Assembly (NCBI GenBank): GCA_964515925.1 | Contig: CAZEYP010000007.1 | Location: forward strand, 1-62,971 | Length of the DNA stretch: 62,971 nucleotides | Direction: 5' to 3' | DNA from: an uncultured Nitrospirota bacterium | GTDB lineage: Bacteria; Nitrospirota; Thermodesulfovibrionia; Thermodesulfovibrionales; JdFR-85 | Part shown: piece after piece, positions 1 to 62,971 of the stretch | How positions within the stretch are numbered: the first letter of the stretch is position 1 | How the letters are laid out: the number at the start of each line of letters is the position of its first letter | Position numbers and translations under genes: made by a program | Notes under the pieces: generated by a model | Database searches by the model: none | What the model was told of the DNA's origin: nothing | What the model saw: the letters and a program-made list of their open reading frames with translations, nothing else

Positions 1-80
1 GTTATTAGTGAGCATACCTATGTTATAAGGATAAAGAAGATAATAGAAACTATGAAAAGATTGTTTGGATAGTTGTGTAA

Positions 81-1592
81 ATGAATAGAAATATTACTGA
101 TAAGGTCAGAATGGATGAAGATATAATTGAACTATTTAGACAGGGACGGTTCAGAGAAATCATAAGAATACTTGGCGATATAGTCTCACAGAAAGGCAGC
201 ATTGACCTGGATCTATTGTTTTTATTGAGTGTTGCACATTATAAACAAAAAGAATTTGATCATGCACTTTTTTATCTTAAGAGAATAGAAAACATAGCAC
301 CATTGAATAAAGAAGCCAATTATTTATTAGCCCTGATATATGAGGATAGAAACGAAAAAGAAAAAGCTATAAAGTGCTATGAAAGGATACTTTTGGTTGA
401 ACCTGACAATGACACTGCCCACCTTGCACTTGCTCATCTGTATCAGAAGTTGAACAGCACTGAAAAGGCAATTGTTCATCTTGAAAAATATCTGTCTATT
501 CATCCCGAGAGTTTTAATGAGTTAAATACCTTAGGTACATTGTATTTGTCAATGGGGAGATTCGAGGATGCCCTTGATTATTATAACAGGACAATAGAGA
601 TTAATCCTGATATGGCCTTAGCAAGATTCAACAGGGCATTGATTTATCTTTTACAGGGCGATTATGAGAGAGGGTGGAGTGAGTATGAATGGAGGTGGAA
701 GACTGATGTTATAAAAAGCTCAATATTTCCATATAAGAGGAAAATAGATTCTCCAGTATGGAGTGGGGAAGACCTGAGAGGGAAGAGGATCCTTGTTCAT
801 GACGAGCAGGGATTTGGTGATACAATTCAGTTTATCAGATATGTCCCTGAACTGGCTAAAATGGATGCAGAGGTATTGGTACAGTGCCAGGATGCACTAA
901 TGAGACTGATAAATACGATTAGTGGTGTCACAAAGGTTTTGGGCCACACAGATGCTCCAGAAGAATGCGATTATCAGATTACCACTTTAGGTCTACCTCT
1001 ACGATTCAGAACATCTCTGGATAGTATACCTGTCAATATCCCTTACTTTCATCTGAAAAGAGAGGATGTAATAGATATAAGAGAAAGACTGAAAATAAGC
1101 GATAGATTTGTGAATGTAGGCATCGTCTGGGCTGGAAGGGCACAGCATAATTTTGATCGATATAGATCTCTTGGGTTTAATGATCTTGATTTTCTATCCA
1201 ATTACAACAGGATAAAGCTATACAGTCTACAAATGGATAAGGCAAAGGAAGATATCAAAGGTAATAAAAAAATAATTGATTGTTCCATTCTAATCAAAGA
1301 TTTTTACGATACAGCTTTAATAATAGAAAATCTTGATTTAGTGATAACTGTAGATACGGCTGTGGCTCATCTTGCAGGTGCTCTCGGAAAGCCAGTATGG
1401 ATATTACTTTCCTATGTACCAGACTGGAGATGGTTACTTAACAGAAGAGATAGTCCCTGGTATCCTACAGCGACACTTTTCCGACAGAGCAGGTTGGGCT
1501 CCTGGACTGAACCACTAAGAGAGTTAAGAATGGAAATAGAGAACTTTTTAGAGAGGCCCCATTCCTTCAAGGCAAATATACTTCATTGCTAA
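81..1592 (+). CDS. TPR-repeat protein with C-terminal glycosyltransferase (GT9-like) domain
   Basis: N-terminal TPR helices; HDEQGFGDTIQFIRY, VGIVWAG, DLVITVDTAVAHLAGALG and DWRW..R.DSPWYPT motifs typical of TPR-glycosyltransferase fusions. Confidence 0.85.
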   Translation: MNRNITDKVRMDEDIIELFRQGRFREIIRILGDIVSQKGSIDLDLLFLLSVAHYKQKEFDHALFYLKRIENIAPLNKEANYLLALIYEDRNEKEKAIKCYERILLVEPDNDTAHLALAHLYQKLNSTEKAIVHLEKYLSIHPESFNELNTLGTLYLSMGRFEDALDYYNRTIEINPDMALARFNRALIYLLQGDYERGWSEYEWRWKTDVIKSSIFPYKRKIDSPVWSGEDLRGKRILVHDEQGFGDTIQFIRYVPELAKMDAEVLVQCQDALMRLINTISGVTKVLGHTDAPEECDYQITTLGLPLRFRTSLDSIPVNIPYFHLKREDVIDIRERLKISDRFVNVGIVWAGRAQHNFDRYRSLGFNDLDFLSNYNRIKLYSLQMDKAKEDIKGNKKIIDCSILIKDFYDTALIIENLDLVITVDTAVAHLAGALGKPVWILLSYVPDWRWLLNRRDSPWYPTATLFRQSRLGSWTEPLRELRMEIENFLERPHSFKANILHC

Positions 1593-1759
1593 CCTTTCAA
1601 ACATTAACCTTCTGTTAATAGGATAATTTTTTGACTCATCCTGGAAAAATTTTCCTTCATAATGACAATAATATGTCATGTGCTGTTAAATTTGTTAATA
1701 AAAACAATAAGTTATAAAAATTAAAATTGCTGGCAAGATATTTGCTTAATTATTTGACG

Positions 1760-2743
1760 ATGAATAGATTCCCAAAGAAAAAGATTCTTGTAACTGGCGG
1801 TGCCGGTTTTCTTGGCTCCCATCTTTGCGAACGGTTACTTGAAGATGGTAACGAGGTAATCTGTGTAGATAATTTTTATACTGGACAGAAGGCAAATATT
1901 GCCCATTTATTAAATAGTCCTTATTTTGAGGTGATAAGGCATGATATAACCTTTCCACTCTATGTGGAGGTTGACGAGATATACAATCTGGCATGTCCGG
2001 CATCTCCTGTGCACTATCAGTTTGATCCTGTACAGACTACAAAGACCTCTGTTCATGGCTCAATTAACATGCTTGGGCTTGCAAAGCGTCTAAAGATAAA
2101 AATATTACAGGCATCCACATCTGAGGTATATGGCGATCCGTTAGTCCATCCTCAAAGGGAAGATTATTGGGGCAATGTTAATCCAATAGGTCCCCGTTCC
2201 TGTTATGACGAGGGGAAAAGGTGCGCTGAAACCCTGTTTTTCGATTATCACAGGCAATATCGTCTCAGAATAAAGATAGCAAGAATATTCAACACCTACG
2301 GACCAAGGATGTATCCAGACGATGGAAGGGTTGTTAGCAACTTTATAATGCAGGCACTGAGAGGTGAAGATATTACTATTTATGGAGATGGTTCTCAGAC
2401 AAGGTGCTTCTGTTTTGTAGATGATATGATCGATGGTCTCATTAAATTGATGAATAGCCCCGATAGTTTTACCGGACCTGTAAATCTTGGTAATCCTGTA
2501 GAAATAACCATCCTTGAACTGGCACAGATGATTATTGAGCTTACAGGTTCAAGCTCTAAAATTGAGTTTTTACCGCTTCCTGAAAATGATCCACGACGCC
2601 GCAGACCCGATATTACTCTGGCAAGAGAAAAACTCAGGTGGGAGCCAAAAACAGACCTGAGAACAGGACTTTTAAAGACCATAGAATATTTCAGGGGGAT
2701 TATGAATGAAGAAGCTGAGAGTTCTCACTTTCAACTGGCATGA
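1760..2743 (+). CDS. uxs: UDP-glucuronic acid decarboxylase (UDP-xylose synthase), extended SDR family
   Basis: [39 protein letters not shown] motifs; ATG at 1760 preferred to TTG at 1727. Confidence 0.92.
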
Positions 2744-4883
2744 AGGATATATCTATCTGCTTGCCAAGACAGGATTTGATTTTGACGTTGTTGAAGTATG
2801 GAAAGGTGGAAGGTTTGGCTGGATAAAAGAATTTCGTCCTGTTCCAGACAATTGTAGATTAATCCCTGAGGAAGAGGCTTTAGGCAATCTAAAAAAGAAT
2901 ATATATGATGTTGCGATATGTCACAACATTTCTGACCTGCTTAAAGTGGCAGAATTTCCTCTAAAAAAGATATTAATTCATCATAATAGAATTGAGATGG
3001 AGTTTGGTATAAATGATAATGAAAAGGATAGGTTATTAGAAAAGATAAAAGAGCTTTACAGTTCGGTCCAAAACTTAATACTTGTGTTTATCTCTGAGAT
3101 GAAGATGAACAACTGGGGTATTGATGGCGAGATAATATTGCCTGGCATTGATCTCAATGAGTATTACGGATACAGAGGAGAAATAGAGAATGTTTTAAGA
3201 GTGGGTAATATGTTGAAAGAGCGTGATATTATGCTTGGCTATTCAGTACAGGAGAAGCTCCTTAAAGGTCTGCCCTCAACCATTCTGGGACTTAATCCAT
3301 CCATTGAAGAGGCAATAATTCCGAAAGACTGGAACGAATACCGTGAGTATTTAAGAACACACCGTCTTTATCTTAATACAACAATGCCACCTCTTGAGGA
3401 TGGCTATAATCTTTCAATGCTTGAGGCAATGGCTACGGGGATGCCGGTAGTTAGCATTGCCAACCCATCTTCACCAATAGAAAATGGAATAAATGGTTAC
3501 ATATCTGAGGATGGGGATTATTTACAAGAGAGGATTAAAGAGCTACTGAGTAACCCGGAAAAGGCCAGAACTCTTGGCAGTAAGGCAAGAGAAACAGTAA
3601 GAGAAATGTTCTCAATGGAAAGGTTCATTGAATCGTGGACGAAGGTTATTTATGATACTAGTATATCTGTAGCCTCAGCTGTTAAGAAAAGATCAACATG
3701 TTCAAAAAGTAGAGGTGAGGGTTTAAGGATTTTCATGACCTATACGTCAAACCCCCAGACAACTGCCTATTATCTTGAACGAGCATTGAGACAGAACCAC
3801 GATGTTATTACTTTTGGTCCATCAATAGTTGATCCCATATGGGGGTTTGACATACTGAAACAATGGAAGCTTGAACCAATAAGAGAACGAGTGAGAGAGC
3901 ATGATATTCCATATGTAACCGAGAACATAGATGAAGTAGTAGAAAGGCTACAGAAAGAGTCTCTCTGGTATCCACATCTATTTTTCTTTGTTGACACTGG
4001 TATATGGTATCCACTTAATGGAATAGAAAGAATAAATTGTATTAAGGCGTGCTACCTGATCGATGTACATTTAGACATTGAAAGGAGAATAGAAGTTGGA
4101 AAAAACTTTGATTATGTATTCATTGCACAGAGGCAATACATTGATGATTTCAAAAAGGCAGGCATTGAGAGGGTATTCTGGTTGCCGCTTGGCTGTGATC
4201 CTGAAATACATGGTAAAAGAGAGGTTTCAAAGGTGTATGATGTTGGTTTTGTAGGCAGCCTGAACAACACAAAAAGGATAAAGATGTTAGAGAAAATATC
4301 CGAAAAGTTTAATCTACATTACGAGAGGTGCTTTCTTGAAAAGATGGCCGAGGTATACTCAAAGTCGAAAATTGTATTTAATATTTCAGTGAAAAATGAT
4401 CTTAACATGAGGGTGTTTGAGGCACTATGTTCTGGGAGTATGCTTATTACAGATGAGGCGGCAGGCAGTGGACTATCAGAAATGTTCGAGGACCGAAGGC
4501 ATTTAGTAGTTTACCATGATAGTAAGGAAATGCTTGGGTTAATAGAATACTATCTCAAGCATGAAGAAGAACGAGAAGAGATTGCAAGACAGGGGCGAAA
4601 AGAGGTCCTCAGAAAGCATACCTATAAGCATCGCGTTAACAGTATGTTAGAGACCATATTCAGTAATAAAGCCTTAGAGAATGATATGGAAAGTATTGAA
4701 GAAGTTGAAAGATATCTTATGGAGCATCCAGGAGACACAAAGGCACTCCTGAGGTATGCAAAGTTAGCAGCTAATGAAGGCCAGTATGAAATAGCAAAGG
4801 AATCTATTGAAACTGTTTTAGTTTTAGAACCCAATAACAAAAGAGCTTTGCAGCTGATAGACGAGTTGACCAATAAAAGGTAA
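2706..4883 (+). CDS. Two-domain glycosyltransferase (GT4-like plus CgeB/Glyco_trans_1_2-like) with C-terminal TPR
   Basis: First half has [15 protein letters not shown]; second half has [18 protein letters not shown] and [18 protein letters not shown]. Confidence 0.8.
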
Positions 4884-4896
4884 AGGTAAAAAAGAT

Positions 4897-5817
4897 ATGA
4901 AACTCCTGCTAAGCTGTCCTAACTCCAACTTTTCGCTATTAGGATACGATTGGACGAAAGAGGAACTTTTTTTTGCAATACCTTCATATATTTTTACTGC
5001 CTGTAGTATTGAATACTATAGCAATTCACTCCTTGTTAGCTCAGAAAATGAAATAAGAAGGATATCTCCTTATGAAGAGACAATTTACTATCTGGGCGGA
5101 AGATATAATAACCTTGCACATAGTGTCAAGATAATAGATAAAGATAAAATAGCAGTTGTTGATACAGGCAATACAAGGGTCATTGTCATAGATGCAAGTG
5201 GTAGGGTGATTAAGACTTATAATCCGCTTGAAAGCTGGGGGAATATACCACAGGATACTATTCACTTGAATGATGTGGTTCAGACTCCTTACGGATTATT
5301 GGCTTCATGTTTTGATTATCGTCCCTGGCGTTATGAGCGGGAAAAATTATCGTGGCAGCAGTGGTGTTCTGGCGGTTTTGGTTTAATTCTAAATCTTAGT
5401 GAAGAAGGCAGGGTGATTGGTTGTGGTCTGAATCACCCTCATTCATTAACGTATAAGCATCCTTATCTTTATGTATGTTCATCAGCAACAGGTGAGTTTC
5501 ATGTTTTTGAATTCAATAAGAATGGAATCTTGAGGGAAAAACAGAGGTATCGTATCTGCAATAACCACTTTTTGAGAGGGGCATTATATACAAAGATGGG
5601 ATGGTTTCTTGGCGGAAGTTGTAGAAGACATGAAGAGGTTATCTCTAAGAATATGAAAATATATCTGTTTAATCAGGATACCTGCAGTGTAGAAGGCAGA
5701 GTTTTAGATATGTGGGGTGAGATATATGATATATTGCCTTGGAGAGAGGATATTTTAGAGCCTATCATTAGAAATATTTTGAGTTATAAAGCTAAGGAGT
5801 ATGCAACTTCAAAATGA
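4897..5817 (+). CDS. Hypothetical beta-propeller-like protein (DUF4915/TIGR03032-like)
   Basis: 306-aa ORF coupled to its neighbours; HLND, HPHSL and FLRG motifs. Confidence 0.45.
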   Translation: MKLLLSCPNSNFSLLGYDWTKEELFFAIPSYIFTACSIEYYSNSLLVSSENEIRRISPYEETIYYLGGRYNNLAHSVKIIDKDKIAVVDTGNTRVIVIDASGRVIKTYNPLESWGNIPQDTIHLNDVVQTPYGLLASCFDYRPWRYEREKLSWQQWCSGGFGLILNLSEEGRVIGCGLNHPHSLTYKHPYLYVCSSATGEFHVFEFNKNGILREKQRYRICNNHFLRGALYTKMGWFLGGSCRRHEEVISKNMKIYLFNQDTCSVEGRVLDMWGEIYDILPWREDILEPIIRNILSYKAKEYATSK

Positions 5818-8417
5818 ATAAGTTAGTGAAGAATATATCTGTATATGACTGCTTTATATTATTTGATGAACTGGATCTTTTAGAATTAAGGCTACATACT
5901 CTATCGAAGGTAGTTGATTTCTTTGTGCTGGTTGAGGCGACAAGAACCTTCAGTGGAAGAACAAAGGAATTATATTATCTAAAAAACAAAGAAAGATATT
6001 CTGAATTTAATGAGAGAATAATTCATATTGTTGTGGATGATATGCCTGAAGATGTTGAACGGTGGGAAAGAGAATTTCATCAAAGAGATGCTATTATGCG
6101 TGGACTAAGAGGTTGCAGCCCAAATGATATAATTATCATATCTGATGTTGATGAAATACCAAAACCAGATGTTATAAAAAATTATACAACTGAAGATCCT
6201 TTAACATTAAAAATGAGGGTTTTTTATTATTATTTAAACTGTGAATCTGAAAGGCAAGAGGAAGCTTCTGTAATTGTAAGATATAAAAGATTGAAAACTC
6301 CACAAAGCTTGAGGAACAACAGAAATTCCTTTGCCAAAATAGAAGACGCTGGCTGGCACTTTTCCTATTTAGGTGGGATAAAAAAGATAAGAAAAAAGAT
6401 AGAAAGCTTCTCCCATTCTGAATACGACAGAGAAAGTTATAAGGATCCGGTTAAACTGTTTTATAAAATTAAAGGAGCCAAAGACCTTTTCGATAGAGAT
6501 ATAAGTTATAGATTTGTAAAAATAGATGAGACCTTTCCTGAGTATTTATTAGATAATATTCAACGATACAGTAAATATATAATTGAACCTAACAGAGAGA
6601 TAAACAATCAAGCCGTAAAAGAGGATGGTTATATGATTAAAAACCTTGAAATTTTAAGGAACAGAAATCCAGAGCTTGCAGAAGTATTAACATTTGAGGA
6701 TGATAAGGGATACAGGGTAATTTTTAGCAGGTCTGGCAAGCCAACTATTAAATATCATGGAATAACTCTACACAGTCAATATGACCCTGAAAGTGAAGCA
6801 AAAAGATGGGTAAAAACAAACAGAGATAGATTAGACGAAGGAAAAACGATTTGTGTGTTTGGTTTTGGCCTTGGATATCATATAGAAGAATTAGTTAAAT
6901 ATACAGATAAAGAGATCGTAGTCTTTGAAGCAGACATTGATATGATAAAAACCGCATTAAAGCATCGTGACCTTAGAGCGGTTCTGAGTAGAATAAGGCT
7001 TATTTGTGGGGAAGATGTTTCTGATATTAATAGCAATTACACAATTGTTAAATATTTACCATCAATAAAAATCAATGAAGGGTTTTATGATAGGATAGAG
7101 AGAAGGTTGATCGCAAAGAAGATAGCCAATAGATGTTTAAAGATATCTGTAATAGGGCCTATATATGGTGGCTCGCTTCCTATTGCTGAATACACTGCCA
7201 GGGCTCTTAAAAAATTAGGTCACAAGGTTCAATATATTGATAATAGTCCATTTAAAGAGGCTTTTTTGTTCATTTATGATGCCCATCTTGACCAGAATAT
7301 AAAGAAAAACCTGCATGAAGACTTTATTAAGCTTACTTCCAAGAGCGTTCTTGCCCATATAGAAAAATTCAAACCTGATCTCGTAATCGCACTTGCCCAG
7401 GCTCCAATAAACAATGAATTGCTCTCGGAACTAAAAAAAATTAACCTCAAAACAGCTTTCTGGTTTGTAGAAAACTATAGACATTTAACTTACTGGCAGG
7501 ATGCATTCAGGTATTATGATTATGTTTTTGTTATACAGAAAGGGGAATTTATCGATTCAGCAAGGAGGGTTTATAAAAAGTGTTTTCATTATTTACCGTT
7601 AGCCGCCCTTCCTGAGTTTCATAGACCAGTTGAATTGACTGCAGAAGAAAGGGAAGAATTTGGTAGTGATGTGTCCTTTGTTGGAGCTGGTTATAAAAAC
7701 AGGAGGGAGTTTTTGACGGGATTGTTAGATTATGACTTTAAGATCTGGGGAAATGAGTGGGATATGATGTCTCCGCTCAAGAGGGTTATACAGAGAGAGG
7801 GTGCCAGAGTAGAACCTGAGGAGATTGTAAAGATATTTAATGCTACAAAGATAAATATAAACCTTCATTCTTCTGCCGTCCATAGCGGCTTAGACCCTTT
7901 TGGTGATTTTGTTAACCCAAGGACCTTTGAGATACCTGCATGCAGTGGATTTCAACTGGTGGATATGAGGTCACCAATAAAAGAATTTTTTGAGATAGGC
8001 AAGGAGATAGAAACTTATGAGAGTATAGATGAACTCAGGAAAAAGATCAGTTATTACTTAAAACATCCCGACGAGCGATGTGAGATTGCAGAATCGGGAT
8101 ATAACAGGGTATTAAAGAACCATACTTACGAATTAAGAATGAAGGAAATGATAGAAGTTATTATAAAAAACGATTTTGAGTTGCCTAAATGGACTCAGGA
8201 TGAGCTCTTTATAGATGACTTAGTTTCAGAAGCAAAAGATGACAGAGAACTATCAGAGTTTTTTAAGGGGTTGGAGGCTAAATATAGCAGGGTAAAGATA
8301 GATGATATTGTAAGCAGTATTCAACAAATGGAGGGTAAGAAGGAACTGAATACTGTTGAAAAGGCATTTTTATATATGATGACCGTAAAAAAACAGTATA
8401 TAAAAGAGCAAGCTTAG
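5814..8417 (+). CDS. Fusion of GT17-like domain, Maf/DUF115-type N-terminal domain and CgeB-family glycosyltransferase
   Basis: YDCFILFDELDLLELRL, RE.HQRDAI, ISDVDEIP, GWHFSYLGG (GT17); LHSQYDPESEA and FGFGLGYHI (Maf N-terminal); DVSFVGAGY.NR and NPRTFEIPAC (CgeB). Confidence 0.75.
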   Translation: MNKLVKNISVYDCFILFDELDLLELRLHTLSKVVDFFVLVEATRTFSGRTKELYYLKNKERYSEFNERIIHIVVDDMPEDVERWEREFHQRDAIMRGLRGCSPNDIIIISDVDEIPKPDVIKNYTTEDPLTLKMRVFYYYLNCESERQEEASVIVRYKRLKTPQSLRNNRNSFAKIEDAGWHFSYLGGIKKIRKKIESFSHSEYDRESYKDPVKLFYKIKGAKDLFDRDISYRFVKIDETFPEYLLDNIQRYSKYIIEPNREINNQAVKEDGYMIKNLEILRNRNPELAEVLTFEDDKGYRVIFSRSGKPTIKYHGITLHSQYDPESEAKRWVKTNRDRLDEGKTICVFGFGLGYHIEELVKYTDKEIVVFEADIDMIKTALKHRDLRAVLSRIRLICGEDVSDINSNYTIVKYLPSIKINEGFYDRIERRLIAKKIANRCLKISVIGPIYGGSLPIAEYTARALKKLGHKVQYIDNSPFKEAFLFIYDAHLDQNIKKNLHEDFIKLTSKSVLAHIEKFKPDLVIALAQAPINNELLSELKKINLKTAFWFVENYRHLTYWQDAFRYYDYVFVIQKGEFIDSARRVYKKCFHYLPLAALPEFHRPVELTAEEREEFGSDVSFVGAGYKNRREFLTGLLDYDFKIWGNEWDMMSPLKRVIQREGARVEPEEIVKIFNATKININLHSSAVHSGLDPFGDFVNPRTFEIPACSGFQLVDMRSPIKEFFEIGKEIETYESIDELRKKISYYLKHPDERCEIAESGYNRVLKNHTYELRMKEMIEVIIKNDFELPKWTQDELFIDDLVSEAKDDRELSEFFKGLEAKYSRVKIDDIVSSIQQMEGKKELNTVEKAFLYMMTVKKQYIKEQA

Positions 8418-8420
8418 GGT

Positions 8421-10100
8421 ATGAAAGAGATTCTTATCATAAACCTGACTCGAATGGGTGATTTAATCCAAACGACACCGGCAATTGTTGCTCTTAAAGA
8501 GAGGTACCCTGAATCATATATAACGCTTCTGGCCAGTACACACTTTATAGAAATTTGCAATTCCATACCACTGGTTGATAGATGTATTGATCTGGATGAG
8601 ATATATATTGCTAAGGCAACAAAATCAAACAGATTGATGGAGGGATATAGGTATCTGAAAAGTGTTCTTGAGTTAATTAACGACAGATATTACGATCTGG
8701 TGATCAATTTTACAAATTCAACTGCCAGCGCAATTCTAACATCAATGATAAATGCACGGGAAAGAAGGGGGATATGCATAGATAAAAGAGGCTTTATTGT
8801 TAAATTTCATCCATGGATTAGATATATTTTTAATATAATTCCTTCAAGAAGTGTCAATCCCTTTCACCTTTGCGATCTTCATGTAAAGGCTTCAGGTGGT
8901 GTTTTGAATAATAAAGGATTACATATAGTAGTAGATGAAAAGAGTTCAAAATGGGTTGATGATTTTTTTAGGAGGTATGGGTTGGATGAAGATGAATTGA
9001 TTGTTGCCCTGCAACTTGGAGCAAGTGTTGAAGATAAGAGATGGCCTGTGGAGAGTTTTGCTAAACTTGCAGATAAACTTTCTGATGAACTAAACGCAAC
9101 AATCTTATTAACCGGTTCAAAGTCGGAGACAAAGCTTGGTGAAGAATTTGAAATAAAATCTTCTGCAAGGACCATAAATATGATTGGCAAGACAAGCCTT
9201 ACTCATCTGTCAGCCCTGCTTAAAAGGGCAGATTTACTTGTGAGTAATGATACAGGTACCCTTCATCTGGCAACAGCAGTTGGTACGAAAGTGATGGACA
9301 TATCTTTAGCATCAGTGCATTTCAGGGAGACTGGGCCATATGGTGAGGGTCATTATGTTGTTACTTCTACTTTGCCCTGCTATCCATGCCATTTTGAGTC
9401 GGGTTGCACATCCACCAAATGCAAAGAAACTATCACACCTGATGCAGTGTTTCAACTGTGTAAGGCTATATTAATGCAAGACCTTGAAATAATGGATACA
9501 AAGCACTTTGAAAACTTGCAGATTTATTGTCCTGTATTTGATAAAGACGGCCTCATTTGTTACCTTCCTTTATTAAAGAAAAAAATAGATATAAATGAGC
9601 TTTTTATATATATTTATAAGTATACATGGCAGGTAGTGTTAGACAGACGTCCTTTTGAAGAGGTTGACACAATTTTAGCACTTATTGAAGAAAAGATGGT
9701 ATTTTACGAAGAAAATCCTGAAAATTACGATAAATTACTTGAGTATGCGCAAGGGTTTAAAAGATTGACGGAGTTGATTGATGTAATGTTATCTGTAATG
9801 GGAGTTATGCATAGGCACACTATTAATGAGCATATTGATATCAATTTGATAGAGCGATTATGGGAAAACATAGAGCCGGTTGATCAGGAAATAGAAAGGT
9901 TAGCCTATGTAGTGCCATATATAAAGCCAATCTATATTATGCTTAAATATGAGAAAGAGGCTTTTAAAGGAGAAAACCTTAAAGCTGTAATTGAAGAAGC
10001 AATTAGGGCTTATAAATATGCTAAGTGGCAGGCGGATGTTATTTATAAAATACTGAAAGAATTTGTCGCAAATAGAAGGCTAAACTTGACTCAGGTATAA
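8421..10100 (+). CDS. Glycosyltransferase family 9 (heptosyltransferase-like) with C-terminal extension
   Basis: NLTRMGDLIQTTP, QLGAS..DKRWP and LVSNDTGTLHLATAVG motifs. Confidence 0.85.
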   Translation: MKEILIINLTRMGDLIQTTPAIVALKERYPESYITLLASTHFIEICNSIPLVDRCIDLDEIYIAKATKSNRLMEGYRYLKSVLELINDRYYDLVINFTNSTASAILTSMINARERRGICIDKRGFIVKFHPWIRYIFNIIPSRSVNPFHLCDLHVKASGGVLNNKGLHIVVDEKSSKWVDDFFRRYGLDEDELIVALQLGASVEDKRWPVESFAKLADKLSDELNATILLTGSKSETKLGEEFEIKSSARTINMIGKTSLTHLSALLKRADLLVSNDTGTLHLATAVGTKVMDISLASVHFRETGPYGEGHYVVTSTLPCYPCHFESGCTSTKCKETITPDAVFQLCKAILMQDLEIMDTKHFENLQIYCPVFDKDGLICYLPLLKKKIDINELFIYIYKYTWQVVLDRRPFEEVDTILALIEEKMVFYEENPENYDKLLEYAQGFKRLTELIDVMLSVMGVMHRHTINEHIDINLIERLWENIEPVDQEIERLAYVVPYIKPIYIMLKYEKEAFKGENLKAVIEEAIRAYKYAKWQADVIYKILKEFVANRRLNLTQV

Positions 10101-10174
10101 ATGTTTTTATATTTTATTTCAAATTTAAAAAATACCCCAGATTGAAAGGGGAATCTTTCAGAAGGAGTGATACC

Positions 10175-10606
10175 ATGACAGAAGATGTAAAAAATACCCT
10201 TGTTGAAACCCTTAAAGGTGGAATTGAAGAAGTTATAGAATTACTACAGCCTATATCTGATGGCCTGATGAATACCATGAGTATTTTAAGGTCTGAAGAG
10301 TCAGAAGATGTATTCAGGAACCTTTCAAACTGGCTTAAGGCTCTGGATTCTGTATACAAATTTGCCTTTGAGATGAAGAGGGGGCTGGAACAATTAAACA
10401 GTATGGGAATGAAATTGGATACAAACCGTCTGGATTTTCTGCTGGAGTCTAAAAGCTTACTGGAGGATATGCTTGGTGCCTTTGAGGCAAATGACTGGGT
10501 AACGGTTTGTGATTTGATAGAATATGAAATCGTGCCTATGCTTTCAAAAACTAAAGAAGCACTTGAGAATATCAGGGATGAACTATCTGTATTAATTGAG
10601 AAATAA
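10175..10606 (+). CDS. Hypothetical helical protein of flagellar-glycosylation-type loci
   Basis: AGGAG before ATG 10175; C-terminal DWVTVCDLIEYEIVP motif. Confidence 0.65.
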   Translation: MTEDVKNTLVETLKGGIEEVIELLQPISDGLMNTMSILRSEESEDVFRNLSNWLKALDSVYKFAFEMKRGLEQLNSMGMKLDTNRLDFLLESKSLLEDMLGAFEANDWVTVCDLIEYEIVPMLSKTKEALENIRDELSVLIEK

Positions 10607-10734
10607 TAGCTAATTTCATTTCTTCTTGCATCTTTTATTGAGTTATATTAAAAAGCTGTTTTTAACTATAATAATTAAAATGGTATATATAATCAGAAGT
10701 GGTTTTTCATGCCTCTATGAGGGGGGAAACTGAT

Positions 10735-10761
10735 TAAAGTTTTAAAGAAAATGGCCGATAA
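10735..10761 (+). promoter_or_regulatory. Sigma-28 (FliA) promoter
   Basis: TAAAGTTT(10735-10742)-N11-GCCGATAA(10754-10761), an exact match to the canonical FliA consensus. Confidence 0.9.
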
Positions 10762-10831
10762 GAAAAAGTAGCAGGGATGTAACCTATTGAAGAAGGGGTA
10801 AAAACCCTTTCATGAAAGGAGGCGGTTATTT

Positions 10832-11050
10832 ATGACCATTTTGCCTTCTCAGATAAGTTCCATGATAAAGCTGTACACAAAATATTCCAGGACCTCAGAG
10901 CCTATTTTCAATAAGGATTCTAATGAGATAAATGAAAGAGAGGATGTGGTCAGTATATCTGCAGAAGCAAAAAAGAAGCAGATACAGGAGATAACAAAAA
11001 ACGAGGTAATGAAAAAGATAAAGGAGAGTTTGTTAAATGAAAAAGTCTGA
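10832..11050 (+). CDS. Small protein resembling the DVU0524-type FlgM-associated family
   Basis: AGGAGG at 10817-10822; MTILPSQISSMIKLY...DVVSISAEAKK pattern; lies downstream of a sigma-28 promoter. Confidence 0.55.
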   Translation: MTILPSQISSMIKLYTKYSRTSEPIFNKDSNEINEREDVVSISAEAKKKQIQEITKNEVMKKIKESLLNEKV

Positions 11051-11639
11051 CTTTAAGATTCTAATTATCGATGATGATGAAATCGCAAGAGATGTTATTG
11101 TTAGCCTTCTTTCCAAAGAAGGCTTTTCTGTGAAATCAGCAAGAGATGGTATTGAAGGTTTAGCAACTATTAAGATGAACAACTTTGACCTGGTAATTAC
11201 TGATCTGAAGATGCCTGGTGCTGATGGAATTGAGGTGCTTAAAGAGGCTAAACGGGTGGATCCAAGGATAGCTGTGGTTATATTAACCGCCTATGGCACG
11301 CTTGATAATGCCCTTGAGGCAATAAGGCTTGGAGCCTTTGATTATATTACAAAGCCCTTTAAACTACAGGAACTCCTTTTTGTGGTTGAAAATGCTATGA
11401 AGACAGCAGAACTTATCAGGGAAAACGAAGAGTTAAGATACATGTTAAGAAAAACTATATCAGACCTCAATGTAATAAACAATGTTAATGCATCTGACCA
11501 TCCTGAAATTACAGTAAATCTGCTTGAAAGAATAGTCCGTTTGCAGCAGTTGGGGGTGTTAACTGCCGATGAGGTTGAGGTGTTGAAGGACAAACTATTA
11601 AGGAGCCGTGAAAATGCCGAAGGTATTGGTAGTAGATGA
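11037..11639 (+). CDS. Response regulator (receiver, coiled coil and short C-terminal helix; no recognisable DNA-binding domain)
   Basis: LIIDDD, DLVITDLKMPGADG and GAFDYITKPF motifs. Confidence 0.85.
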   Translation: MKKSDFKILIIDDDEIARDVIVSLLSKEGFSVKSARDGIEGLATIKMNNFDLVITDLKMPGADGIEVLKEAKRVDPRIAVVILTAYGTLDNALEAIRLGAFDYITKPFKLQELLFVVENAMKTAELIRENEELRYMLRKTISDLNVINNVNASDHPEITVNLLERIVRLQQLGVLTADEVEVLKDKLLRSRENAEGIGSR

Positions 11640-13092
11640 CGAGGAGTATGTTAGAGATATTCTCGCCCAGATGATAGAGCAGACAGGTGATTTTGAGGTT
11701 GATACTGCAAAGGATGGACTTGATGCCCTGAAATATATAAAAGACAATGAATATGATGTAGTTTTTACAGATATAATTATGCCCCGCCTCAGTGGTATCG
11801 AGCTTGTTCAGGAGTTAAAGCGAACAAAGCCTGCCATTCCTGTGGTTATGGTTACTGCTCTTAACAATCTTGATGCTGGTATTTCTGCCATGAGAGAGGG
11901 GGCTTCGGACTACATTACCAAGCCTTTCAAAACTGAAAAGATTAAAAGTGTCCTTACCCGGGTGCTAAGTGAGAGAAATATAATGAAGGCAGTGTCAGGC
12001 AATGGTGATGATAGATCTTCATTTAAAGTGGTTAATGCCGAACTCTATCGAAAACTCAGTGAGATTAATTCCCTTTTTGCAATAAGTTTAGAAATTGAAG
12101 AGATAACCGACAACAGAGAACTCCTTAAAAAGCTCCCAGAGATGTGCACAAAACTATTCAAGGTTGATAAAGTTGTATTTCTTATTTATGAAGATGGAAT
12201 GCTTCATTATTATAGTTCAATTGGTTTTCCCTACAAAGGCAGTATTGATATCAAAGGAAGTGTATTTGAGGAGTGTTTAAATGATTGTGAATATAGACTA
12301 TTAGAGCTTGGTGAGATAAATCCACTTGACAAGCTTCCACTTCGTTCTCAGATGCTGATATTGCCCCTGAAGATAAAAGATGAATTCCTTGGGGTTTTAT
12401 GTATTACAAATAGAGTGGATGGTTTTAATTTCAAGGAAGACGAAATACATATTGCTCTTACTTTTGTTCATAAGTTATTATTACGACTGGAAAACAATAC
12501 ACTTTACGAAATAACCTATAATAATTTGATCAATACTTTGAAAACCCTGATACTTACCATTGAAGCTCGTGACAAGTACACAAAGAATCACTCTGAAAGG
12601 GTTACATCCATTGCACTGGAGATTGCAAGGGAACTTGACTGTTCAGAACAGGAACGAGATGCAATAAGGTTTGGAGGATATTTGCACGATATTGGTAAAA
12701 TAGGTGTACGAGATATGGTTTTACTTAAACCAGGGAAGCTGACAAAGGAGGAATTTGAAGAGATCAAGCAACATCCTGTTATAGGAGATAACATAATACA
12801 GCCTCTTGGTTCATTCCCGCTCGAAAGATTACTTATAAGACATCACCACGAGAGATTTGATGGAAAAGGTTATCCTGATGGACTTGCAGGAGAGGATATC
12901 CCTTTGATTGCAAGGATTCTTGCAGTGGCTGATACCTATGATTCAATGACATCTACAAGACCTTACAGAAAGGGTCTCAGTCATCAGATTGCTGTGGACG
13001 AGATAAAGCGATGCTCTGGTACACAATTTGACCCTGCTGTTGCAAATGCTTTCTTTCATACTAAAACAGGAAAAGGAGGCAGCTACAGATGA
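11608..13092 (+). CDS. Response regulator with GAF and HD-GYP (c-di-GMP phosphodiesterase) domains
   Basis: Receiver motifs; YLHDIGKIG and HHERFDGKGYP. Confidence 0.9.
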   Translation: MKMPKVLVVDDEEYVRDILAQMIEQTGDFEVDTAKDGLDALKYIKDNEYDVVFTDIIMPRLSGIELVQELKRTKPAIPVVMVTALNNLDAGISAMREGASDYITKPFKTEKIKSVLTRVLSERNIMKAVSGNGDDRSSFKVVNAELYRKLSEINSLFAISLEIEEITDNRELLKKLPEMCTKLFKVDKVVFLIYEDGMLHYYSSIGFPYKGSIDIKGSVFEECLNDCEYRLLELGEINPLDKLPLRSQMLILPLKIKDEFLGVLCITNRVDGFNFKEDEIHIALTFVHKLLLRLENNTLYEITYNNLINTLKTLILTIEARDKYTKNHSERVTSIALEIARELDCSEQERDAIRFGGYLHDIGKIGVRDMVLLKPGKLTKEEFEEIKQHPVIGDNIIQPLGSFPLERLLIRHHHERFDGKGYPDGLAGEDIPLIARILAVADTYDSMTSTRPYRKGLSHQIAVDEIKRCSGTQFDPAVANAFFHTKTGKGGSYR

Positions 13093-13850
13093 TCGCAGAA
13101 GGTGAAAAAATAGTGCTTTCGATTATTGATGAAAAAAGGACTTTTGAAGGAGAGATCCTGTCTTATAACGGTAAAGATGGTATATGTAATATAAGAGTTG
13201 AAGGTGAAATAAGCAACCTGGAAAATAAAACGGTTATCCTTTATTATAATGACAAGATACTCACGGCTACTGTAGAGAGTGTAAACAACAATGAGTTAAT
13301 ACTGCTCATTTCTGGCGAGGAAAGAAGGTCTTTTTTCAGGGTCGATGATGCCTTTCCAATAAAGATAAGGAAGGTTAAAGAACGTCCTCTTGCGTCTCGA
13401 TTCCTCACATACTATGCTCCAAGCAAATTAAGCAGTATTAAAGCAGAGTACTATGAGGATGCTTTAATAAGAACAATGCAGGAGATTAACAGGAAACTGG
13501 ACTATTTAATCAATACTTTAATACTGAAGGAAGAAGGGCTTCTGTATGAAGATGTAAAACCTGTGAATATCTCAGCATCAGGAATGAGAATAGAAATGGA
13601 GGAAGAGGCTCAGGTTGGAGATGTAATAGAACTTAAGATGGTACTTCCATCCACACCTCCTATAGCACTTCTTACTTATGGAGAGGTTGTAAGGGTGCAG
13701 AAAAAAGAAAAGGAGGGTAAAACGGTATATGAAACAGCGCTGAGGTTTACTGAGATGTCTGAAGACATAAGAGATGAGATAATCCAGTATACCTTAAAAA
13801 GAGAAAGAGAAATTATAAAGAACAAGAAATTAAAAGAAAACCTGGGGTAA
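13089..13850 (+). CDS. PilZ-domain c-di-GMP receptor
   Basis: RRSFFR (RxxxR) and NISASG (D/NxSxxG) motifs; C-terminal beta-barrel pattern. Confidence 0.85.
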   Translation: MIAEGEKIVLSIIDEKRTFEGEILSYNGKDGICNIRVEGEISNLENKTVILYYNDKILTATVESVNNNELILLISGEERRSFFRVDDAFPIKIRKVKERPLASRFLTYYAPSKLSSIKAEYYEDALIRTMQEINRKLDYLINTLILKEEGLLYEDVKPVNISASGMRIEMEEEAQVGDVIELKMVLPSTPPIALLTYGEVVRVQKKEKEGKTVYETALRFTEMSEDIRDEIIQYTLKREREIIKNKKLKENLG

Positions 13851-13857
13851 CACTGGT

Positions 13858-15816
13858 GTGTCGAAAACTAAAGAAAGAACACTTCTTCCCTTTTTTCTCA
13901 ATTCTATCAGTTCCCGAATAATAATTATAGTTCTTTCCATCTTTTTTATTGCCGCTGTGTCCTTTGCATATTATCTATATAATATGCAGAGGGATTATAT
14001 AAGGCTTGCCTACGGAAACTTAACAGATACTATTACCAGACTTGTGTTTTCAGTAATAGTCACGGGCAGAATAAAAGACATCGGAGAACTAAATGGTTTT
14101 CTTGCTGATGTTGGAAGAACGAATCCATCTTTAACTGCACTTGTGTTTGACTCAGATCTCAAGGTTATTGCTTCAACAGATCGTGCCTATCTTGGGTTGA
14201 CTGCTGAAGAACTGAAAGAAAAAATTGAGGATGAGATCTACGATGAAGTATCACAGGTATTGATTAAGTTCAGTAAGATAAAAAAAACTTATTTTAAGAG
14301 AGGTGAATTTGAGACAATTGTTCCCTTCTCAAGCAGATCTATTGGGAAGGGAGTTATATATACATTGATTAACTTCAATTATCTTAGAAAGGCTCTTATT
14401 AGTGCGCTTGTAAAACAGATATTTACACTTTCTTTGGTGTTTGGTTTGTGTACTGCTGCAATTTATTTACTTATAAGGCGACTTGTTCTAAATCCTATGG
14501 CGGTTTTCCTCAGAGGGGTTGATGATGTTGCTAAGGGAATTTACAGGGATTTAAAAATAAATGTTGATATAAAGGAGTTCAAAAGCATGGCTGAGGCGTT
14601 TAACAATATGCTGTCAGCACTTAAGAGCAGGGAGGAGGTTATCAGAGCTCAGAACGAACAGCTTTCCACACTCTACTGGGTTAATGAGACCTTTCTTACC
14701 GAGAACTCTCTTAAAAGGGCCTTGGAGAAGATACTCTTACTTATGACTGCTGTTGGTGGAATAAAAAAGAAAGGAATTATTTTCCTGTCAAGACAGGGAC
14801 AACTGGAACCAGTTGCAACGATAGGATTTGATATAAATAAGCTAAAAGATAAGTGTAAAGAAAGAATCTTTCAATGTCTTTGTTCAAGGTCATACAATGA
14901 TAAAATCACTATTTTCATTGATTCTGACTCTGAAGAACACCTGCCTTGTCTTGAGCAGAGACATCATTACCACCTGATTTTTCCAATAATGACTGCAAGA
15001 AAGAGCTATGGAGTGGTCTGTCTTTACTTCACGGAAAAACCTTCAGAAGAGCTGAAAATTTTGCTGAATCACATCGGTGAAGAGGTGGCAGTAGCAATCG
15101 AGAGATACAATCTTATTGATGAATTAAATGAGACATCAAAAAAACTCGCTTCATTAAATGAAGAGATGAGAGCTCTTCTTAATGCTGTTTCTCACGATCT
15201 AAGAAACCCTCTTGTTTCAATAGAAGGCTATGCGGAAATGCTTTCAGAAGATGTAGAAGACAAACTTTTAGAGGAACAGAAGGAATATCTTATAGGTATT
15301 CACAGGAATGTTGCCTATATATCGGATATAGCTAATGCCCTTTTGCAGCTTTCAAGAATTGAAAGGAGAGAAGTAACACAAGAGCTTATAGACATAAAAG
15401 AGTTTTTTGATGAATTGTGCCTTGATATTTTAGCACGAGGCAATGATGTTGAAATAAAGATATTGGGCAGGACCTTGAAAATACAATCGGATAGGACACT
15501 GCTGTGGCATATTTTTTCTAATCTTATAAACAATTCCATAAAGTATGCAAAACCTGATGAATCTGCTATAATTGAAATTGACTGGCTCAGGAAGGACTGC
15601 AGTATAATGTTTACAGTAAAGGATAACGGGATTGGTATAGACAGGGAATTTATTAAGAGTGTATTTTTACCTTTTAGCAGGGCTACCACTGTGAAGGAGG
15701 GAGCAGGTCTGGGGTTAAGCATAGTGAAGAAGTCTGTTGAATTGCTTGGGGGCAGAGTGTGGATAGATTCTATAAAAGGAGAAGGGACCATTGTATATGT
15801 TGAGTTACCACTTTAA
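13858..15816 (+). CDS. Membrane sensor histidine kinase (HAMP-GAF-HisKA-HATPase)
   Basis: Two TM segments; SHDLRNPL H-box, NLINNSIKY, DNGIGI and GAGLGLSIV. Confidence 0.9.
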   Translation: MSKTKERTLLPFFLNSISSRIIIIVLSIFFIAAVSFAYYLYNMQRDYIRLAYGNLTDTITRLVFSVIVTGRIKDIGELNGFLADVGRTNPSLTALVFDSDLKVIASTDRAYLGLTAEELKEKIEDEIYDEVSQVLIKFSKIKKTYFKRGEFETIVPFSSRSIGKGVIYTLINFNYLRKALISALVKQIFTLSLVFGLCTAAIYLLIRRLVLNPMAVFLRGVDDVAKGIYRDLKINVDIKEFKSMAEAFNNMLSALKSREEVIRAQNEQLSTLYWVNETFLTENSLKRALEKILLLMTAVGGIKKKGIIFLSRQGQLEPVATIGFDINKLKDKCKERIFQCLCSRSYNDKITIFIDSDSEEHLPCLEQRHHYHLIFPIMTARKSYGVVCLYFTEKPSEELKILLNHIGEEVAVAIERYNLIDELNETSKKLASLNEEMRALLNAVSHDLRNPLVSIEGYAEMLSEDVEDKLLEEQKEYLIGIHRNVAYISDIANALLQLSRIERREVTQELIDIKEFFDELCLDILARGNDVEIKILGRTLKIQSDRTLLWHIFSNLINNSIKYAKPDESAIIEIDWLRKDCSIMFTVKDNGIGIDREFIKSVFLPFSRATTVKEGAGLGLSIVKKSVELLGGRVWIDSIKGEGTIVYVELPL

Positions 15817-15828
15817 AATGGAGGAATT

Positions 15829-17739
15829 ATGCCAAAGATTCTCGTGTTAGACGACAATGAAGACCAGCTTAAACTTATTAAAAGGGCCTTTGAGCGACAT
15901 GATCCTGAGATTGAAGTGTTTACAGCAGGCACTGCAGAGATGGCTTTTAACATACTTGATCAGGAAGAAATAGAGGTTATCTTTGTTGATTATGTGCTTA
16001 AGGACTCTAATGGCATAAAGTTTATAAAAGACCTGAATATGCATGGTCTGAAGATTCCAACGGTATTAATAACGGGCAGAGGTGACGAAAGAACTGCAGT
16101 TGAGGCGATGAAGGCAGGTGCCTACGATTATGTTATAAAGGATGTGGGCTATTTTAATTTACTCCCTCATGTATACAAGAAGGCAGCAGAAAAGTATTTA
16201 GCTGAAAGAGAAATAGAAAAGGTTCAACAGCGAATGGTACAGTTCAACGAAAAACTGCTGCTCATAAACTCCATTATAAAACAGTTGAATGAAGATTTAG
16301 ATCTTAAGAATACTGCCAGGGCATTTCTTGATGGAGCCATAAGGTTAACTGCTGCTGACTATGGGCTGGTAACCATATATGAAGGTGAAAAAAACAGAAT
16401 TACCATCCAGAGTGCAGTAGAGTTTCCGGAGACACTTGTGAGGGCCTTGTTGCTTGAAACAGAAGGGCTGAGTATAATTAATGATCTCTCAAAGGACGAT
16501 TCAATATTTTCAGGTCTTTTAAAATATAATATTAAGTCGCTGCTTTGTGCACCTCTTAGTTTGCTTGAAAATCATACTGGAATGATCCTCCTTATGTCTG
16601 ATGTAGAAAGTACCTTCTCAGAAACGGATTTCCGGTCGCTTGATATCTTTTTTGATTCAGGTTGTGCTTCTTTAAGAAACAGTTTGTTATTTCAGATAAT
16701 ATCAAAGAGCCAGAAGTTCTGGCAGGAAACCTTTGATGCCATCTCGGACATAATCTTTGCTGTTAATGACAGAAATGAAATTATTAAATGCAATAGGGCC
16801 TTTGCCAGGATGCTTAACACTGAAATCAGGGATATAATTGGTAAAAAGATAAACGAGCTAAACATAGATAATGCCCTCTTTTATTGTTGTAAAGACTATA
16901 TAAAGAAAAATGAAACAGATACCATGGAACTATCTCATGGAGGTGTTCAATGTCTTGCAAGCACTTTTAAAACAAACACACCAGATGGAGAAGATATAAG
17001 GATATTTGTTGTCAAGGATGTAACTGAGTTAAGGAGATTAAAAGAGCAACTCTATCATGCTGATAAACTTGCCTCCATTGGGCAGCTTGTATCTGGTGTT
17101 GCTCATGAAATAAATAATCCTTTAACAGGAATACTTGGTTATACAGAATTGTTGAAGATGAAGATAAAGGATCATGCAATAACCAAAGAGCTTGATAAGA
17201 TTTACAGGGCTGCTGAGCGTTGTAAAAGGATCGTTGAAAACCTGCTTACCTTTTCACGACAACGACCACCTGAGAGGACCTTTGTTGATATCAACGATCT
17301 AATAGAAAGTGCACTTGAACTCAGAATATATTGGTTACGATCAAACAACATTGAAGTAATACGTGAGTACGCAAATGATTTGCCGGCCATGTTTGTTGAT
17401 CCACAGCAGATTCAGCAGGTTTTTATTAACATGATTGTTAACGCCGAGTATGCTGTACAGGAAACAGACAAGGATGAAAAGTGGATAAAGATAAAGACCT
17501 ATAAGAAAGAAAACGAAGATAGGGTATGCATAGAATTTCATGACAATGGTGTCGGAATCCCATCAGATAGTATTCACAGAATATTTGATCCATTTTTTAC
17601 AACAAAGCCTGTTGATAAGGGTTCTGGTCTGGGGCTTTCCATCTCACATGGTATTATTAAAGAGCATGAGGGAGATATAAGAGTGCAAAGTACACCTGGA
17701 GAAGGTACAGTCTTCTACATTGAACTGCCTATAAAATAG
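15829..17739 (+). CDS. Soluble hybrid histidine kinase (receiver-GAF-PAS-HisKA-HATPase)
   Basis: N-terminal receiver; AHEINNPL, NMIVNA, DNGVGI, FDPFFTTK and GSGLGLSIS. Confidence 0.9.
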   Translation: MPKILVLDDNEDQLKLIKRAFERHDPEIEVFTAGTAEMAFNILDQEEIEVIFVDYVLKDSNGIKFIKDLNMHGLKIPTVLITGRGDERTAVEAMKAGAYDYVIKDVGYFNLLPHVYKKAAEKYLAEREIEKVQQRMVQFNEKLLLINSIIKQLNEDLDLKNTARAFLDGAIRLTAADYGLVTIYEGEKNRITIQSAVEFPETLVRALLLETEGLSIINDLSKDDSIFSGLLKYNIKSLLCAPLSLLENHTGMILLMSDVESTFSETDFRSLDIFFDSGCASLRNSLLFQIISKSQKFWQETFDAISDIIFAVNDRNEIIKCNRAFARMLNTEIRDIIGKKINELNIDNALFYCCKDYIKKNETDTMELSHGGVQCLASTFKTNTPDGEDIRIFVVKDVTELRRLKEQLYHADKLASIGQLVSGVAHEINNPLTGILGYTELLKMKIKDHAITKELDKIYRAAERCKRIVENLLTFSRQRPPERTFVDINDLIESALELRIYWLRSNNIEVIREYANDLPAMFVDPQQIQQVFINMIVNAEYAVQETDKDEKWIKIKTYKKENEDRVCIEFHDNGVGIPSDSIHRIFDPFFTTKPVDKGSGLGLSISHGIIKEHEGDIRVQSTPGEGTVFYIELPIK

Positions 17740-17746
17740 AATAGAT

Positions 17747-18844
17747 ATGAGAACCGGAATTGCCACAGCACCACTTCATCATGGTAGGGCTCCTGCCTGG
17801 CTCTTCAGAAGAATGAAATTACTTGCAGGAGCGATAATCACAGCCATAGCTGTGGAGTTTGGCACACAGGAGTTGTTGAGAAAACTTTCGGATCCCTTCT
17901 GGTTTCAGGCCTTTGGATGCACCCTTGGTTTCGACTGGCATTCAAGTGGCCTCACCACAACATTAACAGGCGCAATAAAGGAGGGACTGAAAGGAATAGC
18001 AAGTGAGATTGGGTTCTTTGTGGCCGGTGGGAAAGGCAGGGCCTCAAGAAAGACATTAGAGGAGATAAAAAGATATGGAGACGATGAGGAAATCGAGGTA
18101 GACCCACTGATATATGTAAGCCGAATTACCGCCAAGGTTGACAACTCGGCGCTTCAGGATGGATATCAGCTTTACCATCACAGTATTTTCTTTGACAGAC
18201 AGGGAAACTGGGCAGTTGTTCAACAGGGCATGAATACCGAAAACCGTATGGCTCGCCGTTATCACTGGTTGAGTGAAGGAGTAAAGAGTTTTGTAGAAGA
18301 ACCTCACAGTGCAGTTTGTTCTGACAAAAAGGGTGTAGCTCTTAATCTGGTGCATAATGACAGCAAGGAATGCAGAAAACTTTTACCTGAACTCATCCAG
18401 ATGCCACCGGAAAGGATCGTTGATGATCTGAAGGTTTTGTTGGAGGGTGAAAGTCTCTTTATGCCAGCACGACACAGAATTGCTCCCTCAATTGATATAA
18501 AACCTGAGCGGTTATACAAAACCCTATTGAAAACCTATGAACAGGAAGTAGATGATTTTGAGCAGTTGCTTTCCATTAAAGGTATCGGACCGAAGACAAT
18601 AAGGGCACTAAGTCTGATTGGAGAGCTTATATATGGAGTAAAGCCAAGCTATGAAGACCCTGCCCGATTCAGCTATGCAGTGGGAGGAAAGGATGGAACT
18701 CCATATCCGGTTGACAGAAAAACCTACGACAGTGTGATAGATATAATGAAAAGAGCAGTTGAAAGGTCATCAGTTGAGCACAGCGAAAAAACTAAGGCAA
18801 TTAAGAGGCTTTTTAAGTATTATGAGAAGTTAGGCAGTGATTGA
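17747..18844 (+). CDS. DUF763 domain protein
   Basis: LHHGRAPAWLF, DPFWFQAFGC.LGFDWHSSG.TTT and SYAVGGKDG.PYPVD motifs. Confidence 0.9.
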   Translation: MRTGIATAPLHHGRAPAWLFRRMKLLAGAIITAIAVEFGTQELLRKLSDPFWFQAFGCTLGFDWHSSGLTTTLTGAIKEGLKGIASEIGFFVAGGKGRASRKTLEEIKRYGDDEEIEVDPLIYVSRITAKVDNSALQDGYQLYHHSIFFDRQGNWAVVQQGMNTENRMARRYHWLSEGVKSFVEEPHSAVCSDKKGVALNLVHNDSKECRKLLPELIQMPPERIVDDLKVLLEGESLFMPARHRIAPSIDIKPERLYKTLLKTYEQEVDDFEQLLSIKGIGPKTIRALSLIGELIYGVKPSYEDPARFSYAVGGKDGTPYPVDRKTYDSVIDIMKRAVERSSVEHSEKTKAIKRLFKYYEKLGSD

Positions 18845-18866
18845 AAGTGGCCTTGGTTAAAATCCG

Positions 18867-19265
18867 TTACATCTTTTCTATTGCATCAAGTATAGGGCAC
18901 TCAGATATTGGTCCTTTTCCAGGACAGGTGTTTGAAATTTCTATTAATGCCTTTTTAATCTTTTGAAGCGATGTTATCTTCTGGTTGATATCTGCTATTT
19001 TTTCTTCTGCAATCTTCTTGACCTCAAGGCATGTCTTGTTTTTGTTTGTCTGAATTGAAAGTAATTCTGATATCTCCCTGAGTGAAAAACCAAGCTCCTG
19101 GGCATGTTTTATGAAGCGAATCCGTTTTACTGTATCTGGAGGCCAGAGCCTGTAACCGGAAGACTTCCTTGGTGGGAGTGGCAGAAGTCCCTGCCGTTCA
19201 TAGTAACGAATGGTTTCCACATTAACACCAGATTGTCTTGCAAGTTTTCCTGTTGTCAGATACAT
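18867..19265 (-). CDS. merR: MerR-family metal-responsive regulator (MerR/CadR/CueR-like)
   Basis: TGKLARQSGVNVETIRYYER helix-turn-helix; Cys in KTCLEV and CPGKGPISECPI. Confidence 0.85.
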   Translation of the reverse strand: MYLTTGKLARQSGVNVETIRYYERQGLLPLPPRKSSGYRLWPPDTVKRIRFIKHAQELGFSLREISELLSIQTNKNKTCLEVKKIAEEKIADINQKITSLQKIKKALIEISNTCPGKGPISECPILDAIEKM

Positions 19266-19296
19266 AATATATTTTACCTTATTAGAAGAAAGGATT

Positions 19297-19460
19297 TCAT
19301 AACTCTCTGGTTAGTTTTTTTACAAAGGGAAGCCGTGATATTAGTAACAAAACCACACCAGTTGCTGCAATAATAAGCCAGAGCTTCCATGAAGCAGCGG
19401 AGATGCTGCTACCCATTGTTACCATGATGATTGTTAAGGGTAAAATGCTGAATCCTTTCC
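19297..19460 (-). pseudogene. C-terminal remnant of a membrane protein, possibly VTT/TVP38-like
   Basis: Reads G.GFSILPLTIIMVTMGS...WLIIAATGVVLLL; no credible start; overlaps the tail of the upstream gene in another frame. Confidence 0.3.
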
Positions 19461-20305
19461 CTGTTCTTTGATGCAGGAAATGTTTCAGATGGTGTTTTTT
19501 GTGAATGAAGATCAAATATTCGTATACCGCCAACATATTCTACTGTTTTATAGGATGTTATGTTTAACATCTTTTTTATAATATCATCCATTCGAAGACA
19601 TTGCTGTTTTATTATTCTGAAGTCATGTTCTATGTCTTCATTATTTTTTAATTTATCATTTATTAGGTCAGTAAATCCTACTATTATCGAAAGTGGTTGT
19701 CTTAACTCATGAGCTGTTGCTCCCGCAAGCTCTATTAGTGCCCTGAGACGGTCTTATTCCATCTCCCTGTAGAGGTTATGACTGACCCTTTTAGACAGAC
19801 GCCAGAAGGCGAAGGAGATAAATATTATAGATAACAGACCTATAGTGATAAACGATATAATATCTCTTCTGATTCTTTTGTTATGAACTCTGTCAGATAC
19901 AGACATTGGAATGTCAATGCTCAACAATAATGGTGCAGTAGCTTCAGACTTCAGTATGGTCTGTTCGTAGTGAAAGACTCGACTGTTGTTTTTGCTGGTT
20001 ATTTTATATGTATAGTTGTTGTCCATTGAATCTGTAGCTGAGGTTTCGGGGAGATTATTTATTTTAAATTCAATTTTGGTCCCTGCTCCTGTATGAAATG
20101 GCAATACTACGGCATTGTTCTTATATGCAACATTTGATATTAAATGTTTTGCTATTGCCCTGCTTGTTGCAAGCAGCTCTGTTGTCTGTTCTTCTTTATG
20201 TTTTTGTATTGACCAGAAAGAAAGACCTGCAATTAGTAACACCAGTATTACGGTAAATGCAGCGGTGTATATAACTGTAAGATTTATTGGCTTTTTGTAA
20301 CTCAT
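19409..20305 (-). pseudogene. Membrane sensor with HisKA domain and no HATPase, interrupted by an in-frame TAA
   Basis: ORF 19754-20305 continues in frame after TAA (19754-19756): EME*DRLRALIELAGATAHELRQPL...MDDIIKKMLNITSYKTVEY, joining ORF 19409-19591. Confidence 0.85.
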
Positions 20306-20383
20306 TGTAGCTCCTTTCTTCTAAGTAAAAAAGTGGCAGCAGGCGGGAGGGATACCTGCTGCCAGGGAAGGAGGTGACGAGGC

Positions 20384-20716
20384 TTAACGCCAGAAGGGCA
20401 TTTCGTTGCCATTGTAATTTCCATGATACCCATTGTGTTTACCATAGTTTCTGTTATGATATCTCTGTCTGTAGTTATTATGATTGCCACCGTTTCTGTG
20501 TTGGTTGCCATAGGGAGCATGATTGTTTCCCCAGCCATACATACCGTAAGTACCCATCATACCAGGTCCCATACCATAGCCACCCATCATACCAGGTCCC
20601 ATACCATAGCCACCACCCATATGTCCACCACCCCAGCCACCTGGGCCAAAGGCAAAGGCACCTCCTGTTAGTGCCAGCACTGCCACTACTGTCAAAGTTA
20701 CCAGCAATCTTTTCAT
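20384..20716 (-). CDS. Exported Gly/Met-rich repeat protein (GYGMGPGMMG)
   Basis: AGGAGG before ATG 20716; signal peptide; exact 30-bp tandem repeat at 20552-20611. Confidence 0.75.
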   Translation of the reverse strand: MKRLLVTLTVVAVLALTGGAFAFGPGGWGGGHMGGGYGMGPGMMGGYGMGPGMMGTYGMYGWGNNHAPYGNQHRNGGNHNNYRQRYHNRNYGKHNGYHGNYNGNEMPFWR

Positions 20717-20773
20717 TTCAAACCTCCTTGAGTTTATTAAGGCTGCCAAGGCAACCCTGTTTTCTTAACTTCT

Positions 20774-20827
20774 ATCCTACTACTAAATTGTGAATCTAAT
20801 ATGAACATCCTGTGAAAAAATTGTGAA
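20774..20827 (-). promoter_or_regulatory. Four TTCAYA boxes at 11-bp spacing plus a TAGGAT -10 element
   Basis: Plus-strand TRTGAA at 20789, 20800, 20811 and 20822; -10 lies 9 nt downstream of the last box on the minus strand. Confidence 0.7.
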
Positions 20828-20831
20828 TCTC

Positions 20832-21392
20832 TCACCCGGAATTCTTCTCAATCAGACCCAATATCCTTTTTGCTTCTTTACCAACTGGATTGTCAGGGTT
20901 TAGATTGATTGCCCTGCTCAGAGAGTGCTTTGCCTCTTCTGTCTTGCCTGTAGATGCCAGTACAAAACCAAGACTAAGCCATGCCCTCTGATGATAGGGA
21001 TTGAAGGATGTAGCCTTTTTTAAAACCTCAATAGCTTTGTTGCTTTTTCCAGTGTAATGTAGTGCAAGACCAAGATCATTAAGTGTATCCACATCCTTTT
21101 CGATTATTTTGAGTATCCTATAGTAGATCTCTATTGCCTTCTGGTAACGGTTAGTTTCAAAATAAAGAGTTCCAAGTCTGAACAGAAGGTCTCGATTCTC
21201 TGGATCCTCTGCAATGGCTTTTTTGAGTCCCTGTTCTTTTGCATCTAAATTAAGAATATTTACTGGCACAGGTGGAGGAGTGTAGTCACTGTCTGGTGAG
21301 GTGGTGCTTTTTTGTTCTATCTTAATCAGAACAACAGTGAGTACCAGTATAACAACAGCTCCGAGGATTATTTTTTTTGTGAATTCTGACAT
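20832..21392 (-). CDS. Membrane-anchored TPR protein
   Basis: N-terminal TM segment followed by TPR repeats. Confidence 0.8.
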   Translation of the reverse strand: MSEFTKKIILGAVVILVLTVVLIKIEQKSTTSPDSDYTPPPVPVNILNLDAKEQGLKKAIAEDPENRDLLFRLGTLYFETNRYQKAIEIYYRILKIIEKDVDTLNDLGLALHYTGKSNKAIEVLKKATSFNPYHQRAWLSLGFVLASTGKTEEAKHSLSRAINLNPDNPVGKEAKRILGLIEKNSG

Positions 21393-21404
21393 ATGTCAAA
21401 CCTC

Positions 21405-21722
21405 CTAATAGATAGATCTTAATCGACCTGTATGACGATCGAAAATTACCGTGTCCACCACTGTTTTCCCTTTAAGCACATTTATTTTCATAAATCTTCT
21501 GGTCACCTTGATAACCTTTATACTGTATCCCTTTTTGCTGTAGTACTCTGAGAGGGCATGCTCTGCATCGGGAACACTTATGTTATGACTGTGCATCCCA
21601 TATCGAGAAGCCATAGGACAGTAATCACCAAATGGCGTGACAGCCATCCTGTTATGCCATGCGTAAGAAGTGGCAGTCGTCAAAAATAACAAACTGATAA
21701 TTATGAGAACTCTTTTAATCAT
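21405..21722 (-). CDS. Exported hypothetical protein (PepSY-like C-terminus)
   Basis: Signal peptide; GDYCP motif; VDTVIFDRHTG. Confidence 0.6.
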   Translation of the reverse strand: MIKRVLIIISLLFLTTATSYAWHNRMAVTPFGDYCPMASRYGMHSHNISVPDAEHALSEYYSKKGYSIKVIKVTRRFMKINVLKGKTVVDTVIFDRHTGRLRSIY

Positions 21723-21746
21723 AGCCAATTTACCTATCTGCTCTTA

Positions 21747-21778
21747 TTTATAGCATGAAAAAATGAATAAATTATGAA
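21747..21778 (-). promoter_or_regulatory. TTCATA-N5-TTCATT-N9-TATAAA promoter element
   Basis: Same geometry as the other boxes; lies upstream of 21722. Confidence 0.5.
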
Positions 21779-21809
21779 GAGGGGATAGCAGGTATATTCT
21801 TTTTCTGTT

Positions 21810-22286
21810 ATGATTAAAGAAAACACCATGGAGGCACGTATGATGAGGTTTGCAAGTTTTATAATTGTTCTATGTTTATTCTCTTTGGTTAGCTGTTCTG
21901 CAAAGTACACACCCAGGTTAGTTCAACACATCAGGGGAAGCAGTTTTAGTGCAACAGAGCATGGCTATTATACAACCGAGCTTGTTATGAAGCCAAGACA
22001 TCCTCATGTGGGTGCAAACAGTGCACACCTGATAATCCACAACTATGATGGTATTGACATGCCAGGGTTAAGGATTTACATTGAGCCCTATCTGCCCTCT
22101 AAAGATATCACCTCACCTGAGAAGCCACATGTTAAGGACGCAGGCAGGGGGCTTTATATTATTGACAACATAGTTTTCCCTGAGCCAGGTGATTGGGTAT
22201 TGAGGCTTAAGATATTTGGAGAGGAGCTTTCAGATCGTGTAACCTTAAAGATTCCAACGGTATCGAATATGTCCATGATGAAATGA
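21810..22286 (+). CDS. YtkA/FixH-like lipoprotein
   Basis: Lipobox LVSC; DAGRGLY...FPEPGDWVL pattern. Confidence 0.6.
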   Translation: MIKENTMEARMMRFASFIIVLCLFSLVSCSAKYTPRLVQHIRGSSFSATEHGYYTTELVMKPRHPHVGANSAHLIIHNYDGIDMPGLRIYIEPYLPSKDITSPEKPHVKDAGRGLYIIDNIVFPEPGDWVLRLKIFGEELSDRVTLKIPTVSNMSMMK

Positions 22287-22290
22287 TAAT

Positions 22291-22626
22291 TTATTTGAAT
22301 TGAGTGAACCTCCCCGACCTTTGGTCGGGGAGGTTCACTGTGTATTTGCCAGGTGGAAGGTTTTTCTTTAACTTAGTCTCCATGATGGTATCATCTTCCC
22401 TGAAAATGGTCCTGCCTGATACCTTTTTTCCTCTTTCATTATAGACCTCGATTTTTGAAAAGGCTGGCTCTACCGAACCAACAAAGGTTATTGTTACCCT
22501 GTCAGGAGGTGTTGTTAATGATGAGCCTGGTTCAGGACTGTACTGAAGGGTATAAATATGTGCCCTGGCTTTTACGGAAATCAGTATCAACAGAAATAAG
22601 AAAATTATTGTAATTGACCTTTTCAT
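22291..22626 (-). pseudogene. copC: CopC copper-resistance protein, C-terminus lost at a palindrome
   Basis: Signal peptide and mature N-terminal His (ARA-H), P.PG...PD.V.I.F; the sequence after PPGKYT is palindrome-derived and lacks the usual C-terminal DGH strand. Confidence 0.8.
22303..22339. repeat. 37-bp palindrome, copy 1 (IS200/IS605 right-end-like hairpin)
   Basis: AGTGAACCTCCCCGACC-TTT-GGTCGGGGAGGTTCACT; exact reverse complement of 30155-30191. Confidence 0.95.
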
Positions 22627-22684
22627 GTTACCTACTCCTTAATACTTAATTTTAGCACAAAAATATAAAAGTTAGAATATGCTA

Positions 22685-25471
22685 TCAGTGTATATGCCTT
22701 CCGTTCATTGGTAGCCCAATCATATAAAATGTGACAGTTACTGTTATTACTGCATATATAACCATAGTTAACGCTATTTTAGCCATGCTGTAAAAAGTTA
22801 TATTAAGTCGCTTGAGTGTTCTGTAAAGCAGGTATAAGGCAAAAATAAAGCCTGATACAATACTTAACATCTGAAGAGTAAATGCAAGCTTACTTCCTAT
22901 GATTGGCATTGGGTTCCAGTTTATACTGTAGGAACTGAAAAGCCCGACTTTTCTAAGTAGCCTTATCGTTGCAGGAACTGCAACAGGAGCCTCAACAAAG
23001 AGATGATTCATGTTATGAGCTAAATGTAATCCAATCCCAAGGGGTATAAAGGGAAAGGCAAGCTCCTTTATGAGCAGCTTTGCACTAATCTCTTCTTTGA
23101 CGATCCATCTTGAAAGTCCATAGCAGAAGATAATAAATAGAAGAGCTGGCAATGTAATAATTATTATGTATGTAATGCTGAATATGGTTGTGCCTGATGT
23201 GTAGATTCCAAGAAGACCAGCAAGGTATTTCTTTATTTGAGGAAATGCAGAGGTCATTGAAAGTGTTTCAAATAAAACTATGCCGAATAATATGAGCGAT
23301 GCCATAGCTTCGATCGATGATCTTCTCATACCATTGATAATATCCCTGCCAAATCCTCTGTATTTGATGCTCAGGTTGTTGCCTGGACAGGAATGAAGAC
23401 ATTTCATGCAAAAATTACAGTATAAATTGCTGTCTAAGTTGTAGGGGTCTTCAAGCATAGGGCAGGTTGATGAGCAGGTTTTGCTCCTGTGATTAGTGCA
23501 TTTAATTTTACTGTTTGAGGTGATCTTGAATGGTGAAATAAGGGAGTAAAGTCCTATAACAGCACCTATAGGACAGATATATCTGCAGAAGGTTCTCCTC
23601 TGGAATATTATGCTTACCATGACAGAAGCAACAAGTATCCCTATTATTAAAAGCGATGTTGCAAAGGGCTTCTGATAGAGTGAATAATGGGCATAGGCAA
23701 AGGTGAGGGCTACAAAAGCAATTATCTGAAAGCCCATGTTTTGCAGCCACTGTGGAAGTCTTTTCTTTAATGATATAAACCTTTGTGCAATATCTCCTAT
23801 AAAGGCAAAGGGACACATCATGCACCAGAGTCTTCCAAACAGGATAAAACTGAAGATTATCAAACTCCACCATAATGTCCATGTATAGACAGTTGCAATG
23901 TTCTGTCTTCCATCCTGTGTATCAAGAGCTCCTGCAAAAATAATTACAATGAAAATCAGAAGAACCGGTATTGTAAAAATACTTCTGTAGTACTTTGAAC
24001 TGACCAACCCTTTCAATGCTTGGTATCTGAAAAGGTCAACATCCTTTGTTTTCCGAGATGTATCAATTCGAGTGTCCTTTGTTTTTATAAAAAGAAAGGC
24101 CATTCCCAGAAGCCCTATAAATATTGTTGAAATATTAATGTAGTTAACCAGCAATGCACGATTGCTAATACCTGAAGTTATATGTCCAGCATAATGGTAA
24201 TGGGTTTCATTGCGTGATGGATCAAGTCCTGATACATAAGTTGTAAATGAGGGCTCTGCTTTATTGCCAAAGATATCTGTTTGTGGTGGTGTGCCAATTC
24301 TTAGAGTGGTTTCATTACTTGCCCAGACATCTGCATGTTCTTTGTTGTTTTTAGAATGGGCGTGATTTTTATGCGCTGGATCCATAGTGAATATCCCGTA
24401 ATGCTCAAGTGTATTCCCTACCACAACAAGCATGTTGTATGCCCTTCCTTTGATAAATTCTATATCCTCTCTGTCACCGGTATTAAGCGGAAATGCAAAT
24501 TCATAGGTGTATAGATTATCCTGTCTTGATGAAGCAGCAATGATATTATCCATCCTGTCTCTCTTAAGAAAGAAAGTTCCGTTCTGTCTCTGTATGAAGT
24601 GTCTATCGGTAATCTCACCATTTGACTTCAACACCTTCGCATCCTTGTATGACCAGAGCATCCCCAGATTCGGATCGTCTTTGAACAGAAGACCTATCCA
24701 GTAGGGAGTATCAGTTTTTACTGCAAAGTATATGTTGCCATTGGATATTTGTGACCATATCTCTACATGGTAAAAGGGCTTTTTATGGGGTTGATTTTGC
24801 TTGTGAGGACTGAACTCTCCAATATAGAAGTACCTGTGTCCCGTATTTTTCCATTCATCTTCAGAGATAATGCCATCGATTTTGATGGTATTGCCTGTAT
24901 TTCTTGCTATAAAGTTTGTGTCGTCAGAAATGTATGGACCGTATTTCAGTTGTTCTACCTCATGTATATCTTCAGGATTATACCTTGCCAGTAACTGTCC
25001 AGGTGCCGCTCCACAACCGTTTGCTATGAAGAGTTCACCTGTCAGGGCATCCACATCAAGTATCAGGTGATCAACGATAAAGTTGACAGGACCTAAGTGA
25101 TACTTACCATTGTACCCAGAAAGTTGATCAATTGATTCATATTGATATATAAGCCTTCCGTGGACAAGTTCCAGTTTGCGAAATTTGAACCCCCTCTTAA
25201 GATAAGGCACCTTCTCTCTGACAAATTTATTTACTATTGCTTCAGCCCTGGCAGGAGATATTTTTACCTTTGAACGATTAAAAAGGAGATTGCCATTGCG
25301 GTCAAAGTACATATGGCCCCTTGAGGTGGAGATTTTTTTGAATGCAGATTCTGATGGTTTATCATCAAGTATTACATTGACCCCTCCACAGGCAATTGCC
25401 AGTGAATACAAAAGAAGCAGAAAAACAATTGCAAGGTTTGATAAAAGAAGATATTTTTTCCTTAATATCAT
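22685..25471 (-). CDS. 928-aa exported/membrane protein: soluble N-terminal domains (DOMON-like) fused to a NapH/MauN-type 4Fe-4S polyferredoxin membrane domain
   Basis: IDGIISEDEW; WCMMCP, FCRYICPIG and CNFCMKCLHSCP motifs; many TM segments. Confidence 0.75.
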   Translation of the reverse strand: MILRKKYLLLSNLAIVFLLLLYSLAIACGGVNVILDDKPSESAFKKISTSRGHMYFDRNGNLLFNRSKVKISPARAEAIVNKFVREKVPYLKRGFKFRKLELVHGRLIYQYESIDQLSGYNGKYHLGPVNFIVDHLILDVDALTGELFIANGCGAAPGQLLARYNPEDIHEVEQLKYGPYISDDTNFIARNTGNTIKIDGIISEDEWKNTGHRYFYIGEFSPHKQNQPHKKPFYHVEIWSQISNGNIYFAVKTDTPYWIGLLFKDDPNLGMLWSYKDAKVLKSNGEITDRHFIQRQNGTFFLKRDRMDNIIAASSRQDNLYTYEFAFPLNTGDREDIEFIKGRAYNMLVVVGNTLEHYGIFTMDPAHKNHAHSKNNKEHADVWASNETTLRIGTPPQTDIFGNKAEPSFTTYVSGLDPSRNETHYHYAGHITSGISNRALLVNYINISTIFIGLLGMAFLFIKTKDTRIDTSRKTKDVDLFRYQALKGLVSSKYYRSIFTIPVLLIFIVIIFAGALDTQDGRQNIATVYTWTLWWSLIIFSFILFGRLWCMMCPFAFIGDIAQRFISLKKRLPQWLQNMGFQIIAFVALTFAYAHYSLYQKPFATSLLIIGILVASVMVSIIFQRRTFCRYICPIGAVIGLYSLISPFKITSNSKIKCTNHRSKTCSSTCPMLEDPYNLDSNLYCNFCMKCLHSCPGNNLSIKYRGFGRDIINGMRRSSIEAMASLILFGIVLFETLSMTSAFPQIKKYLAGLLGIYTSGTTIFSITYIIIITLPALLFIIFCYGLSRWIVKEEISAKLLIKELAFPFIPLGIGLHLAHNMNHLFVEAPVAVPATIRLLRKVGLFSSYSINWNPMPIIGSKLAFTLQMLSIVSGFIFALYLLYRTLKRLNITFYSMAKIALTMVIYAVITVTVTFYMIGLPMNGRHIH

Positions 25472-25506
25472 TGATAAAATACCTCAGCAAAGTTATTAAC
25501 TGTTTT

Positions 25507-25588
25507 AGCCTAACTTATAATTATGAAAAAATTATGAAGAAGTTATGTTTATCCTCTTCACATTTTTTTCACATTTGGACATTACAAT
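25507..25588. promoter_or_regulatory. Divergent pair of TTCAYA-N5-TTCAYA-N9-(-10) promoters
   Basis: Minus strand: boxes 25533-25538 and 25522-25527 with TAGGCT. Plus strand: TTCACA 25557 and 25568 with TACAAT 25583-25588. Confidence 0.7.
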
Positions 25589-25589
25589 T

Positions 25590-26330
25590 ATGGAAATGGT
25601 AGAAATATCCTATCCATTAGCCTTTATGGCTGGCATCGTATCTTTTATTTCTCCCTGTGTCCTTCCTCTTATTCCATCTTATCTCTCTTATATAACGGGT
25701 ATATCCTTTGAGGAACTGACAAATAAAGCCAGCATAAATAAGGTCTGATACCTGAGTCTTGCTCATGCAATCTTTTTTGTAACTGGTTTTTCTATTGTAT
25801 TTATATCGTTAGGAGCTTCTTCATCAGTAATTGGTAAGGTCTTAAATAATTATCAGGATGCGATAAGGATTTCTGGTGGAATAATGATAATTATCTTCGG
25901 ACTGTTTATTGCAGATGTAATCAAGATAGATTTCCTGCTCAGAGAGAGAAGGCTTAACTTTGCAGAAAAACCTGCGGGGTATTTAGGAACTTCCCTGGTA
26001 GGAATGGGCTTTGCTGCAGGCTGGACTCCCTGCATTGGTCCGATTCTCGGCAGCATTCTGATGTATGCTGGTGCACATGGCTCTGTATCCTATGGTGTTA
26101 AACTACTTGGTGTATATTCGTTTGGTCTTTCCTTACCATTTATAATATCGGCCGTTGGATTTAACTTCTTTTTAAGTTATTCCAGAAAAATTTTAAGACA
26201 CATGAAGACCATCAAGATTATTTCAGGAATTTTTCTTATTATTTTTGGTATCCTTCTGTTTTCTAATATGATTAGCGAACTTTCTGGTCTTTTCCCTGAT
26301 TTCGGTCTTGATCTTCCTCTTCCAAAATAA
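25590..26330 (+). pseudogene. ccdA: Cytochrome c biogenesis protein CcdA with an in-frame TGA
   Basis: SFISPCVLPLIPSYLS and FAAGWTPCIGPILG motifs lie in one frame across TGA 25746-25748 (NKV*YLS). Confidence 0.88.
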
Positions 26331-26338
26331 ATTTAAGT

Positions 26339-26381
26339 TTCATAATGCTTTCATATTTTCTTCATATTTTATTTTTAGAAT
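26339..26381 (+). promoter_or_regulatory. Three TTCATA boxes at 11-bp spacing plus a TAGAAT -10 element
   Basis: Boxes at 26339, 26350 and 26361; TAGAAT at 26376-26381. Confidence 0.75.
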
Positions 26382-26389
26382 ACCCCTGA

Positions 26390-26887
26390 ATGATGAGGTA
26401 CAAAAAGCACATTGGTTTTTTAGTCTTGTTGGCAGTATTTCTTACCTTTAATGGCAAGGGTGTACAGGCAAAGGAGGTTACATTAATGGATGTGGAAAGG
26501 GTTACTGACCTGCTTATGAGCCCGGGGTGTAATTATATGTACACACTGACCAACTGTCCATCGGCTGAGGCAGAGCAGATGAGAGAAATCGTAAGAGATA
26601 AACTGTGAAACGGTGAGTCCACCGAGGCCATACTGAATTACTTTGAAGAGATTTATGGCCCCAGGATGCTGGCACAGCCAAAGAAAAAAGGCTTTTATTT
26701 CATTGCCTGGTGGTTTCCCTATTTTTTGATATTTGATGTATTCCTCCTGATAGGTCTGATTTTATATATCTGGCAAAAAAGGGGTAAAAGTGATAGTACA
26801 ACTTCAGAGCGGTCTGAACCTGACGACAGGGATGAGGCTGAAATAGAGGCGCTCCTTGAAGAGGAGCTGAGGATGTTTAAGGGATGA
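26390..26887 (+). pseudogene. ccmH: CcmH/NrfF-like protein with an in-frame TGA
   Basis: LMSPGC...NCPSAEAEQMR; frame continues over TGA 26606-26608 (DKL*NGESTEAILNYFEEIYGPRMLAQP). Confidence 0.75.
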
Positions 26888-27448
26888 AGAACTTTCTGAG
26901 AAGCCTATTTATTATCCCTTTTTTCATACTGGTGGTTGCACTATTAACCGGAGTATTTTCAGGTAAAGAAAAAACAGCTAAAAAACACCCCCGCCCAACA
27001 ATAGGTGAGAAGGCAAGAGACTTTGCCTATCCAGACCTGAATGGAAAAAGTAAGGCTTTCGGATTACTTTGGCAAGAAAGTGATATTTTTGAATATCTGG
27101 GCAACCTGGTGTACTTCCTGTAAAAAGGAGTTACCAACCGTGCAGAGGATGTACGAGAAACTAAAAGGCGACGACCTTGTGGTTCTTGCAGTAAGCATAG
27201 ATGCACTTGGCAAGAAGGCTGTTGAGCCCTTCATGAAGAAATACGGCTCAGATTTTCCTGTTTTGCTCGACACCACAGGCTCGATTCAGCTTCTCTATGG
27301 AACCACTGGTGTGTCTGAGACCTTCATTATAGACAAAAGCGGAAAGATTGCCTATGTGGAGATTGGCGCAGGAGACTGGACCGACCCAGAAAAAGAGGCA
27401 CTGCATAGTGATTCCCTACAGGACAATGGTTATTTCACCTCAGGATGA
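26884..27448 (+). pseudogene. TlpA/ResA thiol-disulfide oxidoreductase, frameshifted
   Basis: TM anchor and ARDFAYPDLNG in one frame, NIWATWCTSC in the next; shift at A-run 27045-27049; C-terminus appears to run into the next gene near 27395. Confidence 0.8.
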
Positions 27449-28146
27449 GCATACATTACAGGTATTCGAGGTGATAATTGTAAAGAATACGGGGAAGACC
27501 ACATTTGTTGGGAGATTTAATGATGAACTTGATACCGAGCAGGTGCTGTTCGTACCTCTTCCCATGGGCTACAGGTTGAGCCAGGTTATGGGTTTAAATA
27601 CCAGAAAGATACTCACATTCAATGGTGGTATTGTTACACAGGATGTTGTAACACCAGGAGAAAGGGAGATTGTTATTGGATATCTACTAAAAAGCGATAC
27701 AGGTTTTTTGACCTAACGCTTCACCCTGCAGACAACAGCCCTTATCCAGAAAGATTTAACCTCCTTGTCAGAGACGACAGCAGGTGGAAACTAAAGGTTT
27801 CGGGTCTTGAAGAGTCGGGAAAAACAAATTTTTACGGAAAACAGTTCAGGGTATGGACCGGAATGCCAGGGCCTGGACTGAGGGCAGCTCTTTACAGCCC
27901 TGCTTACAAAAGTGCATATAGCAGCTGGTTTCTTGTGTTAATTTCAGGTGTCCTGGTTACCACAGTTATTCTTTTTGCTGGTAGAAAAAGGATCATGGCC
28001 TACTATCAAAAAAGGGAAAAAGAGGAACTGGAAGAGGTTCTTTCTTATCTTGAAGCCAATTCCCCAGAGGGTTCAACGGATACAGAACTTTTGCAGAGCT
28101 TTTAAAGAAAAGGCTAACAGCTCTATCAGAAAGGACAGAGCAATAG
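27395..28146 (+). pseudogene. 5'-truncated, frameshifted ccm-associated membrane protein
   Basis: No start or signal; frame shifts at T-run 27704-27709 and possibly at G-run near 28069; the alternate-frame tail ends with TAG immediately before the ccmA ATG. Confidence 0.5.
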
Positions 28147-28821
28147 ATGCTGTACATGAAGGATGTATCAAAGACCTATGGGCTGAGACCTGTATTAAAT
28201 GGGATAAATATAAACATTAATAAGGCAGAGGTCTTTGTGCTTTTTGGTCACAATGGCGCTGGAAAGACCACCATGCTCAAAATAGCCGCTGGTATTATGT
28301 CACCTACCAGTGGAAAGGTGGTCTATGAAGACGATACATTAAGAAAGGGTGGTATCTTCTACCTCGGCCACAAAAACAGCCTCTATACTGAACTGACCGT
28401 GTTGGAGAATATAAGATTTTTCCTCAGCTTAAGAAACGTTGCAGGTGCCGCTGTAAGAGACACTCTTTCAGAGTTTGGTCTCTGGCAGAGAAGAAACGCC
28501 CCCGTGAAGTCGCTCTCACAGGGAATGAAGAGGAGGCTTGCCCTCATGAAGGCAATATTAAGTGGTGCCAGGTTGATTGTGCTTGACGAGCCCTTCTCGG
28601 GGCTTGACCTCAGATGGAAGGATACGGTGTTGGAGTGGCTGCTTGCTCTTAGTGCAGAGGGGCGTTCACTGCTTGTTGCAACTCATCTGGTTCAAGAGGG
28701 CTGTCAGATTGCAGACAGGGTGGGGCTACTTGAAAGGGGGGAACTGACGGTGATGCACGAAAAGTCACAGATTGATGATGCCCTTATACAGGAGAGGTTA
28801 AAGCATGAGGTTTGTAAGTAA
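28147..28821 (+). CDS. ccmA: Heme exporter ATP-binding subunit CcmA
   Basis: GHNGAGKTT Walker A, LSQGMKRR and LDEPFSGLD; context. Confidence 0.85.
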   Translation: MLYMKDVSKTYGLRPVLNGINININKAEVFVLFGHNGAGKTTMLKIAAGIMSPTSGKVVYEDDTLRKGGIFYLGHKNSLYTELTVLENIRFFLSLRNVAGAAVRDTLSEFGLWQRRNAPVKSLSQGMKRRLALMKAILSGARLIVLDEPFSGLDLRWKDTVLEWLLALSAEGRSLLVATHLVQEGCQIADRVGLLERGELTVMHEKSQIDDALIQERLKHEVCK

Positions 28822-29486
28822 CACGATTTCCATTGTAAGAAATGACATACTTCTTGAGCTAAGGGCAAAAGAGGCCCTGAGCATAATGGTCTTTCTTTCT
28901 CTTTTACTGCTTGTTGTGTTCAACCTTGCCGTTGACATAGACAGAGAAAATGTTTCCTCCCTTGCATCAGGTATCCTCTGGGTGGTATTTGCCTTCTCAG
29001 GTGTGCTGGGCATGGGTAAGACATCACTTTCTGAACGTGAAGACAGTGCCTATCTGAATGTGTTTTTCTCAGCCGTTTCAATGGAGACCTTTTACATTGC
29101 AAAGGTTATTAGCAACCTGATATTTCTGCTCCTGATGGAGTTTTTTACCATGGTATCATTTGTGGTGCTTTTCAATTACGAGCCCCTGGTAGGGAAATTG
29201 CCATCTCTTGTGCTTCCCATTGTGCTTGGAAGTATTGGGTTTTCTGCGGTAGGCACCCTGTTTTCTTTCCTATCAACGGGTTCGAGGTTTGGCGAGATAA
29301 TACTCCCCTTTCTGTTTTTTACCTGTGGTGGTGCCGGTGATTATAGGAGGTGTGTCAGCAACTGACCTTATCCTGAATGATACAACAGTGGAGTCACCCA
29401 TTAAGTGGATAAAGCTACTTGTTGTGTTCGACCTGTTATATATGAGCATATCGCTAATGCTTTTCAGGTTTATTGTGGAGGAGTAA
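28805..29486 (+). pseudogene. ccmB: Heme exporter permease CcmB, +1 frameshift
   Basis: GILWV.FAFSG; removing one T from run 29315-29320 gives LPVVVPVIIG...FRFIVEE* ending at 29486. Confidence 0.88.
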
Positions 29487-29490
29487 TGGT

Positions 29491-30154
29491 ATGAAATCTA
29501 TTAAGCTAACGAGGGCACTGCTTGTAGTGCTGTTTTTTATGTTTCCACTCTGCTTCTATTTGATCTTTCAGGTGCTCCGACCGAGAGAATCATGGGCGAT
29601 GTGCAGCGGATATTTTATCTGCATGTTTCATTGGCAGTAAGCGCTTATCTTGGATTTGGTGTGCTGTTTTTTTCAAGCATACTATATCTGATTAAGAAGA
29701 GCCTTTACTGGGACAGCCTTGCAAGTTCAGCAGGTGAGGTGGGACTTCTGTTTTCTACCCTTGTTCTCATAACCGGCTCGTTATGGGCACGGCCTGTCTG
29801 GAATGTGTGGTGGACTTGGGACCCCAGGCTTGTTACCATGCTGATACTCTGGTTTATCTACATTGGCTATTTCATGATAAGAAAGGCGGTTACAGAGAAG
29901 ACCAGAAGGGCGAGGTATTCGGCAATTGTTGGAATTATCGGGTTTCTTGATGTCCCGGTGGTGAGGCTTGCCACCAGGTGGTGGAGGTCAATACACCCAC
30001 GACTGGACAGGGAATCAGGTGGCCTTGATCCACTGATGGTAAAGGTTATGATCTTCAGTCTTGTAACATTTTTGATATTTGCAGCGGTATTGATATTTGT
30101 GAGATTCAGGATTGCCTGGACTGAAGAGCGTTTGAACACAATAATCTCTCTATC
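29491..30154 (+). pseudogene. ccmC: Heme exporter CcmC, frameshifted near the 5' end; 3' end fused to a palindrome
   Basis: ATG 29491; shift near 29566-29568; QRIFYLHV, GSLWARPVWNVWWTWDPRL and WWRSIHP (WWD motif). Confidence 0.88.
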
Positions 30155-30191
30155 AGTGAACCTCCCCGACCAAAGGTCGGGGAGGTTCACT
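30155..30191. repeat. 37-bp palindrome, copy 2
   Basis: AGTGAACCTCCCCGACC-AAA-GGTCGGGGAGGTTCACT. Confidence 0.95.
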
Positions 30192-30503
30192 TTAGCAGGG
30201 TTTGGGCTTGCCTTTCTCCTTGGCATACCCTTTTCCATGTCATTCTGTCCATTCTGCGTGCCTGTGGTTCTTAGTATTCTGACAGTGGCTGCTGCCACTG
30301 GAAAACTATGGTACTCTGCCCTTCTTATGTTATTCTTCTCACTTGGCAGGGGGATTCCGCTTGTTATTGCAGGGGTATAGGTTGGTGCATTTAAAAAACT
30401 GCAAAGATTAAAAGCCTACCTCAAGTGGATTGAAAAGTTAGGAGGGGTAATACTTCTGCTAATGGGCCTTTATTATCTTTACGATGTGTTGACCCTCTAC
30501 TGA
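30192..30503 (+). pseudogene. 3' fragment of a second CcdA/DsbD-family gene with an internal TAG
   Basis: FCPFCVPVV, GRGIPL, then AGV*VGAFKK...WIEKLGGVILLLMGLYYL*; TAG at 30378-30380. Confidence 0.75.
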
Positions 30504-30562
30504 GAAGAAAGTAATATAATTTAAAATTACGATATGCTTTTCTGAACTGATAAATCAGCCTT

Positions 30563-31165
30563 TCAGCTTATTCCTTGCCCCGGTCCGCCGGTAGTGTTTG
30601 ACGACTTTGAAAGCTCCTTCTCAAAGACCTCATAGAGTCTGAGTTCCATCCTGAATGTCCTGAGTTTCAGGGTCTCATCCCAGTTGTAAATCTCTGGTGG
30701 GCCGTATTTTTTGTTTTTCAGCACATACCGCTCAAGATACTCCCTGTCAGGAAAAACTATTATATATTCCTTAACGCCAAACCTCTCATAAAGGGCCTTC
30801 TTTTCCCGACGGTCCTTCAGTTCCGTGGCAGGAGAGGTTATCTCTATTACAAGATCAGGGGCGCCCTGAATATTGTCTTCTGTGATCTTCTTCTTTGAGC
30901 AGACAACGAACAGATCAGGCTGAACCACATTGAACTCATCAAGCACCACATCCGTGGGGGCATAAAAGGGAATACAACTTTTTAAGGCATCCTTGTTGTT
31001 TACAAATACCTCGGTTAGTCTCCACAAAATCCTCTGGTGTCTGGTCTTAGGTGCAGGTGACATAGAGTAGGCCTGCCCATCAATCAACTCCCACCTCTCA
31101 TCATCAGGCCATCTGAGGTAGTCCTGGTAGGTGAACCGCCTCTGTTTCTTAAGTGCAAGTGGTAT
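30563..31165 (-). CDS. Uma2/DUF820 endonuclease-fold protein, copy 1 (start codon position reads ATA; possibly inactive)
   Basis: WELIDG...MSPAP, VVQPDL, PDLVIEITSP; ATA at 31163-31165 aligns with the ATG of copy 2. Confidence 0.8.
   Translation of the reverse strand: MPLALKKQRRFTYQDYLRWPDDERWELIDGQAYSMSPAPKTRHQRILWRLTEVFVNNKDALKSCIPFYAPTDVVLDEFNVVQPDLFVVCSKKKITEDNIQGAPDLVIEITSPATELKDRREKKALYERFGVKEYIIVFPDREYLERYVLKNKKYGPPEIYNWDETLKLRTFRMELRLYEVFEKELSKSSNTTGGPGQGIS
30614..31158. repeat. 545-bp direct repeat, copy 1 (Uma2 coding sequence)
   Basis: Appears identical by eye to 34683-35227 (offset 4069). Confidence 0.92.
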
Positions 31166-31213
31166 AGTTAATTATAAAGGTTCCTTTCTGGATTTAACAT
31201 GGGTTGTTTTGAA

Positions 31214-31264
31214 TTGACAAATGATATTTTAAACGATATAATATGAGTAATTACTCATATGAGT
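31214..31264 (+). promoter_or_regulatory. Consensus sigma-70 promoter with an overlapping palindromic operator
   Basis: TTGACA(31214)-17-TATAAT(31237); perfect palindrome ATATGAGTAATTACTCATAT at 31241-31260 and overlapping ACTCATATGAGT at 31253-31264. Confidence 0.85.
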
Positions 31265-31278
31265 TAAGGCTAATATGT

Positions 31279-31611
31279 ATGAATCAGTGGATTGAAGACA
31301 CGGCAAGACTTTTAAAGGTACTTGGAGAGCCCAACCGACTTGGCATCCTGTTTGCCATTGGTAAGGAGTCAAGGTCGGTTACAGAGATAATCCGCATCAC
31401 AGGGCTTTCGCAGACCCTTGTGTCTTTTCATCTCAGGGCATTGAGGCGAGCAGATATCGTAAGAACAAGACGGGATGGGCCTTTTATTTACTATAGCCTG
31501 AAAAACCCACATCTTATAGACATACTTATGGAAATCTCAGAGTTAATAGGAAAGACAATGCCCGTAGAGACTGTTTCGCCAGAGATGGTAAATAGTATAA
31601 AGAGGAGGTAG
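31279..31611 (+). CDS. ArsR/SmtB-family repressor
   Basis: LKVLGEPNRLGIL, SQTLVSFHLRAL and RRDG.FIYYSL; ATG 31279 preferred because ATG 31243 precedes the predicted start site. Confidence 0.9.
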   Translation: MNQWIEDTARLLKVLGEPNRLGILFAIGKESRSVTEIIRITGLSQTLVSFHLRALRRADIVRTRRDGPFIYYSLKNPHLIDILMEISELIGKTMPVETVSPEMVNSIKRR

Positions 31612-31614
31612 CCA

Positions 31615-32097
31615 ATGAAAAAAGAATTACTGTTAATAGGAGTATTTATTGTGTTGTTATTTACCGGATGTAACGAAAGCAGTGCTAAAGGTGTCCTGAA
31701 AGATTATACCTTTGTCACCGTAGATGGTAAGAGTATAAACTTTAACAATCTCAAAGGGGCTCTTATAGTAGTAATCAATATAGGTGGGCATTGGTGAAGG
31801 ATATGCAAAAGAGAAGCTCCCGAACTTCAGAGGGCCTATGCGAAATTCAAAGACAGAGGTGTAATCTTTATTGGTGCCTTTGTCCTTGGAAACAACCAGC
31901 AGATAAAAAAGTTTCGGGAGCGATATCATCTGACCTTTCCAGTTGGGAAGGAAAATGGTCTGTCAAAAAAACTTCACATTATTGCACTTCCAACTACAGT
32001 ATTTATAGGAAAAGACGGAAGAATAAAAAAACGCCATATTGGAGAGATTACATTTGAAGATTTAGATAGAGAAATTAAGAAGTTACTTAAACAATAA
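31615..32097 (+). CDS. Putative selenoprotein: TlpA/AhpC-TSA-like lipoprotein with UxxC
   Basis: Lipobox FTGC; reading through TGA 31795-31797 gives HW-U-RIC-KREAPEL...ALPTTVFIGKDG, a complete 160-aa thioredoxin fold. Confidence 0.85.
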
Positions 32098-32112
32098 AAG
32101 GAGGTTTAAAAA

Positions 32113-32382
32113 ATGAAGATGTTTGAGGAAATGATGAAGAAAATAATGGGCGGGATGATGAAGCCAGAGGACATGCCCGAGATGATGACTGCTATGATGG
32201 ACAGGTGTTTCAGTGAGATGAAACCCAATGACAAAATGGCATTTATGGAGAACATGATGCCCAGATGTATGAATATGATGTTTAAGGATATGTCTGTAAA
32301 GGAAAGGAAAAGATTTGCAGAAAAGATGCTTAACAGGATGTTTGGAGAGTTAAAAAAACATGCGGAAGAGGATACTCAATGA
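32113..32382 (+). CDS. Very Met-rich small protein with two Cys
   Basis: GGAGG SD; about a quarter of residues are Met. Confidence 0.75.
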   Translation: MKMFEEMMKKIMGGMMKPEDMPEMMTAMMDRCFSEMKPNDKMAFMENMMPRCMNMMFKDMSVKERKRFAEKMLNRMFGELKKHAEEDTQ

Positions 32383-32395
32383 GGAGGTGATAAAG

Positions 32396-32581
32396 GTGAG
32401 TGGTGAGACAATAAGGGATGTCATTGCCAGTCTTGAGCCTTCTGTTAAAAAGGAACTGCTTAACAGCCTTGTTAGTATGCTAATTGAGGAACTTACAGAG
32501 GCTGAAAAAAAGGAACTCCTTCAGAGGGTTGCTGCAGGGGGCAGAAAAGGCCGAGAGATGATAGAGATGGTTGAGCATTGA
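32396..32581 (+). CDS. Small helical hypothetical protein
   Basis: GAGGAGG before GTG 32396; position within the operon. Confidence 0.65.
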   Translation: MSGETIRDVIASLEPSVKKELLNSLVSMLIEELTEAEKKELLQRVAAGGRKGREMIEMVEH

Positions 32582-32605
32582 ATAAAGGAATGCACGGATT
32601 CAGGT

Positions 32606-32875
32606 GTGAATCCGCTTGAGATGAGCAAGGAACTTATTTCTGCATTCAGTCATTCCTATGAACTGGCAACATACTCAACACCTGAATTGAGGACATTGTT
32701 TAATGACTGGCTTTCAGAGATTGAGCAGGAGGTGGTCTCCTTTCTTAAAGACAGACACAGGGTTGACCCTGACGAGGTGGCAGGACATCTGAGGATAGGC
32801 CGTGAGAGTGCAATATTCATCCTGAGCAAACTTGCCAGGGAAGGAAAGATAAACATGCAGGCATATGGGTTTTAA
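32606..32875 (+). CDS. Hypothetical protein with C-terminal winged-helix-like segment
   Basis: TPELRTLFNDWL and A.HLRIGRESAIFILSKLAREGKI. Confidence 0.65.
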   Translation: MNPLEMSKELISAFSHSYELATYSTPELRTLFNDWLSEIEQEVVSFLKDRHRVDPDEVAGHLRIGRESAIFILSKLAREGKINMQAYGF

Positions 32876-32899
32876 CATATCTTATTGGGAGGTTATTCC

Positions 32900-33190
32900 A
32901 TGAAACTATTTGATTTCAAAAGTGGTGCCATTGCTTCTGCACTGGCATATGCATTTTGTTGACAGCTACCGCTGGTCCTGGCCAGTGTGGGGCTGGGGAG
33001 TTTTACATTTTCCTTATGGTTTATAAAGTACAGATGGCTCTTTCTTGTAATTACTTTTGTATTTCTTGCTATTGCGTGGTATATGACCTTCAAAGGTCAG
33101 AGGAAACCGGGCAAATGGAGCAAAGCAATACTTTATGGTACCACAGTGTTGAGTATTACACTTGTGCTTTACAGTTTTATAACCACATAA
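32900..33190 (+). CDS. Putative selenoprotein: MerT/MerF-like transporter with Cys-Sec in place of Cys-Cys
   Basis: GGAGG and ATG 32900; AYAFC-U(32960-32962)-QLPLVLASVGLG aligns with the MerT CC..PLVL..LG motif; three TM helices; hairpin directly 3' of the TGA. Confidence 0.8.
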
Positions 33191-33201
33191 AGGAGGCAGT
33201 G

Positions 33202-34638
33202 ATGTCGGACAAAGACAGAAAAACAAAACCTGACAGTTGCTGACCCTCAACCGACTCTGCCAGTGGGCAGGACAGGATAAGTCAGGAGTCAGGAGTCAGA
33301 AGTCAGGAGGGGGATGCAGAAAAGGGCGCTCCAAAGGCCGAGCACTGCATGGTCTGTGGTGAGAAGCTGCAGTATCTTGAGACCTCACGCAGTTTGAAGT
33401 GTCTATACTGCGGCAAGGAAGAGGAAGGTCACATTACCTGCCCTAAGGGACACTACATCTGTGAGCACTGCCACAACCAGGACGCAATGCGGATGATAGA
33501 GGATGTGGCCTTCAGCACTAAATCTCAAAATCCAGTTGAGATAGCCGAGCTGATGCTCTCCTTTCCAGGGCTTCCAATGCTTGGCTGCCATCATGCCTAC
33601 ATCGCAGGTGGTGCACTCATGGCGGTAATAAAAAACTCTGGCACAAGAAAGATAACCAATGATGATATAAAGGAGGTCTTTAAGAGGACTAAACGCCAGG
33701 CACATGGTGGATACTGCGGCCTTACCGGGGTTTGCGGCATTGCCCCTGCAATAGGAGCGGTTTTTGCTGTATTGACTGGGTCAAAGTGTGGCACAGACAG
33801 AGAGCAGCGGATTACAATGGAGGCAGTCACGAGGGTTACAAGGGCGATAACAGAACTAACAGGGCCCAGTTGCTGCAAGGCATATGTGAAAAGCTCCCTT
33901 GAGGTGGCCACAGAATCTCTCAGGGAATCCCTTGGAATTGAACTTCCCACGCAGAGGGTGTCGGCCTGTCTTCATTCCGAGAAACATCCCCACGGCTGCC
34001 GGGAGATGAAATGTCCATACTTTGGCAGTAGTGGTTCAGATAATGACAGGCTCGAAAGTCAGGTTGAAAACCCGCTTCCGTCACTCAATGATTTTTCCTC
34101 TAAGGATGAGACAATGGATTTTCTCATTAAAAAGGCCCTTGAACTCGGTGCTGAGAGGGCAAAGTTAATTGACACAAATACAGTGGTTGTTCAAGAGTGG
34201 GTTAGATGGAAATGCCGTTACGGCTGTCCTCTTTATGGAAAAGATGCCTATCATCCTCCCTGTGCTCCTGATGCAGAGACCACCCATAGGATGCTTTCTG
34301 AATACAAAAGAGCCATACTGATGAACTGCCCAAAGGGAAAGCCTCTTACAGAGGTGGCGGTAAGACTTGAAGGTATTGCCTACAGGATGGGATTTTATAA
34401 GGCATTTGCGATGACAGCACTTTCCTCAGGACCTCCTGGCATGACCTGACCTTCGGGTGAGGAGGATGCCCGGGAGGACTCCGAGAGAGAGGCACAGAAG
34501 GAGATGAGGATCAGACCCCTTATGGAGGCATGTGGTATTGATGTCTTTAAGACCGCCCGTGCAAATGGCTTTGAGATTGACACCAGGAAAGAAACTTACG
34601 GCAGGTGGAACTACTTTGCCCTCTTACTGATTGAGTAA
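33202..34638 (+). CDS. Putative double-Sec protein: N-terminal CU, DUF5714 and DUF2284 (478 aa)
   Basis: AGGAGG and ATG 33202; in-frame TGAs at 33241-33243 (SC-U-P) and 34447-34449 (GMT-U-P); readthrough restores the DUF2284 tail RPLMEACGIDVF. Confidence 0.8.
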
Positions 34639-35240
34639 TTCCCTGAACTTTTTCCGGGTTCTTTATCATTGCCCTCTTTTGACTCCTTCTCAAAGACCTC
34701 ATAGAGTCTGAGTTCCATCCTGAATGTCCTGAGTTTCAGGGTCTCATCCCAGTTGTAAATCTCTGGTGGGCCGTATTTTTTGTTTTTCAGCACATACCGC
34801 TCAAGATACTCCCTGTCAGGAAAAACTATTATATATTCCTTAACGCCAAACCTCTCATAAAGGGCCTTCTTTTCCCGACGGTCCTTCAGTTCCGTGGCAG
34901 GAGAGGTTATCTCTATTACAAGATCAGGGGCGCCCTGAATATTGTCTTCTGTGATCTTCTTCTTTGAGCAGACAACGAACAGATCAGGCTGAACCACATT
35001 GAACTCATCAAGCACCACATCCGTGGGGGCATAAAAGGGAATACAACTTTTTAAGGCATCCTTGTTGTTTACAAATACCTCGGTTAGTCTCCACAAAATC
35101 CTCTGGTGTCTGGTCTTAGGTGCAGGTGACATAGAGTAGGCCTGCCCATCAATCAACTCCCACCTCTCATCATCAGGCCATCTGAGGTAGTCCTGGTAGG
35201 TGAACCGCCTCTGTTTCTTAAGTGCAACCGGCATGTTCAA
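34611..35240 (-). CDS. Uma2/DUF820 endonuclease-fold protein, copy 2
   Basis: Same motifs as copy 1; intact ATG. Confidence 0.88.
   Translation of the reverse strand: MNMPVALKKQRRFTYQDYLRWPDDERWELIDGQAYSMSPAPKTRHQRILWRLTEVFVNNKDALKSCIPFYAPTDVVLDEFNVVQPDLFVVCSKKKITEDNIQGAPDLVIEITSPATELKDRREKKALYERFGVKEYIIVFPDREYLERYVLKNKKYGPPEIYNWDETLKLRTFRMELRLYEVFEKESKEGNDKEPGKSSGNYSISKRAK
34683..35227. repeat. 545-bp direct repeat, copy 2
   Basis: Matches 30614-31158. Confidence 0.92.
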
Positions 35241-35308
35241 TTATAACATACTTTAAAGATTTCCTTAACATGGCCGACTTAGGTTATTAACTATGTTTTT
35301 TTATGTTC

Positions 35309-35340
35309 TTCACAATTTCTTCGCAATTAAGTGTTATGGT
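35309..35340 (+). promoter_or_regulatory. TTCACA-N5-TTCGCA-N9-TATGGT promoter element
   Basis: Same geometry as the boxes at 20.8, 21.8, 25.5 and 26.3 kb. Confidence 0.6.
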
Positions 35341-35474
35341 AATAATCAAGAGTGCAGGGTTGTGGTCGTCAAGTGAGAAGTGAAATATAGTTACTATGAA
35401 AGAAATTTAATGTTGTAAGTTCATATAAAAACAAGTATAATGAACACTGAAGGAAAGAAAGGAGGGGAAAGATT

Positions 35475-35726
35475 ATGCATGGCACCGGTTTTGGTATGGG
35501 ATTTGGTGGATTTGGTCTGGGCTGGGTCTTCATGATACTTTTCTGGGGAGTAATCATCCTTGTTGCTGTTTACCTGATAAAAGCTGTATTTACTGATAAA
35601 AAATCAGATAGCCCTGGTAAGGATTCTGAGACAGCCGAGGATATACTCAAGAGAAGACTTGCAAGTGGTGATATTTCTACTGAGGAGTATGAAGAAAAAC
35701 TAAGAATACTTAGAGAAGGGAGGTGA
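35475..35726 (+). CDS. SHOCT-domain small membrane protein
   Basis: MG.GG.G..FMILFW TM segment; AEDILKRRLASGDISTEEYEEK. Confidence 0.85.
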   Translation: MHGTGFGMGFGGFGLGWVFMILFWGVIILVAVYLIKAVFTDKKSDSPGKDSETAEDILKRRLASGDISTEEYEEKLRILREGR

Positions 35727-35730
35727 AGGA

Positions 35731-35793
35731 ATGAAGATAAAGAAGGTCACAAAGCAGGCATCATCAACCTGCAAGTGCCACAGTTCCTGTTAA
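35731..35793 (+). CDS. Candidate 20-aa Cys-rich peptide MKIKKVTKQASSTCKCHSSC
   Basis: GGAGGT SD 6 nt upstream, overlapping the previous stop codon. Confidence 0.4.
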   Translation: MKIKKVTKQASSTCKCHSSC

Positions 35794-35868
35794 GAAAAAG
35801 GGCGATAGGCAATGGGCAAATTAACCAATAACTAATTACCAATAACGAATTTAAGGAGGTTTCAGTAT

Positions 35869-36516
35869 ATGAAACGAATGTTGTTATTAATTATTGTAGC
35901 CCTTGGGTTAATGGCAGGTTCAGCCTTTGCTCAGATGGGTAATATGATGGGGCAGGGTATGATGGGACAGCCTCAGCAGGAGCAGGCACCTGTACAGCAG
36001 ATGCCCTACCAGATGGGCCCTGGTGCAGGATATGGTTACGGAATGATGGGTCCAGGTATGATGGGTGGTTATGGAATGGGCTATGGAATGATGGGGCAAG
36101 GTTATGGTATGGGCCCTGGCATGATGGGTGGTTACGGCATGGGGCCTGGCATGATGGGTTATGGTGGCGGCTATGGAATGATGGGTAGAGGAATGGGCCC
36201 CGGAATGATGATGGGCCCTGGGATGATGGGAATGATGCACAGAATGATGATGGGCCCGGGAATGATGGGTTATGGAATGATGGGCCCTGGCTATGGAATG
36301 GTTCCTGGATACTCAAAGGAGTATCAGAAATTTCTTGATGAAACCCGTGATCTCAGAAAAAAGTTGAATGAAAAGAGGTTTGAGTATTTTGAGGCTCTGA
36401 GGGACCCAAAAACAAAGCCTGAGACTTTAACAAAGTTAAGAGACGAGATAGTTAAACTTCGCAGAGAGATATACAAAAAGAACCCCTTTGCAGGTTTCGG
36501 CTGTTATGGTTATTAA
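35869..36516 (+). CDS. Exported Gly/Met-repeat protein with ZraP/Spy-like helical C-terminus
   Basis: Signal peptide; many GMMGPG repeats; YQKFLDETRDLRKKL...EIVKLRREI. Confidence 0.75.
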   Translation: MKRMLLLIIVALGLMAGSAFAQMGNMMGQGMMGQPQQEQAPVQQMPYQMGPGAGYGYGMMGPGMMGGYGMGYGMMGQGYGMGPGMMGGYGMGPGMMGYGGGYGMMGRGMGPGMMMGPGMMGMMHRMMMGPGMMGYGMMGPGYGMVPGYSKEYQKFLDETRDLRKKLNEKRFEYFEALRDPKTKPETLTKLRDEIVKLRREIYKKNPFAGFGCYGY

Positions 36517-36585
36517 ATGATCCTTCCACCCGATGCCCTGCACAGGGCACCGGGTGAACAGACATGCAAGGAAACGGGGATATGA

Positions 36586-37416
36586 ATGTTACAGGGTGTA
36601 ATGCTCTTGTGGTTTTTACTTACTGCAGTTTCTGTGGTTTTTGTAGCAATAGATATTGTAAAAACACCTGAGTCTACAGTGCTTAAATGGGGATTTGTAT
36701 TGATTACTGCTTACATCGGTCCGGTTGGTGCATTCCTTTATGTGCTTGGTTGCAGAGAGCCACTTCCAGGTCTTCATAAACAATATACCTCACATAGATG
36801 GCGTCAGGTATTGGGCTCTACCATGCACTGCGTATCTGGTGATGGGTTGGGAATTCTTGTAGGTGCAGTTATTGGTGGGCTAATTCATTTTTCCAGACCA
36901 CTTGAGATAGGTCTTGAGTATCTTCTTGGGTTTGGTTTTGGATGGACCATCTTTCAGGCACTCTTTATGAAAGACACTGCTGGAGGCTCCTTTTTAAAGG
37001 CATTGAAGAAGACCTTTATTCCAGAACTTGTTTCAATGAATTATCTGATGGCTGCAATGGTGGTGGTAATGTCGTTTGGAATGAAGATGATTCCAGACAG
37101 TAATAACCCTTTGACCATGGGTTTTTGGTTTGTTATGTCAATGTCTTTATTAACCGGTTTTGTCTTTGCCTATCCGGTGAACTGGTGGCTGGTATCAAAC
37201 AATCTAAAACACGGAATGATGACAGTAAGACCTGCAGGAACGGCTCATAACATTGAGAAACAAGGTGGCAGTAATGCAAAACATGGCTTGGATATGAATA
37301 CTCATTCAACAGATATGCAGACGGCCAGGGTTTCTACCACCTCTTTGGTTTTAACGGTGGTTATGTCATTTATTGTTTTTGGCATTGGTATTGGAGTTGC
37401 ATTTGCATGGGGGTAG
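36586..37416 (+). CDS. DUF4396-domain membrane protein
   Basis: STMHCVSGDG.G and FAYPVNWWLV..NLKHGM. Confidence 0.85.
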   Translation: MLQGVMLLWFLLTAVSVVFVAIDIVKTPESTVLKWGFVLITAYIGPVGAFLYVLGCREPLPGLHKQYTSHRWRQVLGSTMHCVSGDGLGILVGAVIGGLIHFSRPLEIGLEYLLGFGFGWTIFQALFMKDTAGGSFLKALKKTFIPELVSMNYLMAAMVVVMSFGMKMIPDSNNPLTMGFWFVMSMSLLTGFVFAYPVNWWLVSNNLKHGMMTVRPAGTAHNIEKQGGSNAKHGLDMNTHSTDMQTARVSTTSLVLTVVMSFIVFGIGIGVAFAWG

Positions 37417-37453
37417 GATAAAAGTAAATTAAAATTATATAAAGAGGAGTCAA

Positions 37454-38647
37454 CTATAAAGAATTAACCTCCTTAACGAGGAATTTAGATTTATGAGAAA
37501 GCATAGCGAAAAGGGTTCTCAGGAGTTTATGAGCAGTGGCCAGGATGGCTTTTTTATAAGGCAGGCCGTCAGCTCTTCTTTTAAGGAAGTAAGACTTAAA
37601 AGTGTCATTGAATCTAACAACACTTGTGGTCATAAGATAAATGACTCTTCTGAGGTGACGATTACCTCGTTTAGATATTCTGCTTGTGCCTTGAAACTTA
37701 CCCGACTGATAGACAGAGGGGTCGATACCTGCATAGGCAATAAGGCTTTTATGGGAAGAGAAGTTTTCAATACTACCGATTTCAGCAAGGAAAGTGGCAC
37801 CTGTAGTGGAATCAATGCCATCAATGGAGGTAATGATTTCGAGTTCATCAATGGCAATGCTCTGGCATTGCTCTTTGAGGGCTCTGTCGAAGGTTTCGAG
37901 TCTTTTCATAAGGTGCAGAAGGGTGGAAATTTTCTCACTGAGGATGAGTTCTTTAGCAGGGCTTATGGAGGCGATAGAGTTTTTAGCGGCATGGATGAGC
38001 TTTGTAGGGGACACAGAGGCTCTTCTGCCTCTACCATTAAGACTGAAGGCCTCAGAGAGGGTTTCGGGATTAGAGACGGCAATAATGCGAGCAGAGGGGA
38101 ATTGCTGAAGGAACTGGAGCATGGTTTTAGTGAAGGGGTTACAGAGGCTGAGGAGTTCAGGGAAGGTAGTTTGAAGGAGTCTTTTGATTTCGTTTTTAGT
38201 AGAGGCGATAAGGGAGGCGATGGATTCTCTTTCTCTGGCAATATCTCTAAGGTCAGAGAGGTTCTGGGAGATATGGGTCTGGGAGATGGAGTCTTTATGG
38301 AGGAGGATAAAACGGGCAATGGTGAGGGAGTCTTTTTTGTCGGTTTTGGTTTTTCTGAGGGTGAGTTTAGCGAAGTTAAAGATTAGAAGGGGATTGATAA
38401 CGACGGTATTAAGGCCTTTGTTGGAGAGGAAGGAGAAGAGATTGATGTGGTAACAGCCTGTGGATTCCATGGCAATGAGTGCAGAGGGAGGGCTGCAGCA
38501 GTGGGAGGAAATGTGTTTAAGGAGGGTGGAGAAGCCCTCTTTGTCCATACTGGCAGAGAAAGAGAAGAGGGGCTGGCCTTTTGTGTCAATACCAGTAGCA
38601 GAGAAGGAATCCCTGGAGACATCGATACCGACGAAGAGACTATACAA
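37454..38647 (-). CDS. IS110-family transposase/recombinase
   Basis: GIDVS, MESTGCY, KTKTDKKD (DEDD) and AYAGIDPSVYQSG...ISKRGNRHLR; AAGGAGG before TTG. Confidence 0.95.
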   Translation of the reverse strand: MYSLFVGIDVSRDSFSATGIDTKGQPLFSFSASMDKEGFSTLLKHISSHCCSPPSALIAMESTGCYHINLFSFLSNKGLNTVVINPLLIFNFAKLTLRKTKTDKKDSLTIARFILLHKDSISQTHISQNLSDLRDIARERESIASLIASTKNEIKRLLQTTFPELLSLCNPFTKTMLQFLQQFPSARIIAVSNPETLSEAFSLNGRGRRASVSPTKLIHAAKNSIASISPAKELILSEKISTLLHLMKRLETFDRALKEQCQSIAIDELEIITSIDGIDSTTGATFLAEIGSIENFSSHKSLIAYAGIDPSVYQSGKFQGTSRISKRGNRHLRRVIYLMTTSVVRFNDTFKSYFLKRRADGLPYKKAILATAHKLLRTLFAMLSHKSKFLVKEVNSL

Positions 38648-38689
38648 TTTGGCACCTCCTTGAGGTATTCAATTGGTAAGGCAGGGGAA

Positions 38690-38816
38690 GCCTCCCGACC
38701 AATCCTCCATAGTGACGAGGGTTCATTGACCCAATCAACCTATGATGGTTATGGGAGGCAGGGAACAGACTCCTCTAAGGGTTCAAAGACCCAGGGAAAT
38801 TGGAGTTCTCCTGCCT
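38690..38816 (-). ncRNA. Candidate IS110 bridge RNA region
   Basis: Two nested stem-loops, each capped by GGGTCWWTGAACCC (38719-38732 and 38779-38792), upstream of the recombinase. Confidence 0.5.
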
Positions 38817-38889
38817 TTCCACCTTTGAGATATACAGGTAAAACCTGCTTTCTTTATAACAATAACACAAATTCATTGTAGGAGGAAAA

Positions 38890-39957
38890 ATGCCGAAAGA
38901 CCCCATATGTAATATGGAAGTAGATGAAAAGGATGCCCTTACAACGGAATGTGATGGACAGACCTACTATTTCTGCTCCGAAGGTTGCAGGGATAGGTTT
39001 CTTAAAGACAAGGCATGTAAACTTCCAAGAACCACCTACGACCTGATAATTATCGGTGGTGGTCCTGCAGGGCTTACTGCTGCAGTGTATGCCGCCACTT
39101 TGAAAATAGATGCATTCCTGATAGCAAAAGACCTGGGTGGACAGGCAATTGATAGCACCAAGATAGAAAACTACATGGGATACGATTTCATAACAGGCCC
39201 TGAATTGACAAAGCGTTTTCAGGACCAGTTGATACGCTCCCACTACATAGATCACCTTATGTCGCAGGTTGAAAAGATCGAGCCCTTTGAGGAGGGCTTC
39301 AGGGTGATTACATCAGAGTTGCGGAAATACACCGCAAAGGCACTGATTGTGGCAACCGGTATGACCAGAAGAAAATTGAAGATTCCTGGTGAGGAGGAGT
39401 TCCAACGAAGAGGTGTGTTTTATGGCAATATCCAGGACCTTGCCTTTGTTCAGGGTGAGGATGCAGTGGTTGTTGGTGGTGGCAACTCGGCAATGCAGAT
39501 AGTTGAAAATCTTCATACAGTGGCAAGGAATATCCACCTGGTTTCCGATTCCGAATTGAAGGCAGACCCTGTGATAATCGATAGGATAAAGAGATTCAAA
39601 AATCTCAGGATTTACGAGGGCTACAGAACCATTGAGTTTAAAGGCAACAGGACCCTGAGTGCTGTGGTCATTAAAAAGATGGCATCAGATGAAAAACTGG
39701 AATTACCTGCAAAGGGTGTGTTTGTGGCTATCGGGCTTCAACCGAATTCCTCGCTTGTTTCAGACCTGTGTGACCTGAATGAGCGGGGTGAGATAATTAT
39801 TAATCCCGACTGCTCAACATCTTATCCTGGAATCTTTGCTGCCGGTGATGTAACTAATGCCTTTGGAAAAAGAATCATCATAGCCTCTGGTGAAGGAGCT
39901 AAGGCTTCAATGGCAGCAAGACAGTATCTGCTTGATTTAAGAAAGAAAGAGAAGTAG
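38890..39957 (+). CDS. YHS domain fused to a thioredoxin-reductase-like flavoprotein lacking CxxC
   Basis: KDPICNM...YYFCSEGC; GGGPAG, GGGNSA and GIFAAGD; GVFYGNIQD where CxxC is expected. Confidence 0.85.
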   Translation: MPKDPICNMEVDEKDALTTECDGQTYYFCSEGCRDRFLKDKACKLPRTTYDLIIIGGGPAGLTAAVYAATLKIDAFLIAKDLGGQAIDSTKIENYMGYDFITGPELTKRFQDQLIRSHYIDHLMSQVEKIEPFEEGFRVITSELRKYTAKALIVATGMTRRKLKIPGEEEFQRRGVFYGNIQDLAFVQGEDAVVVGGGNSAMQIVENLHTVARNIHLVSDSELKADPVIIDRIKRFKNLRIYEGYRTIEFKGNRTLSAVVIKKMASDEKLELPAKGVFVAIGLQPNSSLVSDLCDLNERGEIIINPDCSTSYPGIFAAGDVTNAFGKRIIIASGEGAKASMAARQYLLDLRKKEK

Positions 39958-39960
39958 TTT

Positions 39961-41025
39961 TTGAAGGTTCTTGAGAGCATAGAAAAGAGCCTGTTTGTTC
40001 TTCATACAGGTCAGGTTACCTGCCATGACACAAATGGTAATCAAATCCCCTGTGCGGGGACAGGTCAGGATGGAGAATATAGAACCGGCATCAAATGGCC
40101 TGAGCCTCGTTTCCAGGTCTCAGGCAACACAGTGCTTGACCGGCTTACAGGTCTTATATGGACCAGGAATGCAAATCCTTTAGAACTACCGCTTACATGG
40201 CAGGAGGCCTTTGAATACATTGAGAAGATGAACAGAGAGAGAGCCTTTGGTTATTCAGACTGGCGTATGCCCAACAGAAGAGAACTCAGAAGTCTCCTCA
40301 GTTATCAAACGAAAAAGCCGGCATTACCGGAGAGTCACCCCTTTGAAAATGTCTTCAGTGGATGGTACTGGACATCTACCACAGCTGCAATCAATCCAGC
40401 CTATGCCTGGTATATCCATATGGAAGGTGCCAGGATGTTTTATGGTGAAAAGAGGCAGTTTTTTCTCCTCTGGCCTGTAAGAGGCAGTGGCTCTTCGGTG
40501 CTTGCTGCCACAGGACAAAGAGGATGTTTTGATCAGGATGGGCGTCAGGTTCCCTGTTCTGGTACCGGGCAGGATGGGGAGTTTCAATATGGAATTCACT
40601 GGCCTGTACCAAGATTTCAGGTGCACGGTGAGGTGGTGCTTGACAGACTAACCAACCTGTGCTGGCTTAAAAGGGCAGACCTTGCAGGAAAGACGGTTAC
40701 ATGGCAGGAGGCATTATTGATTGTTAAAGAACTGAATGCAGGCAGGGGAACTATTACATTATGGCGTCTGCCAAATATAAATGAACTTGAAACACTTATT
40801 GACTGCAGCACCCACAGCCCGGCCCTGCCCGAAGGACATCCCTTTGAAGATGTTCGGGAGGGATACTGGTCGTCAACCACCAGCATGTATGAGCCCGACT
40901 GGGCCTGGGCTTTGTATCTTAAAAAGGGTGCCCTTGGAGTGGGACAGAAAAGAGGTACCTATTTTCATGTGTGGCCGGTTTGCAATGCTTCAGATATGTT
41001 AGAAAAAAGGATATTAGATGGATAA
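39961..41025 (+). CDS. Tandem DUF1566 (Lcl) domain protein
   Basis: Two repeats of D.LT.L.W, WR.P...EL and YWSSTT, each preceded by TGQ..C.D..G..C.GTGQDGE. Confidence 0.85.
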   Translation: MKVLESIEKSLFVLHTGQVTCHDTNGNQIPCAGTGQDGEYRTGIKWPEPRFQVSGNTVLDRLTGLIWTRNANPLELPLTWQEAFEYIEKMNRERAFGYSDWRMPNRRELRSLLSYQTKKPALPESHPFENVFSGWYWTSTTAAINPAYAWYIHMEGARMFYGEKRQFFLLWPVRGSGSSVLAATGQRGCFDQDGRQVPCSGTGQDGEFQYGIHWPVPRFQVHGEVVLDRLTNLCWLKRADLAGKTVTWQEALLIVKELNAGRGTITLWRLPNINELETLIDCSTHSPALPEGHPFEDVREGYWSSTTSMYEPDWAWALYLKKGALGVGQKRGTYFHVWPVCNASDMLEKRILDG

Positions 41026-41890
41026 AATTAATGAAAATAAGACATACAATCATGCTACAGACCCTGTATGTGGTATGAGGGTAAACAGTGATAGTCCTTT
41101 TTCCTTTTTGTACAACCAGAAGGAATACAGATTTTGCTCTGATAAATGCAGAGACCTGTTTCAGCAGGAGCCGGAACTTTTTCTTTCTATGCAGAACAAA
41201 AGGCAGATGCTTTTTGAACAGGAGCGTACCAGGAGTTTGAAAAAGATGGCTGACCAGATAACCCATGAGATTAGAAATCCCCTTACCTCAATAGGTGGTT
41301 TTGCAAGAAGAATATTGAAGAACCTTCCAGAGGACGCACCTGACAGGGAGTACATGAAGAGGGTTATTGAGGATGTAGAAAGGCTTGAACAGATGGTAAA
41401 CAGGATTGTCAGATTTGAATCCGAGCAGTTGATATTGGAGAAAACAGACCTGAATGCACTCATTAAGGAAATAGTTGATATGTTTGATGTGCTATTGAGG
41501 GGAAACAGGATTACTCTCAAACTGTCGCTGGAGGAACTGCCCGAGATTTTTTTGGATAGGGCAAAGATGAAGTCTGCACTGTCAAATATAGTAAAAAATG
41601 CCATTGAGGCAATGGAAGGTGCGAAGAGGATACTGACTATTTCTACCCATCTGGTGGGTGATGAGGTTTTAATTTCTATATCGGATACTGGCAAGGGAAT
41701 ACCCACGGATAAGATCAAATACATCTTTGATCCCTTCTTTACCTCAAAGATATACGGTCCGGGCCTGGGCCTTTCCTTTGTAAAAGAAGTTTTGCAGGCT
41801 CATAAAGGTAGAATAGAGGTGCAAAGCACCCCGGGCAGGGGAACAACCTTTAAGATTAAAATTCCTGCAGGAAGGGAGGCCAGAAGATGA
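41018..41890 (+). CDS. Soluble histidine kinase with N-terminal YHS domain
   Basis: TDPVCGM...FCSDKC; HEIRNPL, NAIEAM, DTGKGI, FDPFFTSK and GPGLGL. Confidence 0.88.
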   Translation: MDKINENKTYNHATDPVCGMRVNSDSPFSFLYNQKEYRFCSDKCRDLFQQEPELFLSMQNKRQMLFEQERTRSLKKMADQITHEIRNPLTSIGGFARRILKNLPEDAPDREYMKRVIEDVERLEQMVNRIVRFESEQLILEKTDLNALIKEIVDMFDVLLRGNRITLKLSLEELPEIFLDRAKMKSALSNIVKNAIEAMEGAKRILTISTHLVGDEVLISISDTGKGIPTDKIKYIFDPFFTSKIYGPGLGLSFVKEVLQAHKGRIEVQSTPGRGTTFKIKIPAGREARR

Positions 41891-42849
41891 AAAAGATTAT
41901 TATTCATATTATCCTTCTATTTGCTGCTCTTTGTTTTCTGCCCCTTACTGTTCAGGCTGAAGTGATATTTGTTAATAACCGCGACTCTGGAGAGCTCTCT
42001 GTAATTAATCCTGAAAAAGCAAAAACAGTGAAACGAACAGTAGTGGGCAGAAAGTCCACTTATGTTGCAGTTAGCCCTGACGGCAGGTTTGCCTTTTCTG
42101 TCTCAACCGGTGAAAGGAAACTCTATGTAATAGATGCCTCTGAATTCATGGTTATAAAGACACTGTCTCTTTCAGATGCTCCAAAGGGTGTTGGGGTGAG
42201 TCCTGACAGCAAATTTGTTTATGTGGTAAACGAAGCAAAGAGGGCAAGCAATCTATATGTGTTTAAAACAGGAGTATGGGAAAGGGTTAAAACTATTAAG
42301 GTTGGGAGCATGCCTCATAATATTGTGTTCAACCCTGTAAAGCCATGTGCCTATGTTACCAATGGCGCCTCTAAAAGTATAAGCGTAATAGATACAAAAG
42401 AGCAAAAAGTGGTGGATGAGATAAAGATTCCAGGCTCAGGGGTGCCTCATAACCTTGATATAACGCCTGATGGTAGATTCCTTGTTGTAACACTGAAAAA
42501 GACCGATGAAGTAGCCGTGATAGATTTAAATAACAGAGCGGTCATCAAAAAGATAAGGGTATCAAAGGGGCATCATGGAGTGGCAATAAGTCCTGATGGC
42601 AGGTGGGCTTATGTTTCGGGAGTTGGCTCGGATGTGATAACCGTGATAGATACATCAGACTGGCAGATAAGAAAGACCATCAGGGTAGGTAATGGCCCTC
42701 ATGGTGTAAGGTTCTCAGGAGACGGCAGAAGAGCCTATGTTGCAGTGAGTAAGGAGGACAAGATGGTGGTGATTGATACAGAGGGCCATCGGGTAATAAA
42801 GGAGATTAGTTCACCGGGGTTTCCATTCTGGATAGCAATAAAGAGATAA
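41887..42849 (+). CDS. YncE/YVTN beta-propeller protein
   Basis: Signal peptide; repeated PH..A.SPDG..AYV blades. Confidence 0.85.
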   Translation: MKKIIIHIILLFAALCFLPLTVQAEVIFVNNRDSGELSVINPEKAKTVKRTVVGRKSTYVAVSPDGRFAFSVSTGERKLYVIDASEFMVIKTLSLSDAPKGVGVSPDSKFVYVVNEAKRASNLYVFKTGVWERVKTIKVGSMPHNIVFNPVKPCAYVTNGASKSISVIDTKEQKVVDEIKIPGSGVPHNLDITPDGRFLVVTLKKTDEVAVIDLNNRAVIKKIRVSKGHHGVAISPDGRWAYVSGVGSDVITVIDTSDWQIRKTIRVGNGPHGVRFSGDGRRAYVAVSKEDKMVVIDTEGHRVIKEISSPGFPFWIAIKR

Positions 42850-42866
42850 GGATTTGGTAAGGCTAC

Positions 42867-43328
42867 ATGAAAACCATAGTTACTAAAAAGATGTGGTATG
42901 GCCTGAACGCAACGGTTATATTAGGGCCTGGCTTTCTTCACAGGGCAGGCTATGGATTGCTGCTGTTACCACATCCACCGCTGGTTAATTCCCTTTTGCG
43001 GTATGGACTGCCTGAAGATGCACAGGAGAGGCTGAGCATTATCCATGAATTTGCTCATCTTAAGACAGCATCCTTTGCATTACCCTATACGGCTCTGGTT
43101 TTTTATCTGGCCTATAGCCTTATTGGCTCCCTTGACTGGATGACCATAGTTGTTCTTATTTTAAGCACCCATGCAGCATGGGAAATGCTTGCTGAAACTG
43201 CTACCATAATAGAAAGTGGGCACATCTATGGAAATATATATAAACATACCCCAATTACTCCAAGGCTTCTGTTCTGGGGAATAACCACTCTGCTTACACT
43301 CTGGGGATGGTATATAATTTTAATGTAA
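42867..43328 (+). CDS. Hypothetical membrane protein (HEFAH motif)
   Basis: 153-aa ORF with hydrophobic segments in operon position. Confidence 0.6.
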
Positions 43329-43350
43329 AGCAATAAACAAAGGAGGCAAG

Positions 43351-45789
43351 ATGAAGGTAAAAGATCCCGTATGTGGTATGGAGATCGAAGAGTCCGAGGC
43401 AAAGGCAAGGGAAACCCACAATGGGCAAACCTACTATTTCTGCTCAGAAGGCTGCAGAGATAAATTTGTTAAATCCCCCGAGACCTATGTGCATCACAAG
43501 CACGATCATCGTGAACACACCACCAGCGAAGAGCCGTTAAAAACCTCAGAAGAGACAGAATACACTTGTCCCATGCATCCTGAGGTCAGACAGAAAGGGC
43601 CAGGTAATTGTCCCAGGTGTGGTATGGCACTGGAGCCTGTAATCCCTGTTACCAAAAAGGCTCCCGAGGGTGAAACCCTGTGGACATGCCCCATGCATCC
43701 AGAGATTATAAAAGACAGCCCTGGCAACTGTCCTATATGTGGTATGGCACTTGAGCCAAAAACTGCTACATCGGAGGATGAGGAAAATCCAGAACTCATT
43801 GACATGACCCGAAGGTTTAAACTTGGTGTTGTGCTCACAATACCTCTTTTAATCATAGCAATGGGTGAATATGTGCCCGGGGTGTCAAATCTTCTTGATA
43901 TGCTGCCAGCAGGAGTTCTTAAATGGACAGAGTTGATTCTGGCAACGCCTGTTGTGCTCTGGTCAGGCTTGCCCTTTTTTGTGAGGTTCTGGCAGTCAAT
44001 AGTCAATAAAAGCCCCAATATGTTTACCCTGATCGGGCTTGGCGTGGGAGTGGGGTATATCTACAGTGTGGTGGCAACTGTGTTTCCAGGAATTTTCCCC
44101 GAGGCATTCAGAGATGCCGAGGGAGGAGTTGGTGTGTATTTTGAGGCATCAGCCGTGATTGTGGTGCTTGTTCTCCTTGGTCAGGTGCTTGAACTGAGGG
44201 CACGAAGCAAGACAGGTGCTGCCATCAAGGCCCTGCTGGGACTTGCTCCGAAGACTGCCCGTAGAATAAAGGATGGTGTGGAAGAGGACATTCCCCTTGA
44301 GCATGTTAAACCTGGCGATCTGTTAAGGGTCAGACCAGGGGAGAAGATTCCTGTTGATGGGGTGGTTGTGGAAGGCACAACAAGCGTGGATGAATCTATG
44401 GTAACTGGCGAGCCGATTCCTGTTACCAAAGGCCCTGGAGACAGGGTTATTGGAGCGACCGTAAATGGAACAGGTTCTATTGTGATTAAGGCTGAAAAGG
44501 TTGGTGCCGATACCCTGCTATCGCAGATTGTGCAGATGGTGGCAGAGGCACAGCGTAGCCGTGCCCCAATACAGAAACTTGCTGATGTGGTGGCAAAGTA
44601 TTTCGTTCAGATAGTGGTGGCAATTGCGGTTGCAACCTTTGTGGTGTGGGCATGGATTGGGCCTGACCCCAGGATGGCCCATGCACTTATAAATGCAGTG
44701 GCTGTGCTGATAATCGCATGCCCCTGCGCCCTTGGGCTTGCCACACCCATGTCTATAATGGTTGCCACTGGAAAGGGTGCCACAATGGGTGTGCTTTTCA
44801 AGAATGCAGAGGCAATAGAGATAATGCGTAAGGTCGATACCCTGGTTGTGGACAAAACCGGCACCCTCACCGAGGGAAGACCAAAACTTGTTAAGGTGTA
44901 CCCTGCCGAGGGTATGGATGAGAAGGAACTGCTCAAATATGCCTCTTCAATCGAGCAGGCAAGTGAGCATCCCCTTGCCGAGGCTATAGTAAAAGGTGCA
45001 AAGGAAAAGGGTATTGAGCCGGCAAAGATAGATGATTTTGAGTCTGTTACAGGTAAGGGTGTAAAGGGAAAGGTTCAGGGCCATGAGGTTGCCCTTGGTA
45101 ATCAGAAACTGCTTGAGGACCTTGGAATTGATGTAACGGCTCTGAACAGGGTTGCTCAGGAGATGAGGGCTGAGGGACAGACGGTGATGTTTGTTGCAGT
45201 GGATGGAAGGCCTGCCGGGCTTATTGGGGTGGCTGATCCGATTAAAGAGACCACGCCTCTGGCCATTAAGGAACTCCATGAGGAGGGCATAAGGGTTGTA
45301 ATGATGACAGGGGATAACAAAACCACAGCAGAGGCAGTGGCAAGAAGGCTTGGCATAGACGATGTTATTGCAGGTGTGCTGCCTGATCAGAAGGCAGAGA
45401 AGGTAAAGGAACTCCAGGCACAGGGAAGAATTGTTGCAATGGCTGGCGATGGCATTAATGATGCACCTGCCCTTGCACAGGCTCATGTGGGTATTGCTAT
45501 GGGAACCGGAACTGATGTGGCAATGGAATCAGCAGGGGTAACTTTGATAAAGGGAGACCTTAGAGGCATAGTAAGGGCAAGAAGACTTAGCCGTGCCACC
45601 ATGCGTAACATCAAGCAGAACCTGTTCTGGGCCTTTGCATACAACGCCCTCGGTGTACCCATCGCAGCAGGGGTGTTATATCCATTCTTTGGGCTGCTCC
45701 TCAGTCCTGTATTTGCAGCAGCAGCCATGAGCTTCAGCTCTGTCTCTGTGGTAGGAAATGCCCTCAGGCTTAAGAGAGTGAGGATTTAG
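43351..45789 (+). CDS. copA: Cu(I)-translocating P1B-type ATPase with YHS and two CPMHP metal-binding domains
   Basis: [25 protein letters not shown] and YN...MSFSS; N-terminal DPVCGM/FCSEGC and two CPMHP..C..CGM repeats. Confidence 0.95.
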
Positions 45790-45892
45790 ATAGATTGATT
45801 CAGGATATAGCAATTCTGCAGAAAAGGTGGTATAATTAAATCAAGGTGATGGAGCCACACTACCTTAATAATATAAAAGGGAGAATTCTGAG

Positions 45893-47269
45893 ATGAGTAT
45901 CACCATTGTTGGTGGTGGTATCTCAGGACTGTCGCTTGCCTTCCTTCTGCATAAAAAAGACGAAACCCTCGATATACAGGTTCTTGAGGCCAGGGAAAGA
46001 CCTGGTGGAAAGATATGGACAGACAGGGCAGATGGCTTTCTCTGTGAAAGCGGAGTTAACGGTTTTTTAGATAACAAACCCACAACCTTTGATTTTATAA
46101 AAAACCTTTCTCTTGAGCCTCTCCGAAGCAACGATGCGGCAAGAAAGCGCTACATATACCGTGGGGGAAAACTTCACAGACTTCCTGAAAATCCCCAGGC
46201 ATTCTTTTTATCAGGGCTTTTAACACCCTGTGGAAAGGGACGCATAATTTACGAACTCATTGCACCAAAGGGCAGACAGGAGGATGAAACTCTTGCCTCC
46301 TTTGCTACAAGACGACTGGGTAGAGAGGTTTATGAGTATTTTATAGATCCAATGGCATCAGGTATATATGCCGGGGATGCTACAAAACTGAGTCTCAAGA
46401 GCTGTTTTCCGAGGATCTATGAACTGGAAAAGCAGTACGGAAGCCTTATAAGGGCGATGATTCGGCTTCAGAAGGAGGCAAAAAAGACAGGTAAGAAGGT
46501 TGGCCCTTCTCCAGGTGGTGTGCTTACATCCTTTCGTGATGGTATGGAAGTGGTGATAGATGCCCTGAAAGAGGCACTTGGAGAAAGGATTGTTACCTCA
46601 AAGAGGGTTTCAGGCATAGATAAAAGTGGCAGTGGCAACACCTATACAATTTACACAGAAGATGGTAAGAGCTTTGAGACTGAGCAGGTTGTGCTTGCAT
46701 GCCCGGCGCACGATGCTGAAAAGATATTCAGGGAACTTGACCCAGAGGTTTCAGGGCTTATGAAGAGAATACCCTATCCTCCTGTGTCGGTTGTCTGCCT
46801 TGGTTTCAGGTATGAAGATATAGAGTTTGATATTAACGGTTTTGGTTTTCTTGTGCCCTCTGTTGAAGGCCGAAGGATACTTGGAACTCTGTGGGATTCA
46901 AGTATCTTTCCAAACCGTGCGCCCGAGGGCTATGTGCTTTTCAGGACAATGCTTGGTGGTGCACGTCAGCCTGATATTGCACTTCAGGATGAGCAGAAGC
47001 TGATAGACACCGTGCTTTCAGAACTTAAAGATATAATGAATGTGGATGTTAAACCGGAGTTTGCAAGAGTGTATGTGCATGAGAAGGCAATACCCCAGTA
47101 TAATGTGGGGCATGCAGCACTGGTTGATGATATAAGGAGGAGGATTAAAGAGAGGTTCAATGGGCTTTACATTACAGGCAATGCCTACGGTGGAATTGGT
47201 TTTAATGATTGTATTTATAATTCCTATAAACTGACCGATGAGTTACTGAATGATTTAACCCAACAATAA
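45893..47269 (+). CDS. hemY: Protoporphyrinogen/coproporphyrinogen oxidase (HemY type)
   Basis: GGGISGL, SGIYAGD, GFGFLVP and AIPQY.VGH. Confidence 0.9.
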   Translation: MSITIVGGGISGLSLAFLLHKKDETLDIQVLEARERPGGKIWTDRADGFLCESGVNGFLDNKPTTFDFIKNLSLEPLRSNDAARKRYIYRGGKLHRLPENPQAFFLSGLLTPCGKGRIIYELIAPKGRQEDETLASFATRRLGREVYEYFIDPMASGIYAGDATKLSLKSCFPRIYELEKQYGSLIRAMIRLQKEAKKTGKKVGPSPGGVLTSFRDGMEVVIDALKEALGERIVTSKRVSGIDKSGSGNTYTIYTEDGKSFETEQVVLACPAHDAEKIFRELDPEVSGLMKRIPYPPVSVVCLGFRYEDIEFDINGFGFLVPSVEGRRILGTLWDSSIFPNRAPEGYVLFRTMLGGARQPDIALQDEQKLIDTVLSELKDIMNVDVKPEFARVYVHEKAIPQYNVGHAALVDDIRRRIKERFNGLYITGNAYGGIGFNDCIYNSYKLTDELLNDLTQQ

Positions 47270-47310
47270 ATCCCCATTCACCCATTATAGGGTGAGAAAG
47301 GAGGCAACCA

Positions 47311-47541
47311 ATGAGAGAGCAGGAAATCAGAGAGGTTCTGAGAGCAGAAAACCCTGAGTTTCAGCAGCTTGAGGCCGAACACAGGGCGCTGGAGAACAGG
47401 CTTTCAGAGCTTGAGGGCAAGGCATTTCTTACAACCGACGAGGAACTGGAAATTAAACAGATAAAAAAACAGAAGCTTATCAGAAAAGACAAGATGGCAA
47501 TGCTGATAAGAGAGTATAAAAAGGCAGTCCTGCAGAACTAA
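47311..47541 (+). CDS. DUF465/YdcH family protein
   Basis: L...HR.LE...K..KL..KD.M pattern. Confidence 0.8.
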   Translation: MREQEIREVLRAENPEFQQLEAEHRALENRLSELEGKAFLTTDEELEIKQIKKQKLIRKDKMAMLIREYKKAVLQN

Positions 47542-47686
47542 TCTCTTTAAAAATTTCTTTGCTTTAAACCTATAAGGTGGGGAGGGGCATCTTTGTGTTC
47601 AAAATGAGTTGGAATAATTTCATTATATTTGTTTAGAATTTAGTATCTGGAAATTAGAATTTTTAATTATAAGGAGGACAGGAAGA

Positions 47687-49339
47687 TTGAGAAGCGATGA
47701 CATCAAAAAGGGTCTGGAGCGAGTGCCACACAGGGCACTACTTTATGCAACAGGAATACCACCCACAGAGATGAACAAGCCTTTCATCGGAGTGGCAACC
47801 AGCTTTACAGACATCATCCCGGGCCACATTGGTATGAGAGACCTTGAGAGGTTTATCGAAAAGGGTATCCATGCCGGTGGTGGTTATCCCTTTTTCTTTG
47901 GTGTGCCTGGCATCTGTGATGGAATTGCCATGGGACACAGTGGTATGCACTACTCACTTCCCTCAAGAGAGCTAATTGCAGATATGGTTGAGACCATAGC
48001 AGAGGCACACAAGTTCGATGGATTAGTGCTTTTAACCAACTGTGACAAGATTACCCCTGGAATGCTGATGGCTGCTGGAAGGGTGAATATTCCCACAATC
48101 ATCGTAACTGCAGGTCCAATGCATTCTGGACATCTAAAGGGCAAGAGGCTGAGTCTTGTTAACGACACCTTTGAGGCTGTGGGTAAATACAAGAAGGGCT
48201 TGATAGACGACAGAGAGCTTTCCTCTCTTGAGATGTGTGCCTGTCCAGGGGCGGGCTCCTGTCAGGGAATGTACACTGCAAACACCATGGCCTGTGTAAC
48301 CGAGGCACTTGGTATGAGCCTTCCCTATTGTGCAACTGCCCTTGCCATTGATTCAGAAAAGAGAAGGATAGCCTTTGAAAGCGGCCGCAGGGTGGTTGAA
48401 CTGGTGAAAAAAGGCATCACTCCAAGAAAGATAATGACCCGTAAGGCCTTCGAAAACGCCATTATGGTTGACATGGCACTTGGTGGTTCAACTAACACGG
48501 TGCTTCACATTCCAGCAATTGCAAAGGATGCAGGGGTGAGGCTTCCACTTGAGGTGTTTGATGAACTTAGCAAAAGGACACCCCATCTATGTAACATGCT
48601 CCCTGGCGGTGTGCATTACATGGAAGACCTGCATCACGCAGGTGGAGTGCCTGCTTTGCTTAAAAGGCTGAAGGAACAGATACACAACACAGCCACTGTA
48701 AGTGGCATCAGAACACACAGGATAGCTGATAGGGCTGAGGTCTTTGATGATGAGGTAATAAGGCCACTTAACAGGGCTCATCACAGAGAAGGTGGTATTG
48801 CCATCCTTCGTGGAAACCTTGCACCTGATGGAGCAGTGGTAAAGCAGTCTGCAGTTAGTAAGAATATGATGCGTTTTGAGGGCACGTCAAAGGTCTTTGA
48901 TTCAGAAGAGGAGGGCATGAAGGCAATACTTGCAGGGAAGATAAAACCAGGTGATGTTGTGGTTATCAGATACGAGGGGCCAAAGGGAGGCCCTGGAATG
49001 CGTGAGATGCTCTCTCCCACTGCAACCATTGCAGGAATGGGGCTCAGTGATTCGGTTGCTCTGATTACAGATGGAAGATTCTCTGGCGGCACAAGAGGCC
49101 CCTGTATCGGGCACATATCTCCAGAGGCCATGGAGGGTGGCCCTATTGCAATAATAAAGGATGGTGACAGGATAAGGATAGACATTCCAAAGAGAAGGCT
49201 TGACCTCTTACTGTCAGAGGAGGAGATAAAGGACAGACTCAGAAGGTGGAAGGCACCAAGACCAAAGATAACAAAGGGCTATCTTGCAAGGTATTCACAG
49301 ATGGTAAGCTCTGCTTCATCAGGGGCAGTGATGAAGTAG
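47687..49339 (+). CDS. ilvD: Dihydroxy-acid dehydratase
   Basis: [28 protein letters not shown] and TDGRFSG. Confidence 0.97.
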
Positions 49340-49391
49340 TGATGTAGGGCGTAGTGATTTGAGTTTATACAGGATTTCAGAGCAGTGAAGA

Positions 49392-49871
49392 GTGGGACGA
49401 GTGAAGAAAGACTTAAAAATAGTGATTGGTGCTGACCATGGGGGATATCATCTTAAAAGTGCCCTAATTGACTATCTCCTGATGCAGGGATATGAGATTA
49501 TTGATGTGGGTGCCTATAATGATGAGTCCTCGGACTACCCTGACTTTGCAAAGATGGTTGCCGAGCGGATTATAAAAGGTGAGGCACAAAGAGGCATAAT
49601 GATCTGTGGAAGCGGCGTTGGTGCCTCTGTAGCAGCAAATAAATTCAAAGGCATAAGGGCATCGGTCTGCCACGATACCTACTCGGCAAGGCAGGGCATT
49701 GAGGACGACAACATGAATGTGCTCTGCCTTGGCGCCCGAATAGTGGGGGAATATCTTGCAAGAGAGATAGTCACGGCTTTTTTGAATGCAGAGTTTAAAG
49801 ACGAAGAGCGTTACAAAAGAAGATTGAAAAAGATAGAGGAGTTTGAGAGACAATGGACGAAGAAAAACTGA
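49392..49871 (+). CDS. rpiB: Ribose-5-phosphate isomerase B
   Basis: GADHGG, DYPD, CGSGVG and ANKFKGIRA. Confidence 0.95.
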   Translation: MGRVKKDLKIVIGADHGGYHLKSALIDYLLMQGYEIIDVGAYNDESSDYPDFAKMVAERIIKGEAQRGIMICGSGVGASVAANKFKGIRASVCHDTYSARQGIEDDNMNVLCLGARIVGEYLAREIVTAFLNAEFKDEERYKRRLKKIEEFERQWTKKN

Positions 49872-50212
49872 TTCATGACTGGCTTGTTCGGACACTTAAA
49901 AAGAGACTTTCCAGGGATTATAAGGATATCAAGGACAATCTGGAAGGACAGAAAGAGGAGTTTCAGGGGCTTTATCCTGACCTGATACTTGGTAACCACG
50001 GCATGGTCCTTTCAGTGGTTGAGGTTGAGACAGAAAGCACCATCAAAGAAGAGGCAGCAAAGAGGTGGAAGAAACTTGTTTCAGGCCCGGTAAAGCTTGT
50101 GCTCATGGTGCCAAAGGCTTCAGTTAAAGATGTAACAACGCTCCTGTGGAATGAGGGGATTGCCGATAAGGTCTCCATAGGCACCTATGATATAGTGTTA
50201 AAGATGCCCTGA
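49853..50212 (+). CDS. Hypothetical protein (PD-(D/E)xK-like pattern)
   Basis: YPDLIL...VVEVET; overlaps rpiB. Confidence 0.6.
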   Translation: MDEEKLIHDWLVRTLKKRLSRDYKDIKDNLEGQKEEFQGLYPDLILGNHGMVLSVVEVETESTIKEEAAKRWKKLVSGPVKLVLMVPKASVKDVTTLLWNEGIADKVSIGTYDIVLKMP

Positions 50213-50225
50213 TGAGAGGGGGTAT

Positions 50226-50765
50226 TCAGGAAAATATCTCTTTTACATCTAACTCAATGGCGCAGTCCTTACAGAGAGTGAGTTTTAATATACCGCTGTC
50301 ACTGTCAAAGACCTTGTCATACCTGCCTGAGCGGAGTTCAAATACTCGCACCTTTTTTATATCAGGGTAGGCAAGTATATAAAACCTTACCTTTTCTCTT
50401 TCGTATAGCTGAAACTTGAGATTTTCATCTTTTTGAGCAGTGTTTTTTGAGACCACCTCAACGGCAACCTCGGGGGGCTCTTTAAGATGCTCACTGACCT
50501 CCTTGCATACCACCATCAGGTCGGGTCTTACCACCGTGTTTTCATCAACAATCCAGTCGAGTTCGGGATATATATAGACATTGGAAGTGCAATCTTTAGT
50601 CTGATTAGACAACTGTCTGCCTATCTCCATCTCAATTTTTTGATGAAGTCCCATAGGCGATGGTGCCATGGCATAGGGTATGCCATCAATCAATTCCCAG
50701 TCGCCTTCCCAGCTCATGTAGTCCTGCACTGTGTATTGGGGCAGGTATTTTTCAGCCAGAGACAT
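50226..50765 (-). CDS. Uma2/DUF820 protein (divergent third paralogue)
   Basis: WELIDG.PYAMAPSP, VVRPDL and EVAVEVVS. Confidence 0.88.
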   Translation of the reverse strand: MSLAEKYLPQYTVQDYMSWEGDWELIDGIPYAMAPSPMGLHQKIEMEIGRQLSNQTKDCTSNVYIYPELDWIVDENTVVRPDLMVVCKEVSEHLKEPPEVAVEVVSKNTAQKDENLKFQLYEREKVRFYILAYPDIKKVRVFELRSGRYDKVFDSDSGILKLTLCKDCAIELDVKEIFS

Positions 50766-50794
50766 GGAAACCTCCTTTTGTTAATTATATCATA

Positions 50795-51694
50795 TCAATA
50801 AACCCTGAAGGGTGTGGGTGTGAATGTGAGTATAAATATAAGGATGGCAGCCCAGCCCATTATCATTCGACCCCGGCTGAGTGGGACCTCCCAGTAAATA
50901 ACTGGTGGATGACTTAGTCCCAGCATGTACAGAAGAAATGCCCATACAAGCCAGCCCTCCCAGAGGTAGTCTTTAAGTGTTGAGAGGGCTGGCTGGTCAA
51001 GGATGCTATTGTAAAGAAATATCCTCAATATGCCTGCAGTTGCAAGCACTACTGTGAGGACAGTAGAGAAGCGTTTATGCCTTTGGGGGCCAAACAATGC
51101 ATAGGCTACATGTCCTCCATCAAGCTGCCCTATGGGAAGCAGATTCATGGAGGTAACGAAAAAGCCGATCCATCCTGCAAAGGCGACCTGATTGAGCATC
51201 ACATCCTTTCCCTCTGGAGGTGTTCCCAGTATCAGTTTTGAAAGGGTGCTAAAAAGAATGGAATCTCCCAGGATGAGACCACCTGTAGTGTTTTTAATTG
51301 ATACTATGTGTGAGTGGCTGAGCCCGTAAATGGTTACAAATAGTGCTACAATAAAACCACCTATGGGTCCAGATGCCCCTATATCCACAAGGGCACGACG
51401 GTTTATGATAGGGGATTTCATCTTTATAAAGGCACCAAAGGTTCCTATGATTGACGGAGCAGGGATAAAATAGGGTAGGGTGGCCCTGGTATGATTCGCC
51501 CTTGATGCAAAGTAATGGGAAAACTCATGGGTAAGTAAGATTGCAAGAAGAGAGATGCTGAAGGGATAACCCTCTATAATCCTTGATGGCTCTGCCACTA
51601 TGTTTATTCCCTTCTGAAGTGCTCCTGCTATGAGAGTGGAAAAAACGGTAAGGACAAAGAGAATGATGTGTATTATATACTGTTTTAATCTCAT
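50795..51694 (-). CDS. Site-2 protease, peptidase M50
   Basis: HEFSH and NLLPIGQLDGGH. Confidence 0.92.
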   Translation of the reverse strand: MRLKQYIIHIILFVLTVFSTLIAGALQKGINIVAEPSRIIEGYPFSISLLAILLTHEFSHYFASRANHTRATLPYFIPAPSIIGTFGAFIKMKSPIINRRALVDIGASGPIGGFIVALFVTIYGLSHSHIVSIKNTTGGLILGDSILFSTLSKLILGTPPEGKDVMLNQVAFAGWIGFFVTSMNLLPIGQLDGGHVAYALFGPQRHKRFSTVLTVVLATAGILRIFLYNSILDQPALSTLKDYLWEGWLVWAFLLYMLGLSHPPVIYWEVPLSRGRMIMGWAAILIFILTFTPTPFRVY

Positions 51695-52974
51695 TGAACC
51701 ACCTCTGCCTCAAGGTCGTAATCATGAGCACTGGTTACTAAGACATCAACAAACTCTCCCTTTTTCAGTTGCTCTCCTCTGTTTTTTACAACTGTAATCC
51801 CGTCAATCTCTGGTGCCTGCCCATAGTATCTGCAGTAGGCTAATTTGTTGTCTGTCTCATCCACAAGCACCCGGAGTCTTTTGCCCACAAGCTCAAGATT
51901 TTTCCTGTAAGATATCTCAGCCTGAAGGGTCATCAATCGGTGGTAACGCTGCTTTTTTACCTCTTCAGGCACCTGCTCTTTAAGTTCGTATGCTGGTGTG
52001 CCTTCTTCAGGGGAGTAGGTAAAGGCACCGAGTCTGTCAAAGCCCACCTCTCTGACAAAGTCAAGTAGCCCTTCAAACTCCTCGTCACTTTCCGTGGGAA
52101 AGCCAACGATAAAGGATGTCCTGAGCACCACATCAGGTATCTCTTTGCGGATGTGCTCAATGCTCTTAAGTAACTGTTCTTTGCTGCCCGGTCGTCTCAT
52201 GAGTCTTAAGATTCTGTCTTCAGAGTGCTGAAGTGGAAGGTCAATGTAATGGCAAACCTTCTGGTTTTCCTTGACTGCCTGAATAAGCTCTTCATCTATT
52301 GAGTCAGGAAACAGATAAAGGAGCCTTATCCAAAAATCCCCTGAAAGGCTGTTTAAATCGTAGAGGAGCCTTGCAAGGCTGTATCCACCTGAGTCTCTGC
52401 CATAGGATGTGATGTCCTGAGCAATGAGTATCAGTTCCCTGACACCAGTGCTTATCAGTTCTTCAGCCCTCCCTAAAATCTCTTCAGGGTCTTTGCTTCT
52501 CAGTGGCCCCCTGATAGAGGGTATGGCACAGAAACTGCATCTTCGGTTACAGCCCTCGGATATCTTAAGATAGGCATAACCCGGTGTGGGCTCATCAGGA
52601 GGGGTTATCCTTTGCGGGTCTGCTCCATTTTTGAACCTTCTTGCGTAGGCCAGGATATCTTCAAAGTCATCAACTCCAAAAAAGGCATCAACCTCTGGTA
52701 GTTCTGCTTTCAGTTCATCCATGTACCTCTTTGCAAGACATCCAAATACAATTAGTTTCTGCTCGGGTGATTTTGTTTGAGCAACGGTCAGTATCTCTTC
52801 AATGGATTCCTCCTTCGCAGCCTGTATAAATCCACAGGTGTTTACAAGAATAAGGGATGCCTCTTTTATGTCAGGGCCTGGGATTATCCCCTCGGAGATT
52901 AACCTCTTTTTCAGCTCCTCTGAGTCAACCTGATTCTTCGGACAACCCAGGGTGTGTATGTAAAAGTTCAACAT
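51691..52974 (-). CDS. rimO: Ribosomal protein uS12 methylthiotransferase
   Basis: LGCPKNQVDSE, NTCGFI, EGCNRRCSFC and QAPEIDG. Confidence 0.95.
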   Translation of the reverse strand: MLNFYIHTLGCPKNQVDSEELKKRLISEGIIPGPDIKEASLILVNTCGFIQAAKEESIEEILTVAQTKSPEQKLIVFGCLAKRYMDELKAELPEVDAFFGVDDFEDILAYARRFKNGADPQRITPPDEPTPGYAYLKISEGCNRRCSFCAIPSIRGPLRSKDPEEILGRAEELISTGVRELILIAQDITSYGRDSGGYSLARLLYDLNSLSGDFWIRLLYLFPDSIDEELIQAVKENQKVCHYIDLPLQHSEDRILRLMRRPGSKEQLLKSIEHIRKEIPDVVLRTSFIVGFPTESDEEFEGLLDFVREVGFDRLGAFTYSPEEGTPAYELKEQVPEEVKKQRYHRLMTLQAEISYRKNLELVGKRLRVLVDETDNKLAYCRYYGQAPEIDGITVVKNRGEQLKKGEFVDVLVTSAHDYDLEAEVVQ

Positions 52975-52979
52975 ATTTA

Positions 52980-53087
52980 TTTAAGATTTAAGATTTCAGA
53001 TTTCAGATTTAACTCAACTAACTTAATCAATGTAATTAACGCAATCACCGCAATTAACCCGAAGAACGCAAACAACGCAACAAACGC
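52980..53087. repeat. Intergenic tandem degenerate 7-mers followed by 9-mers
   Basis: TTT(A/C)AGA x4 at 52980-53007; AACGCAAYY-like x8 at 53011-53087. Confidence 0.8.
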
Positions 53088-53089
53088 TA

Positions 53090-54073
53090 TTAAAGCACCT
53101 CAAGCATCCTGTCCAGTGCCTTCACTGCCCGAACCCTTATGTCCTCTGGCACCTTTACCTCGTGTGTCATGTCCTTTAGTGCCCGTAAGACACTCTCAAG
53201 TCGGGTCTTCTTCATGTTCGGACAGATCATATCTTTCCTGAGAGGATGGAATATCTTGTCAGGATTTTCCTTTCTGAGTCTGTATAAAAGACCAACCTCA
53301 GTTCCAACAATAAACTCCTTTGCATCAGACTGGCGGGCATACCTAAGCATCCCAGAAGTGCTTGTGACATGGTCGGCAAGCTCAAGCACCTCAAGCCTGC
53401 ATTCAGGGTGAGCCATCACCACTGCATCAGGATGCTCTGCCCTTGCACGCTCAACATCCTCAGCCCTGACCCTGTCGTGAACATGGCAGAAGCCATCCCA
53501 GGTGATTATCTTTTTGCCTGTGTTTTTCTGTGCCCAGGCAGATAGATTTCTGTCAGGCACACAGATAACAGTGTCTGAATCAGCCGACTCAACCACCTTT
53601 ACCACATTTGCCGAGGTGCAGCATATATCACTTTCTGCCTTTACATTAGCGGTGGTGTTTACATAGGTAACCACAGGCACTCCAGGGTATTTCTCCTTCA
53701 TATCAAGAAGGGTGAACTCGTGAGGAAACACAAAGGTTGGCTGCTCTTCATAACCGGGAAAGCTCTTCCAGACCTTCCTCACCCCTGATACCCTTATCAT
53801 GTCGGCCATGGGGCAGTTTGCATCAAGCTCGGGCAAAAGCACCACCTTGTCAGGCGAGAGTATGGAGGCACTTTCTGCCATGAAGTTTACACCACAGAAT
53901 ACGATTACATCGCAATCAACCTTAGCAGCTTCCCGGGAAAGCTCAAGGGAATCTCCTGTGAAGTCAGCAATCTCCTGAACCTCCTCACGCTGATAATTAT
54001 GGGCGATTATTATAGCCCTTCTTTGCTCTTTAAGCCTTAAAATTTCATCTACTATCTGCTGATTCTCACTCAC
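53090..54073 (-). CDS. nadA: Quinolinate synthase
   Basis: AHNYQ, GDSLEL, CPMA, C.VH, HPEC and CPNMK. Confidence 0.95.
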   Translation of the reverse strand: MSENQQIVDEILRLKEQRRAIIIAHNYQREEVQEIADFTGDSLELSREAAKVDCDVIVFCGVNFMAESASILSPDKVVLLPELDANCPMADMIRVSGVRKVWKSFPGYEEQPTFVFPHEFTLLDMKEKYPGVPVVTYVNTTANVKAESDICCTSANVVKVVESADSDTVICVPDRNLSAWAQKNTGKKIITWDGFCHVHDRVRAEDVERARAEHPDAVVMAHPECRLEVLELADHVTSTSGMLRYARQSDAKEFIVGTEVGLLYRLRKENPDKIFHPLRKDMICPNMKKTRLESVLRALKDMTHEVKVPEDIRVRAVKALDRMLEVL

Positions 54074-54101
54074 CTTGGTTAAACCCCCTTTTAGAGAGAT
54101 A

Positions 54102-54788
54102 TTAGAAGGACGACAGATCCTTCAGATAGATAGAAGAGTTGGTGTAAAGGACGGTGCCATCATCAAGGTAGACCCTGTATATCTTTTGAGATTTTTTGTT
54201 TCGCTCTGGTAAGTAATCTCTTTTATACAAAAAAAGAATGTTTTTTACATACTGTTTTGTCTCCCTGTATGGTGGCACATCCTGGTATCTTTCAACAACT
54301 GTGGGCCCTGCATTGTATGCTGCAAGGGCAAGCCTTAGATTGCCAAACCGGTCCATAAGGTAGCGTAGGTAGCGGGCACCTGCATCAATGTTTTCATAAG
54401 GATCGTATGGATTTAAAACGCCAAGTTCTCTTAAGGTATCTGGCATGAGCTGCATAAGTCCGATGGCTCCCCTTCTTGAGACTGCATATGGATTCCAGCC
54501 CGACTCCACCGTGATAATCGACTTTATAAGCTCTGCATCCAGTGAGTATCTCCTTGCGGTCTTTCTGATAAAAGAGGAAAGCTCCTCATCAGATTCGGTG
54601 TTTGTATGTTTGCGGATTTTCTTTGTTCTTATAACCTTATAGGGAACATCCGCGGGTGGGGTGTCTGTGAAGTGGATAACACCCTTTGAATCAACATATT
54701 TATAAATCTCAGCGCCAGAGGGAGTGGGCACTAAAAGACACAAAAAAAACAGTATTATAAAGCAGTTATACATAGAAAAATATAACAT
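54102..54788 (-). CDS. Lytic transglycosylase (SLT) with DUF4124-like N-terminus
   Basis: VESGWNPYAVS..GAIGLMQLMP and ALAAYNAG; IYKYVD..GVIHFTD. Confidence 0.9.
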   Translation of the reverse strand: MLYFSMYNCFIILFFLCLLVPTPSGAEIYKYVDSKGVIHFTDTPPADVPYKVIRTKKIRKHTNTESDEELSSFIRKTARRYSLDAELIKSIITVESGWNPYAVSRRGAIGLMQLMPDTLRELGVLNPYDPYENIDAGARYLRYLMDRFGNLRLALAAYNAGPTVVERYQDVPPYRETKQYVKNILFLYKRDYLPERNKKSQKIYRVYLDDGTVLYTNSSIYLKDLSSF

Positions 54789-54819
54789 TATTTAGGGGAT
54801 TTCTTCAAATTAGCAAACT

Positions 54820-55221
54820 TTATTCGCTTTTAAGAAAATTACGAATAACCTCATCTGAGATTTCAGAACTCTCCCAGTCTTCATCAACAAGTAAATCACG
54901 GTAAACATCTTTGAAGACATAAACATATGCCTCTTCCTTGCCATCAGGGGTTTTTACAATGACCTTTTTTCTCTCATACTCATTACCTTCAAAGCTGTCA
55001 ATTAATATCAGTTCTTCGTACTTTAAGCCACGGATTAATTTGCCATTTACACTATAAGAAGGTGCCCTTATCAACGCAGGATAAATTACACCTTTTATTT
55101 TTAACCTTCTATAGCCTTCAATAACTGCATCCTCCATATGAGGAAGCCTTCCTATCACTGTCTTTAAAACATCGGGCCACATTAGGGTGCCATAAACAAA
55201 AAGTGGCAGCATCAGCGGCAT
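54820..55221 (-). CDS. Gamma-glutamylcyclotransferase (AIG2-like)
   Basis: FVYGTL, YPAL and D.FEG..YER. Confidence 0.88.
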   Translation of the reverse strand: MPLMLPLFVYGTLMWPDVLKTVIGRLPHMEDAVIEGYRRLKIKGVIYPALIRAPSYSVNGKLIRGLKYEELILIDSFEGNEYERKKVIVKTPDGKEEAYVYVFKDVYRDLLVDEDWESSEISDEVIRNFLKSE

Positions 55222-55959
55222 CTAACCAATCCTCACCGAAGAAAGCAGTTTTTTTAAACTTGTCATTACAGTAAAATAACCTGTAAAAAGTGCAACAGCC
55301 ACTAACATATACATAATGGCAAGTTGATAGGAAACTGCCTTTAAAGGGCTGACTCCGGCAATAAGCATCCCTGTTGCTATCCCCGGAATATGTATCACAC
55401 CAACAGTCTGAAGACTGTTAAGTATCGGGATAAAGGCGGCCTTAACCGATGTCCTTGCCGAAGGATTAAGCGCCTCCTTCAGTGTGGCTCCAAGCGCAAT
55501 ACGACTTTCAATAAGGTCGATGGTGTTTCTTACCTCTCCCTTGAGCCTGTCAACTACCAGGGTGTAAATGTTAAGTGAATTTCCAATTATCATACCACCA
55601 AGCGGAATAAGTTCATTAGCCTTCAAGGAGACAACCCTTACAAGTAGCATTGATGAAAGCACTATTGCAGATGATAGTGAAATTGATATAAAGGCAACCA
55701 TGATTCCGCCTGGCTCAAGAGAGACCCTCCGTTGTGCTGTCCATGAAGCAAATGCACACATAAAAACAAGTATCAATATAAGCCCTTCGATTTGCCTGAT
55801 TTTGAAGACATAATGAAGTATGTACCCAAGAAGGAGCAATTGAATAAATGCCCTCACTGTATTTACTGCAATTCTTTTGTGAATGCCCAGTCCTTCTCTG
55901 TAGGTGTAATATATTGCTATCAAAACAAGTATATAGGAAAATAGAAATCTGTACTGCAT
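55222..55959 (-). CDS. fetB: FetB/UPF0014 ABC permease
   Basis: RAFIQL, IPLGGMIIGNS and GVIHIPG...GMLIAG.SP. Confidence 0.85.
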   Translation of the reverse strand: MQYRFLFSYILVLIAIYYTYREGLGIHKRIAVNTVRAFIQLLLLGYILHYVFKIRQIEGLILILVFMCAFASWTAQRRVSLEPGGIMVAFISISLSSAIVLSSMLLVRVVSLKANELIPLGGMIIGNSLNIYTLVVDRLKGEVRNTIDLIESRIALGATLKEALNPSARTSVKAAFIPILNSLQTVGVIHIPGIATGMLIAGVSPLKAVSYQLAIMYMLVAVALFTGYFTVMTSLKKLLSSVRIG

Positions 55960-56071
55960 AGCTTAAATTATGCCATATCTGACAACTTTCTCTCATACCT
56001 TAATGCTCGTCAGTTAAACAGGCAATATGTATTATTGATAAACGATGGAATCGCAGGGTAACAATATGATA

Positions 56072-56100
56072 TTGACAAGATTAAAGAAATATGTTTTAAT
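56072..56100 (+). promoter_or_regulatory. Sigma-70 promoter of glnK-amt-nifA-like operon
   Basis: TTGACA(56072)-17-TTTAAT(56095). Confidence 0.7.
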
Positions 56101-56106
56101 ACAGGA

Positions 56107-56499
56107 AAACGGCAACCAATAGCCGAATACCTTATGGGAGGATAGGGTTATGAAGATGGTATCTGCAGTTATTAAACATTACAGGCTTGATGAGGTAAGG
56201 GCAGAGTTGATAAAGGTTGGGGTGCAGGGGATGACAATTGTGGATGTAAAGGGATTCGGTCGTCAGAAGGGTCAGCTTGAGGTTTACAGAGGTGTTCAAT
56301 ATGAGGTGCAGTTTCTACCCAAGGTGAAGATTGAGGTAGCAGTGCCGGCTGAGAAGGTGGAGGAGGTAATAGATGCTATTACAAAAGGAGCCCGCACAGG
56401 AGAGATCGGAGACGGCAAGATATTTGTTTACAATCTGCAAGATGTGGTAAGGATAAGGACAGGAAGGAGGGGGAGAGAAGCGATATAAATATAGGGGGT
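56107..56499 (+). repeat. 393-bp exact duplication (leader plus P-II gene), copy 1
   Basis: Identical to 62532-62924 (offset 6425). Confidence 0.93.
56150..56488 (+). CDS. glnK: P-II nitrogen regulatory protein (Tyr51 present)
   Basis: GFGRQKG, YRG.QY and TGEIGDGKIF; lies upstream of amt. Confidence 0.95.
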   Translation: MKMVSAVIKHYRLDEVRAELIKVGVQGMTIVDVKGFGRQKGQLEVYRGVQYEVQFLPKVKIEVAVPAEKVEEVIDAITKGARTGEIGDGKIFVYNLQDVVRIRTGRRGREAI

Positions 56500-56595
56500 G
56501 GGGTGTAGGGGGTAGTGTTGATAGAAAAAAGACTATACCCTACACGCTATGCCCTATGCCCTGTAGTTTAGGATTTAGAGATTAGAATTTTAACG

Positions 56596-57912
56596 GTGAG
56601 GAGGTTTATGGAAATGAAAGGGCTATGGAGAAGGAGTTTATTTTTATTGCCAGTAGTTTTAATTCCATCTGTGGCAATGGCAGCAGAAGGAAAGATAAGT
56701 GCAGGAGATACTGCCTGGATGCTTGTCTCCTCAGCACTTGTAATGCTCATGACACCAGGGCTTGCATTCTTTTATGCAGGCATGGTCAGGCGAAAAAATG
56801 TCCTTGGCACTATTATGCACAGTTTCATTATCCTCTGTATAATGAGTGTGGTGTGGGTATTGTGGGGATACACACTTGCCTTTGGACCTGATATTGGTGG
56901 GTTTATAGGTGGTCTTAAGTGGTTCGGCCTTAATGGTATTGGCGCTGAGGGTGCCCCTACTGCACCTACAATACCTCATCTTGTTTTCATGATGTTTCAG
57001 GGAATGTTTGCCATAATAACACCGGCACTGATTACGGGAGCCTTTGCTGAGAGGATGAAATTTTCAGCACTCCTTGTGTTTACTGTTTTGTGGGCAACCC
57101 TTGTTTACTCTCCAGTGGCACACTGGGTCTGGGGTGGTGGATGGATAGCTACCAGGCTGGGAGCGCTGGATTTTGCAGGTGGAACTGTAGTTCACATAAA
57201 TTCGGCAATTGCTGCAATTGTGGCTGCTCTGGTTATTGGTAGAAGAAAGGGATACTTACAGGAGCACATGCCTCCGCATAATCTCCCGATGACTATACTT
57301 GGTGCAGCACTTCTGTGGTTTGGTTGGTTTGGATTCAATGCAGGTAGTGCCCTTGCCTCTGATTCTCTTGCTGCACTCGCCTTTGTGACGACAAATACAG
57401 CAGCAGCCGCTGCAGCGCTTTCCTGGACCTTTGTGGAGTGGCTCCAGCGCGGCAAACCCACTGCCCTTGGTGCAGTAAGTGGTGCTGTAGCCGGATTGGT
57501 TGCCATAACTCCTGCTGCAGGATTTGTTACTCCGCTTTCCTCCATTGCCATAGGTTTAGTAGCCGGGGTGCTCTGTTATTTAGCTGTAAATATGAAGACA
57601 AAGATTGGATACGATGATTCCCTTGATGTGCTTGGTGTTCACGGTGTGGGCGGAACCTGGGGCGCAATTGCAACCGGTATTTTTGCCTCTCTATCTGTAA
57701 ATTCTGCAGGTGCAAATGGTTTGATACATGGAAATGCCTCTCTTGTTGGTATTCAGGCACTTGCTGTTCTTGCCACTATTGTTTATTCTGCAGTTGTAAG
57801 TCTTGTGATATTAAAGATTATAGACTGGACAATCGGTCTGAGAGTGAAAGAGCATGAAGAGATTCAGGGGCTCGATATCTCTCAGCATGGTGAGGAAGGT
57901 TACTCATTATAG
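56596..57912 (+). CDS. amtB: Ammonium transporter
   Basis: [30 protein letters not shown]; both channel His residues present. Confidence 0.96.
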
Positions 57913-57923
57913 AGCTTTGTGAA

Positions 57924-59456
57924 ATGAAGGATGGTAGAAGCAGGGAACTTTCTGCACTGCTTGAGGTGAGCAGGGCACTGACAAGGAGCTTTTCTCTTGA
58001 GGAAAACCTGACACAGGCAATGCGCATCCTCTCTGAGATGCTGGATATGCAGAGGGGATGCGTATATCTGCTTGGACCGCTATCAGGAGAATTGAAAATA
58101 GTTGCTGCCCACGGGCTCAGCAAGGATGAAATACAGAAGGGAAAGTATCGTATCGGTGAGGGAATTGTTGGCACTGTTATGAAAAAGGGTCAACCCATGT
58201 TCATTCCTGACATTGGTGAGGAGGCAAGGTTTCTGAATAGAACAGGCTCAAGACCTGACAAAGAAGGAATATCCTTTCTCTGCTACCCGATCAGGTTGAA
58301 AGATGAGGTTTTTGGTGTGATAAGTGTTGACAGGATTTATTCAAGTATTCACGGAGGGGTAGAAGACGACCTCAGAGTGCTTGGTATTGTTTCTTCACTG
58401 ATTGCACAATTTGTTGGACTGTGGCGTATGTTCAAAGAGGCAGATGCTGAGCGTGAAGAACTGAGAAAACAGCTTACCGATAGATTCAGCTTACCCAATC
58501 TTGTTGGGGAGTCTCCTGCATTTCAGGCTGTGCTGAAGATAGTTACAAAGGTTTCGGTCACAGATGCCACGGTGCTTCTTCTCGGAGAAAGTGGAACAGG
58601 AAAAGAGCTTATTGCAAGGACAATCCATTTTCAGAGCCCAAGGTCGAAGGGGCCCTTTGTTGCAGTAAACTGTGCGGCGCTGCCGGAGAATCTACTTGAG
58701 CTTGAGCTGTTTGGAGCAGAAAAGGGCGCCTTCACCGGGGCCACTGAAAGAAGAATCGGTAGATTTGAAAGGGCAAGGGGCGGCACTCTGTTCCTTGATG
58801 AGATAGGCGAGATGCCACTAAATCTGCAGGCTAAACTGCTAAGGGTGCTTCAGGAGAAGACCTTTGAAAGGCTTGGATCATCTGAACCTGTAAAGGCAGA
58901 TGTCAGAGTGATTGCAGCCACTAACCGTGATCTCCTTGAAGAGGTAAGAAAGGGAGCATTCAGGGAGGACCTGTACTGGCGTCTCAATGTGGTTGCAATA
59001 AGACTACCTGCCTTAAGGGAGAGAGCAGAAGACATCCCCTATCTGATTAATTATTATTTAAAAAAATTCAACAGGAAATATCATAAGGGGATATCAATTT
59101 CTGCTGATGCCATAGATGTGCTGACAAATTACAAATGGCCTGGAAACATAAGAGAGCTTGCTAATATGCTTGAAAGGCTTGTTATTATGTCTGAAAGAGA
59201 CACTATAACTGCTGATGACCTGAAAGGAGAGATAATCTGGCCTGAAAGCACATATAGTGGTGTATCTATAACATGCGGGAATCATCAATCACTTCACAGG
59301 GTGGTTGAGGATATAGAGAAAGAACGGATTATCAATGCCCTTAAAGAGCACAACTATATCCAGAGCCGCGCAGCCCATGCTCTGGGAATAACCCCAAGAC
59401 AGCTTGGATATAGAATAAAGAAATATGGAATAAGGATTGTAAAGCAAAAAGATTAG
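57924..59456 (+). CDS. NifA-like sigma-54 enhancer-binding protein (GAF-AAA+-HTH)
   Basis: [22 protein letters not shown] and C-terminal HTH ([16 protein letters not shown]). Confidence 0.9.
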
Positions 59457-59495
59457 AGTAAGTTTTAAATAATCTGAAGTAAACAGCATTATTTA

Positions 59496-59528
59496 AAGAG
59501 GCACTGCAGATACACTACAGTGCCTCTT
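59496..59528. terminator. Probable bidirectional terminator hairpin between convergent operons
   Basis: AAGAGGCACTG-N11-CAGTGCCTCTT, a perfect 11-bp stem. Confidence 0.7.
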
Positions 59529-59556
59529 AACGGGGAAGGAGGGCTATGGAGCCTTA

Positions 59557-61235
<1,679 letters not shown>

Positions 61236-61338
61236 TTTTGAAATCCTCCTTATCTTTCTTCAGAGCACAAAACACCCCTGTGTCTCTTTTTAAGAGATTT
61301 TCAGTTCGGAAGTCCTGTGCCCTGAAAGTTTTAGTCTG

Positions 61339-62088
61339 TTAGAAACTCAGAGTAATGGTAACTCCACCGTAGATGATGTCGTCGTCGCCGTCATCACTTA
61401 TGCCCTGAAGTGCATCCTCTGCATCGTTGCTGAGTGGAAAGGAATAGGCAATAGAGGGCTCCACTGTTACATCCTTCCATACTGGAATACTCAAAGAGGC
61501 CGATACCTCGCCATTGTAAAAGTTACTGAAGTCGTCACCACCTGAGTCATAACCCATTACCTTGTTATTGAGGTTATAACTCGCAGAGGCACCAAGGGAG
61601 AGAGTGGATTTGTAGGGAAGCTCAAAGTCATACCCAACAGAAGCCACCACAAAGGCACCATGACCTTCGTCGAAGTCATAATAGACCGTAAGTGTGGGGT
61701 TAAGCACCATATCGTAAGATACACTGAGATAGACCTCCTGGGTGTCGTCTGCCCCTTCAAGTGCATAATAGATGTAGCCTGCATCAAAACTGAATTTATC
61801 ATAACCGAACGAATAGTCCAGGGTAAGGTCTGTTTCGGTATGCTCACCATGGTCGCTATAATCGGAGTCGTAGTTAGCCCAGAGATTGGCGCCAAAACCA
61901 TTGTAGGTGATGCCAACCGAAGGCTGAACAACAAAGGAGTTTGATAGTTTCTGACCACGCCATACATAATTACTGAAGATACCAACCGATGTTGAACCGC
62001 CTGCCTGCGGGCCCTCTGCAAAGGCAGTTGCAATGCCAAGGAAAACTGTTAAAACTACTGATAGAGTAATCGCTGAAATCTTTTTCAT
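61339..62088 (-). CDS. TorF-like putative outer-membrane porin (TIGR02001-like)
   Basis: Signal peptide; SNYVWRG..L, ETDLTLDY; C-terminal Phe. Confidence 0.8.
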   Translation of the reverse strand: MKKISAITLSVVLTVFLGIATAFAEGPQAGGSTSVGIFSNYVWRGQKLSNSFVVQPSVGITYNGFGANLWANYDSDYSDHGEHTETDLTLDYSFGYDKFSFDAGYIYYALEGADDTQEVYLSVSYDMVLNPTLTVYYDFDEGHGAFVVASVGYDFELPYKSTLSLGASASYNLNNKVMGYDSGGDDFSNFYNGEVSASLSIPVWKDVTVEPSIAYSFPLSNDAEDALQGISDDGDDDIIYGGVTITLSF

Positions 62089-62404
62089 AACCAGTTCCTC
62101 CTCTAAATTGAATTTTTGATGTTGCCGGCTTCTTCCTGGAAATCCAGAATCATACCCCTAAATCTGAAATCCTAAATCCTTAAGTCTCCTTCACCTCCTT
62201 TCTCTTGATGCCATATTTTTTATCTTGTTTTATCTTGTAGCGAATCATCCTCTCTGTAATACAGAACTCTCTTGCAGCCCTGGCCTTCACCTCTTAACAC
62301 TTCTCAAGAGCCTTGATAATTTCTTTTCTCTTGATTTCTTCAATCTTTTATTTAAGTGTATTTTTAATTCTTCTTTCGTTTCCCGATGAGCTTTATAGAG
62401 TGTA

Positions 62405-62421
62405 CTACAATTTTCATGCCA
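62405..62421 (-). promoter_or_regulatory. Sigma-54 (-24/-12) promoter candidate for torF-amt-glnK
   Basis: TGGCATG-AAAA-TTGTA versus consensus TGGCACG-N4-TTGCW; the -12 GC is GT here. Confidence 0.6.
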
Positions 62422-62483
62422 GATAGGGAAATATTGTAAATAAAGGGTTTGAGCAAATAAAAGAGCAACAAAAATGTAGAAAC

Positions 62484-62524
62484 GACAATTTTGTATTGAC
62501 AAAATTGTCATAATCTGCTTTAAT
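62484..62524 (+). promoter_or_regulatory. Perfect 11-4-11 inverted repeat overlapping a sigma-70 -35 element
   Basis: GACAATTTTGT-ATTG-ACAAAATTGTC at 62484-62509; TTGACA(62496)-17-TTTAAT(62519). Confidence 0.7.
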
Positions 62525-62531
62525 AATCTGC

Positions 62532-62924
62532 AAACGGCAACCAATAGCCGAATACCTTATGGGAGGATAGGGTTATGAAGATGGTATCTGCAGTTATTAA
62601 ACATTACAGGCTTGATGAGGTAAGGGCAGAGTTGATAAAGGTTGGGGTGCAGGGGATGACAATTGTGGATGTAAAGGGATTCGGTCGTCAGAAGGGTCAG
62701 CTTGAGGTTTACAGAGGTGTTCAATATGAGGTGCAGTTTCTACCCAAGGTGAAGATTGAGGTAGCAGTGCCGGCTGAGAAGGTGGAGGAGGTAATAGATG
62801 CTATTACAAAAGGAGCCCGCACAGGAGAGATCGGAGACGGCAAGATATTTGTTTACAATCTGCAAGATGTGGTAAGGATAAGGACAGGAAGGAGGGGGAG
62901 AGAAGCGATATAAATATAGGGGGT
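62532..62924 (+). repeat. 393-bp exact duplication, copy 2
   Basis: Identical to 56107-56499. Confidence 0.93.
62575..62913 (+). CDS. glnK: P-II protein identical to 56150-56488
   Basis: Identical DNA and protein sequence. Confidence 0.95.
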   Translation: MKMVSAVIKHYRLDEVRAELIKVGVQGMTIVDVKGFGRQKGQLEVYRGVQYEVQFLPKVKIEVAVPAEKVEEVIDAITKGARTGEIGDGKIFVYNLQDVVRIRTGRRGREAI

Positions 62925-62971
62925 AGCGTGTAGGGGGTAGGGACATGAGTGGTGAGTTTAGGATTTCAGAT

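What the first reader, a model, noticed from the sequence alone, without database searches (positions are those of the whole stretch)
20774..35340. A regulon visible in the DNA: TTCAYA-N5-TTCAYA-N9-TAnnnT at six promoters
Seen: hexamers at exact 11-bp phasing at 20789/20800/20811/20822 (minus), 21762/21773 (minus), 25522/25533 (minus), 25557/25568 (plus), 26339/26350/26361 (plus) and 35309/35320 (plus). In every case a -10-like hexamer (TAGGAT, TATAAA, TAGGCT, TACAAT, TAGAAT, TATGGT) starts exactly 9 nt after the last box. Known: phased direct repeats replacing the -35 are typical of OmpR/PhoB-family activators; B. subtilis CssR recognises TTTTCAYA-like boxes. Inference: one unseen regulator co-activates the exported Gly/Met proteins, the polyferredoxin, ccdA, the ccm operon and the SHOCT/ZraP-like operon. 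The ccdA transcript would be leaderless at ATG 25596.
Basis: partly seen in the sequence, partly recalled or inferred. Interest (0 to 1): 0.7.

Follow-up and report, generated by a model that had tools for sequence, protein, structure and literature searches.

The report
Conserved copper-stress promoter boxes, regulator unseen
Six promoters in this hydrothermal-vent Nitrospirota genome share phased TTCAYA boxes at a fixed distance from the -10 element, the signature of one two-component response regulator (encoded elsewhere) that switches on a copper and periplasmic-redox defence gene set; the boxes are real and conserved, but they are a new example of a well-known kind of switch.

Summary
TTCAYA-N5-TTCAYA occurs 7 times exactly, against 0.12 expected. 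With the N9 spacer and TAnnnT added, and up to 2 mismatches allowed, it hits only the six named promoters (9 overlapping matches against 1.06 expected). All six are intergenic and point at a gene.

The architecture (2-4 boxes in 11-bp phase, 9 nt, then a -10) recurs upstream of the orthologous genes in more than 12 Thermodesulfovibrionia loci at 47-70% protein identity. TAnnnT sits at exactly +9 in 26 of 41 proximal dimers, and the flanks carry no information.

The downstream genes form a copper and periplasmic thiol-redox set:
- a Met/His-rich exported protein
- CopC(D) and YtkA
- a 928-aa polyferredoxin
- CcdA, CcmH, TlpA and Ccm
- SHOCT and a ZraP-like protein

No OmpR-type DNA-binding gene lies in the window or beside the regulon in about 10 independent contexts. 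In unrelated metagenome contigs, however, the same geometry sits directly beside OmpR/PhoB-family regulator-kinase operons (CusB-efflux, SHOCT, and Na/Pi-PhoU types). An OmpR/PhoB-type class-II activator is therefore the best reading.

Transcription starts could not be tested because no RNA runs hold the sequence.

In this genome several target genes (ccdA, ccmH, tlpA and the HisKA-only sensor) are pseudogenes.

Verdict: real, a new member of a known kind, of moderate interest.

The parts
20774..20827 (-). Promoter 1. Four boxes (TTCACA, TTCACA, TTCATA, TTCACA at 20822, 20811, 20800, 20789), then N9, then the -10 TAGGAT (20774-20779).
   Evidence: A 4-box array precedes the same operon in L001, L006, L018, L025 and L150.
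20384..20716 (-). Exported Gly/Met/His-rich protein of 110 aa with a signal peptide. It has no Pfam hit. Its C-terminal part resembles the ZraP-like protein in L001.
19409..20305 (-). Membrane protein with a HisKA (DHp) domain only and no HATPase_c, co-transcribed with the Met-rich protein. In the window it carries an in-frame TAA at 19754-19756, where relatives have Glu.
21747..21778 (-). Promoter 2. Boxes TTCATA (21773) and TTCATT (21762), then N9, then TATAAA (21747-21752).
20832..21722 (-). Operon of a 105-aa exported protein (21405-21722) and a TPR protein with a CcmH/CycH-like TPR (20832-21392).
   Evidence: The pair is syntenic in L001, L006 and L018.
25507..25538 (-). Promoter 3. Boxes TTCATA (25533) and TTCATA (25522), then N9, then TAGGCT (25507-25512).
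   Evidence: A box promoter lies just upstream of the polyferredoxin orthologue in L001, L002, L005, L006, L007, L010, L012 and L018. In L003/L004 and L013 it lies upstream of a gene placed in front of the orthologue (DsbC-like, RseC).
22291..25471 (-). 928-aa membrane polyferredoxin (Fer4_5, NapH/NosR-like; 22685-25471) followed by CopC (22291-22626). The copD gene that follows in relatives is absent here.
25557..25588 (+). Promoter 4. Boxes TTCACA (25557) and TTCACA (25568), then N9, then TACAAT (25583-25588). The predicted +1 is at 25595/25596, which is the A of the ccdA ATG.
25596..26330 (+). ccdA (DsbD_TM), with a probably leaderless mRNA. It carries an in-frame TGA at 25746-25748 where L018 has AGA (Arg).
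26339..26381 (+). Promoter 5. Three TTCATA boxes (26339, 26350, 26361), then N9, then TAGAAT (26376-26381).
   Evidence: A box promoter precedes ccmH in L001, L005, L006, L018 and L150.
26390..30380 (+). Decayed ccm cluster.
- ccmH (26390-26887) has a TGA at 26606-26608.
- The TlpA/ResA-like thioredoxin (26884-27448) is frameshifted.
- A remnant of a 365-aa protein lies at 27348-28105.
- ccmA (28147-28821), ccmB (28805-29365) and a ccmC-like gene (29592-30380) follow.
- ccmE and ccmF, present in relatives, are missing.
35309..35340 (+). Promoter 6. Boxes TTCACA (35309) and TTCGCA (35320), then N9, then TATGGT (35335-35340). The leader to the ATG at 35475 is about 128 nt.
   Evidence: TTCGCA is also the proximal box of a 4-box promoter in L001, L006 and L150.
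35475..37416 (+). Operon of a SHOCT membrane protein (35475-35726), a Met-rich ZraP/Metal_resist-like periplasmic protein (35869-36516) and a DUF4396 membrane protein (36586-37416).
   Evidence: The SHOCT and ZraP-like pair lies beside the polyferredoxin in L007 and L010. A SHOCT gene follows an RR-HK pair in L041.

Best explanation
The boxes are the binding sites of one transcription activator of the OmpR/PhoB winged-helix response-regulator family, and its gene lies outside this window.

How it most likely works:
- Each 11-bp unit (TTCAYA followed by W-T-T-n-n) binds one monomer head to tail.
- Two to four units occupy about -38 (up to -60) to -22 and replace the missing -35 element.
- The proximal unit always ends 9 nt before the -10 hexamer, so the bound dimer can contact sigma region 4 and recruit RNA polymerase (class-II activation, as at PHO boxes).

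The regulon is a copper and periplasmic thiol-redox stress response. Its members are Met/His-rich periplasmic proteins, CopC(D), YtkA, a NapH/NosR-like polyferredoxin, the CcdA-TlpA-CcmH reductant pathway with an accessory Ccm set, and SHOCT/ZraP-like/DUF4396. In relatives it also includes RseC-CopZ, DsbC/DsbA-like and VTT/DedA proteins.

The operon with the most boxes encodes a Met-rich periplasmic protein plus a membrane HisKA-only (DHp, no ATPase) protein. That protein probably feeds back on the pathway as co-sensor, phosphotransferase or phosphatase.

Shown: the motif, its statistics, its geometry, its cross-genome conservation, the gene content, the absence of a linked regulator, and the co-location of the same geometry with OmpR-family operons elsewhere.

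Inferred: the regulator family, activation rather than repression, copper or redox as the signal, the start sites, and the role of the HisKA-only protein.
For: - Enrichment: 7 exact dimers against 0.12 expected. Only the six promoters match the full pattern.
- Geometry: 26 of 41 proximal dimers in the window plus 26 loci have TAnnnT at exactly +9, against at most 4 at any other offset. Information content is confined to the boxes, the WTT after each box and the -10. The flanks are near 0 bits, so these are not duplicated DNA.
- No canonical -35.
- Promoters travel with their genes through rearrangements. ccdA is divergent from the polyferredoxin in the window and L018, but from the Met-rich operon in L001 and L006. 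L150 has five such promoters.
- Gene content.
- The same 3-box + N9 + (-10) geometry lies within 200 bp of OmpR-family RR-HK operons in 8 of 120 metagenome hits. I estimate the chance expectation at roughly 0.1, from an assumed typical density of such operons; this was not computed. In L081 and L033 the site is directly upstream of the RR gene. In L081 a second site precedes an OEP/CusB-like efflux operon. L041 is RR-HK-SHOCT.
- L013 (Nitrospiraceae) has an OmpR-type RR gene, cut by an assembly gap, 1.5 kb from a box-bearing CopC promoter.
- Literature: a PHO box is two 11-nt head-to-tail units that contact sigma-70, and the S. coelicolor core is GTTCACC (PMC4415409). The CssR box is TTTTCACA (PMC6749698).
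Against: - No OmpR-type wHTH gene is in the 63-kb window or next to the regulon in about 10 independent genomic contexts. The regulator is therefore hypothetical.
- No transcript data exist. Start sites and activation, as opposed to repression, are untested.
- The signal (copper or redox) rests on gene content only.
- Several target genes are inactivated in this genome, so the regulon may no longer be fully functional here.
- Two or more paralogous regulators could share the boxes.
Confidence: 0.72

Rival explanations
1. The boxes are the PHO boxes of this lineage. The phosphate-starvation regulator PhoB/PhoP binds them, and the genes belong to the Pho regulon.
For: In L066 and L122 the identical architecture (three TTCAYA boxes, N9, -10) sits between an RR-HK pair and a Na/Pi cotransporter-PhoU operon. 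The S. coelicolor PHO core is GTTCACC (PMC4415409).
Against: None of the roughly 45 box promoters seen in the window and in more than 14 Thermodesulfovibrionia loci precedes a pst, pho, phoU, ppk or phosphatase gene. All precede copper, thiol-redox or cytochrome-maturation genes. L020, a Thermodesulfovibrionales locus with a PhoB-like RR and a PAS-HK, has no boxes.
Confidence: 0.07
2. The neighbouring CueR-like MerR regulator (18867-19265) controls these promoters. On this reading the distal TTCACA is a -35 element (5/6 match to TTGACA) with an overlong 20-bp spacer that MerR-type DNA distortion makes usable.
For: The distal box lies exactly 20 bp from the -10. A MerR gene with a C-X8-C metal site lies next to the regulon in the window, L013 and L018.
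Against: MerR operators are inverted repeats inside the spacer. Here the elements are direct repeats with no dyad. Arrays extend to three or four units far upstream of -35. The same architecture accompanies OmpR-family operons elsewhere. Most related loci have no MerR gene.
Confidence: 0.05
3. The boxes are operators of a repressor, or binding sites of a non-response-regulator factor (for example a stand-alone wHTH or a new DNA-binding protein). They are not class-II activator sites.
For: No cognate RR-HK pair is linked to the regulon in any context. The boxes overlap the region RNA polymerase would occupy.
Against: The promoters lack any -35 element at 16-18 bp, which argues that they depend on an activator. 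The rigid N9 distance, the 11-bp head-to-tail repeats and the autoregulated RR operons with identical geometry fit OmpR/PhoB activation.
Confidence: 0.1
4. The repeats arose by chance, or are relics of duplicated AT-rich promoter DNA with no regulatory meaning.
For: The intergenic regions are AT-rich (22-33% GC), and TTCATA-like words are common in such DNA.
Against: None of 100 shuffles reaches the observed counts. The motif is conserved at orthologous promoters at about 50% protein identity with uninformative flanks.
Confidence: 0.01

Closest known systems
PHO box / PhoB-PhoP class-II activation (E. coli PhoB, B. subtilis PhoP, S. coelicolor PhoP)
   Same: Head-to-tail direct repeats of 11-nt units (6-7 conserved plus 4-5 AT-rich), in 2-4 copies, replace the -35 at a fixed short distance from the -10. 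The activator contacts sigma-70 region 4 (PMC4415409). The TTCAC core is shared with S. coelicolor GTTCACC. From memory, the E. coli pho box ends 10 bp before the -10, which would put the TCAT core in the same register as here.
   Different: The target genes are copper and periplasmic-redox genes, not phosphate genes. No phoBR-like operon is linked.
CssR-CssS secretion/envelope-stress regulon of B. subtilis (box TTTTCACA)
   Same: The box sequence is almost identical (TTTTCACA contains TTCACA, and many spacers here end in TT; PMC6749698). The regulator is of the OmpR family and the response concerns the cell envelope.
   Different: The defining CssR targets are HtrA-type proteases, and none is in this regulon. 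cssRS is autoregulated and linked to its targets. No such pair is linked here.
CusRS/CopRS and BaeSR-type metal/envelope two-component systems
   Same: The regulon content is comparable: Met-rich periplasmic proteins, CopC/D, Spy/ZraP-like proteins, and efflux in L081. The L081/L033/L041/L099 regulators that sit beside identical boxes have a BaeR-like recognition helix (ERTIDAHIKNLRRK).
   Different: From memory, the E. coli CusR box is palindromic and the BaeR box is unrelated in sequence. In those systems the RR-HK genes are adjacent to their targets and autoregulated, which is not seen in this lineage.
Scs (suppressor of copper sensitivity) and CcdA/ResA/TlpA thiol-reductant pathways
   Same: A DsbD/CcdA-type membrane reductant transporter plus TlpA-like thioredoxins are used to protect periplasmic cysteines and cytochrome c maturation under copper stress (established knowledge).
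   Different: Here they are co-regulated with a polyferredoxin, CopC and an accessory Ccm system through a direct-repeat box. This arrangement has not been described, to my knowledge.

Membership tests
OmpR/PhoB-family response-regulator site (PHO-box-like class-II promoter) | Head-to-tail direct repeats with an 11-bp (one helical turn) period | tested here: met
   There are 2-4 boxes at an exact 11-bp period in the window and in more than 14 related loci.
OmpR/PhoB-family response-regulator site (PHO-box-like class-II promoter) | Each unit has a conserved core of 6-7 nt plus a less conserved AT-rich remainder | tested here: met
   Information sits in TTCAYA plus WTT, and the remaining positions carry about 0-0.4 bits.
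OmpR/PhoB-family response-regulator site (PHO-box-like class-II promoter) | The site replaces the -35 element and sits at a fixed distance from the -10 | tested here: met
   N9 in 6 of 6 window sites and in 26 of 41 proximal dimers overall. There is no canonical -35.
OmpR/PhoB-family response-regulator site (PHO-box-like class-II promoter) | Bound by a receiver + winged-helix (Trans_reg_C) protein | tested here: inconclusive
   No such gene is in the window or linked loci. The identical geometry is adjacent to Trans_reg_C regulators in L033, L041, L065, L066, L067, L081, L091, L099 and L122. Binding itself cannot be tested with these tools.
OmpR/PhoB-family response-regulator site (PHO-box-like class-II promoter) | Transcription starts 6-8 nt after the -10 and depends on the activator | not testable with these tools
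   No RNA run holds the sequence.
Pho regulon | The boxes precede phosphate-acquisition genes (pst, phoU, phosphatases, Na/Pi transporters) | tested here: not met
   None among the window sites or the related Thermodesulfovibrionia loci. This feature is met only in the unrelated contigs L066 and L122.
CssRS regulon | TTTTCACA boxes upstream of htrA-type protease genes and of cssRS itself | tested here: not met
   The box resembles the canonical one, but no HtrA-type protease gene and no linked RR-HK pair appears in the regulon.
MerR-type promoter | A 19-20 bp spacer with an inverted-repeat operator between -35 and -10 | tested here: not met
   The distal box lies 20 bp from the -10, but the elements are direct repeats with no dyad, and the arrays extend upstream.
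CusRS/CopRS-type copper two-component regulon | An RR-HK operon adjacent to, and autoregulated with, copper-resistance targets | tested here: not met
   The targets are copper-related, but no RR-HK pair is linked in the window, L001, L006, L018, L025, L150 or L151. Only a HisKA-only protein is co-transcribed.

The most novel reading that the evidence does not exclude
The regulon may run on an atypical signalling chain. A conserved membrane protein with a periplasmic sensor and a DHp (HisKA) domain, but no ATPase domain, is always encoded behind the strongest (4-box) promoter together with a Met-rich periplasmic partner. It would act as the copper or redox sensor, exchanging phosphate in trans with a sensor-less kinase (as suggested by the DUF4118-HisKA-HATPase gene next to it in L152) and with an orphan OmpR-type regulator. 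That would be a split, three-part two-component system. Alternatively, the boxes are read by a DNA-binding protein that is not a response regulator at all.
Probability: 0.2. Interest if true: 0.7.

Novelty: new member of a known kind. Interest (0 to 1): 0.5.

Why it matters
The result gives a sequence-level regulon for an uncultured, hydrothermal-vent Nitrospirota (Thermodesulfovibrionia) lineage in which nothing is known about gene regulation.

It links several components into one predicted copper and periplasmic-redox defence: a NapH/NosR-like polyferredoxin, CopC/D, the CcdA-TlpA-CcmH reductant pathway, an accessory cytochrome c maturation set, SHOCT/ZraP-like proteins and a DHp-only sensor. 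That yields testable functional hypotheses for several proteins of unknown function.

It also shows that a rigid box geometry (11-bp phased TTCAYA, then N9, then the -10) is shared by OmpR-family regulators across phyla. This makes the geometry a practical search key for regulons in metagenomes.

It is not a new principle of regulation.

Tried and rejected
- tblastn with E. coli PhoB (sequence written from memory) and with the L013 wHTH fragment, against the window and all loci. It found receiver domains only, and no Trans_reg_C in the window.
- A 200-aa regulator at 11037-11639 turned out to be a receiver plus a SHOCT-like tail, not a DNA-binding protein.
- Looking up window-end proteins to reach beyond the window failed. 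One protein is not on record, and the other lies on short repeat-limited contigs.
- Eight genomic contexts of HisKA-only homologues were read to look for a linked regulator. None had one.
- A profile search with the box-associated regulators L081, L033, L041 and L099 returned only Negativicutes-type proteins (8000 candidates, saturated). It could not reach the Nitrospirota orthologue.
- The search with the L013 fragment returned only short partial proteins. It did show that the L013 gene is cut by an assembly gap.
- No RNA sequencing runs hold the locus.
- Rfam found nothing in the window.
About a quarter of its hits are plain 11-bp tandem repeats and are irrelevant.
- I first suspected TGA recoding or selenocysteine for the in-frame stops. 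I rejected this because the positions are Arg, Arg and Glu in relatives, one of the stops is TAA, and the other long genes of the window are intact.
- Sequencing error as the cause of the stops and frameshifts is also rejected. Two independent assemblies, one at about 120x, match the window with no differences.

Full report
**Observation.**

- TTCAYA-N5-TTCAYA occurs 7 times without mismatch in the 62,971-bp window (41.7% GC), against 0.12 +/- 0.33 in 100 dinucleotide-preserving shuffles. All seven lie between 20789 and 26366.
- Allowing one mismatch adds only 21762(-) (TTCATT) and 35309(+) (TTCGCA).
- The full pattern, TTCAYA-N5-TTCAYA-N9-TAnnnT with up to two mismatches, matches nothing in the window except these six promoters. 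It gives 9 overlapping matches against 1.06 expected.
- Each quoted -10-like hexamer begins exactly 9 nt after the last box. TATAAA at site 2 is the only one that does not end in T.
- All six sites are intergenic (22-33% GC) and point at the adjacent gene.
- A sigma-70 consensus scan finds no -35/-10 pair with a 16-18 bp spacer at any of them.

With the -10 at -12 to -7, the proximal box lies at -27 to -22 and the distal one at -38 to -33. Neither can serve as a -35 element.

**What the promoters drive (Pfam).**

| Site | Boxes | Downstream genes |
|---|---|---|
| 1 | 4 | An exported Gly/Met/His-rich 110-aa protein, then a membrane protein with a HisKA domain only |
| 2 | 2 | A 105-aa exported protein and a TPR protein (CcmH/CycH-type TPR) |
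| 3 | 2 | A 928-aa membrane polyferredoxin (Fer4_5) and CopC |
| 4 | 2 | ccdA (DsbD_TM) |
| 5 | 3 | ccmH, a TlpA/ResA-like thioredoxin, then ccmA, ccmB and ccmC |
| 6 | 2 | A SHOCT membrane protein, a Met-rich Metal_resist/ZraP-like protein and DUF4396 |

The neighbourhood is a metal island. It holds a CueR-like MerR (18867-19265), an ArsR, several YHS-domain proteins including a soluble YHS-HisKA-HATPase kinase, and a CopA-type ATPase.

**Origin.**
The polyferredoxin has orthologues (47-68% identity) only in Nitrospirota/Thermodesulfovibrionia MAGs, plus one archaeal and one Desulfobacteraceae bin. The window sequence is held, without a single difference, by contigs of two hydrothermal-vent metagenomes, one at about 120x.

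**Conservation.**
The motif recurs upstream of the orthologous genes in L001, L002, L003/L004, L005, L006, L007, L010, L012, L013, L018, L025 and L150.

- Among 41 proximal dimers in the window plus 26 loci, TAnnnT starts at exactly +9 in 26. No other offset has more than 4.
- Most exceptions are arrays that continue with a degenerate box before the N9 and -10.
- In 27 non-redundant sites, information content is confined to the two boxes, the W-T-T that follows each box and the -10. The 12 nt upstream and the N9 are near 0 bits. These are therefore not copies of one promoter.
- The promoters stay with their genes through rearrangements. ccdA is divergent from the polyferredoxin in the window and L018, but from the Met-rich/HisKA-only operon in L001 and L006.
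- The 4-box array precedes the Met-rich/HisKA-only operon, or the HisKA-only gene itself in L150, in L001, L006, L018, L025 and L150 as well as here.
- L150 alone has five box promoters, in front of the HisKA-only gene, ccdA, a 198-aa membrane protein, ccmH and DsbC_N.
- Further members in relatives are RseC/MucC with a CopZ-like HMA protein, a VTT/DedA protein, CopD, DsbA/DsbC-like thioredoxins and a Rieske/cytochrome b pair.

The gene set argues for copper and periplasmic thiol-redox stress. Established knowledge fits this: copper attacks periplasmic cysteines and cytochrome c maturation, and DsbD/CcdA-TlpA-type reductant pathways such as Scs counteract it.

**The regulator.**
No gene with an OmpR-type winged helix is in the window. 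tblastn with PhoB finds only receiver domains: a receiver-HD-GYP protein, a hybrid kinase and a 200-aa receiver-SHOCT-like protein. None is linked in L001, L006, L018, L025, L150, L151 or L152 either.

The only linked signalling gene is the HisKA-only protein. It belongs to a family of 42 proteins of 250-365 aa with an invariant ELAGATAHE(M/L)RQP His box and never a HATPase_c domain. Distant members carry a CxxCH Tll0287-like periplasmic domain. In L152 a DUF4118-HisKA-HATPase kinase follows it directly.

L013 (Nitrospiraceae bin398) carries the 3' end of an OmpR-type regulator gene, cut by an assembly gap (NCBI labels it 'partial'). It lies 1.5 kb from a box-bearing CopC promoter.

**Independent support for the family assignment.**
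I scanned metagenome contigs for three boxes + N9 + TAnnnT. Roughly a quarter are plain 11-bp tandem repeats.

In eight loci the site lies within 200 bp of an OmpR/PhoB-family RR-HK operon. Pfam confirmed the proteins of L081, L066 and L041.

- **L081 and L033:** the site is directly upstream of the regulator gene, which implies autoregulation. In L081 a second dimer with N9 + TATGAT precedes an OEP/CusB-type efflux operon.
- **L099 and L065:** the site is divergent from the regulator gene.
- **L066 and L122:** the site lies right after the kinase and in front of a Na/Pi cotransporter-PhoU operon.
- **L091 and L067:** the site follows the kinase.

L041 also has an RR-HK pair, followed by SHOCT and a Met-rich DUF2680 protein, but its 3-box site lies about 4.8 kb away.

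I estimate the chance expectation for such adjacency at roughly 0.1 locus. The estimate assumes about ten such operons per 4-Mb genome and was not computed.

All of these sites keep the N9 geometry. The L081, L033, L041 and L099 regulators and the L013 fragment share a BaeR-like recognition helix, (E/D)RT(I/V)D(A/S)H(I/V)KN(L/I)R.K. Their close relatives are Negativicutes proteins, so they are analogues of the Nitrospirota regulator, not its orthologues.

**Literature.**
A PHO box is two 11-nt head-to-tail units of seven conserved and four variable positions, read by a regulator that contacts sigma-70. The S. coelicolor core is GTTCACC (PMC4415409). The canonical CssR box is TTTTCACA (PMC6749698). 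I found no paper on copper regulation in Thermodesulfovibrio.

**Mechanism proposed.**
An OmpR/PhoB-family regulator encoded elsewhere binds head to tail to 2-4 units, replaces the -35 contact and recruits RNA polymerase. More units (4 at the sensor operon, 3 at ccm) would give higher occupancy. The regulon responds to copper or periplasmic redox damage. The HisKA-only protein and its Met-rich partner are under the strongest promoter and probably act in feedback.

The ccdA mRNA is probably leaderless. The ATG lies 7-8 nt after the -10 with no Shine-Dalgarno sequence in the window, L018, L001 and L006. L150 has an AGGAGG leader instead. The ccmH start in the window is only about 2 nt from the predicted +1.

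**Rivals.**
- **Pho regulon.** The same architecture serves Pho-type operons in L066 and L122, but no phosphate gene follows any box in this lineage.
- **MerR/CueR.** The distal box is 20 bp from the -10 and a CueR-like gene is adjacent. However, the elements are direct repeats without a dyad, and the arrays extend upstream.
- **Repressor or non-RR factor.** This is possible because no regulator is linked. The missing -35 and the rigid geometry argue for activation.
- **Chance.** Excluded.

**State of the regulon in this genome.**
- Relative to L018, ccdA has AGA to TGA (25746), ccmH has AGA to TGA (26606) and the HisKA-only gene has GAA to TAA (19754).
- tlpA is frameshifted, and a 365-aa downstream gene is broken across frames.
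- ccmE, ccmF and copD are missing.
- The sequence is identical in two assemblies, so these are real lesions.

The boxes themselves remain perfect. The 928-aa polyferredoxin reading frame is uninterrupted.

**Not testable here.**
Start sites could not be tested because there are no RNA runs. Protein-DNA binding and the inducing signal could not be tested with these tools.

**Verdict.**
This is a real, conserved regulon signature of a well-known mechanistic kind in an unstudied lineage. The regulator remains unidentified.

Noticed in passing
window 19754-19756, 25746-25748, 26606-26608, about 27040-27060, 27348-28105: Several genes of the box regulon are inactivated in this genome. The HisKA-only gene has GAA to TAA, ccdA has AGA to TGA and ccmH has AGA to TGA, each relative to L018. 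tlpA is frameshifted, and a 365-aa gene is broken across frames. ccmE, ccmF and copD, present in relatives, are missing. Two independent assemblies (one at about 120x) agree with the window base for base.
   Followed up: yes
window 19409-20305 (-); P0001-P0042; L152 10001-12225: There is a conserved family of membrane proteins with a periplasmic domain (Tll0287/DUF3365-like, with CxxCH in distant members) and a HisKA/DHp domain. The phospho-acceptor His is invariant, and there is never an ATPase domain. These proteins are not adjacent to a response-regulator gene in any context read. In L152 a DUF4118-HisKA-HATPase kinase follows directly.
   Followed up: partly
window 18867-19265 (-): A MerR-family regulator with a C-terminal CPGKGPISEC motif (CueR-like C-X8-C) sits right after the HisKA-only gene. 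Homologues lie beside the regulon in L013 and L018. Its own operator was not located.
   Followed up: no
window 22303-22339: A perfect 17-bp GC-rich hairpin lies between the convergent YtkA-like and CopC genes and is probably a bidirectional terminator. Short-read contigs of runs X1 and X2 break or fold back at this point.
   Followed up: no
window 35420-35441: Inside the roughly 128-nt leader of the SHOCT operon there is a single TTCATA box followed by 10 nt and a perfect TATAAT. This may be a second, box-independent promoter.
   Followed up: no
window 11037-11639 (+): A 200-aa receiver-domain protein with a coiled-coil and a SHOCT-like tail has no DNA-binding domain. It belongs to a cluster (receiver-HD-GYP, PilZ, GAF kinase, hybrid kinase, DUF763) that is conserved next to the regulon in L018.
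   Followed up: partly
window 30563-31087, 34611-35240, 50226-50765 (-); 37454-38647 (-): Three paralogous ORFs share the motif ELIDGxxYxMxP. From memory this looks like the Uma2/DUF820 type. A 397-aa transposase-like ORF interrupts the metal island. None of these was checked against Pfam.
   Followed up: no
window 56150-56488 and 62575-62913; 56596-57912, 59907-61235: P-II (glnB-like) and ammonium-transporter genes are duplicated around a sigma-54 activator. The first 40 residues shown for the two P-II copies are identical. Assemblies break in this repeat.
   Followed up: no
L035, L042, L057, L059, L061, L069, L071, L082, L084, L086, L089, L110, L118, L133, L147: A nearly invariant element, TTCACATCATGTTCATAATTTGTTCATAATTGGTTGGTATACT, recurs in 15 metagenome contigs, at least five of them labelled human gut. 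It has the same geometry: three boxes, N9, then a -10. In L042 it is intergenic and no obvious ORF follows it. Rfam gives no hit there.
   Followed up: partly
L010 2004-2020 (-): One box dimer in a related locus points away from the adjacent p107 homologue and toward no evident gene. This is an exception to the otherwise consistent orientation.
   Followed up: no

What the first reader, a model, noticed from the sequence alone, without database searches (positions are those of the whole stretch)
22303..30191. Two copies of a 37-bp perfect palindrome, each at a gene breakpoint
Seen: AGTGAACCTCCCCGACC-WWW-GGTCGGGGAGGTTCACT at 22303-22339 and 30155-30191, exact reverse complements of each other. 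Copy 1 truncates copC. Copy 2 joins ccmC to the 3' half of an unrelated ccdA. In both cases the upstream gene reads through in the same frame (VNLPDQRSGRFT). Simply inverting the 7.8 kb between the copies does not restore copC or ccdA. Known: a GC hairpin followed by ...GGGGAGGTTCAC resembles right ends of IS200/IS605 (TnpB) elements. Inference: each palindrome looks like two right ends fused through a shared hairpin. It may be a non-autonomous REP/MITE-like element that causes deletions and fusions in trans, or an assembly chimera at IS ends. No tnpA or tnpB is in the window.
Basis: partly seen in the sequence, partly recalled or inferred. Interest (0 to 1): 0.75.

Follow-up and report, generated by a model that had tools for sequence, protein, structure and literature searches.

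The report
Palindromic deletion scars of IS200
The two 37-bp perfect palindromes are real leftovers of a small jumping gene (an IS200-type insertion sequence): its right-end hairpin survives, its 8-base tail is mirrored on both sides, and at least at the first copy about 1 kb of host DNA was lost; this is a recurrent but probably inert scar, not a new mobile element or an assembly error.

Summary
Both palindromes stand in three independent metagenome assemblies and in k=31 unitigs of two runs, at twice genome depth, so they are not an assembly chimera.

The core, CCCCGACC-TTT-GGTCGGGG + AGGTTCAC, is the right end (RE) of a tnpA-only IS200. Intact copies lie in other metagenome contigs, and one stands in the source community at genome-like depth. 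Each palindrome is this RE with its tail mirrored across the hairpin.

A 95%-identical relative has 1,051 bp (copC 3' end, all of copD, part of the spacer) where the window has 37 nt. It reads TTTAC|TGTGTATT exactly where the window reads TTCAC|TGTGTATT. That is a canonical IS200 target junction. The left side of P1 and the right side of P2 are not canonical; P2 right shows (T)CACT microhomology, and P1 left may.

No copy has TTTAC beside it, the RE guide GAAG is replaced by ACCT, and the genome holds only two copies. A trans-mobilised MITE/REP is therefore unlikely.

Best reading: a scar left when a single IS200 copy, plus host DNA on its left-end side, was deleted by a fold-back template switch at the RE hairpin. 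Similar palindromes with other flanks occur in two unrelated metagenomes, so the scar recurs.

Interest is moderate. It is a new variant of a known kind.

The parts
22303..22339 (+). Palindrome P1. A + inverted copy of the RE tail (22304-22311 GTGAACCT) + IS200 hairpin (22312-22330 CCCCGACC-TTT-GGTCGGGG) + genuine RE tail (22331-22338 AGGTTCAC) + first flank base T (22339). The canonical TTT loop is on the + strand, so the RE points right.
   Evidence: RE identity with intact IS200 copies. Right junction canonical.
30155..30191 (-). Palindrome P2, the exact reverse complement of P1. The TTT loop is on the - strand, so the RE points left, into ccmC.
   Evidence: Present in L051 and L052.
22340..22626 (-). 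copC remnant: residues 1-97 of 118, cut exactly 3' of the ancestral TTTAC target.
   Evidence: Relatives L057 and L062 read ...CACTTTAC|TGTGTATTTGCC.
22287..22302 (.). Spacer after the YtkA-like gene. 22287-22296 is homologous to relatives. 22297-22302 (GAATTG) has no clear counterpart and forms the left, non-canonical junction of P1.
21810..22286 (+). YtkA-like gene, intact. It is the natural neighbour of the copD-copC pair that P1 has partly replaced.
29491..30154 (+). ccmC pseudogene. It has a frameshift near 29589. Homology to relatives ends at 30142 (residue ~220 of 227). 30143-30154 (AATCTCTCTATC) cannot be aligned.
30192..30502 (+). DsbD_2/CcdA-like pseudogene remnant. It starts at about codon 8, has an internal ~336-nt deletion, and has an in-frame stop at 30378-30380.
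22340..30154 (.). The 7.8-kb segment between the palindromes, in ancestral order and orientation. It holds copC', a 928-aa polyferredoxin-like gene, and a decayed ccm operon (ccdA', ccmH', trx', ccmA, ccmB', ccmC'; ccmE and ccmF are missing).
   Evidence: It forms a single 7,873-nt unitig.

Best explanation
Each palindrome is a scar of one IS200 insertion. IS200 here means a tnpA-only member of the IS200/IS605 family that moves as single-stranded DNA using a Y1/HUH transposase.

Shown: the element inserted 3' of TTTAC, and its right-end hairpin plus 8-nt tail are still joined to the original target flank.

Inferred: a single replication error then removed the transposase gene, the left end, the TTTAC and host DNA on the left-end side (1,051 bp at P1). 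The steps would be:
1. The strand being copied from the RE strand passed the tail and the hairpin.
2. It folded back on its own new hairpin.
3. It re-copied the tail, 8-9 nt, stopping at the TnpA cleavage position. A possible reason is that the template flank was cut and capped by TnpA.
4. Its ...TTCAC(T) end re-annealed further along the template at a short (T)CACT microhomology.

This leaves tail'-hairpin-tail, a perfect 37-bp palindrome, between two truncated neighbours. The scar has lost the RE guide and has no left end, so it should be immobile.
For: Reality of the feature:
- Three assemblies carry both copies.
- The P unitig stands at 232x against ~102-124x flanks. S is one 7,873-nt unitig ending inside both copies.

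IS200 origin:
- The 28-nt hairpin + tail ends intact elements that encode a 140-aa TnpA. TnpA matches Pfam Y1_Tnp at E = 1.6e-42. It also matches PDB TnpA chains of ISDra2 and IS608 at 1e-27 to 1e-22.
- LE and RE carry the same hairpin. The cut sites are TTTAC|GAA... and ...TTCAC|T, with guides AATG and GAAG as in IS608 (PMC3201880).
- An IS200 89% identical to L048, with an identical RE, stands in the source run at depth 100.8. Its RE joins at least 3 different flanks.

Empty site:
- L062 (93.5-95.4% identical) has YtkA-like, copD and copC intact.
- Its positions 2460-3510 (1,051 bp) correspond to window 22297-22333.
- It reads CACTTTAC|TGTGTATTTGCC at the P1 right junction. L057 reads the same, and X6/X7 contigs run on through an intact copC there.
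- That is the only top-strand TTTAC|T in 1.1 kb. TTTACT occurs about 3e-4 per position per strand in the window.

The other junctions are not canonical:
- No GTAA lies within ~40 nt of the P1 left junction in L062.
- A paralogue reads ...CATA|TCACTTTAGCAGG at the P2 right junction, giving a TCACT overlap.
- The canonical TTT loop faces the junction shown to be canonical.

Background: template switching at inverted repeats is known to extend repeat arms (PMC13100816, PMC8604942; abstracts).
Against: - The fold-back step is inferred, not observed.
- 6 nt (GAATTG) beside P1 and 12 nt beside P2 have no counterpart in relatives. The microhomology at P1 left (AGT/AGTG) therefore depends on a gapped alignment.
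- The P2 junctions could be tested only against a paralogue and against 74-83% relatives.
- Arms are 8 nt + T in every instance seen (window twice, X8; at least 8 nt in X7). A plain polymerase slip would give variable lengths, so the model needs an added assumption that TnpA cutting sets the stop.
- P1 and P2 require IS copies in opposite orientations within 8 kb. This family normally shows a strand bias.
Confidence: 0.5

Rival explanations
1. Collapse of an inverted IS200 pair. Two copies inserted about 1 kb apart in opposite orientation, left ends facing each other and right ends outward. Because the hairpin stem is palindromic, the two outer REs carry 8-nt direct repeats (CCCCGACC or GGTCGGGG). 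Palindrome-stimulated slippage or single-strand annealing between these repeats deleted both copies and the DNA between them. What remains is tail'-hairpin-tail.
For: - It explains the fixed 8-nt arms + T automatically. Every RE flank seen begins with T.
- It explains the loss of the intervening host DNA and the absence of a target duplication.
- The P1 right junction is canonical.
Against: - It predicts a canonical TTTAC|T on the opposite strand at the second junction. The 95% relative has no GTAA within ~40 nt of the P1 left junction.
- The paralogue reads ATCAC|T, not TTTAC|T, at the P2 right junction.
- It needs four insertions in two inverted pairs plus two deletions, against the family's strand bias (PMC6006769 abstract).
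- 8-nt repeats are short compared with the 25 bp used experimentally.
Confidence: 0.2
2. One reading: the 37-bp palindrome is a non-autonomous REP/MITE-like element. TnpA supplied in trans mobilises it, or cuts it on both strands, and this causes deletions and gene fusions where it lands.
For: - P-type palindromes with other flanks occur in two unrelated metagenomes that are rich in the same RE.
- Both strands of P carry hairpin + TTCAC|T.
- REPs are known to resemble IS200/IS605 hairpins and are processed by related Y1 enzymes (PMC3333891, PMC3479197).
Against: - P has no left end, and no TTTAC flanks any of the six flanks seen.
- The RE guide GAAG, which IS608 needs for complex formation and cleavage, is replaced by ACCT.
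- This genome holds exactly two copies (unitig depth).
- No full palindrome was found in 185,579 reference genomes or in the JGI metagenome contigs searched.
- At P1 the ancestral TTTAC itself is deleted.
Confidence: 0.08
3. Assembly or library artefact: a chimeric join at IS ends or hairpins.
For: The sequence is palindromic, both copies lie at gene breakpoints, and k=31 unitigs alone cannot phase the four flanks.
Against: - Three independently assembled JGI metagenomes give the same arrangement, with identical palindromes and >=99.9% identity overall.
- P depth is exactly twice the flank depth, and no alternative path exists at these loci.
- The P1 flanks are natural neighbours in relatives.
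- RE and its reverse complement share only 8 nt, too little for a graph chimera at k >= 21.
Confidence: 0.02
4. A selected functional palindrome, such as a terminator, a protein-binding site or a recombination site, that only happens to resemble an IS end.
For: The hairpin is very stable, -21 kcal/mol. P is fixed in the population across samples.
Against: - No T-run follows on either strand.
- Rfam gives only one sub-threshold chance match.
- Both copies sit among pseudogenes.
- P is absent from the orthologous sites of close relatives.
- The 28-nt identity with a real IS end and the canonical target junction are not plausibly coincidence.
Confidence: 0.03

Closest known systems
IS200 group of the IS200/IS605 family (IS608 and ISDra2 are the studied models)
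   Same: - The 8-bp GC hairpin + AGGTTCAC is the right end of intact tnpA-only elements.
- Insertion is 3' of TTTAC without duplication.
- The LE and RE layout is as in IS608: LE cut site 18 nt 5' of the hairpin, RE cut site 8 nt 3' of it.
- The 4-nt guides lie 5' of the hairpin foot: AATG with TTAC, and GAAG with TCAC.
   Different: The window holds no tnpA, no left end and no RE guide. Only the RE hairpin remains, with its tail present on both strands. It is a remnant, not an element.
Palindrome-stimulated deletion and quasi-palindrome template switching (the Ripley-type model, DIRex/MIRAGE, inverted-repeat arm expansion)
   Same: A hairpin-forming repeat lies at a deletion junction. A short stem (8 bp) has been extended to a perfect long one (17 bp). 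Microhomology is present at the far junction.
   Different: The hairpin comes from a transposon end. The arm length is the same in independent events and coincides with the transposase cleavage position, which the general mechanism does not predict.
REP / REPIN elements with RAYT (TnpA-REP) enzymes
   Same: Short GC-rich palindromes related to IS200/IS605 subterminal hairpins. A REPIN is a doublet of inverted half-sites that forms one long hairpin.
   Different: REPs are intergenic, number tens to hundreds per genome, carry a conserved 5' GTAG-type tetranucleotide and co-occur with a RAYT gene. Here there are two copies, both inside gene remnants at deletions.
PATEs and MITEs derived from IS200/IS605
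   Same: Non-coding derivatives of the same IS family.
   Different: PATEs keep both LE and RE and the target motif, and they are mobilisable. P has two RE tails and no LE or target motif.

Membership tests
IS200/IS605 insertion sequence (autonomous) | Encodes a Y1/HUH transposase TnpA | tested here: not met
   tblastn of two family TnpAs against the window gives no hit better than E = 0.6. TnpA is present in the related elements L045, L046 and L048.
IS200/IS605 insertion sequence (autonomous) | Subterminal hairpins at both a left end and a right end on the same strand | tested here: not met
   Only one hairpin per copy. The LE sequence GAATAATGCGATTGAATG is absent.
IS200/IS605 insertion sequence (remnant of) | The right-end sequence is identical to that of intact family members | tested here: met
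   28/28 nt CCCCGACCTTTGGTCGGGGAGGTTCACT in five contigs. In four, a tnpA ORF or tnpA 3' end visibly lies just upstream; L049 shows a similar upstream sequence. The same RE is in the source run.
IS200/IS605 insertion sequence (remnant of) | Insertion 3' of the family's target tetra/pentanucleotide, without target duplication | tested here: met
   P1 right junction: relatives read TTTAC|TGTGTATT where the window reads TTCAC|TGTGTATT. The other three junctions are not canonical or not testable.
IS200/IS605-derived MITE / PATE | Both LE and RE are retained, with the target motif 5' of the element, so that TnpA can excise it | tested here: not met
   There is no LE. The 5' flanks are GAATTG, CTGCTAA, AATACAC and CTCTATC, and in other runs CACCAAT and AAAGAAA; none ends in TTAC. 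The guide GAAG is replaced by ACCT.
REP / REPIN | High copy number, intergenic location, an associated RAYT gene | tested here: not met
   The genome holds two copies (P unitig at 2x depth). Both lie in gene remnants. No Y1 gene is in the window. The rest of the genome was not searched for a RAYT.
Intrinsic transcription terminator | GC-rich hairpin followed by a T-run | tested here: not met
   The sequence after the stem is GTGTATTTGCC or TTAGCAGG on the + strand and CAATTCAAAT or GATAGAGAG on the - strand. None is a T-run.
Assembly chimera | The junction is not reproducible in independent data | tested here: not met
   The arrangement is reproduced in 3 JGI assemblies and in Logan unitigs of 2 runs. 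Raw-read spanning could not be checked, because only contigs are held for these runs.

The most novel reading that the evidence does not exclude
Double-right-end palindromes may be a regular, TnpA-dependent by-product of IS200 activity: an abortive excision that is resolved by fold-back. They would then accumulate as stable hairpins. Because both strands carry hairpin + TTCAC|T, they could remain substrates for Y1 enzymes and act as hotspots for further breaks. They could also be the raw material from which REP/REPIN-type palindromes and their domesticated RAYT enzymes evolve.
Probability: 0.12. Interest if true: 0.75.

Novelty: new variant of a known kind. Interest (0 to 1): 0.45.

Why it matters
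IS200/IS605 elements are usually described as excising and inserting seamlessly. These scars suggest a second outcome. At the one fully reconstructed site (P1), the element is lost together with about 1 kb of neighbouring DNA, leaving a perfect palindrome built from its right end.

The signature tail'-hairpin-tail is easy to search for. It would let IS200-linked gene loss be counted in genomes and metagenomes, and P-type palindromes already appear in three unrelated datasets here. It also gives a concrete, testable route from a transposon end to a long perfect hairpin of the REP/REPIN type.

For annotation, the lesson is practical. The copC' read-through and the ccmC'-ccdA' 'fusion' ORF are artefacts of such scars in a decaying locus, not new genes.

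Tried and rejected
- **Sequencing adapter or mate-pair linker.** I recalled no known linker matching the palindrome. The RE is found in natural IS200 copies, so this was dropped.
- **Half-site in 185,579 reference genomes.** 44 single hits, mostly in actinomycete and other unrelated MAGs and isolates, about the number expected by chance by my estimate. None is palindromic.
- **Viral contigs.** Nothing found.
- **Inversion or intramolecular replicative transposition of the 7.8 kb.** Rejected, because the segment is in ancestral order and orientation relative to both sides.
- **LE-RE fusion by recombination between the identical LE and RE hairpins (a minimal MITE).** Rejected. The LE 5' arm (GATTGAATG) does not resemble P's left arm (AGTGAACCT).
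- **T as part of the RE.** Rejected. Both L045 and L048 start TTTAC|GAA, so the T restores the reading frame of the interrupted RHS gene as flank.
- **Homologue search with the 103-aa DsbD_2 remnant.** No hits, so the last word-indexed protein search was wasted. The HMMER representative search then found a 233-aa homologue at 77% identity, too distant to test the junction.
- **P2 left junction.** I tried to show it is canonical. Relatives at 74-83% identity cannot be aligned over the last 12 nt.
- **Rfam.** One chance-level hit only.
- **IS flanks seen in runs X1, X6, X7 against all held loci.** None found.
- **15-nt flank shared between P2 and an X6 element.** It may be chance; similar AG-rich 15-mers with <=3 mismatches are common in the window.

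Full report
**1.

The 37-nt sequence AGTGAACCTCCCCGACC-TTT-GGTCGGGGAGGTTCACT is at 22303-22339. Its exact reverse complement (loop AAA) is at 30155-30191. The window has four half-site matches against 0.07 expected, and none of 100 shuffles reaches four. The inverted identity extends one base further, to 38 nt. As single-stranded DNA either strand forms a 17-bp stem, -21.4 kcal/mol, z about -11.6.

copC on the minus strand matches CopC only up to residue 97 of 118, then reads VNLPDQRSGRFT through P1. ccmC reads the same peptide through P2 into a DsbD_2-type fragment.

**2. It is not an assembly artefact**

The window is part of a hydrothermal-vent Nitrospirota contig. The same arrangement, with both palindromes identical, is present in three separately assembled JGI metagenomes.

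In Logan k=31 unitigs of two runs:
- the 38-nt palindrome is a separate node at 232x, between 1x nodes of 102-124x;
- the 7,873 nt between the copies form one unitig that ends inside both palindromes;
- no alternative path leaves these loci.

The genome therefore has exactly two copies. Raw reads were not available, only contigs.

**3. What the sequence is**

A scan of metagenome contigs with hairpin + tail found five contigs. In each, CCCCGACC-TTT-GGTCGGGG-AGGTTCAC ends a short element and is followed by unrelated flank. In L045, L046 and L048 the hairpin lies a few bases after the stop of a 140-141-aa ORF. That ORF is a Y1 transposase:
- Pfam Y1_Tnp, E = 1.6e-42;
- PDB matches to Sulfolobus, ISDra2 and IS608 TnpA, E = 1e-30 to 1e-22.

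There is no tnpB, so these are IS200-type elements of about 0.55 kb.

The same hairpin occurs at the left end. In L048 and L045 the element reads TTTAC|GAA(T/C)(A/T)ATGCGATTGAATG-hairpin ... AGAAG-hairpin-AGGTTCAC|T. This is the IS608 layout: LE cut site 5' of the hairpin, RE cut site 3' of it, and 4-nt guides at the hairpin foot (PMC3201880). Here the guides pair as AATG with TTAC and GAAG with TCAC.

P is therefore GTGAACCT-hairpin-AGGTTCAC. The RE tail is present on both strands around one hairpin, with one flanking T on each side.

**4. An IS with this end stands in the source community**

Laying the source runs on L048 shows a 560-nt unitig, TTTTAC + LE ... RE + T. It is 89% identical to L048, with an identical RE. 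Its depth is 100.8, the same as the genome. Its RE joins at least three different flanks, at depths 46.5, 22.9 and 14.5, and all three start with T.

The split flanks suggest that the element is polymorphic or active.

**5. What happened at P1**

Relatives are colinear with the window on both sides:
- L057, 76-85% identical;
- L062, 93.5-95.4% identical.

Both carry YtkA-like ->, <- copD, <- copC intact. L062 positions 2460-3510 (1,051 bp) correspond to window 22297-22333 (37 nt). These 1,051 bp comprise the last 21 codons of copC, all of copD and part of the spacer. The flanks of P1 are therefore natural neighbours, and the 7.8-kb segment is in its ancestral orientation.

At the right junction the relatives read ...CACTTTAC|TGTGTATTTGCC, where the window reads ...GGTTCAC|TGTGTATTTGCC. 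Contigs of still other samples (X6, X7) run through an intact copC at the same place. That TTTAC|T is the only one on that strand in 1.1 kb. The motif occurs about 3e-4 per position in the window. This junction is the signature of a canonical IS200 integration.

At the left junction the 95% relative has no opposite-strand TTAC within about 40 nt. Six bases (GAATTG) have no clear counterpart. A 3-4-nt overlap (AGT/AGTG, which is CACT on the other strand) is possible, but it depends on how the alignment is gapped.

**6. What happened at P2**

ccmC lacks only about 7 codons. Relatives continue ...ACAAT|CTTTAATGAAATGG into ccmD. The last 12 nt before P2 cannot be aligned, so the expected canonical junction is untestable.

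On the right, window 30187-30224 matches (34 of 38) the very start of a paralogous DsbD_2 gene in the same metagenome (ATG CAA ATA CTC TCA CAT ATC ACT TTA GCA GGG...). Window 30209-30352 matches the same gene 336 nt further on. The remnant is therefore cut at about codon 8 and separately carries an internal deletion and a stop codon. By this comparison the ancestral sequence read ...ATA TCACT|TTAGCAGG. That is a 5-nt overlap with the RE tail, not a TTTAC target.

The whole neighbourhood is decaying:
- ccdA, ccmH, trx, ccmB and ccmC are broken;
- ccmE and ccmF are deleted.

**7. Mechanism**

Shown:
- the palindromes derive from an IS200 RE;
- one junction is canonical;
- 1,051 bp of host DNA is replaced at P1, and the IS body, LE and target are absent from both copies;
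- one further junction (P2 right) shows RE-tail overlap rather than a target motif, and P1 left has no target motif.

Inferred: a single IS insertion at each site was followed by one replication error.
1. The nascent strand copied tail and hairpin.
2. It folded back on its own hairpin.
3. It re-copied the tail.
4. It re-annealed ahead on the template through (T)CACT.

This deletes everything on the LE side and leaves a perfected palindrome. Template switching at inverted repeats is known to extend repeat arms (abstracts of PMC13100816 and PMC8604942). The canonical TTT loop faces the junction shown to be canonical, as this model requires.

The weak point is arm length, which is 8 nt + T in every instance. 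I therefore propose that the stop is set by TnpA cutting at TTCAC|T: the template flank beyond that point is capped by covalently bound enzyme. This is speculation.

The main rival is collapse of an inverted IS pair through the 8-nt direct repeats that a palindromic stem creates. The principle is documented for long inverted repeats flanked by direct repeats (PMC5576700). It gives fixed arms for free. However, it predicts canonical targets at both junctions, which two junctions fail to show. It also needs four insertions against the family's lagging-strand bias.

**8. Not a mobile element**

- P has no LE.
- None of the six flanks seen ends in TTAC.
- The guide GAAG, required in IS608, has become ACCT.
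- There are only two copies.
- No full palindrome was found in the reference genomes or in the metagenome contig set searched.

**9. The scar recurs**

P-type palindromes of 36-37 nt, with 2-3 mismatches and different flanks, stand in two unrelated datasets:
- X7, a 2024 metagenome;
- X8, a marine-sediment metagenome.

Both datasets are rich in the plain RE, at summed depth about 200, against about 9-22 for the P-type contigs. The scar is therefore a repeated outcome for this IS lineage. This is the main reason it is more than a curiosity.

**10. Verdict**

This is a real, explained feature: the relic of a known transposon family, in an unusual and apparently undescribed palindromic form tied to deletion. 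My full-text searches found no description of it. Interest is moderate, and it is a new variant of a known kind.

Noticed in passing
window 25545-30154: The cytochrome c maturation operon is a string of pseudogenes. ccdA has an internal loss and a stop, ccmH an in-frame stop, and trx, ccmB and ccmC frameshifts. ccmE, ccmF and a 123-aa gene are deleted at about 27393-27411 without any palindrome. Only ccmA looks intact.
   Followed up: partly
window 30614-31158 and 34683-35227: Two 545-nt exact direct repeats, covering most of a Uma2-family gene, bracket about 3.5 kb (ArsR-type regulator, broken TlpA-like gene and others). A second assembly of the same population (L051) has one repeat copy and lacks the 3.5 kb.
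   Followed up: partly
window 56107-56499 and 62532-62924: A second pair of exact direct repeats, 393 nt long and 6.4 kb apart. A 133-nt segment, 71% complementary, lies inverted at 59688-59820.
   Followed up: no
window 30192-30502: The DsbD_2-like remnant right of P2 appears to have lost about 336 nt by recombination between the gene's own internal repeat (TM1 motif ...AFLLG and second-half motif ...AFFLG). It also carries an in-frame TAG at 30378.
   Followed up: partly
run X1 unitig laid on L048 5431/5432: Relative to L048, the IS200 copy of the source community carries a 37-nt palindromic insert, TCCCTGCCTTTCCCATTTAGGGAAAGACAGGGATGCG, between its left-end hairpin and the tnpA start.
   Followed up: no
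window 30141-30155 versus a 3,709-nt contig of run X6: An IS200-type right end of another subtype in X6 is followed by a flank resembling the 15 nt next to P2 (TGATAGAGAGATTAT) before diverging. This could be chance in AG-rich sequence, or a flank carried along with the element.
   Followed up: partly
window 20384-20749 (-) and 35938-36308 (+): Two genes encode Gly/Met/Pro/Tyr-rich repeats (GYGMGPGMMGG...). They lie near copper and heavy-metal genes: YtkA-like, CopC, MerR, and two HMBD-like CxxC repeats at 43564-43757.
   Followed up: no
L048 3523-7621: In this metagenome contig the intact IS200 interrupts one of three tandem RHS-repeat toxin-like genes. The paralogues give the uninterrupted target sequence.
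   Followed up: partly

What the first reader, a model, noticed from the sequence alone, without database searches (positions are those of the whole stretch)
31214..34638. ArsR-controlled operon hiding four in-frame TGAs in three putative selenoproteins
Seen: a consensus sigma-70 promoter and palindromic operator precede seven co-oriented genes. Three of these are split by the ORF track only at TGA codons (31795, 32960, 33241, 34447). Each split rejoins in frame into a complete-looking protein, and at least three of the TGAs sit where Cys is expected (W-U-xx-C, C-U, C-U). Known: Sec is encoded by UGA and replaces catalytic Cys. Inference: this is a compact selenium-dependent metal(loid) sensing, uptake and redox module (Sec-TlpA, Sec-MerT-like, Sec-DUF5714/DUF2284, plus Met-rich small proteins). 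Standard annotation would report it as fragments. I do not know this combination as a described system.
Basis: partly seen in the sequence, partly recalled or inferred. Interest (0 to 1): 0.9.

Follow-up and report, generated by a model that had tools for sequence, protein, structure and literature searches.

The report
Five-selenocysteine metal operon, core already catalogued

Summary
All four reported in-frame TGAs (31795, 32960, 33241, 34447) exist. The operon therefore has six genes, four of them selenoproteins.

TGA is kept at all five columns in every homologue retrieved (10-21 hits per site, 35-95% identity), with conserved residues on both sides. Three sites have a conserved downstream hairpin, one with significant covariation. 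The MbdU-2 hairpin has no statistical support, and the TlpA site shows no consensus hairpin.

TGA is an ordinary stop in 11 of 32 other genes checked, so the code is not reassigned. No Sec machinery lies in the window, and the rest of the genome could not be read.

The combination is not wholly undescribed. The DUF5714+DUF2284 protein scores 761 bits against NCBIfam NF045648, 'metal-binding double selenoprotein MbdU' (cutoff 600; Haft & Tolstoy 2025). UxxC TlpA-type selenoproteins are known. The regulator and the U-x3-C protein are sub-threshold relatives of TsoR and TsoA. The MerT-like C-U aligns with the MerT Cys-Cys pair.

The operon recurs in Nitrospirota next to metal-ATPase genes. A thiophilic-metal selenol relay is my inference, not a shown function.

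A 545-nt perfect repeat brackets the operon, and one assembly of the same strain lacks it.

The parts
31214..31242 (+). sigma-70-type promoter, TTGACA-17 nt-TATAAT
   Evidence: It is a 12/12 consensus match, the only perfect one in 30400-35900. TTGACA-type promoters sit at the same place in homologous loci.
31241..31260 (.). operator-like perfect palindrome ATATGAGTAATTACTCATAT, overlapping the -10 box and the transcription start
   Evidence: Found. The TATGAGTA-N2-4-TACTCATA core is conserved in L002, L004, L005, L011 and L018.
31279..31611 (+). ArsR/SmtB-family repressor gene (TsoR-like, 110 aa, no Cys)
   Evidence: Pfam HTH_5 gives 47.8 bits. NF033788 gives 78.4 bits, above its cutoff of 55. 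The best named model is TsoR NF045707 at 81.3 bits, below its cutoff of 115.
31615..32097 (+). TlpA/ResA-like thioredoxin-fold lipoprotein with the motif W-U-R-I-C; Sec codon at 31795-31797
   Evidence: Pfam AhpC-TSA gives 61.1 bits across the TGA. TGA is kept in 14 of 14 homologous hits at 35-53% identity. The N-terminus has a signal peptide and the lipobox LFTGC, read directly from the sequence. No consensus SECIS hairpin was found.
32113..32382 (+). Met-rich small protein (89 aa, 23 Met, 2 Cys); ends at a genuine TGA stop
   Evidence: It has no family hit. It is conserved in L005, L011, L017 and L044-47. It resembles the Met-rich N-terminal halves of the wider TsoA-like family.
32396..32875 (+).
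   Evidence: The fused product covers NF045695 TsoA positions 1-144 of 144 (E 1.3e-29, 103 bits, cutoff 170). TGA is kept in 16 of 16 hits at 53-95% identity. It is also TGA in L048, where the source had translated it as W.
32595..32614 (+). SECIS-like hairpin CGGAUUCA-GGUG-UGAAUCCG, 13 nt after the UGA
   Evidence: Seven pairs are invariant in 10 sequences, wobble positions included. The only change in the stem (A-U to G-U) keeps the pair. The loop and the flanking wobble positions vary.
32900..33190 (+). MerT-like small membrane protein (96 aa) with F-C-U-Q-L-P in the first transmembrane helix; Sec codon at 32960-32962
   Evidence: NF033560 merT_RC607 gives E 3.5e-11 and 43 bits (cutoff 130). 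BLASTP against the annotated Bacillus cereus MerT puts C-U on its C-C pair (44% identity over 61 aa). TGA is kept in 10 of 10 Nitrospirota-type homologues.
32976..32998 (+). SECIS-like hairpin, 8-bp stem with a 7-nt loop AGUGUGG
   Evidence: It is the consensus structure in 5 sequences. The window's MFE is in the lowest 0.4% of local background. There are too few sequences to test covariation.
33202..34638 (+). mbdU, the double selenoprotein: an N-terminal tail carrying C-U-P, a zinc-ribbon-like CxxC pair, DUF5714, a linker, and DUF2284 carrying T-U-P. Sec codons at 33241-33243 and 34447-34449
   Evidence: NF045648 gives 760.9 bits against a cutoff of 600, covering 4-468 of 468. Pfam finds DUF5714 (155 bits) and DUF2284 (91 bits). 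TGA is kept at both columns in every homologue.
33256..33271 (+). SECIS-like hairpin after the first mbdU UGA (UCUGCC-AGUG-GGCAGG)
   Evidence: In 15 sequences, 83% of cells are paired and 4 pairs show compensatory changes. The covariation score is 0.433, against 0.127 in shuffles (0 of 500 reach it). It collapses when the 3' partner is slid by one or more columns.
34450..34477 (+). candidate SECIS hairpin directly after the second mbdU UGA (9-10 bp stem, 9-nt purine loop)
   Evidence: A comparable hairpin starting right after the UGA is the MFE structure in 8 of 13 sequences. The fixed-register pair count is not better than shuffles, so this one is inconclusive.
30614..31158 (.). upstream copy of the 545-nt perfect direct repeat (Uma2 endonuclease gene copy without its start codon)
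   Evidence: It is an exact repeat of 34683-35227. One assembly's contig ends exactly at 31158, and another skips from here to 35228.
34683..35227 (.). downstream copy of the 545-nt repeat, inside the intact Uma2 gene 34611-35240 (- strand), which converges on and overlaps the end of mbdU
   Evidence: Shown. Uma2 also follows the operon in L003 and L044-46.

Best explanation
The locus is a six-gene operon (31214-34638) of a Nitrospirota (Thermodesulfovibrionia-like) bacterium. It is transcribed from a consensus sigma-70 promoter and probably repressed by its first product, a Cys-free ArsR/SmtB-type (TsoR-like) regulator that binds the palindrome overlapping the -10 box and the start site.

Five UGA codons in four of the six genes are decoded as selenocysteine:
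- a periplasmic TlpA-like lipoprotein (W-U-xx-C);
- a cytoplasmic TsoA-like protein (U-x3-C);
- a MerT-like membrane protein (C-U in the first transmembrane helix);
- the catalogued double selenoprotein MbdU (C-U in a flexible N-terminal tail, and T-U-P in the DUF2284 domain).

Shown here:
- reading-frame continuity across each TGA;
- family membership of the rejoined products;
- conservation of TGA at all five columns;
- conserved downstream hairpins at three sites;
- conservation of the promoter and operator;
- recurrence of the gene set across Nitrospirota.

Inferred mechanism, about 35-40% likely as worded: the proteins form a selenol/thiol hand-over chain for a thiophilic metal or metalloid (Cu(I)/Ag(I), Hg(II) or an As/Se species).
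1. The MerT-like protein carries the metal across the membrane on its C-U pair, as MerT does with its Cys-Cys pair.
2. The TlpA-like selenoprotein keeps the exposed selenol/thiol pairs reduced on the outer side.
3. The Met-rich protein and the TsoA-like protein buffer the metal in the cytoplasm.
4. The C-U tail of MbdU collects it and delivers it to the DUF5714/DUF2284 core, where the second Sec sits in the loop that holds a CxxCxxC...C cluster in ordinary DUF2284 proteins.
For: Frame continuity and family matches:
- All the rejoined products match a single family across their TGA.
- MbdU is a full-score member of its family: 760.9 bits against a cutoff of 600.

Conservation of TGA in every homologue, with conserved flanks on both sides:
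- TlpA-like 14 of 14.
- TsoA-like 16 of 16, plus L048.
- MerT-like 10 of 10.
- MbdU site 1: 20 of 22, and the other two are one-column alignment offsets (C then TGA).
- MbdU site 2: 18 of 18.

SECIS hairpins:
- The TsoA-like stem is invariant at wobble positions while the loop varies.
- The MbdU-1 hairpin shows covariation that 0 of 500 shuffles reach.
- The MerT-like site has a conserved 8-bp hairpin.

Other support:
- TGA is a normal stop in 11 of 32 family-supported genes of the window.
- The MerT-like C-U aligns with the C-C pair of an annotated MerT.
- Canonical DUF2284 proteins have GPCxLCxxC..C where MbdU has GPPGMT-U-PSGEE.
- The C-U-P/A tail also occurs on standalone DUF5714 proteins.
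- The promoter and operator are conserved.
- The operon is complete in L005 and L044-47, complete except for a tblastn-detectable Met-rich gene in L004, and a core of regulator, TsoA-like and MbdU is found in L002, L011, L013, L017, L018 and L061.
- The context is soft-metal genes. In the window these are MerR, CopC, YHS proteins, a YHS+HMBD P-type ATPase and a Gly/Met-rich protein. In L044 and L061 they are P-type ATPases, with HMA domains and a MerR regulator in L044.
Against: - No tRNA-Sec, selA, selB or selD lies in the 63-kb window. The rest of the genome could not be read.
- No consensus SECIS hairpin was found after the TlpA-like UGA in 10 sequences. The MbdU-2 hairpin has no statistical support.
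- No Rfam SECIS match was found.
- The regulator has no Cys, so it does not look like a thiolate-type As, Hg or Cd sensor.
- No reductase, lyase or efflux pump lies inside the operon, so the fate of any imported metal is unknown.
- MbdU has no informative solved relative. There is nothing by sequence and nothing significant by fold for the DUF5714 part. For DUF2284 there is only a weak resemblance to the nitroreductase-like core of QueG and reductive dehalogenases (E about 0.1).
- No experiment bears on any part of the mechanism.
Confidence: 0.75

Rival explanations
1. The operon does not handle a metal. It handles reactive sulfur or selenium species (persulfide, selenide, selenotrisulfide) or performs a redox or organometallic reaction. 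On this reading MbdU is an enzyme rather than a binding protein, and the Sec residues are catalytic.
For: - The closest named relatives, TsoA and TsoR, belong to a system whose other listed member, TsoB, is a rhodanese/DsbD fusion.
- The third-best NCBIfam match of the regulator is the sulfite sensor BigR.
- DUF2284 is fused to arsenite methyltransferase in NF041536. Its model weakly resembles the cobalamin/FeS enzymes QueG and reductive dehalogenase.
- One DUF5714 relative carries an AhpD/CMD domain (P0116).
- The regulator has no metal-type Cys site.
Against: - BigR-type sensing needs two Cys, and the regulator has none.
- The MerT-like carrier, the Met-rich proteins and the neighbouring metal ATPase, CopC and YHS genes point to metal ions.
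- The fold matches are not significant.
Confidence: 0.17
2. It is a selenium-containing version of a mercury-resistance (mer) operon that takes up and detoxifies Hg(II).
For: The MerT-like protein aligns with the Bacillus MerT of a merR-merE-merT-merP-merA operon, C-U on C-C. Sec has very high affinity for Hg (general chemistry).
Against: - No MerA, MerB, MerP or MerR lies in the operon or in any homologous locus.
- The MerT scores are far below the family cutoffs: 17.5 against 32.9 for Pfam, and 43 against 130 for NCBIfam.
- The regulator is ArsR-type, not MerR-type.
- The surroundings are copper-type (CopC, YHS, HMBD, Met-rich).
Confidence: 0.06
3. The TGAs are ordinary stops. The genes are pseudogene fragments, sequencing errors or separate small genes, or TGA is reassigned to Trp or Gly in this organism.
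For: - The same window holds two other in-frame TGAs (25746 in ccdA, 26606 in ccmH) and a frameshifted resA-like gene. These look like decay.
- No Sec machinery is in the window.
- One database homologue shows W at the TsoA-like column.
Against: - TGA is kept at the same five columns across dozens of genomes at 35-95% identity, with conserved residues downstream. Decay or error cannot do that.
- The operon sequence is identical or nearly so (99.8-100%) in four independent assemblies.
- The W in that homologue is a TGA translated with another code by the source.
- TGA ends 11 of 32 well-supported genes at the end of their family profiles.
- Conserved hairpins follow three of the sites.
Confidence: 0.02

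Closest known systems
MbdU, metal-binding double selenoprotein (NCBIfam NF045648; Haft & Tolstoy 2025, mSystems 10:e0141724, as listed in the review PMC13188914)
   Same: It has the same architecture (DUF5714 + DUF2284). It has two Sec residues, including the N-terminal C-U motif. It matches the full profile above the curated cutoff.
   Different: Nothing structural differs. This is a member of the family. What I add is the conserved operon around it, the SECIS evidence and the regulator site. I could not read the original paper, so I cannot say how much of the neighbourhood it already describes.
The tso selenoprotein system: TsoA (LULAxC), TsoB, TsoC, TsoX, TsoY and the regulator TsoR (NCBIfam NF045695, NF045694, NF045708, NF045707)
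   Same: An ArsR/SmtB regulator comes first. A small protein carries Sec four residues before a Cys and matches the TsoA profile end to end. Several selenoproteins sit in one operon.
   Different: Both scores are below the cutoffs (TsoA 103 against 170, TsoR 81 against 115). The motif is H-U-I-K/x-E-C, not L-U-L-A-x-C. No TsoB, TsoC, TsoX or TsoY is present. Here the partners are MbdU, a MerT-like protein, a TlpA-like protein and a Met-rich protein.
MerT of mer operons (Bacillus RC607 type, NF033560; Pfam PF02411)
   Same: The size is about 97 aa. The hydrophobic pattern matches. The vicinal pair in the first helix aligns residue for residue (C-C against C-U), followed by xxP-L-[VI]-L.
   Different: The second Cys is Sec. 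The scores are well below the family cutoffs. There is no mer context. The published 'putative mercuric transport' selenoprotein has a different motif (C/SxxU; review table). NF045683 is a MerT/CopZ fusion, whereas this is a stand-alone form.
UxxC thioredoxin-fold selenoproteins of the TlpA/ResA/redoxin type (review PMC13188914, Table 1: PF13098, cd02966, PF08534, PF00578)
   Same: It has the thioredoxin fold, with Sec replacing the first Cys of WCxxC, and it is exported or membrane-anchored.
   Different: It is a lipoprotein embedded in the MbdU operon. No recognisable consensus SECIS hairpin was found here.

Membership tests
Bacterial selenoprotein gene (UGA-Sec recoding) | An in-frame TGA with one continuous family match across it | tested here: met
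   All five sites meet this. AhpC-TSA, TsoA, merT_RC607 and MbdU each span their TGA(s).
Bacterial selenoprotein gene (UGA-Sec recoding) | TGA conserved in orthologues, and/or aligned with Cys in homologues | tested here: met
   - TGA is kept in all homologues at all five columns.
- Cys pairing is clear for TlpA (the CxxC column; L042 has C-G-I-C) and for MerT.
- MbdU-2 lies within one column of a Cys of the DUF2284 CxxCxxC cluster.
- MbdU-1 and TsoA-like have no Cys-type counterparts. Their relatives either lack the segment or are Met-rich there.
Bacterial selenoprotein gene (UGA-Sec recoding) | A SECIS hairpin within about 40 nt downstream of the UGA, with G in the apical loop | tested here: inconclusive
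   - Met for TsoA-like, MerT-like and MbdU-1 (covariation).
- MbdU-2 has a hairpin in 8 of 13 sequences, but without statistical support.
- The TlpA-like site has no consensus structure in 10 sequences.
Bacterial selenoprotein gene (UGA-Sec recoding) | selA, selB, selC (tRNA-Sec) and selD present in the genome | not testable with these tools
   None is in the window (no tRNA at all; Pfam on the large ORFs). Other contigs of the genome cannot be fetched.
MbdU (NF045648) | Whole-protein score at or above the curated cutoff (600 bits), with full-length coverage | tested here: met
   The score is 760.9 bits, E 5.2e-229, covering profile positions 4-468 of 468.
MbdU (NF045648) | Two Sec residues: C-U near the N-terminus and one in the DUF2284 domain | tested here: met
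   The TGAs are at 33241 (S-C-U-P) and 34447 (M-T-U-P). Both are conserved. The review lists the motif CU with 2 Sec.
TsoA (NF045695) | Score at or above the cutoff (170 bits) | tested here: not met
   The score is 103.4 bits, although the whole profile (1-144 of 144) is covered.
TsoA (NF045695) | The L-U-L-A-x-C motif | tested here: not met
   Here and in the homologues (and L048) the motif is [HYRE]-U-I-x-x-C, mostly H-U-I-K-E-C. Only the U-x3-C spacing is shared.
TsoR (NF045707) / ArsR-SmtB metalloregulators | Score at or above the cutoff; winged-helix HTH_5 | tested here: inconclusive
   TsoR scores 81.3, below its cutoff of 115, so that is not met. The generic ArsR/SmtB subfamily NF033788 scores 78.4, above its cutoff of 55, and Pfam HTH_5 is met. 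It has no Cys, so it cannot have an alpha3-type thiolate site.
MerT (PF02411 / NF033560) | Family score at or above the cutoff | tested here: not met
   Pfam gives 17.5 against 32.9. merT_RC607 gives 43.3 against 130.
MerT (PF02411 / NF033560) | A vicinal Cys pair in the first transmembrane helix | tested here: met
   C-U aligns with the C-C of Bacillus cereus MerT.
MerT (PF02411 / NF033560) | mer operon context (MerR, MerP, MerA) | tested here: not met
   These are absent from the operon and from all homologous loci examined.
TlpA/ResA thioredoxin-fold oxidoreductases | Thioredoxin-fold family match with a CxxC-type active site | tested here: met
   AhpC-TSA gives 61.1 bits and Redoxin 50.2, both above cutoff. 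The motif is W-U-R-I-C.

The most novel reading that the evidence does not exclude
The operon is a self-contained cassette, gained and lost by recombination, in which selenocysteine sits at every hand-over point of a transmembrane soft-metal relay: the outer-face TlpA-like protein, the MerT-like carrier, the TsoA-like chaperone and the tail of MbdU. MbdU would then not merely bind the metal(loid). It would transform it, by a reductive or organometallic reaction carried out by its DUF2284 domain, which resembles the nitroreductase fold of QueG and reductive dehalogenases. On this reading a single Sec replaces the usual four-Cys cluster of that domain.
Probability: 0.15. Interest if true: 0.75.

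Novelty: new member of a known kind. Interest (0 to 1): 0.5.

Why it matters
Five Sec codons in 3.4 kb, in four of six genes, is an unusually dense use of selenium. It makes a compact test bed for two questions: what Sec offers over Cys in metal handling, and what the uncharacterised domains DUF5714 and DUF2284 do.

The practical lesson is for annotation. Public gene calls for this operon are fragments, and the MerT-like gene is mostly not called at all. The TsoA-like and MerT-like members fall below the current curated cutoffs, so they would still be missed.

The conserved promoter and operator give a direct handle for finding the inducer. The repeat-bracketed layout suggests the cassette can be lost or gained.

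Tried and rejected
- **Rfam.** A scan at gathering score over the whole window, and at E up to 10 over the operon, gave no SECIS family or other meaningful hit.
- **tRNA scan.** No tRNA, and so no tRNA-Sec, was found in the window.
- **Sec machinery.** Pfam on 20 large ORFs found no SelA, SelB or SelD.
- **Haft & Tolstoy 2025.** The paper is not held under its PMC id or its DOI. I used the review table instead.
- **Structure of full-length MbdU.** I modelled the inter-TGA fragment P0001 (pLDDT 84.9) and the closest non-Sec DUF2284 protein P0121 (pLDDT 86.1) instead.
- **Fold searches.** The P0001 model had no significant PDB match, best E 0.76. The DUF2284 model gave only weak matches to QueG, nitroreductases and reductive dehalogenases, E 0.09-1. 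The PDB sequence search found nothing.
- **Homologue search with the MerT-like protein.** It returned only two post-TGA fragments.
- **My first pair count for the MbdU-1 hairpin.** I had the register wrong by two columns and corrected it.
- **Extra in-frame TGAs.** A mechanical scan of the whole window was mostly noise. It gave two further real cases, in ccdA and ccmH, which I read as probable decay because a frameshifted resA-like gene lies beside them.
- **Global TGA reassignment.** Rejected, because TGA is a normal stop in 11 of 32 supported genes.

Full report
**1. The observation**

The sequence shows in-frame TGAs at 31795, 32960, 33241 and 34447, as reported. Reading through them gives three products:
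- a 160-aa thioredoxin-fold protein (Pfam AhpC-TSA 61 bits, Redoxin 50 bits) with the motif W-U-R-I-C;
- a 96-aa MerT/MerC-like membrane protein with F-C-U-Q-L-P;
- a 478-aa fusion of DUF5714 (155 bits) and DUF2284 (91 bits).

The promoter is a perfect TTGACA-17-TATAAT at 31214-31242, the only 12/12 match in 5.5 kb. A perfect 20-nt palindrome, ATATGAGTAATTACTCATAT (31241-31260), follows it.

**2. A fifth TGA**

NCBIfam matched the small ORF 32606-32875 only to the C-terminal half of 'LULAXC motif selenoprotein TsoA'. The ORF before it (ending in TGA at 32579-32581) is in the same frame. The fused 159-aa product covers the TsoA profile end to end (positions 1-144 of 144, E 1.3e-29), with H-U-I-K-E-C at the junction.

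The operon therefore has six genes, not seven:
- regulator, 31279-31611;
- TlpA-like, 31615-32097;
- Met-rich, 32113-32382;
- TsoA-like, 32396-32875;
- MerT-like, 32900-33190;
- MbdU, 33202-34638.

Four of them are selenoproteins, carrying five Sec codons in all.

**3. Are these Sec codons?**

I fetched 30 genomic loci with the large protein (mostly Nitrospirota/Thermodesulfovibrionia MAGs). I added 12 metagenomic loci with the TlpA-like protein and further contigs by exact-protein look-up.

At each of the five columns, every homologue that spans the site has TGA:

| Site | TGA kept | Identity range |
|---|---|---|
| TlpA-like | 14 of 14 | 35-53% |
| TsoA-like | 16 of 16 | 53-95% |
| MerT-like | 10 of 10 | 46-90% |
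| MbdU site 1 | 20 of 22 | 39-85% (all 22 hits) |
| MbdU site 2 | 18 of 18 | 58-87% |

- The two exceptions at MbdU site 1 are one-column alignment offsets in which the Cys is followed by TGA (for L011; for L061).
- Residues on both sides of each TGA are conserved: W-U-xxC, VEH-U-IKECTDSG, FC-U-QLPL, C-U-PS and T-U-PSGE.
- One database homologue appeared to have Trp at the TsoA-like column. Its DNA has TGA there, and the source had used another translation table.
- TGA ends 11 of 32 family-supported genes in the window, so the code is not reassigned.
- The operon sequence is 99.8-100% identical in four independent assemblies of the same strain, so read error is excluded.

**4. SECIS elements**

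- **TsoA-like site.** A 7-8 bp hairpin with a GGNG loop starts 13 nt after the UGA. Its stem is invariant in 10 sequences even at wobble positions. The single change, A-U to G-U, keeps the pair. The loop and the flanking wobble positions vary.
- **MbdU site 1.** A 5-6 bp hairpin with an NGNG loop shows compensatory changes in 4 pairs. It has 83% pairing and a covariation score of 0.433, against 0.127 for shuffles (0 of 500 reach it). The signal collapses when the partner is slid by any offset.
- **MerT-like site.** An 8-bp hairpin with a 7-nt loop is conserved in 5 sequences and is unusually stable against local background.
- **MbdU site 2.** A 9-10 bp hairpin starts right after the UGA in 8 of 13 sequences. 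A fixed-register count is no better than shuffles, so this site is inconclusive.
- **TlpA-like site.** No consensus structure was found in 10 sequences. This is the one site where the usual signal is missing.
- Rfam has no matching family.

**5. Cys counterparts**

- The TlpA-like Sec is at the first Cys of the thioredoxin CxxC. A weak homologue, L042, has C-G-I-C there.
- The MerT-like C-U aligns directly with the C-C pair of the annotated Bacillus cereus MerT, which sits in a merR-merE-merT-merP-merA operon.
- In stand-alone DUF2284 proteins, the loop that holds GPPGMT-U-PSGEE in MbdU holds GPCxLCxxC...C. The Sec falls within one column of the second Cys. The closest non-Sec relative, P0121, appears to have Ser or a gap there.
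- The N-terminal C-U has no Cys counterpart. Relatives either carry C-U (also on stand-alone DUF5714 proteins: L016, L017, L019, L022, L023, L033) or lack the tail altogether.
- In the wider family around the TsoA-like protein, the corresponding segment is Met-rich, not Cys.

**6. What is already known**

- The large protein scores 760.9 bits against NCBIfam NF045648, 'metal-binding double selenoprotein MbdU' (cutoff 600).
- A 2026 review lists MbdU (motif CU, 2 Sec), TsoA, TsoB, TsoC, TsoX and TsoY, and the ArsM/DUF2284 selenoprotein. It credits all of them to Haft & Tolstoy 2025. I could not obtain that paper.
- UxxC TlpA/redoxin-type selenoproteins and a 'putative mercuric transport protein' selenoprotein (motif C/SxxU) are in the same table.
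- The regulator and the TsoA-like protein fall below the curated cutoffs (81 against 115, and 103 against 170), and the motif differs from LULAxC. They are relatives rather than members.
- The MerT-like protein is far below the MerT cutoffs.
- Public gene calls show the predicted fragmentation. All 120 listed homologues of MbdU are the piece between the two TGAs. The MerT-like gene is mostly not called at all.

**7. Conservation of the operon and its control**

- All six genes are detected in L005 and L044-47. In L004 all but the Met-rich gene are detected.
- A core of regulator, TsoA-like and MbdU is seen in L002, L011, L013, L017, L018 and L061. L061 is on a 3.26-Mb contig.
- The TTGACA promoter and the TATGAGTA-N-TACTCATA palindrome recur at the same place in five loci. 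This supports autoregulation by the first gene.
- The regulator has no cysteine, which argues against thiolate-type sensing.

**8. Function**

The neighbours are soft-metal genes.
- In the window these are MerR (18867-19265), CopC (22291-22626), a Gly/Met-rich repeat protein (35869-36516), DUF4396, a YHS-oxidoreductase, a YHS-histidine kinase and a P-type ATPase with YHS and HMBD domains.
- In L044 they are an HMA-domain P-type ATPase with a MerR regulator, and a second ArsR with another ATPase.
- In L061 a P-type ATPase lies next to the operon.

Adding the MerT-like carrier, the Met-rich protein and the curated name, I commit to a selenol/thiol relay for a thiophilic metal(loid). This is inference. 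No reductase or pump is in the operon.

The structural models gave little:
- The DUF5714 part is a zinc-ribbon plus helical bundle with no PDB analogue.
- The DUF2284 model resembles only weakly (E about 0.1-1, TM about 0.45) the nitroreductase-like core of QueG and reductive dehalogenases.

A sulfur/selenium-trafficking or enzymatic role remains a live rival.

**9. Location and stability**

- The operon (31159-34682) is bracketed by a 545-nt perfect direct repeat, 30614-31158 = 34683-35227. These are two copies of a Uma2 endonuclease gene, and the upstream copy lacks its start codon.
- In another sample, a 21-kb contig of the same strain (99.95% identity) runs ccmC-Uma2-SHOCT without the 4069-nt unit (L053). 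In that sample the operon sits on its own 3.4-kb contig (L060).
- In a third assembly, the 102-kb contig stops exactly at the end of the repeat (L054).
- This is either a presence/absence polymorphism produced by recombination between the repeats, or an assembly ambiguity. Read mapping would decide.
- Uma2 also follows the operon in related genomes (L003, L044-46).

**10. Verdict**

I rate it a new member of a known kind, interest 0.5. Sec decoding is very likely, and the mechanism is plausible but untested.

Noticed in passing
window 25590-26330 (TGA at 25746) and 26390-26887 (TGA at 26606): Two more genes are interrupted by a single in-frame TGA: a CcdA/DsbD_TM gene and a CcmH gene. Their Pfam matches span the TGA. 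Neither TGA is at a Cys column, and neither family is in the review's selenoprotein table. The bases are identical in four assemblies of the same strain. I read them as probable nonsense mutations in a decaying cluster. Unusual Sec sites are not excluded, because conservation in other species could not be tested.
   Followed up: partly
window 26884-27448: A ResA/TlpA-like gene with an ordinary WCTSC motif is split by a frameshift in an A-run near 27035-27045. The signal-anchor and 'DFAYPDLNGK' piece is in one frame, and 'KVRLSDYFGK...WATWCTSC' is in another. This is the third lesion in three adjacent cytochrome c maturation genes.
   Followed up: partly
window 30614-31158 and 34683-35227; L053, L054, L057-L060: A 545-nt perfect direct repeat (Uma2 gene copies) brackets the operon. 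One assembly of the same strain lacks the 4069-nt unit at this site and holds the operon on a separate contig. Another assembly breaks exactly at the repeat. This is either a recombination-mediated gain or loss, or an assembly ambiguity.
   Followed up: partly
window 35869-36516: A 215-aa protein is built of degenerate GYGMGPGMMG-type repeats (tandem 27-33-nt DNA repeats) and has no family match. It is followed by a DUF4396 membrane protein (36586-37416) and preceded by an 83-aa SHOCT-domain protein (35475-35726). It may be a Met-rich Cu(I)/Ag(I) binder.
   Followed up: no
window 37454-38647 (-): An IS110-family transposase (NF033542, 234.6 bits) lies 2.2 kb downstream of the operon, between it and the YHS/P-type ATPase genes.
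   Followed up: no
window 38890-45789: This is a cluster of YHS-domain proteins: a YHS + pyridine-nucleotide-disulfide oxidoreductase (38890-39957), a YHS + histidine kinase (41018-41890) and a YHS + HMBD P-type ATPase (43351-45789). An Lcl_C-domain protein and a beta-propeller lie among them. It looks like a copper or heavy-metal homeostasis island.
   Followed up: no
L018 about 5940-6000; L044 7811-8059 and 8559-8786: In L018 the MbdU tail reads S-U-D-U, with two TGAs two codons apart. In L044-47 and L061 an extra ORF of about 81 aa follows the regulator. In L044-47 a further 75-aa ORF precedes the Met-rich gene. Neither has a counterpart in the window.
   Followed up: no
P0240-P0384, alignment A12: The C-terminal domain of the TsoA-like protein defines a wide family: 254 representatives at E up to 0.001. 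In most of them the N-terminal half is a Met-rich low-complexity region (MMxxMM repeats) with a conserved 'NPMEMCKKMM' segment, and there is no Sec. All 25 sampled members hit only the TsoA model, weakly.
   Followed up: partly

Follow-up and report, generated by a model that had tools for sequence, protein, structure and literature searches.

TrxU, a predicted exported TlpA-like selenoprotein encoded with MbdU, a TsoA-like and a MerT-like protein in a Nitrospirota operon

Prokaryotes encode several predicted selenoproteins in which a thioredoxin fold is combined with a UxxC motif, as surveyed in a 2026 review of prokaryotic selenoproteomes (PMC13188914). The classes distinguished there comprise a 'Prx-like thiol:disulfide oxidoreductase' (PF00578), a 'Redoxin family protein' (PF08534) and a 'Thiol:disulfide interchange protein'. 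The review also includes the UGC-type TlpA family, HUIPC and SaoT, along with MbdU, TsoA, TsoB, TsoC and Sec-containing mercuric transport proteins. Exported UxxC selenoproteins of the thioredoxin fold are an established predicted class, and the existence of the gene described here, which we call TrxU, is in itself no surprise. Judged by Pfam family and UxxC motif, and not by alignment with the reference sequences, TrxU fits the PF00578 and PF08534 classes, and it would be of the same kind as the exported UxxC redox proteins in that survey. Its clade carries a signature of its own, [GAS][HP]W-U-x-x-C-K/R-x-E-A-P-x-L-Q. We regard it as a recognizable group within the known class, one that may already have been noted by Haft & Tolstoy (2025).

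How does TrxU compare with the families described so far? The UGC-containing TlpA/ResA-like proteins with a WAxxUGC motif (NF041054), HUIPC (NF047660) and SaoT (NF040730) are thioredoxin-fold selenoproteins like TrxU, and some of them are likewise encoded in operons with several selenoproteins, but the WAxxUGC and HUIPC motifs differ from the HWURIC of TrxU. Extracytoplasmic reductases of the ResA/StoA/TlpA/CcmG type, such as B. subtilis ResA (1su9) and the B. anthracis structure 4nmu, have their fold in common with TrxU (rmsd 1.4 Å). TrxU likewise has the N-terminal beta-hairpin, the central insert and an active site that lies where helix 1 begins, and both the glutamate that follows the motif and the cis-Pro loop are kept. 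Proteins of both kinds are membrane-anchored and exported, which for TrxU is a prediction. Unlike the ResA type, TrxU has selenocysteine in place of the nucleophilic cysteine and lacks linkage to cytochrome c or spore-cortex genes, and the resolving cysteine is missing from some of its orthologues.

A further point of reference is provided by the Tso/MbdU neighbourhoods (Haft & Tolstoy 2025, as cited in PMC13188914). As far as the review describes them, they share with the TrxU operon an ArsR/TsoR-like regulator, a TsoA-like UxxxC protein and MbdU, and in both cases several UGA codons fall within one operon. In contrast to the Tso operon as outlined there, the regulator and the TsoA-like protein of the TrxU operon score below the TsoR and TsoA cut-offs, no product of the operon matched TsoB or TsoC, and a free-standing TlpA-like selenoprotein and a MerT-like Cys-Sec protein are encoded instead.

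Reading frame, family and fold of TrxU

The window, by which we mean the whole stretch of 62,971 nucleotides analysed, derives from an uncultured Nitrospirota bacterium; the features discussed below are collected in Table 1. Translation of 31615-32097 on the plus strand meets a single in-frame TGA, at codon 61, in the context NIGGHW-U61-RIC64-KREAPELQ. The 99 in-frame codons that follow contain not one ATG, GTG or TTG, so that this part could be translated only by readthrough of the TGA, and a separate C-terminal gene is ruled out on the same ground. The most conserved blocks (TFPVG, PTTVFI and GRI) lie in these 99 codons. A first-pass annotation had described a UxxC thioredoxin with a lipobox and a cis-Pro (ALPTT), a description borne out by the frame, by Pfam and by a ResA-like structural model. 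It had also remarked that the list of open reading frames splits the gene into pieces of 60 and 88 residues. The former is indeed the true N-terminal part; the latter is an ORF at 31791-32057 that is read in a different frame and does not belong to TrxU.

Table 1. Coordinates of TrxU, its coding signals and its operon neighbours in the window.
Feature	Position	Strand	Remarks
Sigma-70-type promoter, TTGACA-17-TATAAT	31214..31242	+	consensus, 12/12; in front of the operon
ArsR/SmtB-type metalloregulator	31243..31611	+	Pfam HTH_5 47.5 bits; NCBIfam HTH_metalloreg 78 vs 55
Shine-Dalgarno GAGGAGGT	31601..31608	+	strong; ends 6 nt before the TrxU ATG (31615); read from the sequence
TlpA/ResA-like Trx-fold selenoprotein gene (TrxU)	31615..32097	+	160 codons plus TAA
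Signal peptide with lipobox L-F-T-G-C19 (predicted)	31615..31671	+	fits PROSITE PS51257-type rules
Sec61, in-frame TGA	31795..31797	+	aligned with the first, nucleophilic Cys in WCxxC
Cys64 (TGC), resolving Cys of U-R-I-C	31804..31806	+	sequence and alignment
Best bSECIS-compatible hairpin, GCUCCC-GAACUUCA-GAGGGC	31816..31835	+	-3.5 kcal/mol
cis-Pro126 (CCA), A-L-P-T-T loop facing the active site	31990..31992	+	column at least 90% conserved; fold model
Met-rich 89-aa protein	32113..32382	+	no family match; downstream neighbour of TrxU
TsoA-like selenoprotein, H-U-IKE-C	32360..32875	+	TGA 32579-32581; NF045695 103 bits vs cut-off 170
MerT-like membrane protein, Cys-Sec pair AFC-U-QLPLVL	32900..33190	+	TGA 32960-32962; merT_RC607 43 bits vs 130
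MbdU, metal-binding double selenoprotein	33202..34638	+	TGAs 33241-33243 and 34447-34449; NF045648 734 bits vs 600

The N-terminus of TrxU reads MKKELLLIGVFIVLLFTG and is followed by C19 (codon TGT, 31669-31671). It shows the pattern of a lipoprotein signal, with a KK n-region, a 12-residue h-region and LFTG directly before the cysteine, and Cys19 is predicted to become the lipidated N-terminus. The closest relative, a sister copy in a Nitrospirota MAG (L022), has the lipobox LFIGC; other relatives have type-I signal peptides with AYA or AFA cleavage sites. From this sequence pattern an extracytoplasmic location is predicted for TrxU.

TrxU exceeds the Pfam cut-offs for AhpC-TSA (PF00578; 61.1 bits, cut-off 26) and Redoxin (PF08534; 50.2 bits, cut-off 26.6). 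The best NCBIfam model is the ResA subfamily, whose cut-off of 170 bits is not reached (88 bits), and the equivalog models fall far short (dsbE 28 bits vs 123, TlpA 24 bits vs 230). None of the selenoprotein-specific NCBIfam models matched TrxU: NF041054, whose cut-off is 300 bits, gave 19 bits, and neither NF047660 nor NF040730 produced a match at E <= 0.01. An AlphaFold2 model built on the homologue alignment has a mean pLDDT of 85.5, with low confidence confined to the signal peptide and the linker, and places U61 at the N-terminus of helix 62-81. When this model was searched with Foldseek, 4nmu, 1su9 and 2f9s were matched at E values of about 1e-12. ResA, StoA and other TlpA-like extracytoplasmic reductases head both the Foldseek and the phmmer results, at 26-34% identity. 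In an alignment of 30 sequences the C/U61 column is invariant, as is E67, three residues past the resolving cysteine and the counterpart of ResA Glu80; W60 is conserved in at least 90% of the sequences. P126 is probably in the cis conformation, to judge from family membership.

Could TrxU be a peroxidase? As an exported selenol peroxidase it would, like Prx or GPx, detoxify periplasmic peroxides rather than engage in metal or disulfide exchange, and this is the main functional rival to the reading developed below. AhpC-TSA is its best Pfam model, the GSHPx model of Pfam scores as well, and GPx structures appear among the Foldseek matches. Moreover, members of the clade that have no resolving cysteine, with USSS in L017-L021 (where a Cys stands at -4) and UPRY in L094, would suit a one-Sec peroxidase chemistry. 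Nonetheless ResA, StoA and TlpA are consistently the better matches, by sequence and by structure, and the selenocysteine stands in a WCxxC context, whereas Prx has PxxxTxxC and GPx has UGxT. A reductant partner or peroxide regulator is absent nearby, the neighbours of TrxU being of the metal-handling type. We consider a peroxidase unlikely.

Predicted selenocysteine at codon 61

The host genome (72 contigs totalling 2.3 Mb, completeness 99.5%) encodes a tRNA-Sec with the anticodon tca (C4:79205-79302) as well as SelA (629 bits), SelB (382 bits) and SelD (337 bits), the last of which itself carries one TGA. That TGA is reassigned throughout the genome (code 4 or 25) is ruled out, because TGA terminates 471 of the 1282 long ORFs of this genome.

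Searches of a protein collection returned close relatives of TrxU only as C-terminal fragments of 95 residues. On the contigs that encode these fragments, the N-terminal halves are found in the same frame, with a TGA in between at exactly the aligned codon. Annotation pipelines miss the clade since no NCBIfam selenoprotein model covers it and only such fragments are present in the collection searched. In scans of genomes and metagenomes, the TGA at codon 61 was found to be kept in more than 20 relatives. Among these are the five copies L017-L021, the sister copy L022 (96% identity), a copy in a Nitrospira MAG (L023, 45% identity), ten metagenomic copies (L090-L099, 43-48% identity) and the more distant L105. 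Another six copies that keep it come from genomes belonging to the same order.

What stands at this position in homologues that do not use selenocysteine? In the 30-sequence alignment the Sec column coincides with the first cysteine of WCxxC in every Cys homologue, the nearest of these being L179 (SWCPPCKREAPELEKAY, 40% identity to TrxU). In a maximum-likelihood tree the 14 Sec forms make up one clade with a support of 100/99, and the Cys forms fall outside it. Within the clade, TrxU and L022 are sister to the other Sec forms, from which about 1.2 substitutions per site separate them. A stop codon kept at the catalytic position over such a distance, with the conserved blocks downstream of it, is very hard to explain unless it encodes selenocysteine. 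From this comparison of sequences we infer that selenium is incorporated at U61. The first-pass annotation had proposed a periplasm-facing selenoenzyme and named a homologue alignment and the presence of Sec machinery among the points to examine. The former aligns the TGA with the nucleophilic cysteine, the latter is complete as to tRNA-Sec, SelA, SelB and SelD, and together with the more than 20 orthologues, the well-supported clade and the lipobox or signal peptides they argue for such an enzyme.

Between TrxU and the L022 copy there are five non-synonymous and two synonymous changes; seven changes in all are too few to show purifying selection.

A predicted selenocysteine codon with a weak SECIS

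Bacterial SECIS elements were sought within the constraints given in PMC13188914, namely an apical loop of 3-9 nt with a G within the initial two positions, an upper stem of 4-16 bp, and a loop placed 16-37 nt 3' of the UGA. The best compatible hairpin of TrxU begins 18 nt past the UGA and has an 8-nt loop whose first base is G. Its energy is reached by 22% of random coding sites, and it is indistinguishable from chance. The surrounding 81 nt (31790-31870) have a minimum free energy of -9.5 kcal/mol and fold worse than shuffled controls (z = +1.9). These values agree with the first-pass annotation, in which no convincing SECIS had been found after this TGA.

Comparison across the clade gives a similar picture. 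For 15 orthologues RNAalifold returned an empty consensus structure, and for the 10 members with UxxC merely a 4+2-bp structure of -2.1 kcal/mol. Pair counting across orthologues detected no covariation above that of shuffles at the TrxU hairpin, and an Rfam E-value scan of the operon found neither a SECIS nor any other RNA family. Synonymous-site conservation past the UGA (Leu CUU in 13/13, GAG in 13/14, UAU in 12/13) was discarded as a possible signal, other columns of the gene being equally biased. One relative (L090) has a strong version of the hairpin, with the equivalent element at -11.2 kcal/mol; two others (L095 and L175) have, centred on the Glu-Ala codons, a clean stem of 7 bp capped by a GGC loop, and the bases that make up this stem are absent from the window. 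Most clade members have no convincing hairpin, and the candidate elements across the clade are non-homologous.

How do other selenocysteine sites of the same genome behave? We scanned it for TGAs that stand in frame and are flanked on either side by coding signal, using a codon score and a hairpin score, and recovered FdhA, SelD, Prx, a HesB-like and a DsbA-like protein, two MvhD-like proteins and the operon neighbours of TrxU, among others. Most of these sites show textbook hairpins, with a stem of 6-11 bp that starts 9-15 nt past the UGA and a loop that begins with G (GGUCU, GGA, GGUG, GUC and GGC are among the loops seen). The hairpins of most other putative Sec sites in the host lie between -7.5 and -16 kcal/mol; 14 of the 18 score -7.5 kcal/mol or lower, a value reached by only 3.8% of background coding sites. 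Within the operon, the TsoA-like gene has a canonical SECIS at 32592-32615, CGGAUUCA-GGUG-UGAAUCCG. The second UGA of MbdU is as poorly provided as that of TrxU, with a hairpin of -2.0 kcal/mol.

Could UGA61 simply be a stop here? TrxU would then be a decaying or silent copy whose SECIS has degenerated, and only a lipopeptide of 60 residues would be made. This is the main rival where the weak SECIS is concerned. The hairpin of TrxU is among the weakest candidates in the host genome, the strong GGC-loop hairpins of L095 and L175 rely on bases that the window lacks, and the excess of non-synonymous changes relative to L022 (5 to 2) could mean relaxed constraint. Against decay, the frame is intact for 99 codons past the UGA with all family-invariant residues kept, and TrxU is 98% identical to the L022 gene vs 94% for the flanks. 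Hairpins just as weak occur in most orthologues, yet these have retained the UGA across the depth of the clade, and in this operon the second UGA of MbdU, a curated selenoprotein, is followed by a weak hairpin as well. A silent copy is very unlikely on this evidence.

Since the comparative evidence for selenocysteine is strong, the weak SECIS lowers our confidence only slightly. We put a probability of roughly 0.8 on the reading that TrxU is an exported TlpA-like selenoprotein belonging to the MbdU/TsoA-like/MerT-like operon. UGA61 would be decoded in a SelB-dependent manner despite its weak, non-canonical hairpin. TrxU presents a well-supported Sec site without a recognizable SECIS in a host most of whose other Sec sites are canonical, and as such is a useful test case for the strictness of SelB recognition.

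Operon context and possible roles of TrxU

TrxU is the second gene of a conserved operon, after the ArsR-type regulator. Selenoprotein genes number four in the operon and have five UGA codons between them. The closest named model for the regulator is TsoR (NF045707), to which it scores 81 bits, below the cut-off of 115. Motif scans of 25 loci, some of them duplicates or short contigs, showed that the gene order of the window recurs in the loci of relatives. The ArsR motif was seen upstream of TrxU relatives in 15/25 loci, the TsoA-like motif downstream in 11/25, and the MerT (Cys-Sec) and MbdU motifs in 7/25 each. The gene for the Met-rich 89-residue protein was not seen in the four loci that were fully read (L017, L018, L090 and L094), and at two well-flanked relatives, L023 and L095, the partner genes are absent. 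In the sister MAG L022 a MerA-like flavoprotein gene, split by a frame change (357 + 109 bits to TIGR02053), lies directly upstream of the ArsR-TrxU pair. The DNA shared between the window and L022 is limited to 31237-32294, and the sequence upstream of ArsR is unrelated. Two direct repeats of at least 300 nt, 100% identical to each other and located inside Uma2 genes, flank the operon, which is absent from three genomes of the same genus. The identical bracketing repeats, this absence and the unrelated upstream DNA in L022 suggest that the operon is an accessory, possibly mobile, cassette.

What might such an operon do? The arrangement resembles the MerP-MerT-MerA system, in which a MerT-type membrane protein with two vicinal ligands likewise follows an exported two-ligand protein; the MerA-like gene adjoining ArsR-TrxU in L022 and the ArsR-type regulation of some mer operons extend the resemblance. 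The two systems differ in that MerP has the ferredoxin-like HMA fold and TrxU a thioredoxin fold, and in that selenocysteine would occur at every station of a relay in the TrxU operon. The likeness would be one of function only.

TrxU is most readily explained as a membrane-anchored, periplasm-facing thiol/selenol oxidoreductase whose W-U61-R-I-C64 motif would stand opposite cis-Pro126. After export by the Sec translocon it would be cleaved by signal peptidase II, with Cys19 as the site of lipidation. On the far side of the membrane, U61 and C64 could form a selenenylsulfide or chelate a thiophilic ligand; the pair would bind a thiophilic substrate, reduce it or exchange with it. Candidate substrates are a soft metal or metalloid (Hg or As species, for example) or else the MerT-like protein through its Cys-Sec pair. 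A selenolate relay might then run from TrxU, as the periplasmic first station, to the Cys-Sec pair of the MerT-like protein and on to cytoplasmic MbdU and the TsoA-like protein. A ligand or redox relay is the best supported of the functional models, because the first helix of the MerT-type protein carries a vicinal Cys-Sec pair and because the cytoplasmic MbdU and TsoA-like proteins contain selenocysteine too. Drawn as it is from the gene neighbourhood, this role for TrxU is a tentative proposal, to which we give somewhat less than an even chance. Seeing that some orthologues have no resolving cysteine, a classical reductase cycle of the dithiol type cannot be general for the clade, which argues that the conserved requirement is a single selenolate and not a dithiol-type cycle.

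A bolder version combines two proposals. The operon would be an all-selenolate counterpart of MerP-MerT-MerA for a soft metal or metalloid, and UGA61 of TrxU would be read by way of a non-canonical class of bacterial SECIS or with relaxed dependence on SECIS. The second part is prompted by most clade members, and the second MbdU site, having no recognizable hairpin. We regard this combination as doubtful. For its part, the association of TrxU with MbdU, the TsoA-like protein and the MerT-like Cys-Sec protein links an exported redox protein to such a system, for which it would supply a periplasmic component, and offers a mer-like relay model that can be tested.

Another role had been suggested by the first-pass annotation, in which TrxU was thought possibly to stand in for a frameshifted TlpA with a WCTSC motif. 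TrxU would then take the place of the TlpA linked to the ccm genes (26884-27448), with apocytochrome c as its substrate in System I maturation. The ccm-linked TlpA does occupy two frames, with the break at an A5 run near 27045-27049, and TrxU lies 4 kb from the ccm cluster. TrxU shares a fold family with CcmG, TlpA and ResA, its invariant E67 is equivalent to ResA Glu80, and the ccm-linked TlpA is itself without cis-Pro (GVSETFII). Synteny with ccm is conserved in no relative of TrxU, however; the loci with conserved partners contain no ccm genes, the upstream DNA of the ArsR-TrxU pair in L022 has nothing in common with the window, and the operon has identical repeats on either side and is lacking in same-genus genomes. 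The DsbE and TlpA equivalog scores of TrxU, as given above, also speak against such a replacement. Other genes of the ccm cluster look broken too, ccmC being fused to a DsbD fragment, so that the pathway itself may be gone. Finally, three or four uninterrupted Cys-type TlpA/ResA paralogues are found elsewhere in the genome (contigs C24, C31, C2 and C3), and with these intact copies present the idea of a stand-in is not supported. Given partners that point to metal handling and the lack of ccm linkage, we hold a replacement of the ccm-linked TlpA to be extremely improbable, and prefer to view TrxU as a component of the MbdU/TsoA-like/MerT-like operon.

The host genome also encodes a second Sec-type paralogue, on contig C8, with the motif SW-U-VRC.

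Setting of the selenoprotein operon

The whole selenoprotein operon, which includes the TlpA-like selenoprotein TrxU, predicted to be exported, and the selenoprotein MbdU, is bracketed by two direct repeats that lie inside two Uma2-family genes and share 100% identity for 300 nt or more. The operon is absent from three genomes of the same genus. Two small proteins encoded at TrxU loci gave no family match. One, of 89 aa, is rich in Met (26 residues) and contains two Cys; among the relatives' loci, the four read completely (L017, L018, L090 and L094) lack it. The other, a membrane protein with a WxxPxWGPMY motif, is present in several relatives but has no counterpart in the window.

Coordinates of features at TrxU loci and elsewhere in the window's genome (contigs C3, C8 and C18) and its relatives
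Feature	Location	Strand	Coordinates	Position
Direct repeat, first copy	window		30614-30913	
Direct repeat, second copy	window		34683-34982	
Met-rich protein	window		32113-32382	between TlpA-like and TsoA-like genes
MbdU second UGA	window		34447-34449	
ccm-linked TlpA	window		26884-27448	
ccmC ORF	window		29592-30380	
WxxPxWGPMY membrane protein	L090		897-1100	between ArsR and TlpA-like selenoprotein
WxxPxWGPMY membrane protein	L094		2727-2993	between ArsR and TlpA-like selenoprotein
MerA-like gene	L022		2122-3493	directly upstream of ArsR-TrxU pair
MerA	C18		40822-42213	
In-frame TGA candidate	C18		42686	3' of MerA
TlpA-like lipoprotein, predicted Sec	C8	-	24369-23890	outside window
RtcB-type RNA ligase frame	C3	+	~47689-49134	outside window

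Active sites and SECIS signals

Among the metagenome relatives of TrxU, L017-L021 form a nested subclade in which the resolving Cys has been lost and a new Cys has arisen at position -4 relative to Sec (KIC-SPW-U-SSS and KIC-SAS-U-SSS); the active site of L094 reads U-PRY. These forms are derived one-Sec variants of the TrxU family.

Is the TlpA-like gene alone in its operon in having a weak hairpin? MbdU is a curated double selenoprotein, and its second UGA is also without a SECIS compatible with the bSECIS model, the best hairpin reaching -2.0 kcal/mol. The TlpA-like gene is therefore not the only one.

Related and further genes

The TlpA linked to the cytochrome c maturation (ccm) cluster (WATWCTSC) occupies two frames, with the break at an A5 run near 27045-27049, and carries Ser at the cis-Pro position (GVSETFII). 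The nearby ccmC ORF is fused to a DsbD/CcdA fragment, and the cluster looks degraded or mis-assembled.

A full-length RtcB-type frame of 482 aa was also observed. TGA occupies the Cys position of its GGVGYDIN-C-GVR motif, the metal-binding Cys of RtcB, and is followed by a strong 3' hairpin. A 2026 review of prokaryotic selenoproteomes makes no mention of RtcB as a selenoprotein (PMC13188914).

A second TlpA-like lipoprotein, encoded on C8, has the lipobox LVLAC and the active site FTSW-U-VRC, with a plausible SECIS (CCGCU-CGUGA-AGCGG) ~21 nt 3' of the UGA.

In the sister MAG L022, a frame change splits the MerA-like gene (best model TIGR02053). MerA is intact in the window's genome and is followed by a further in-frame TGA candidate.
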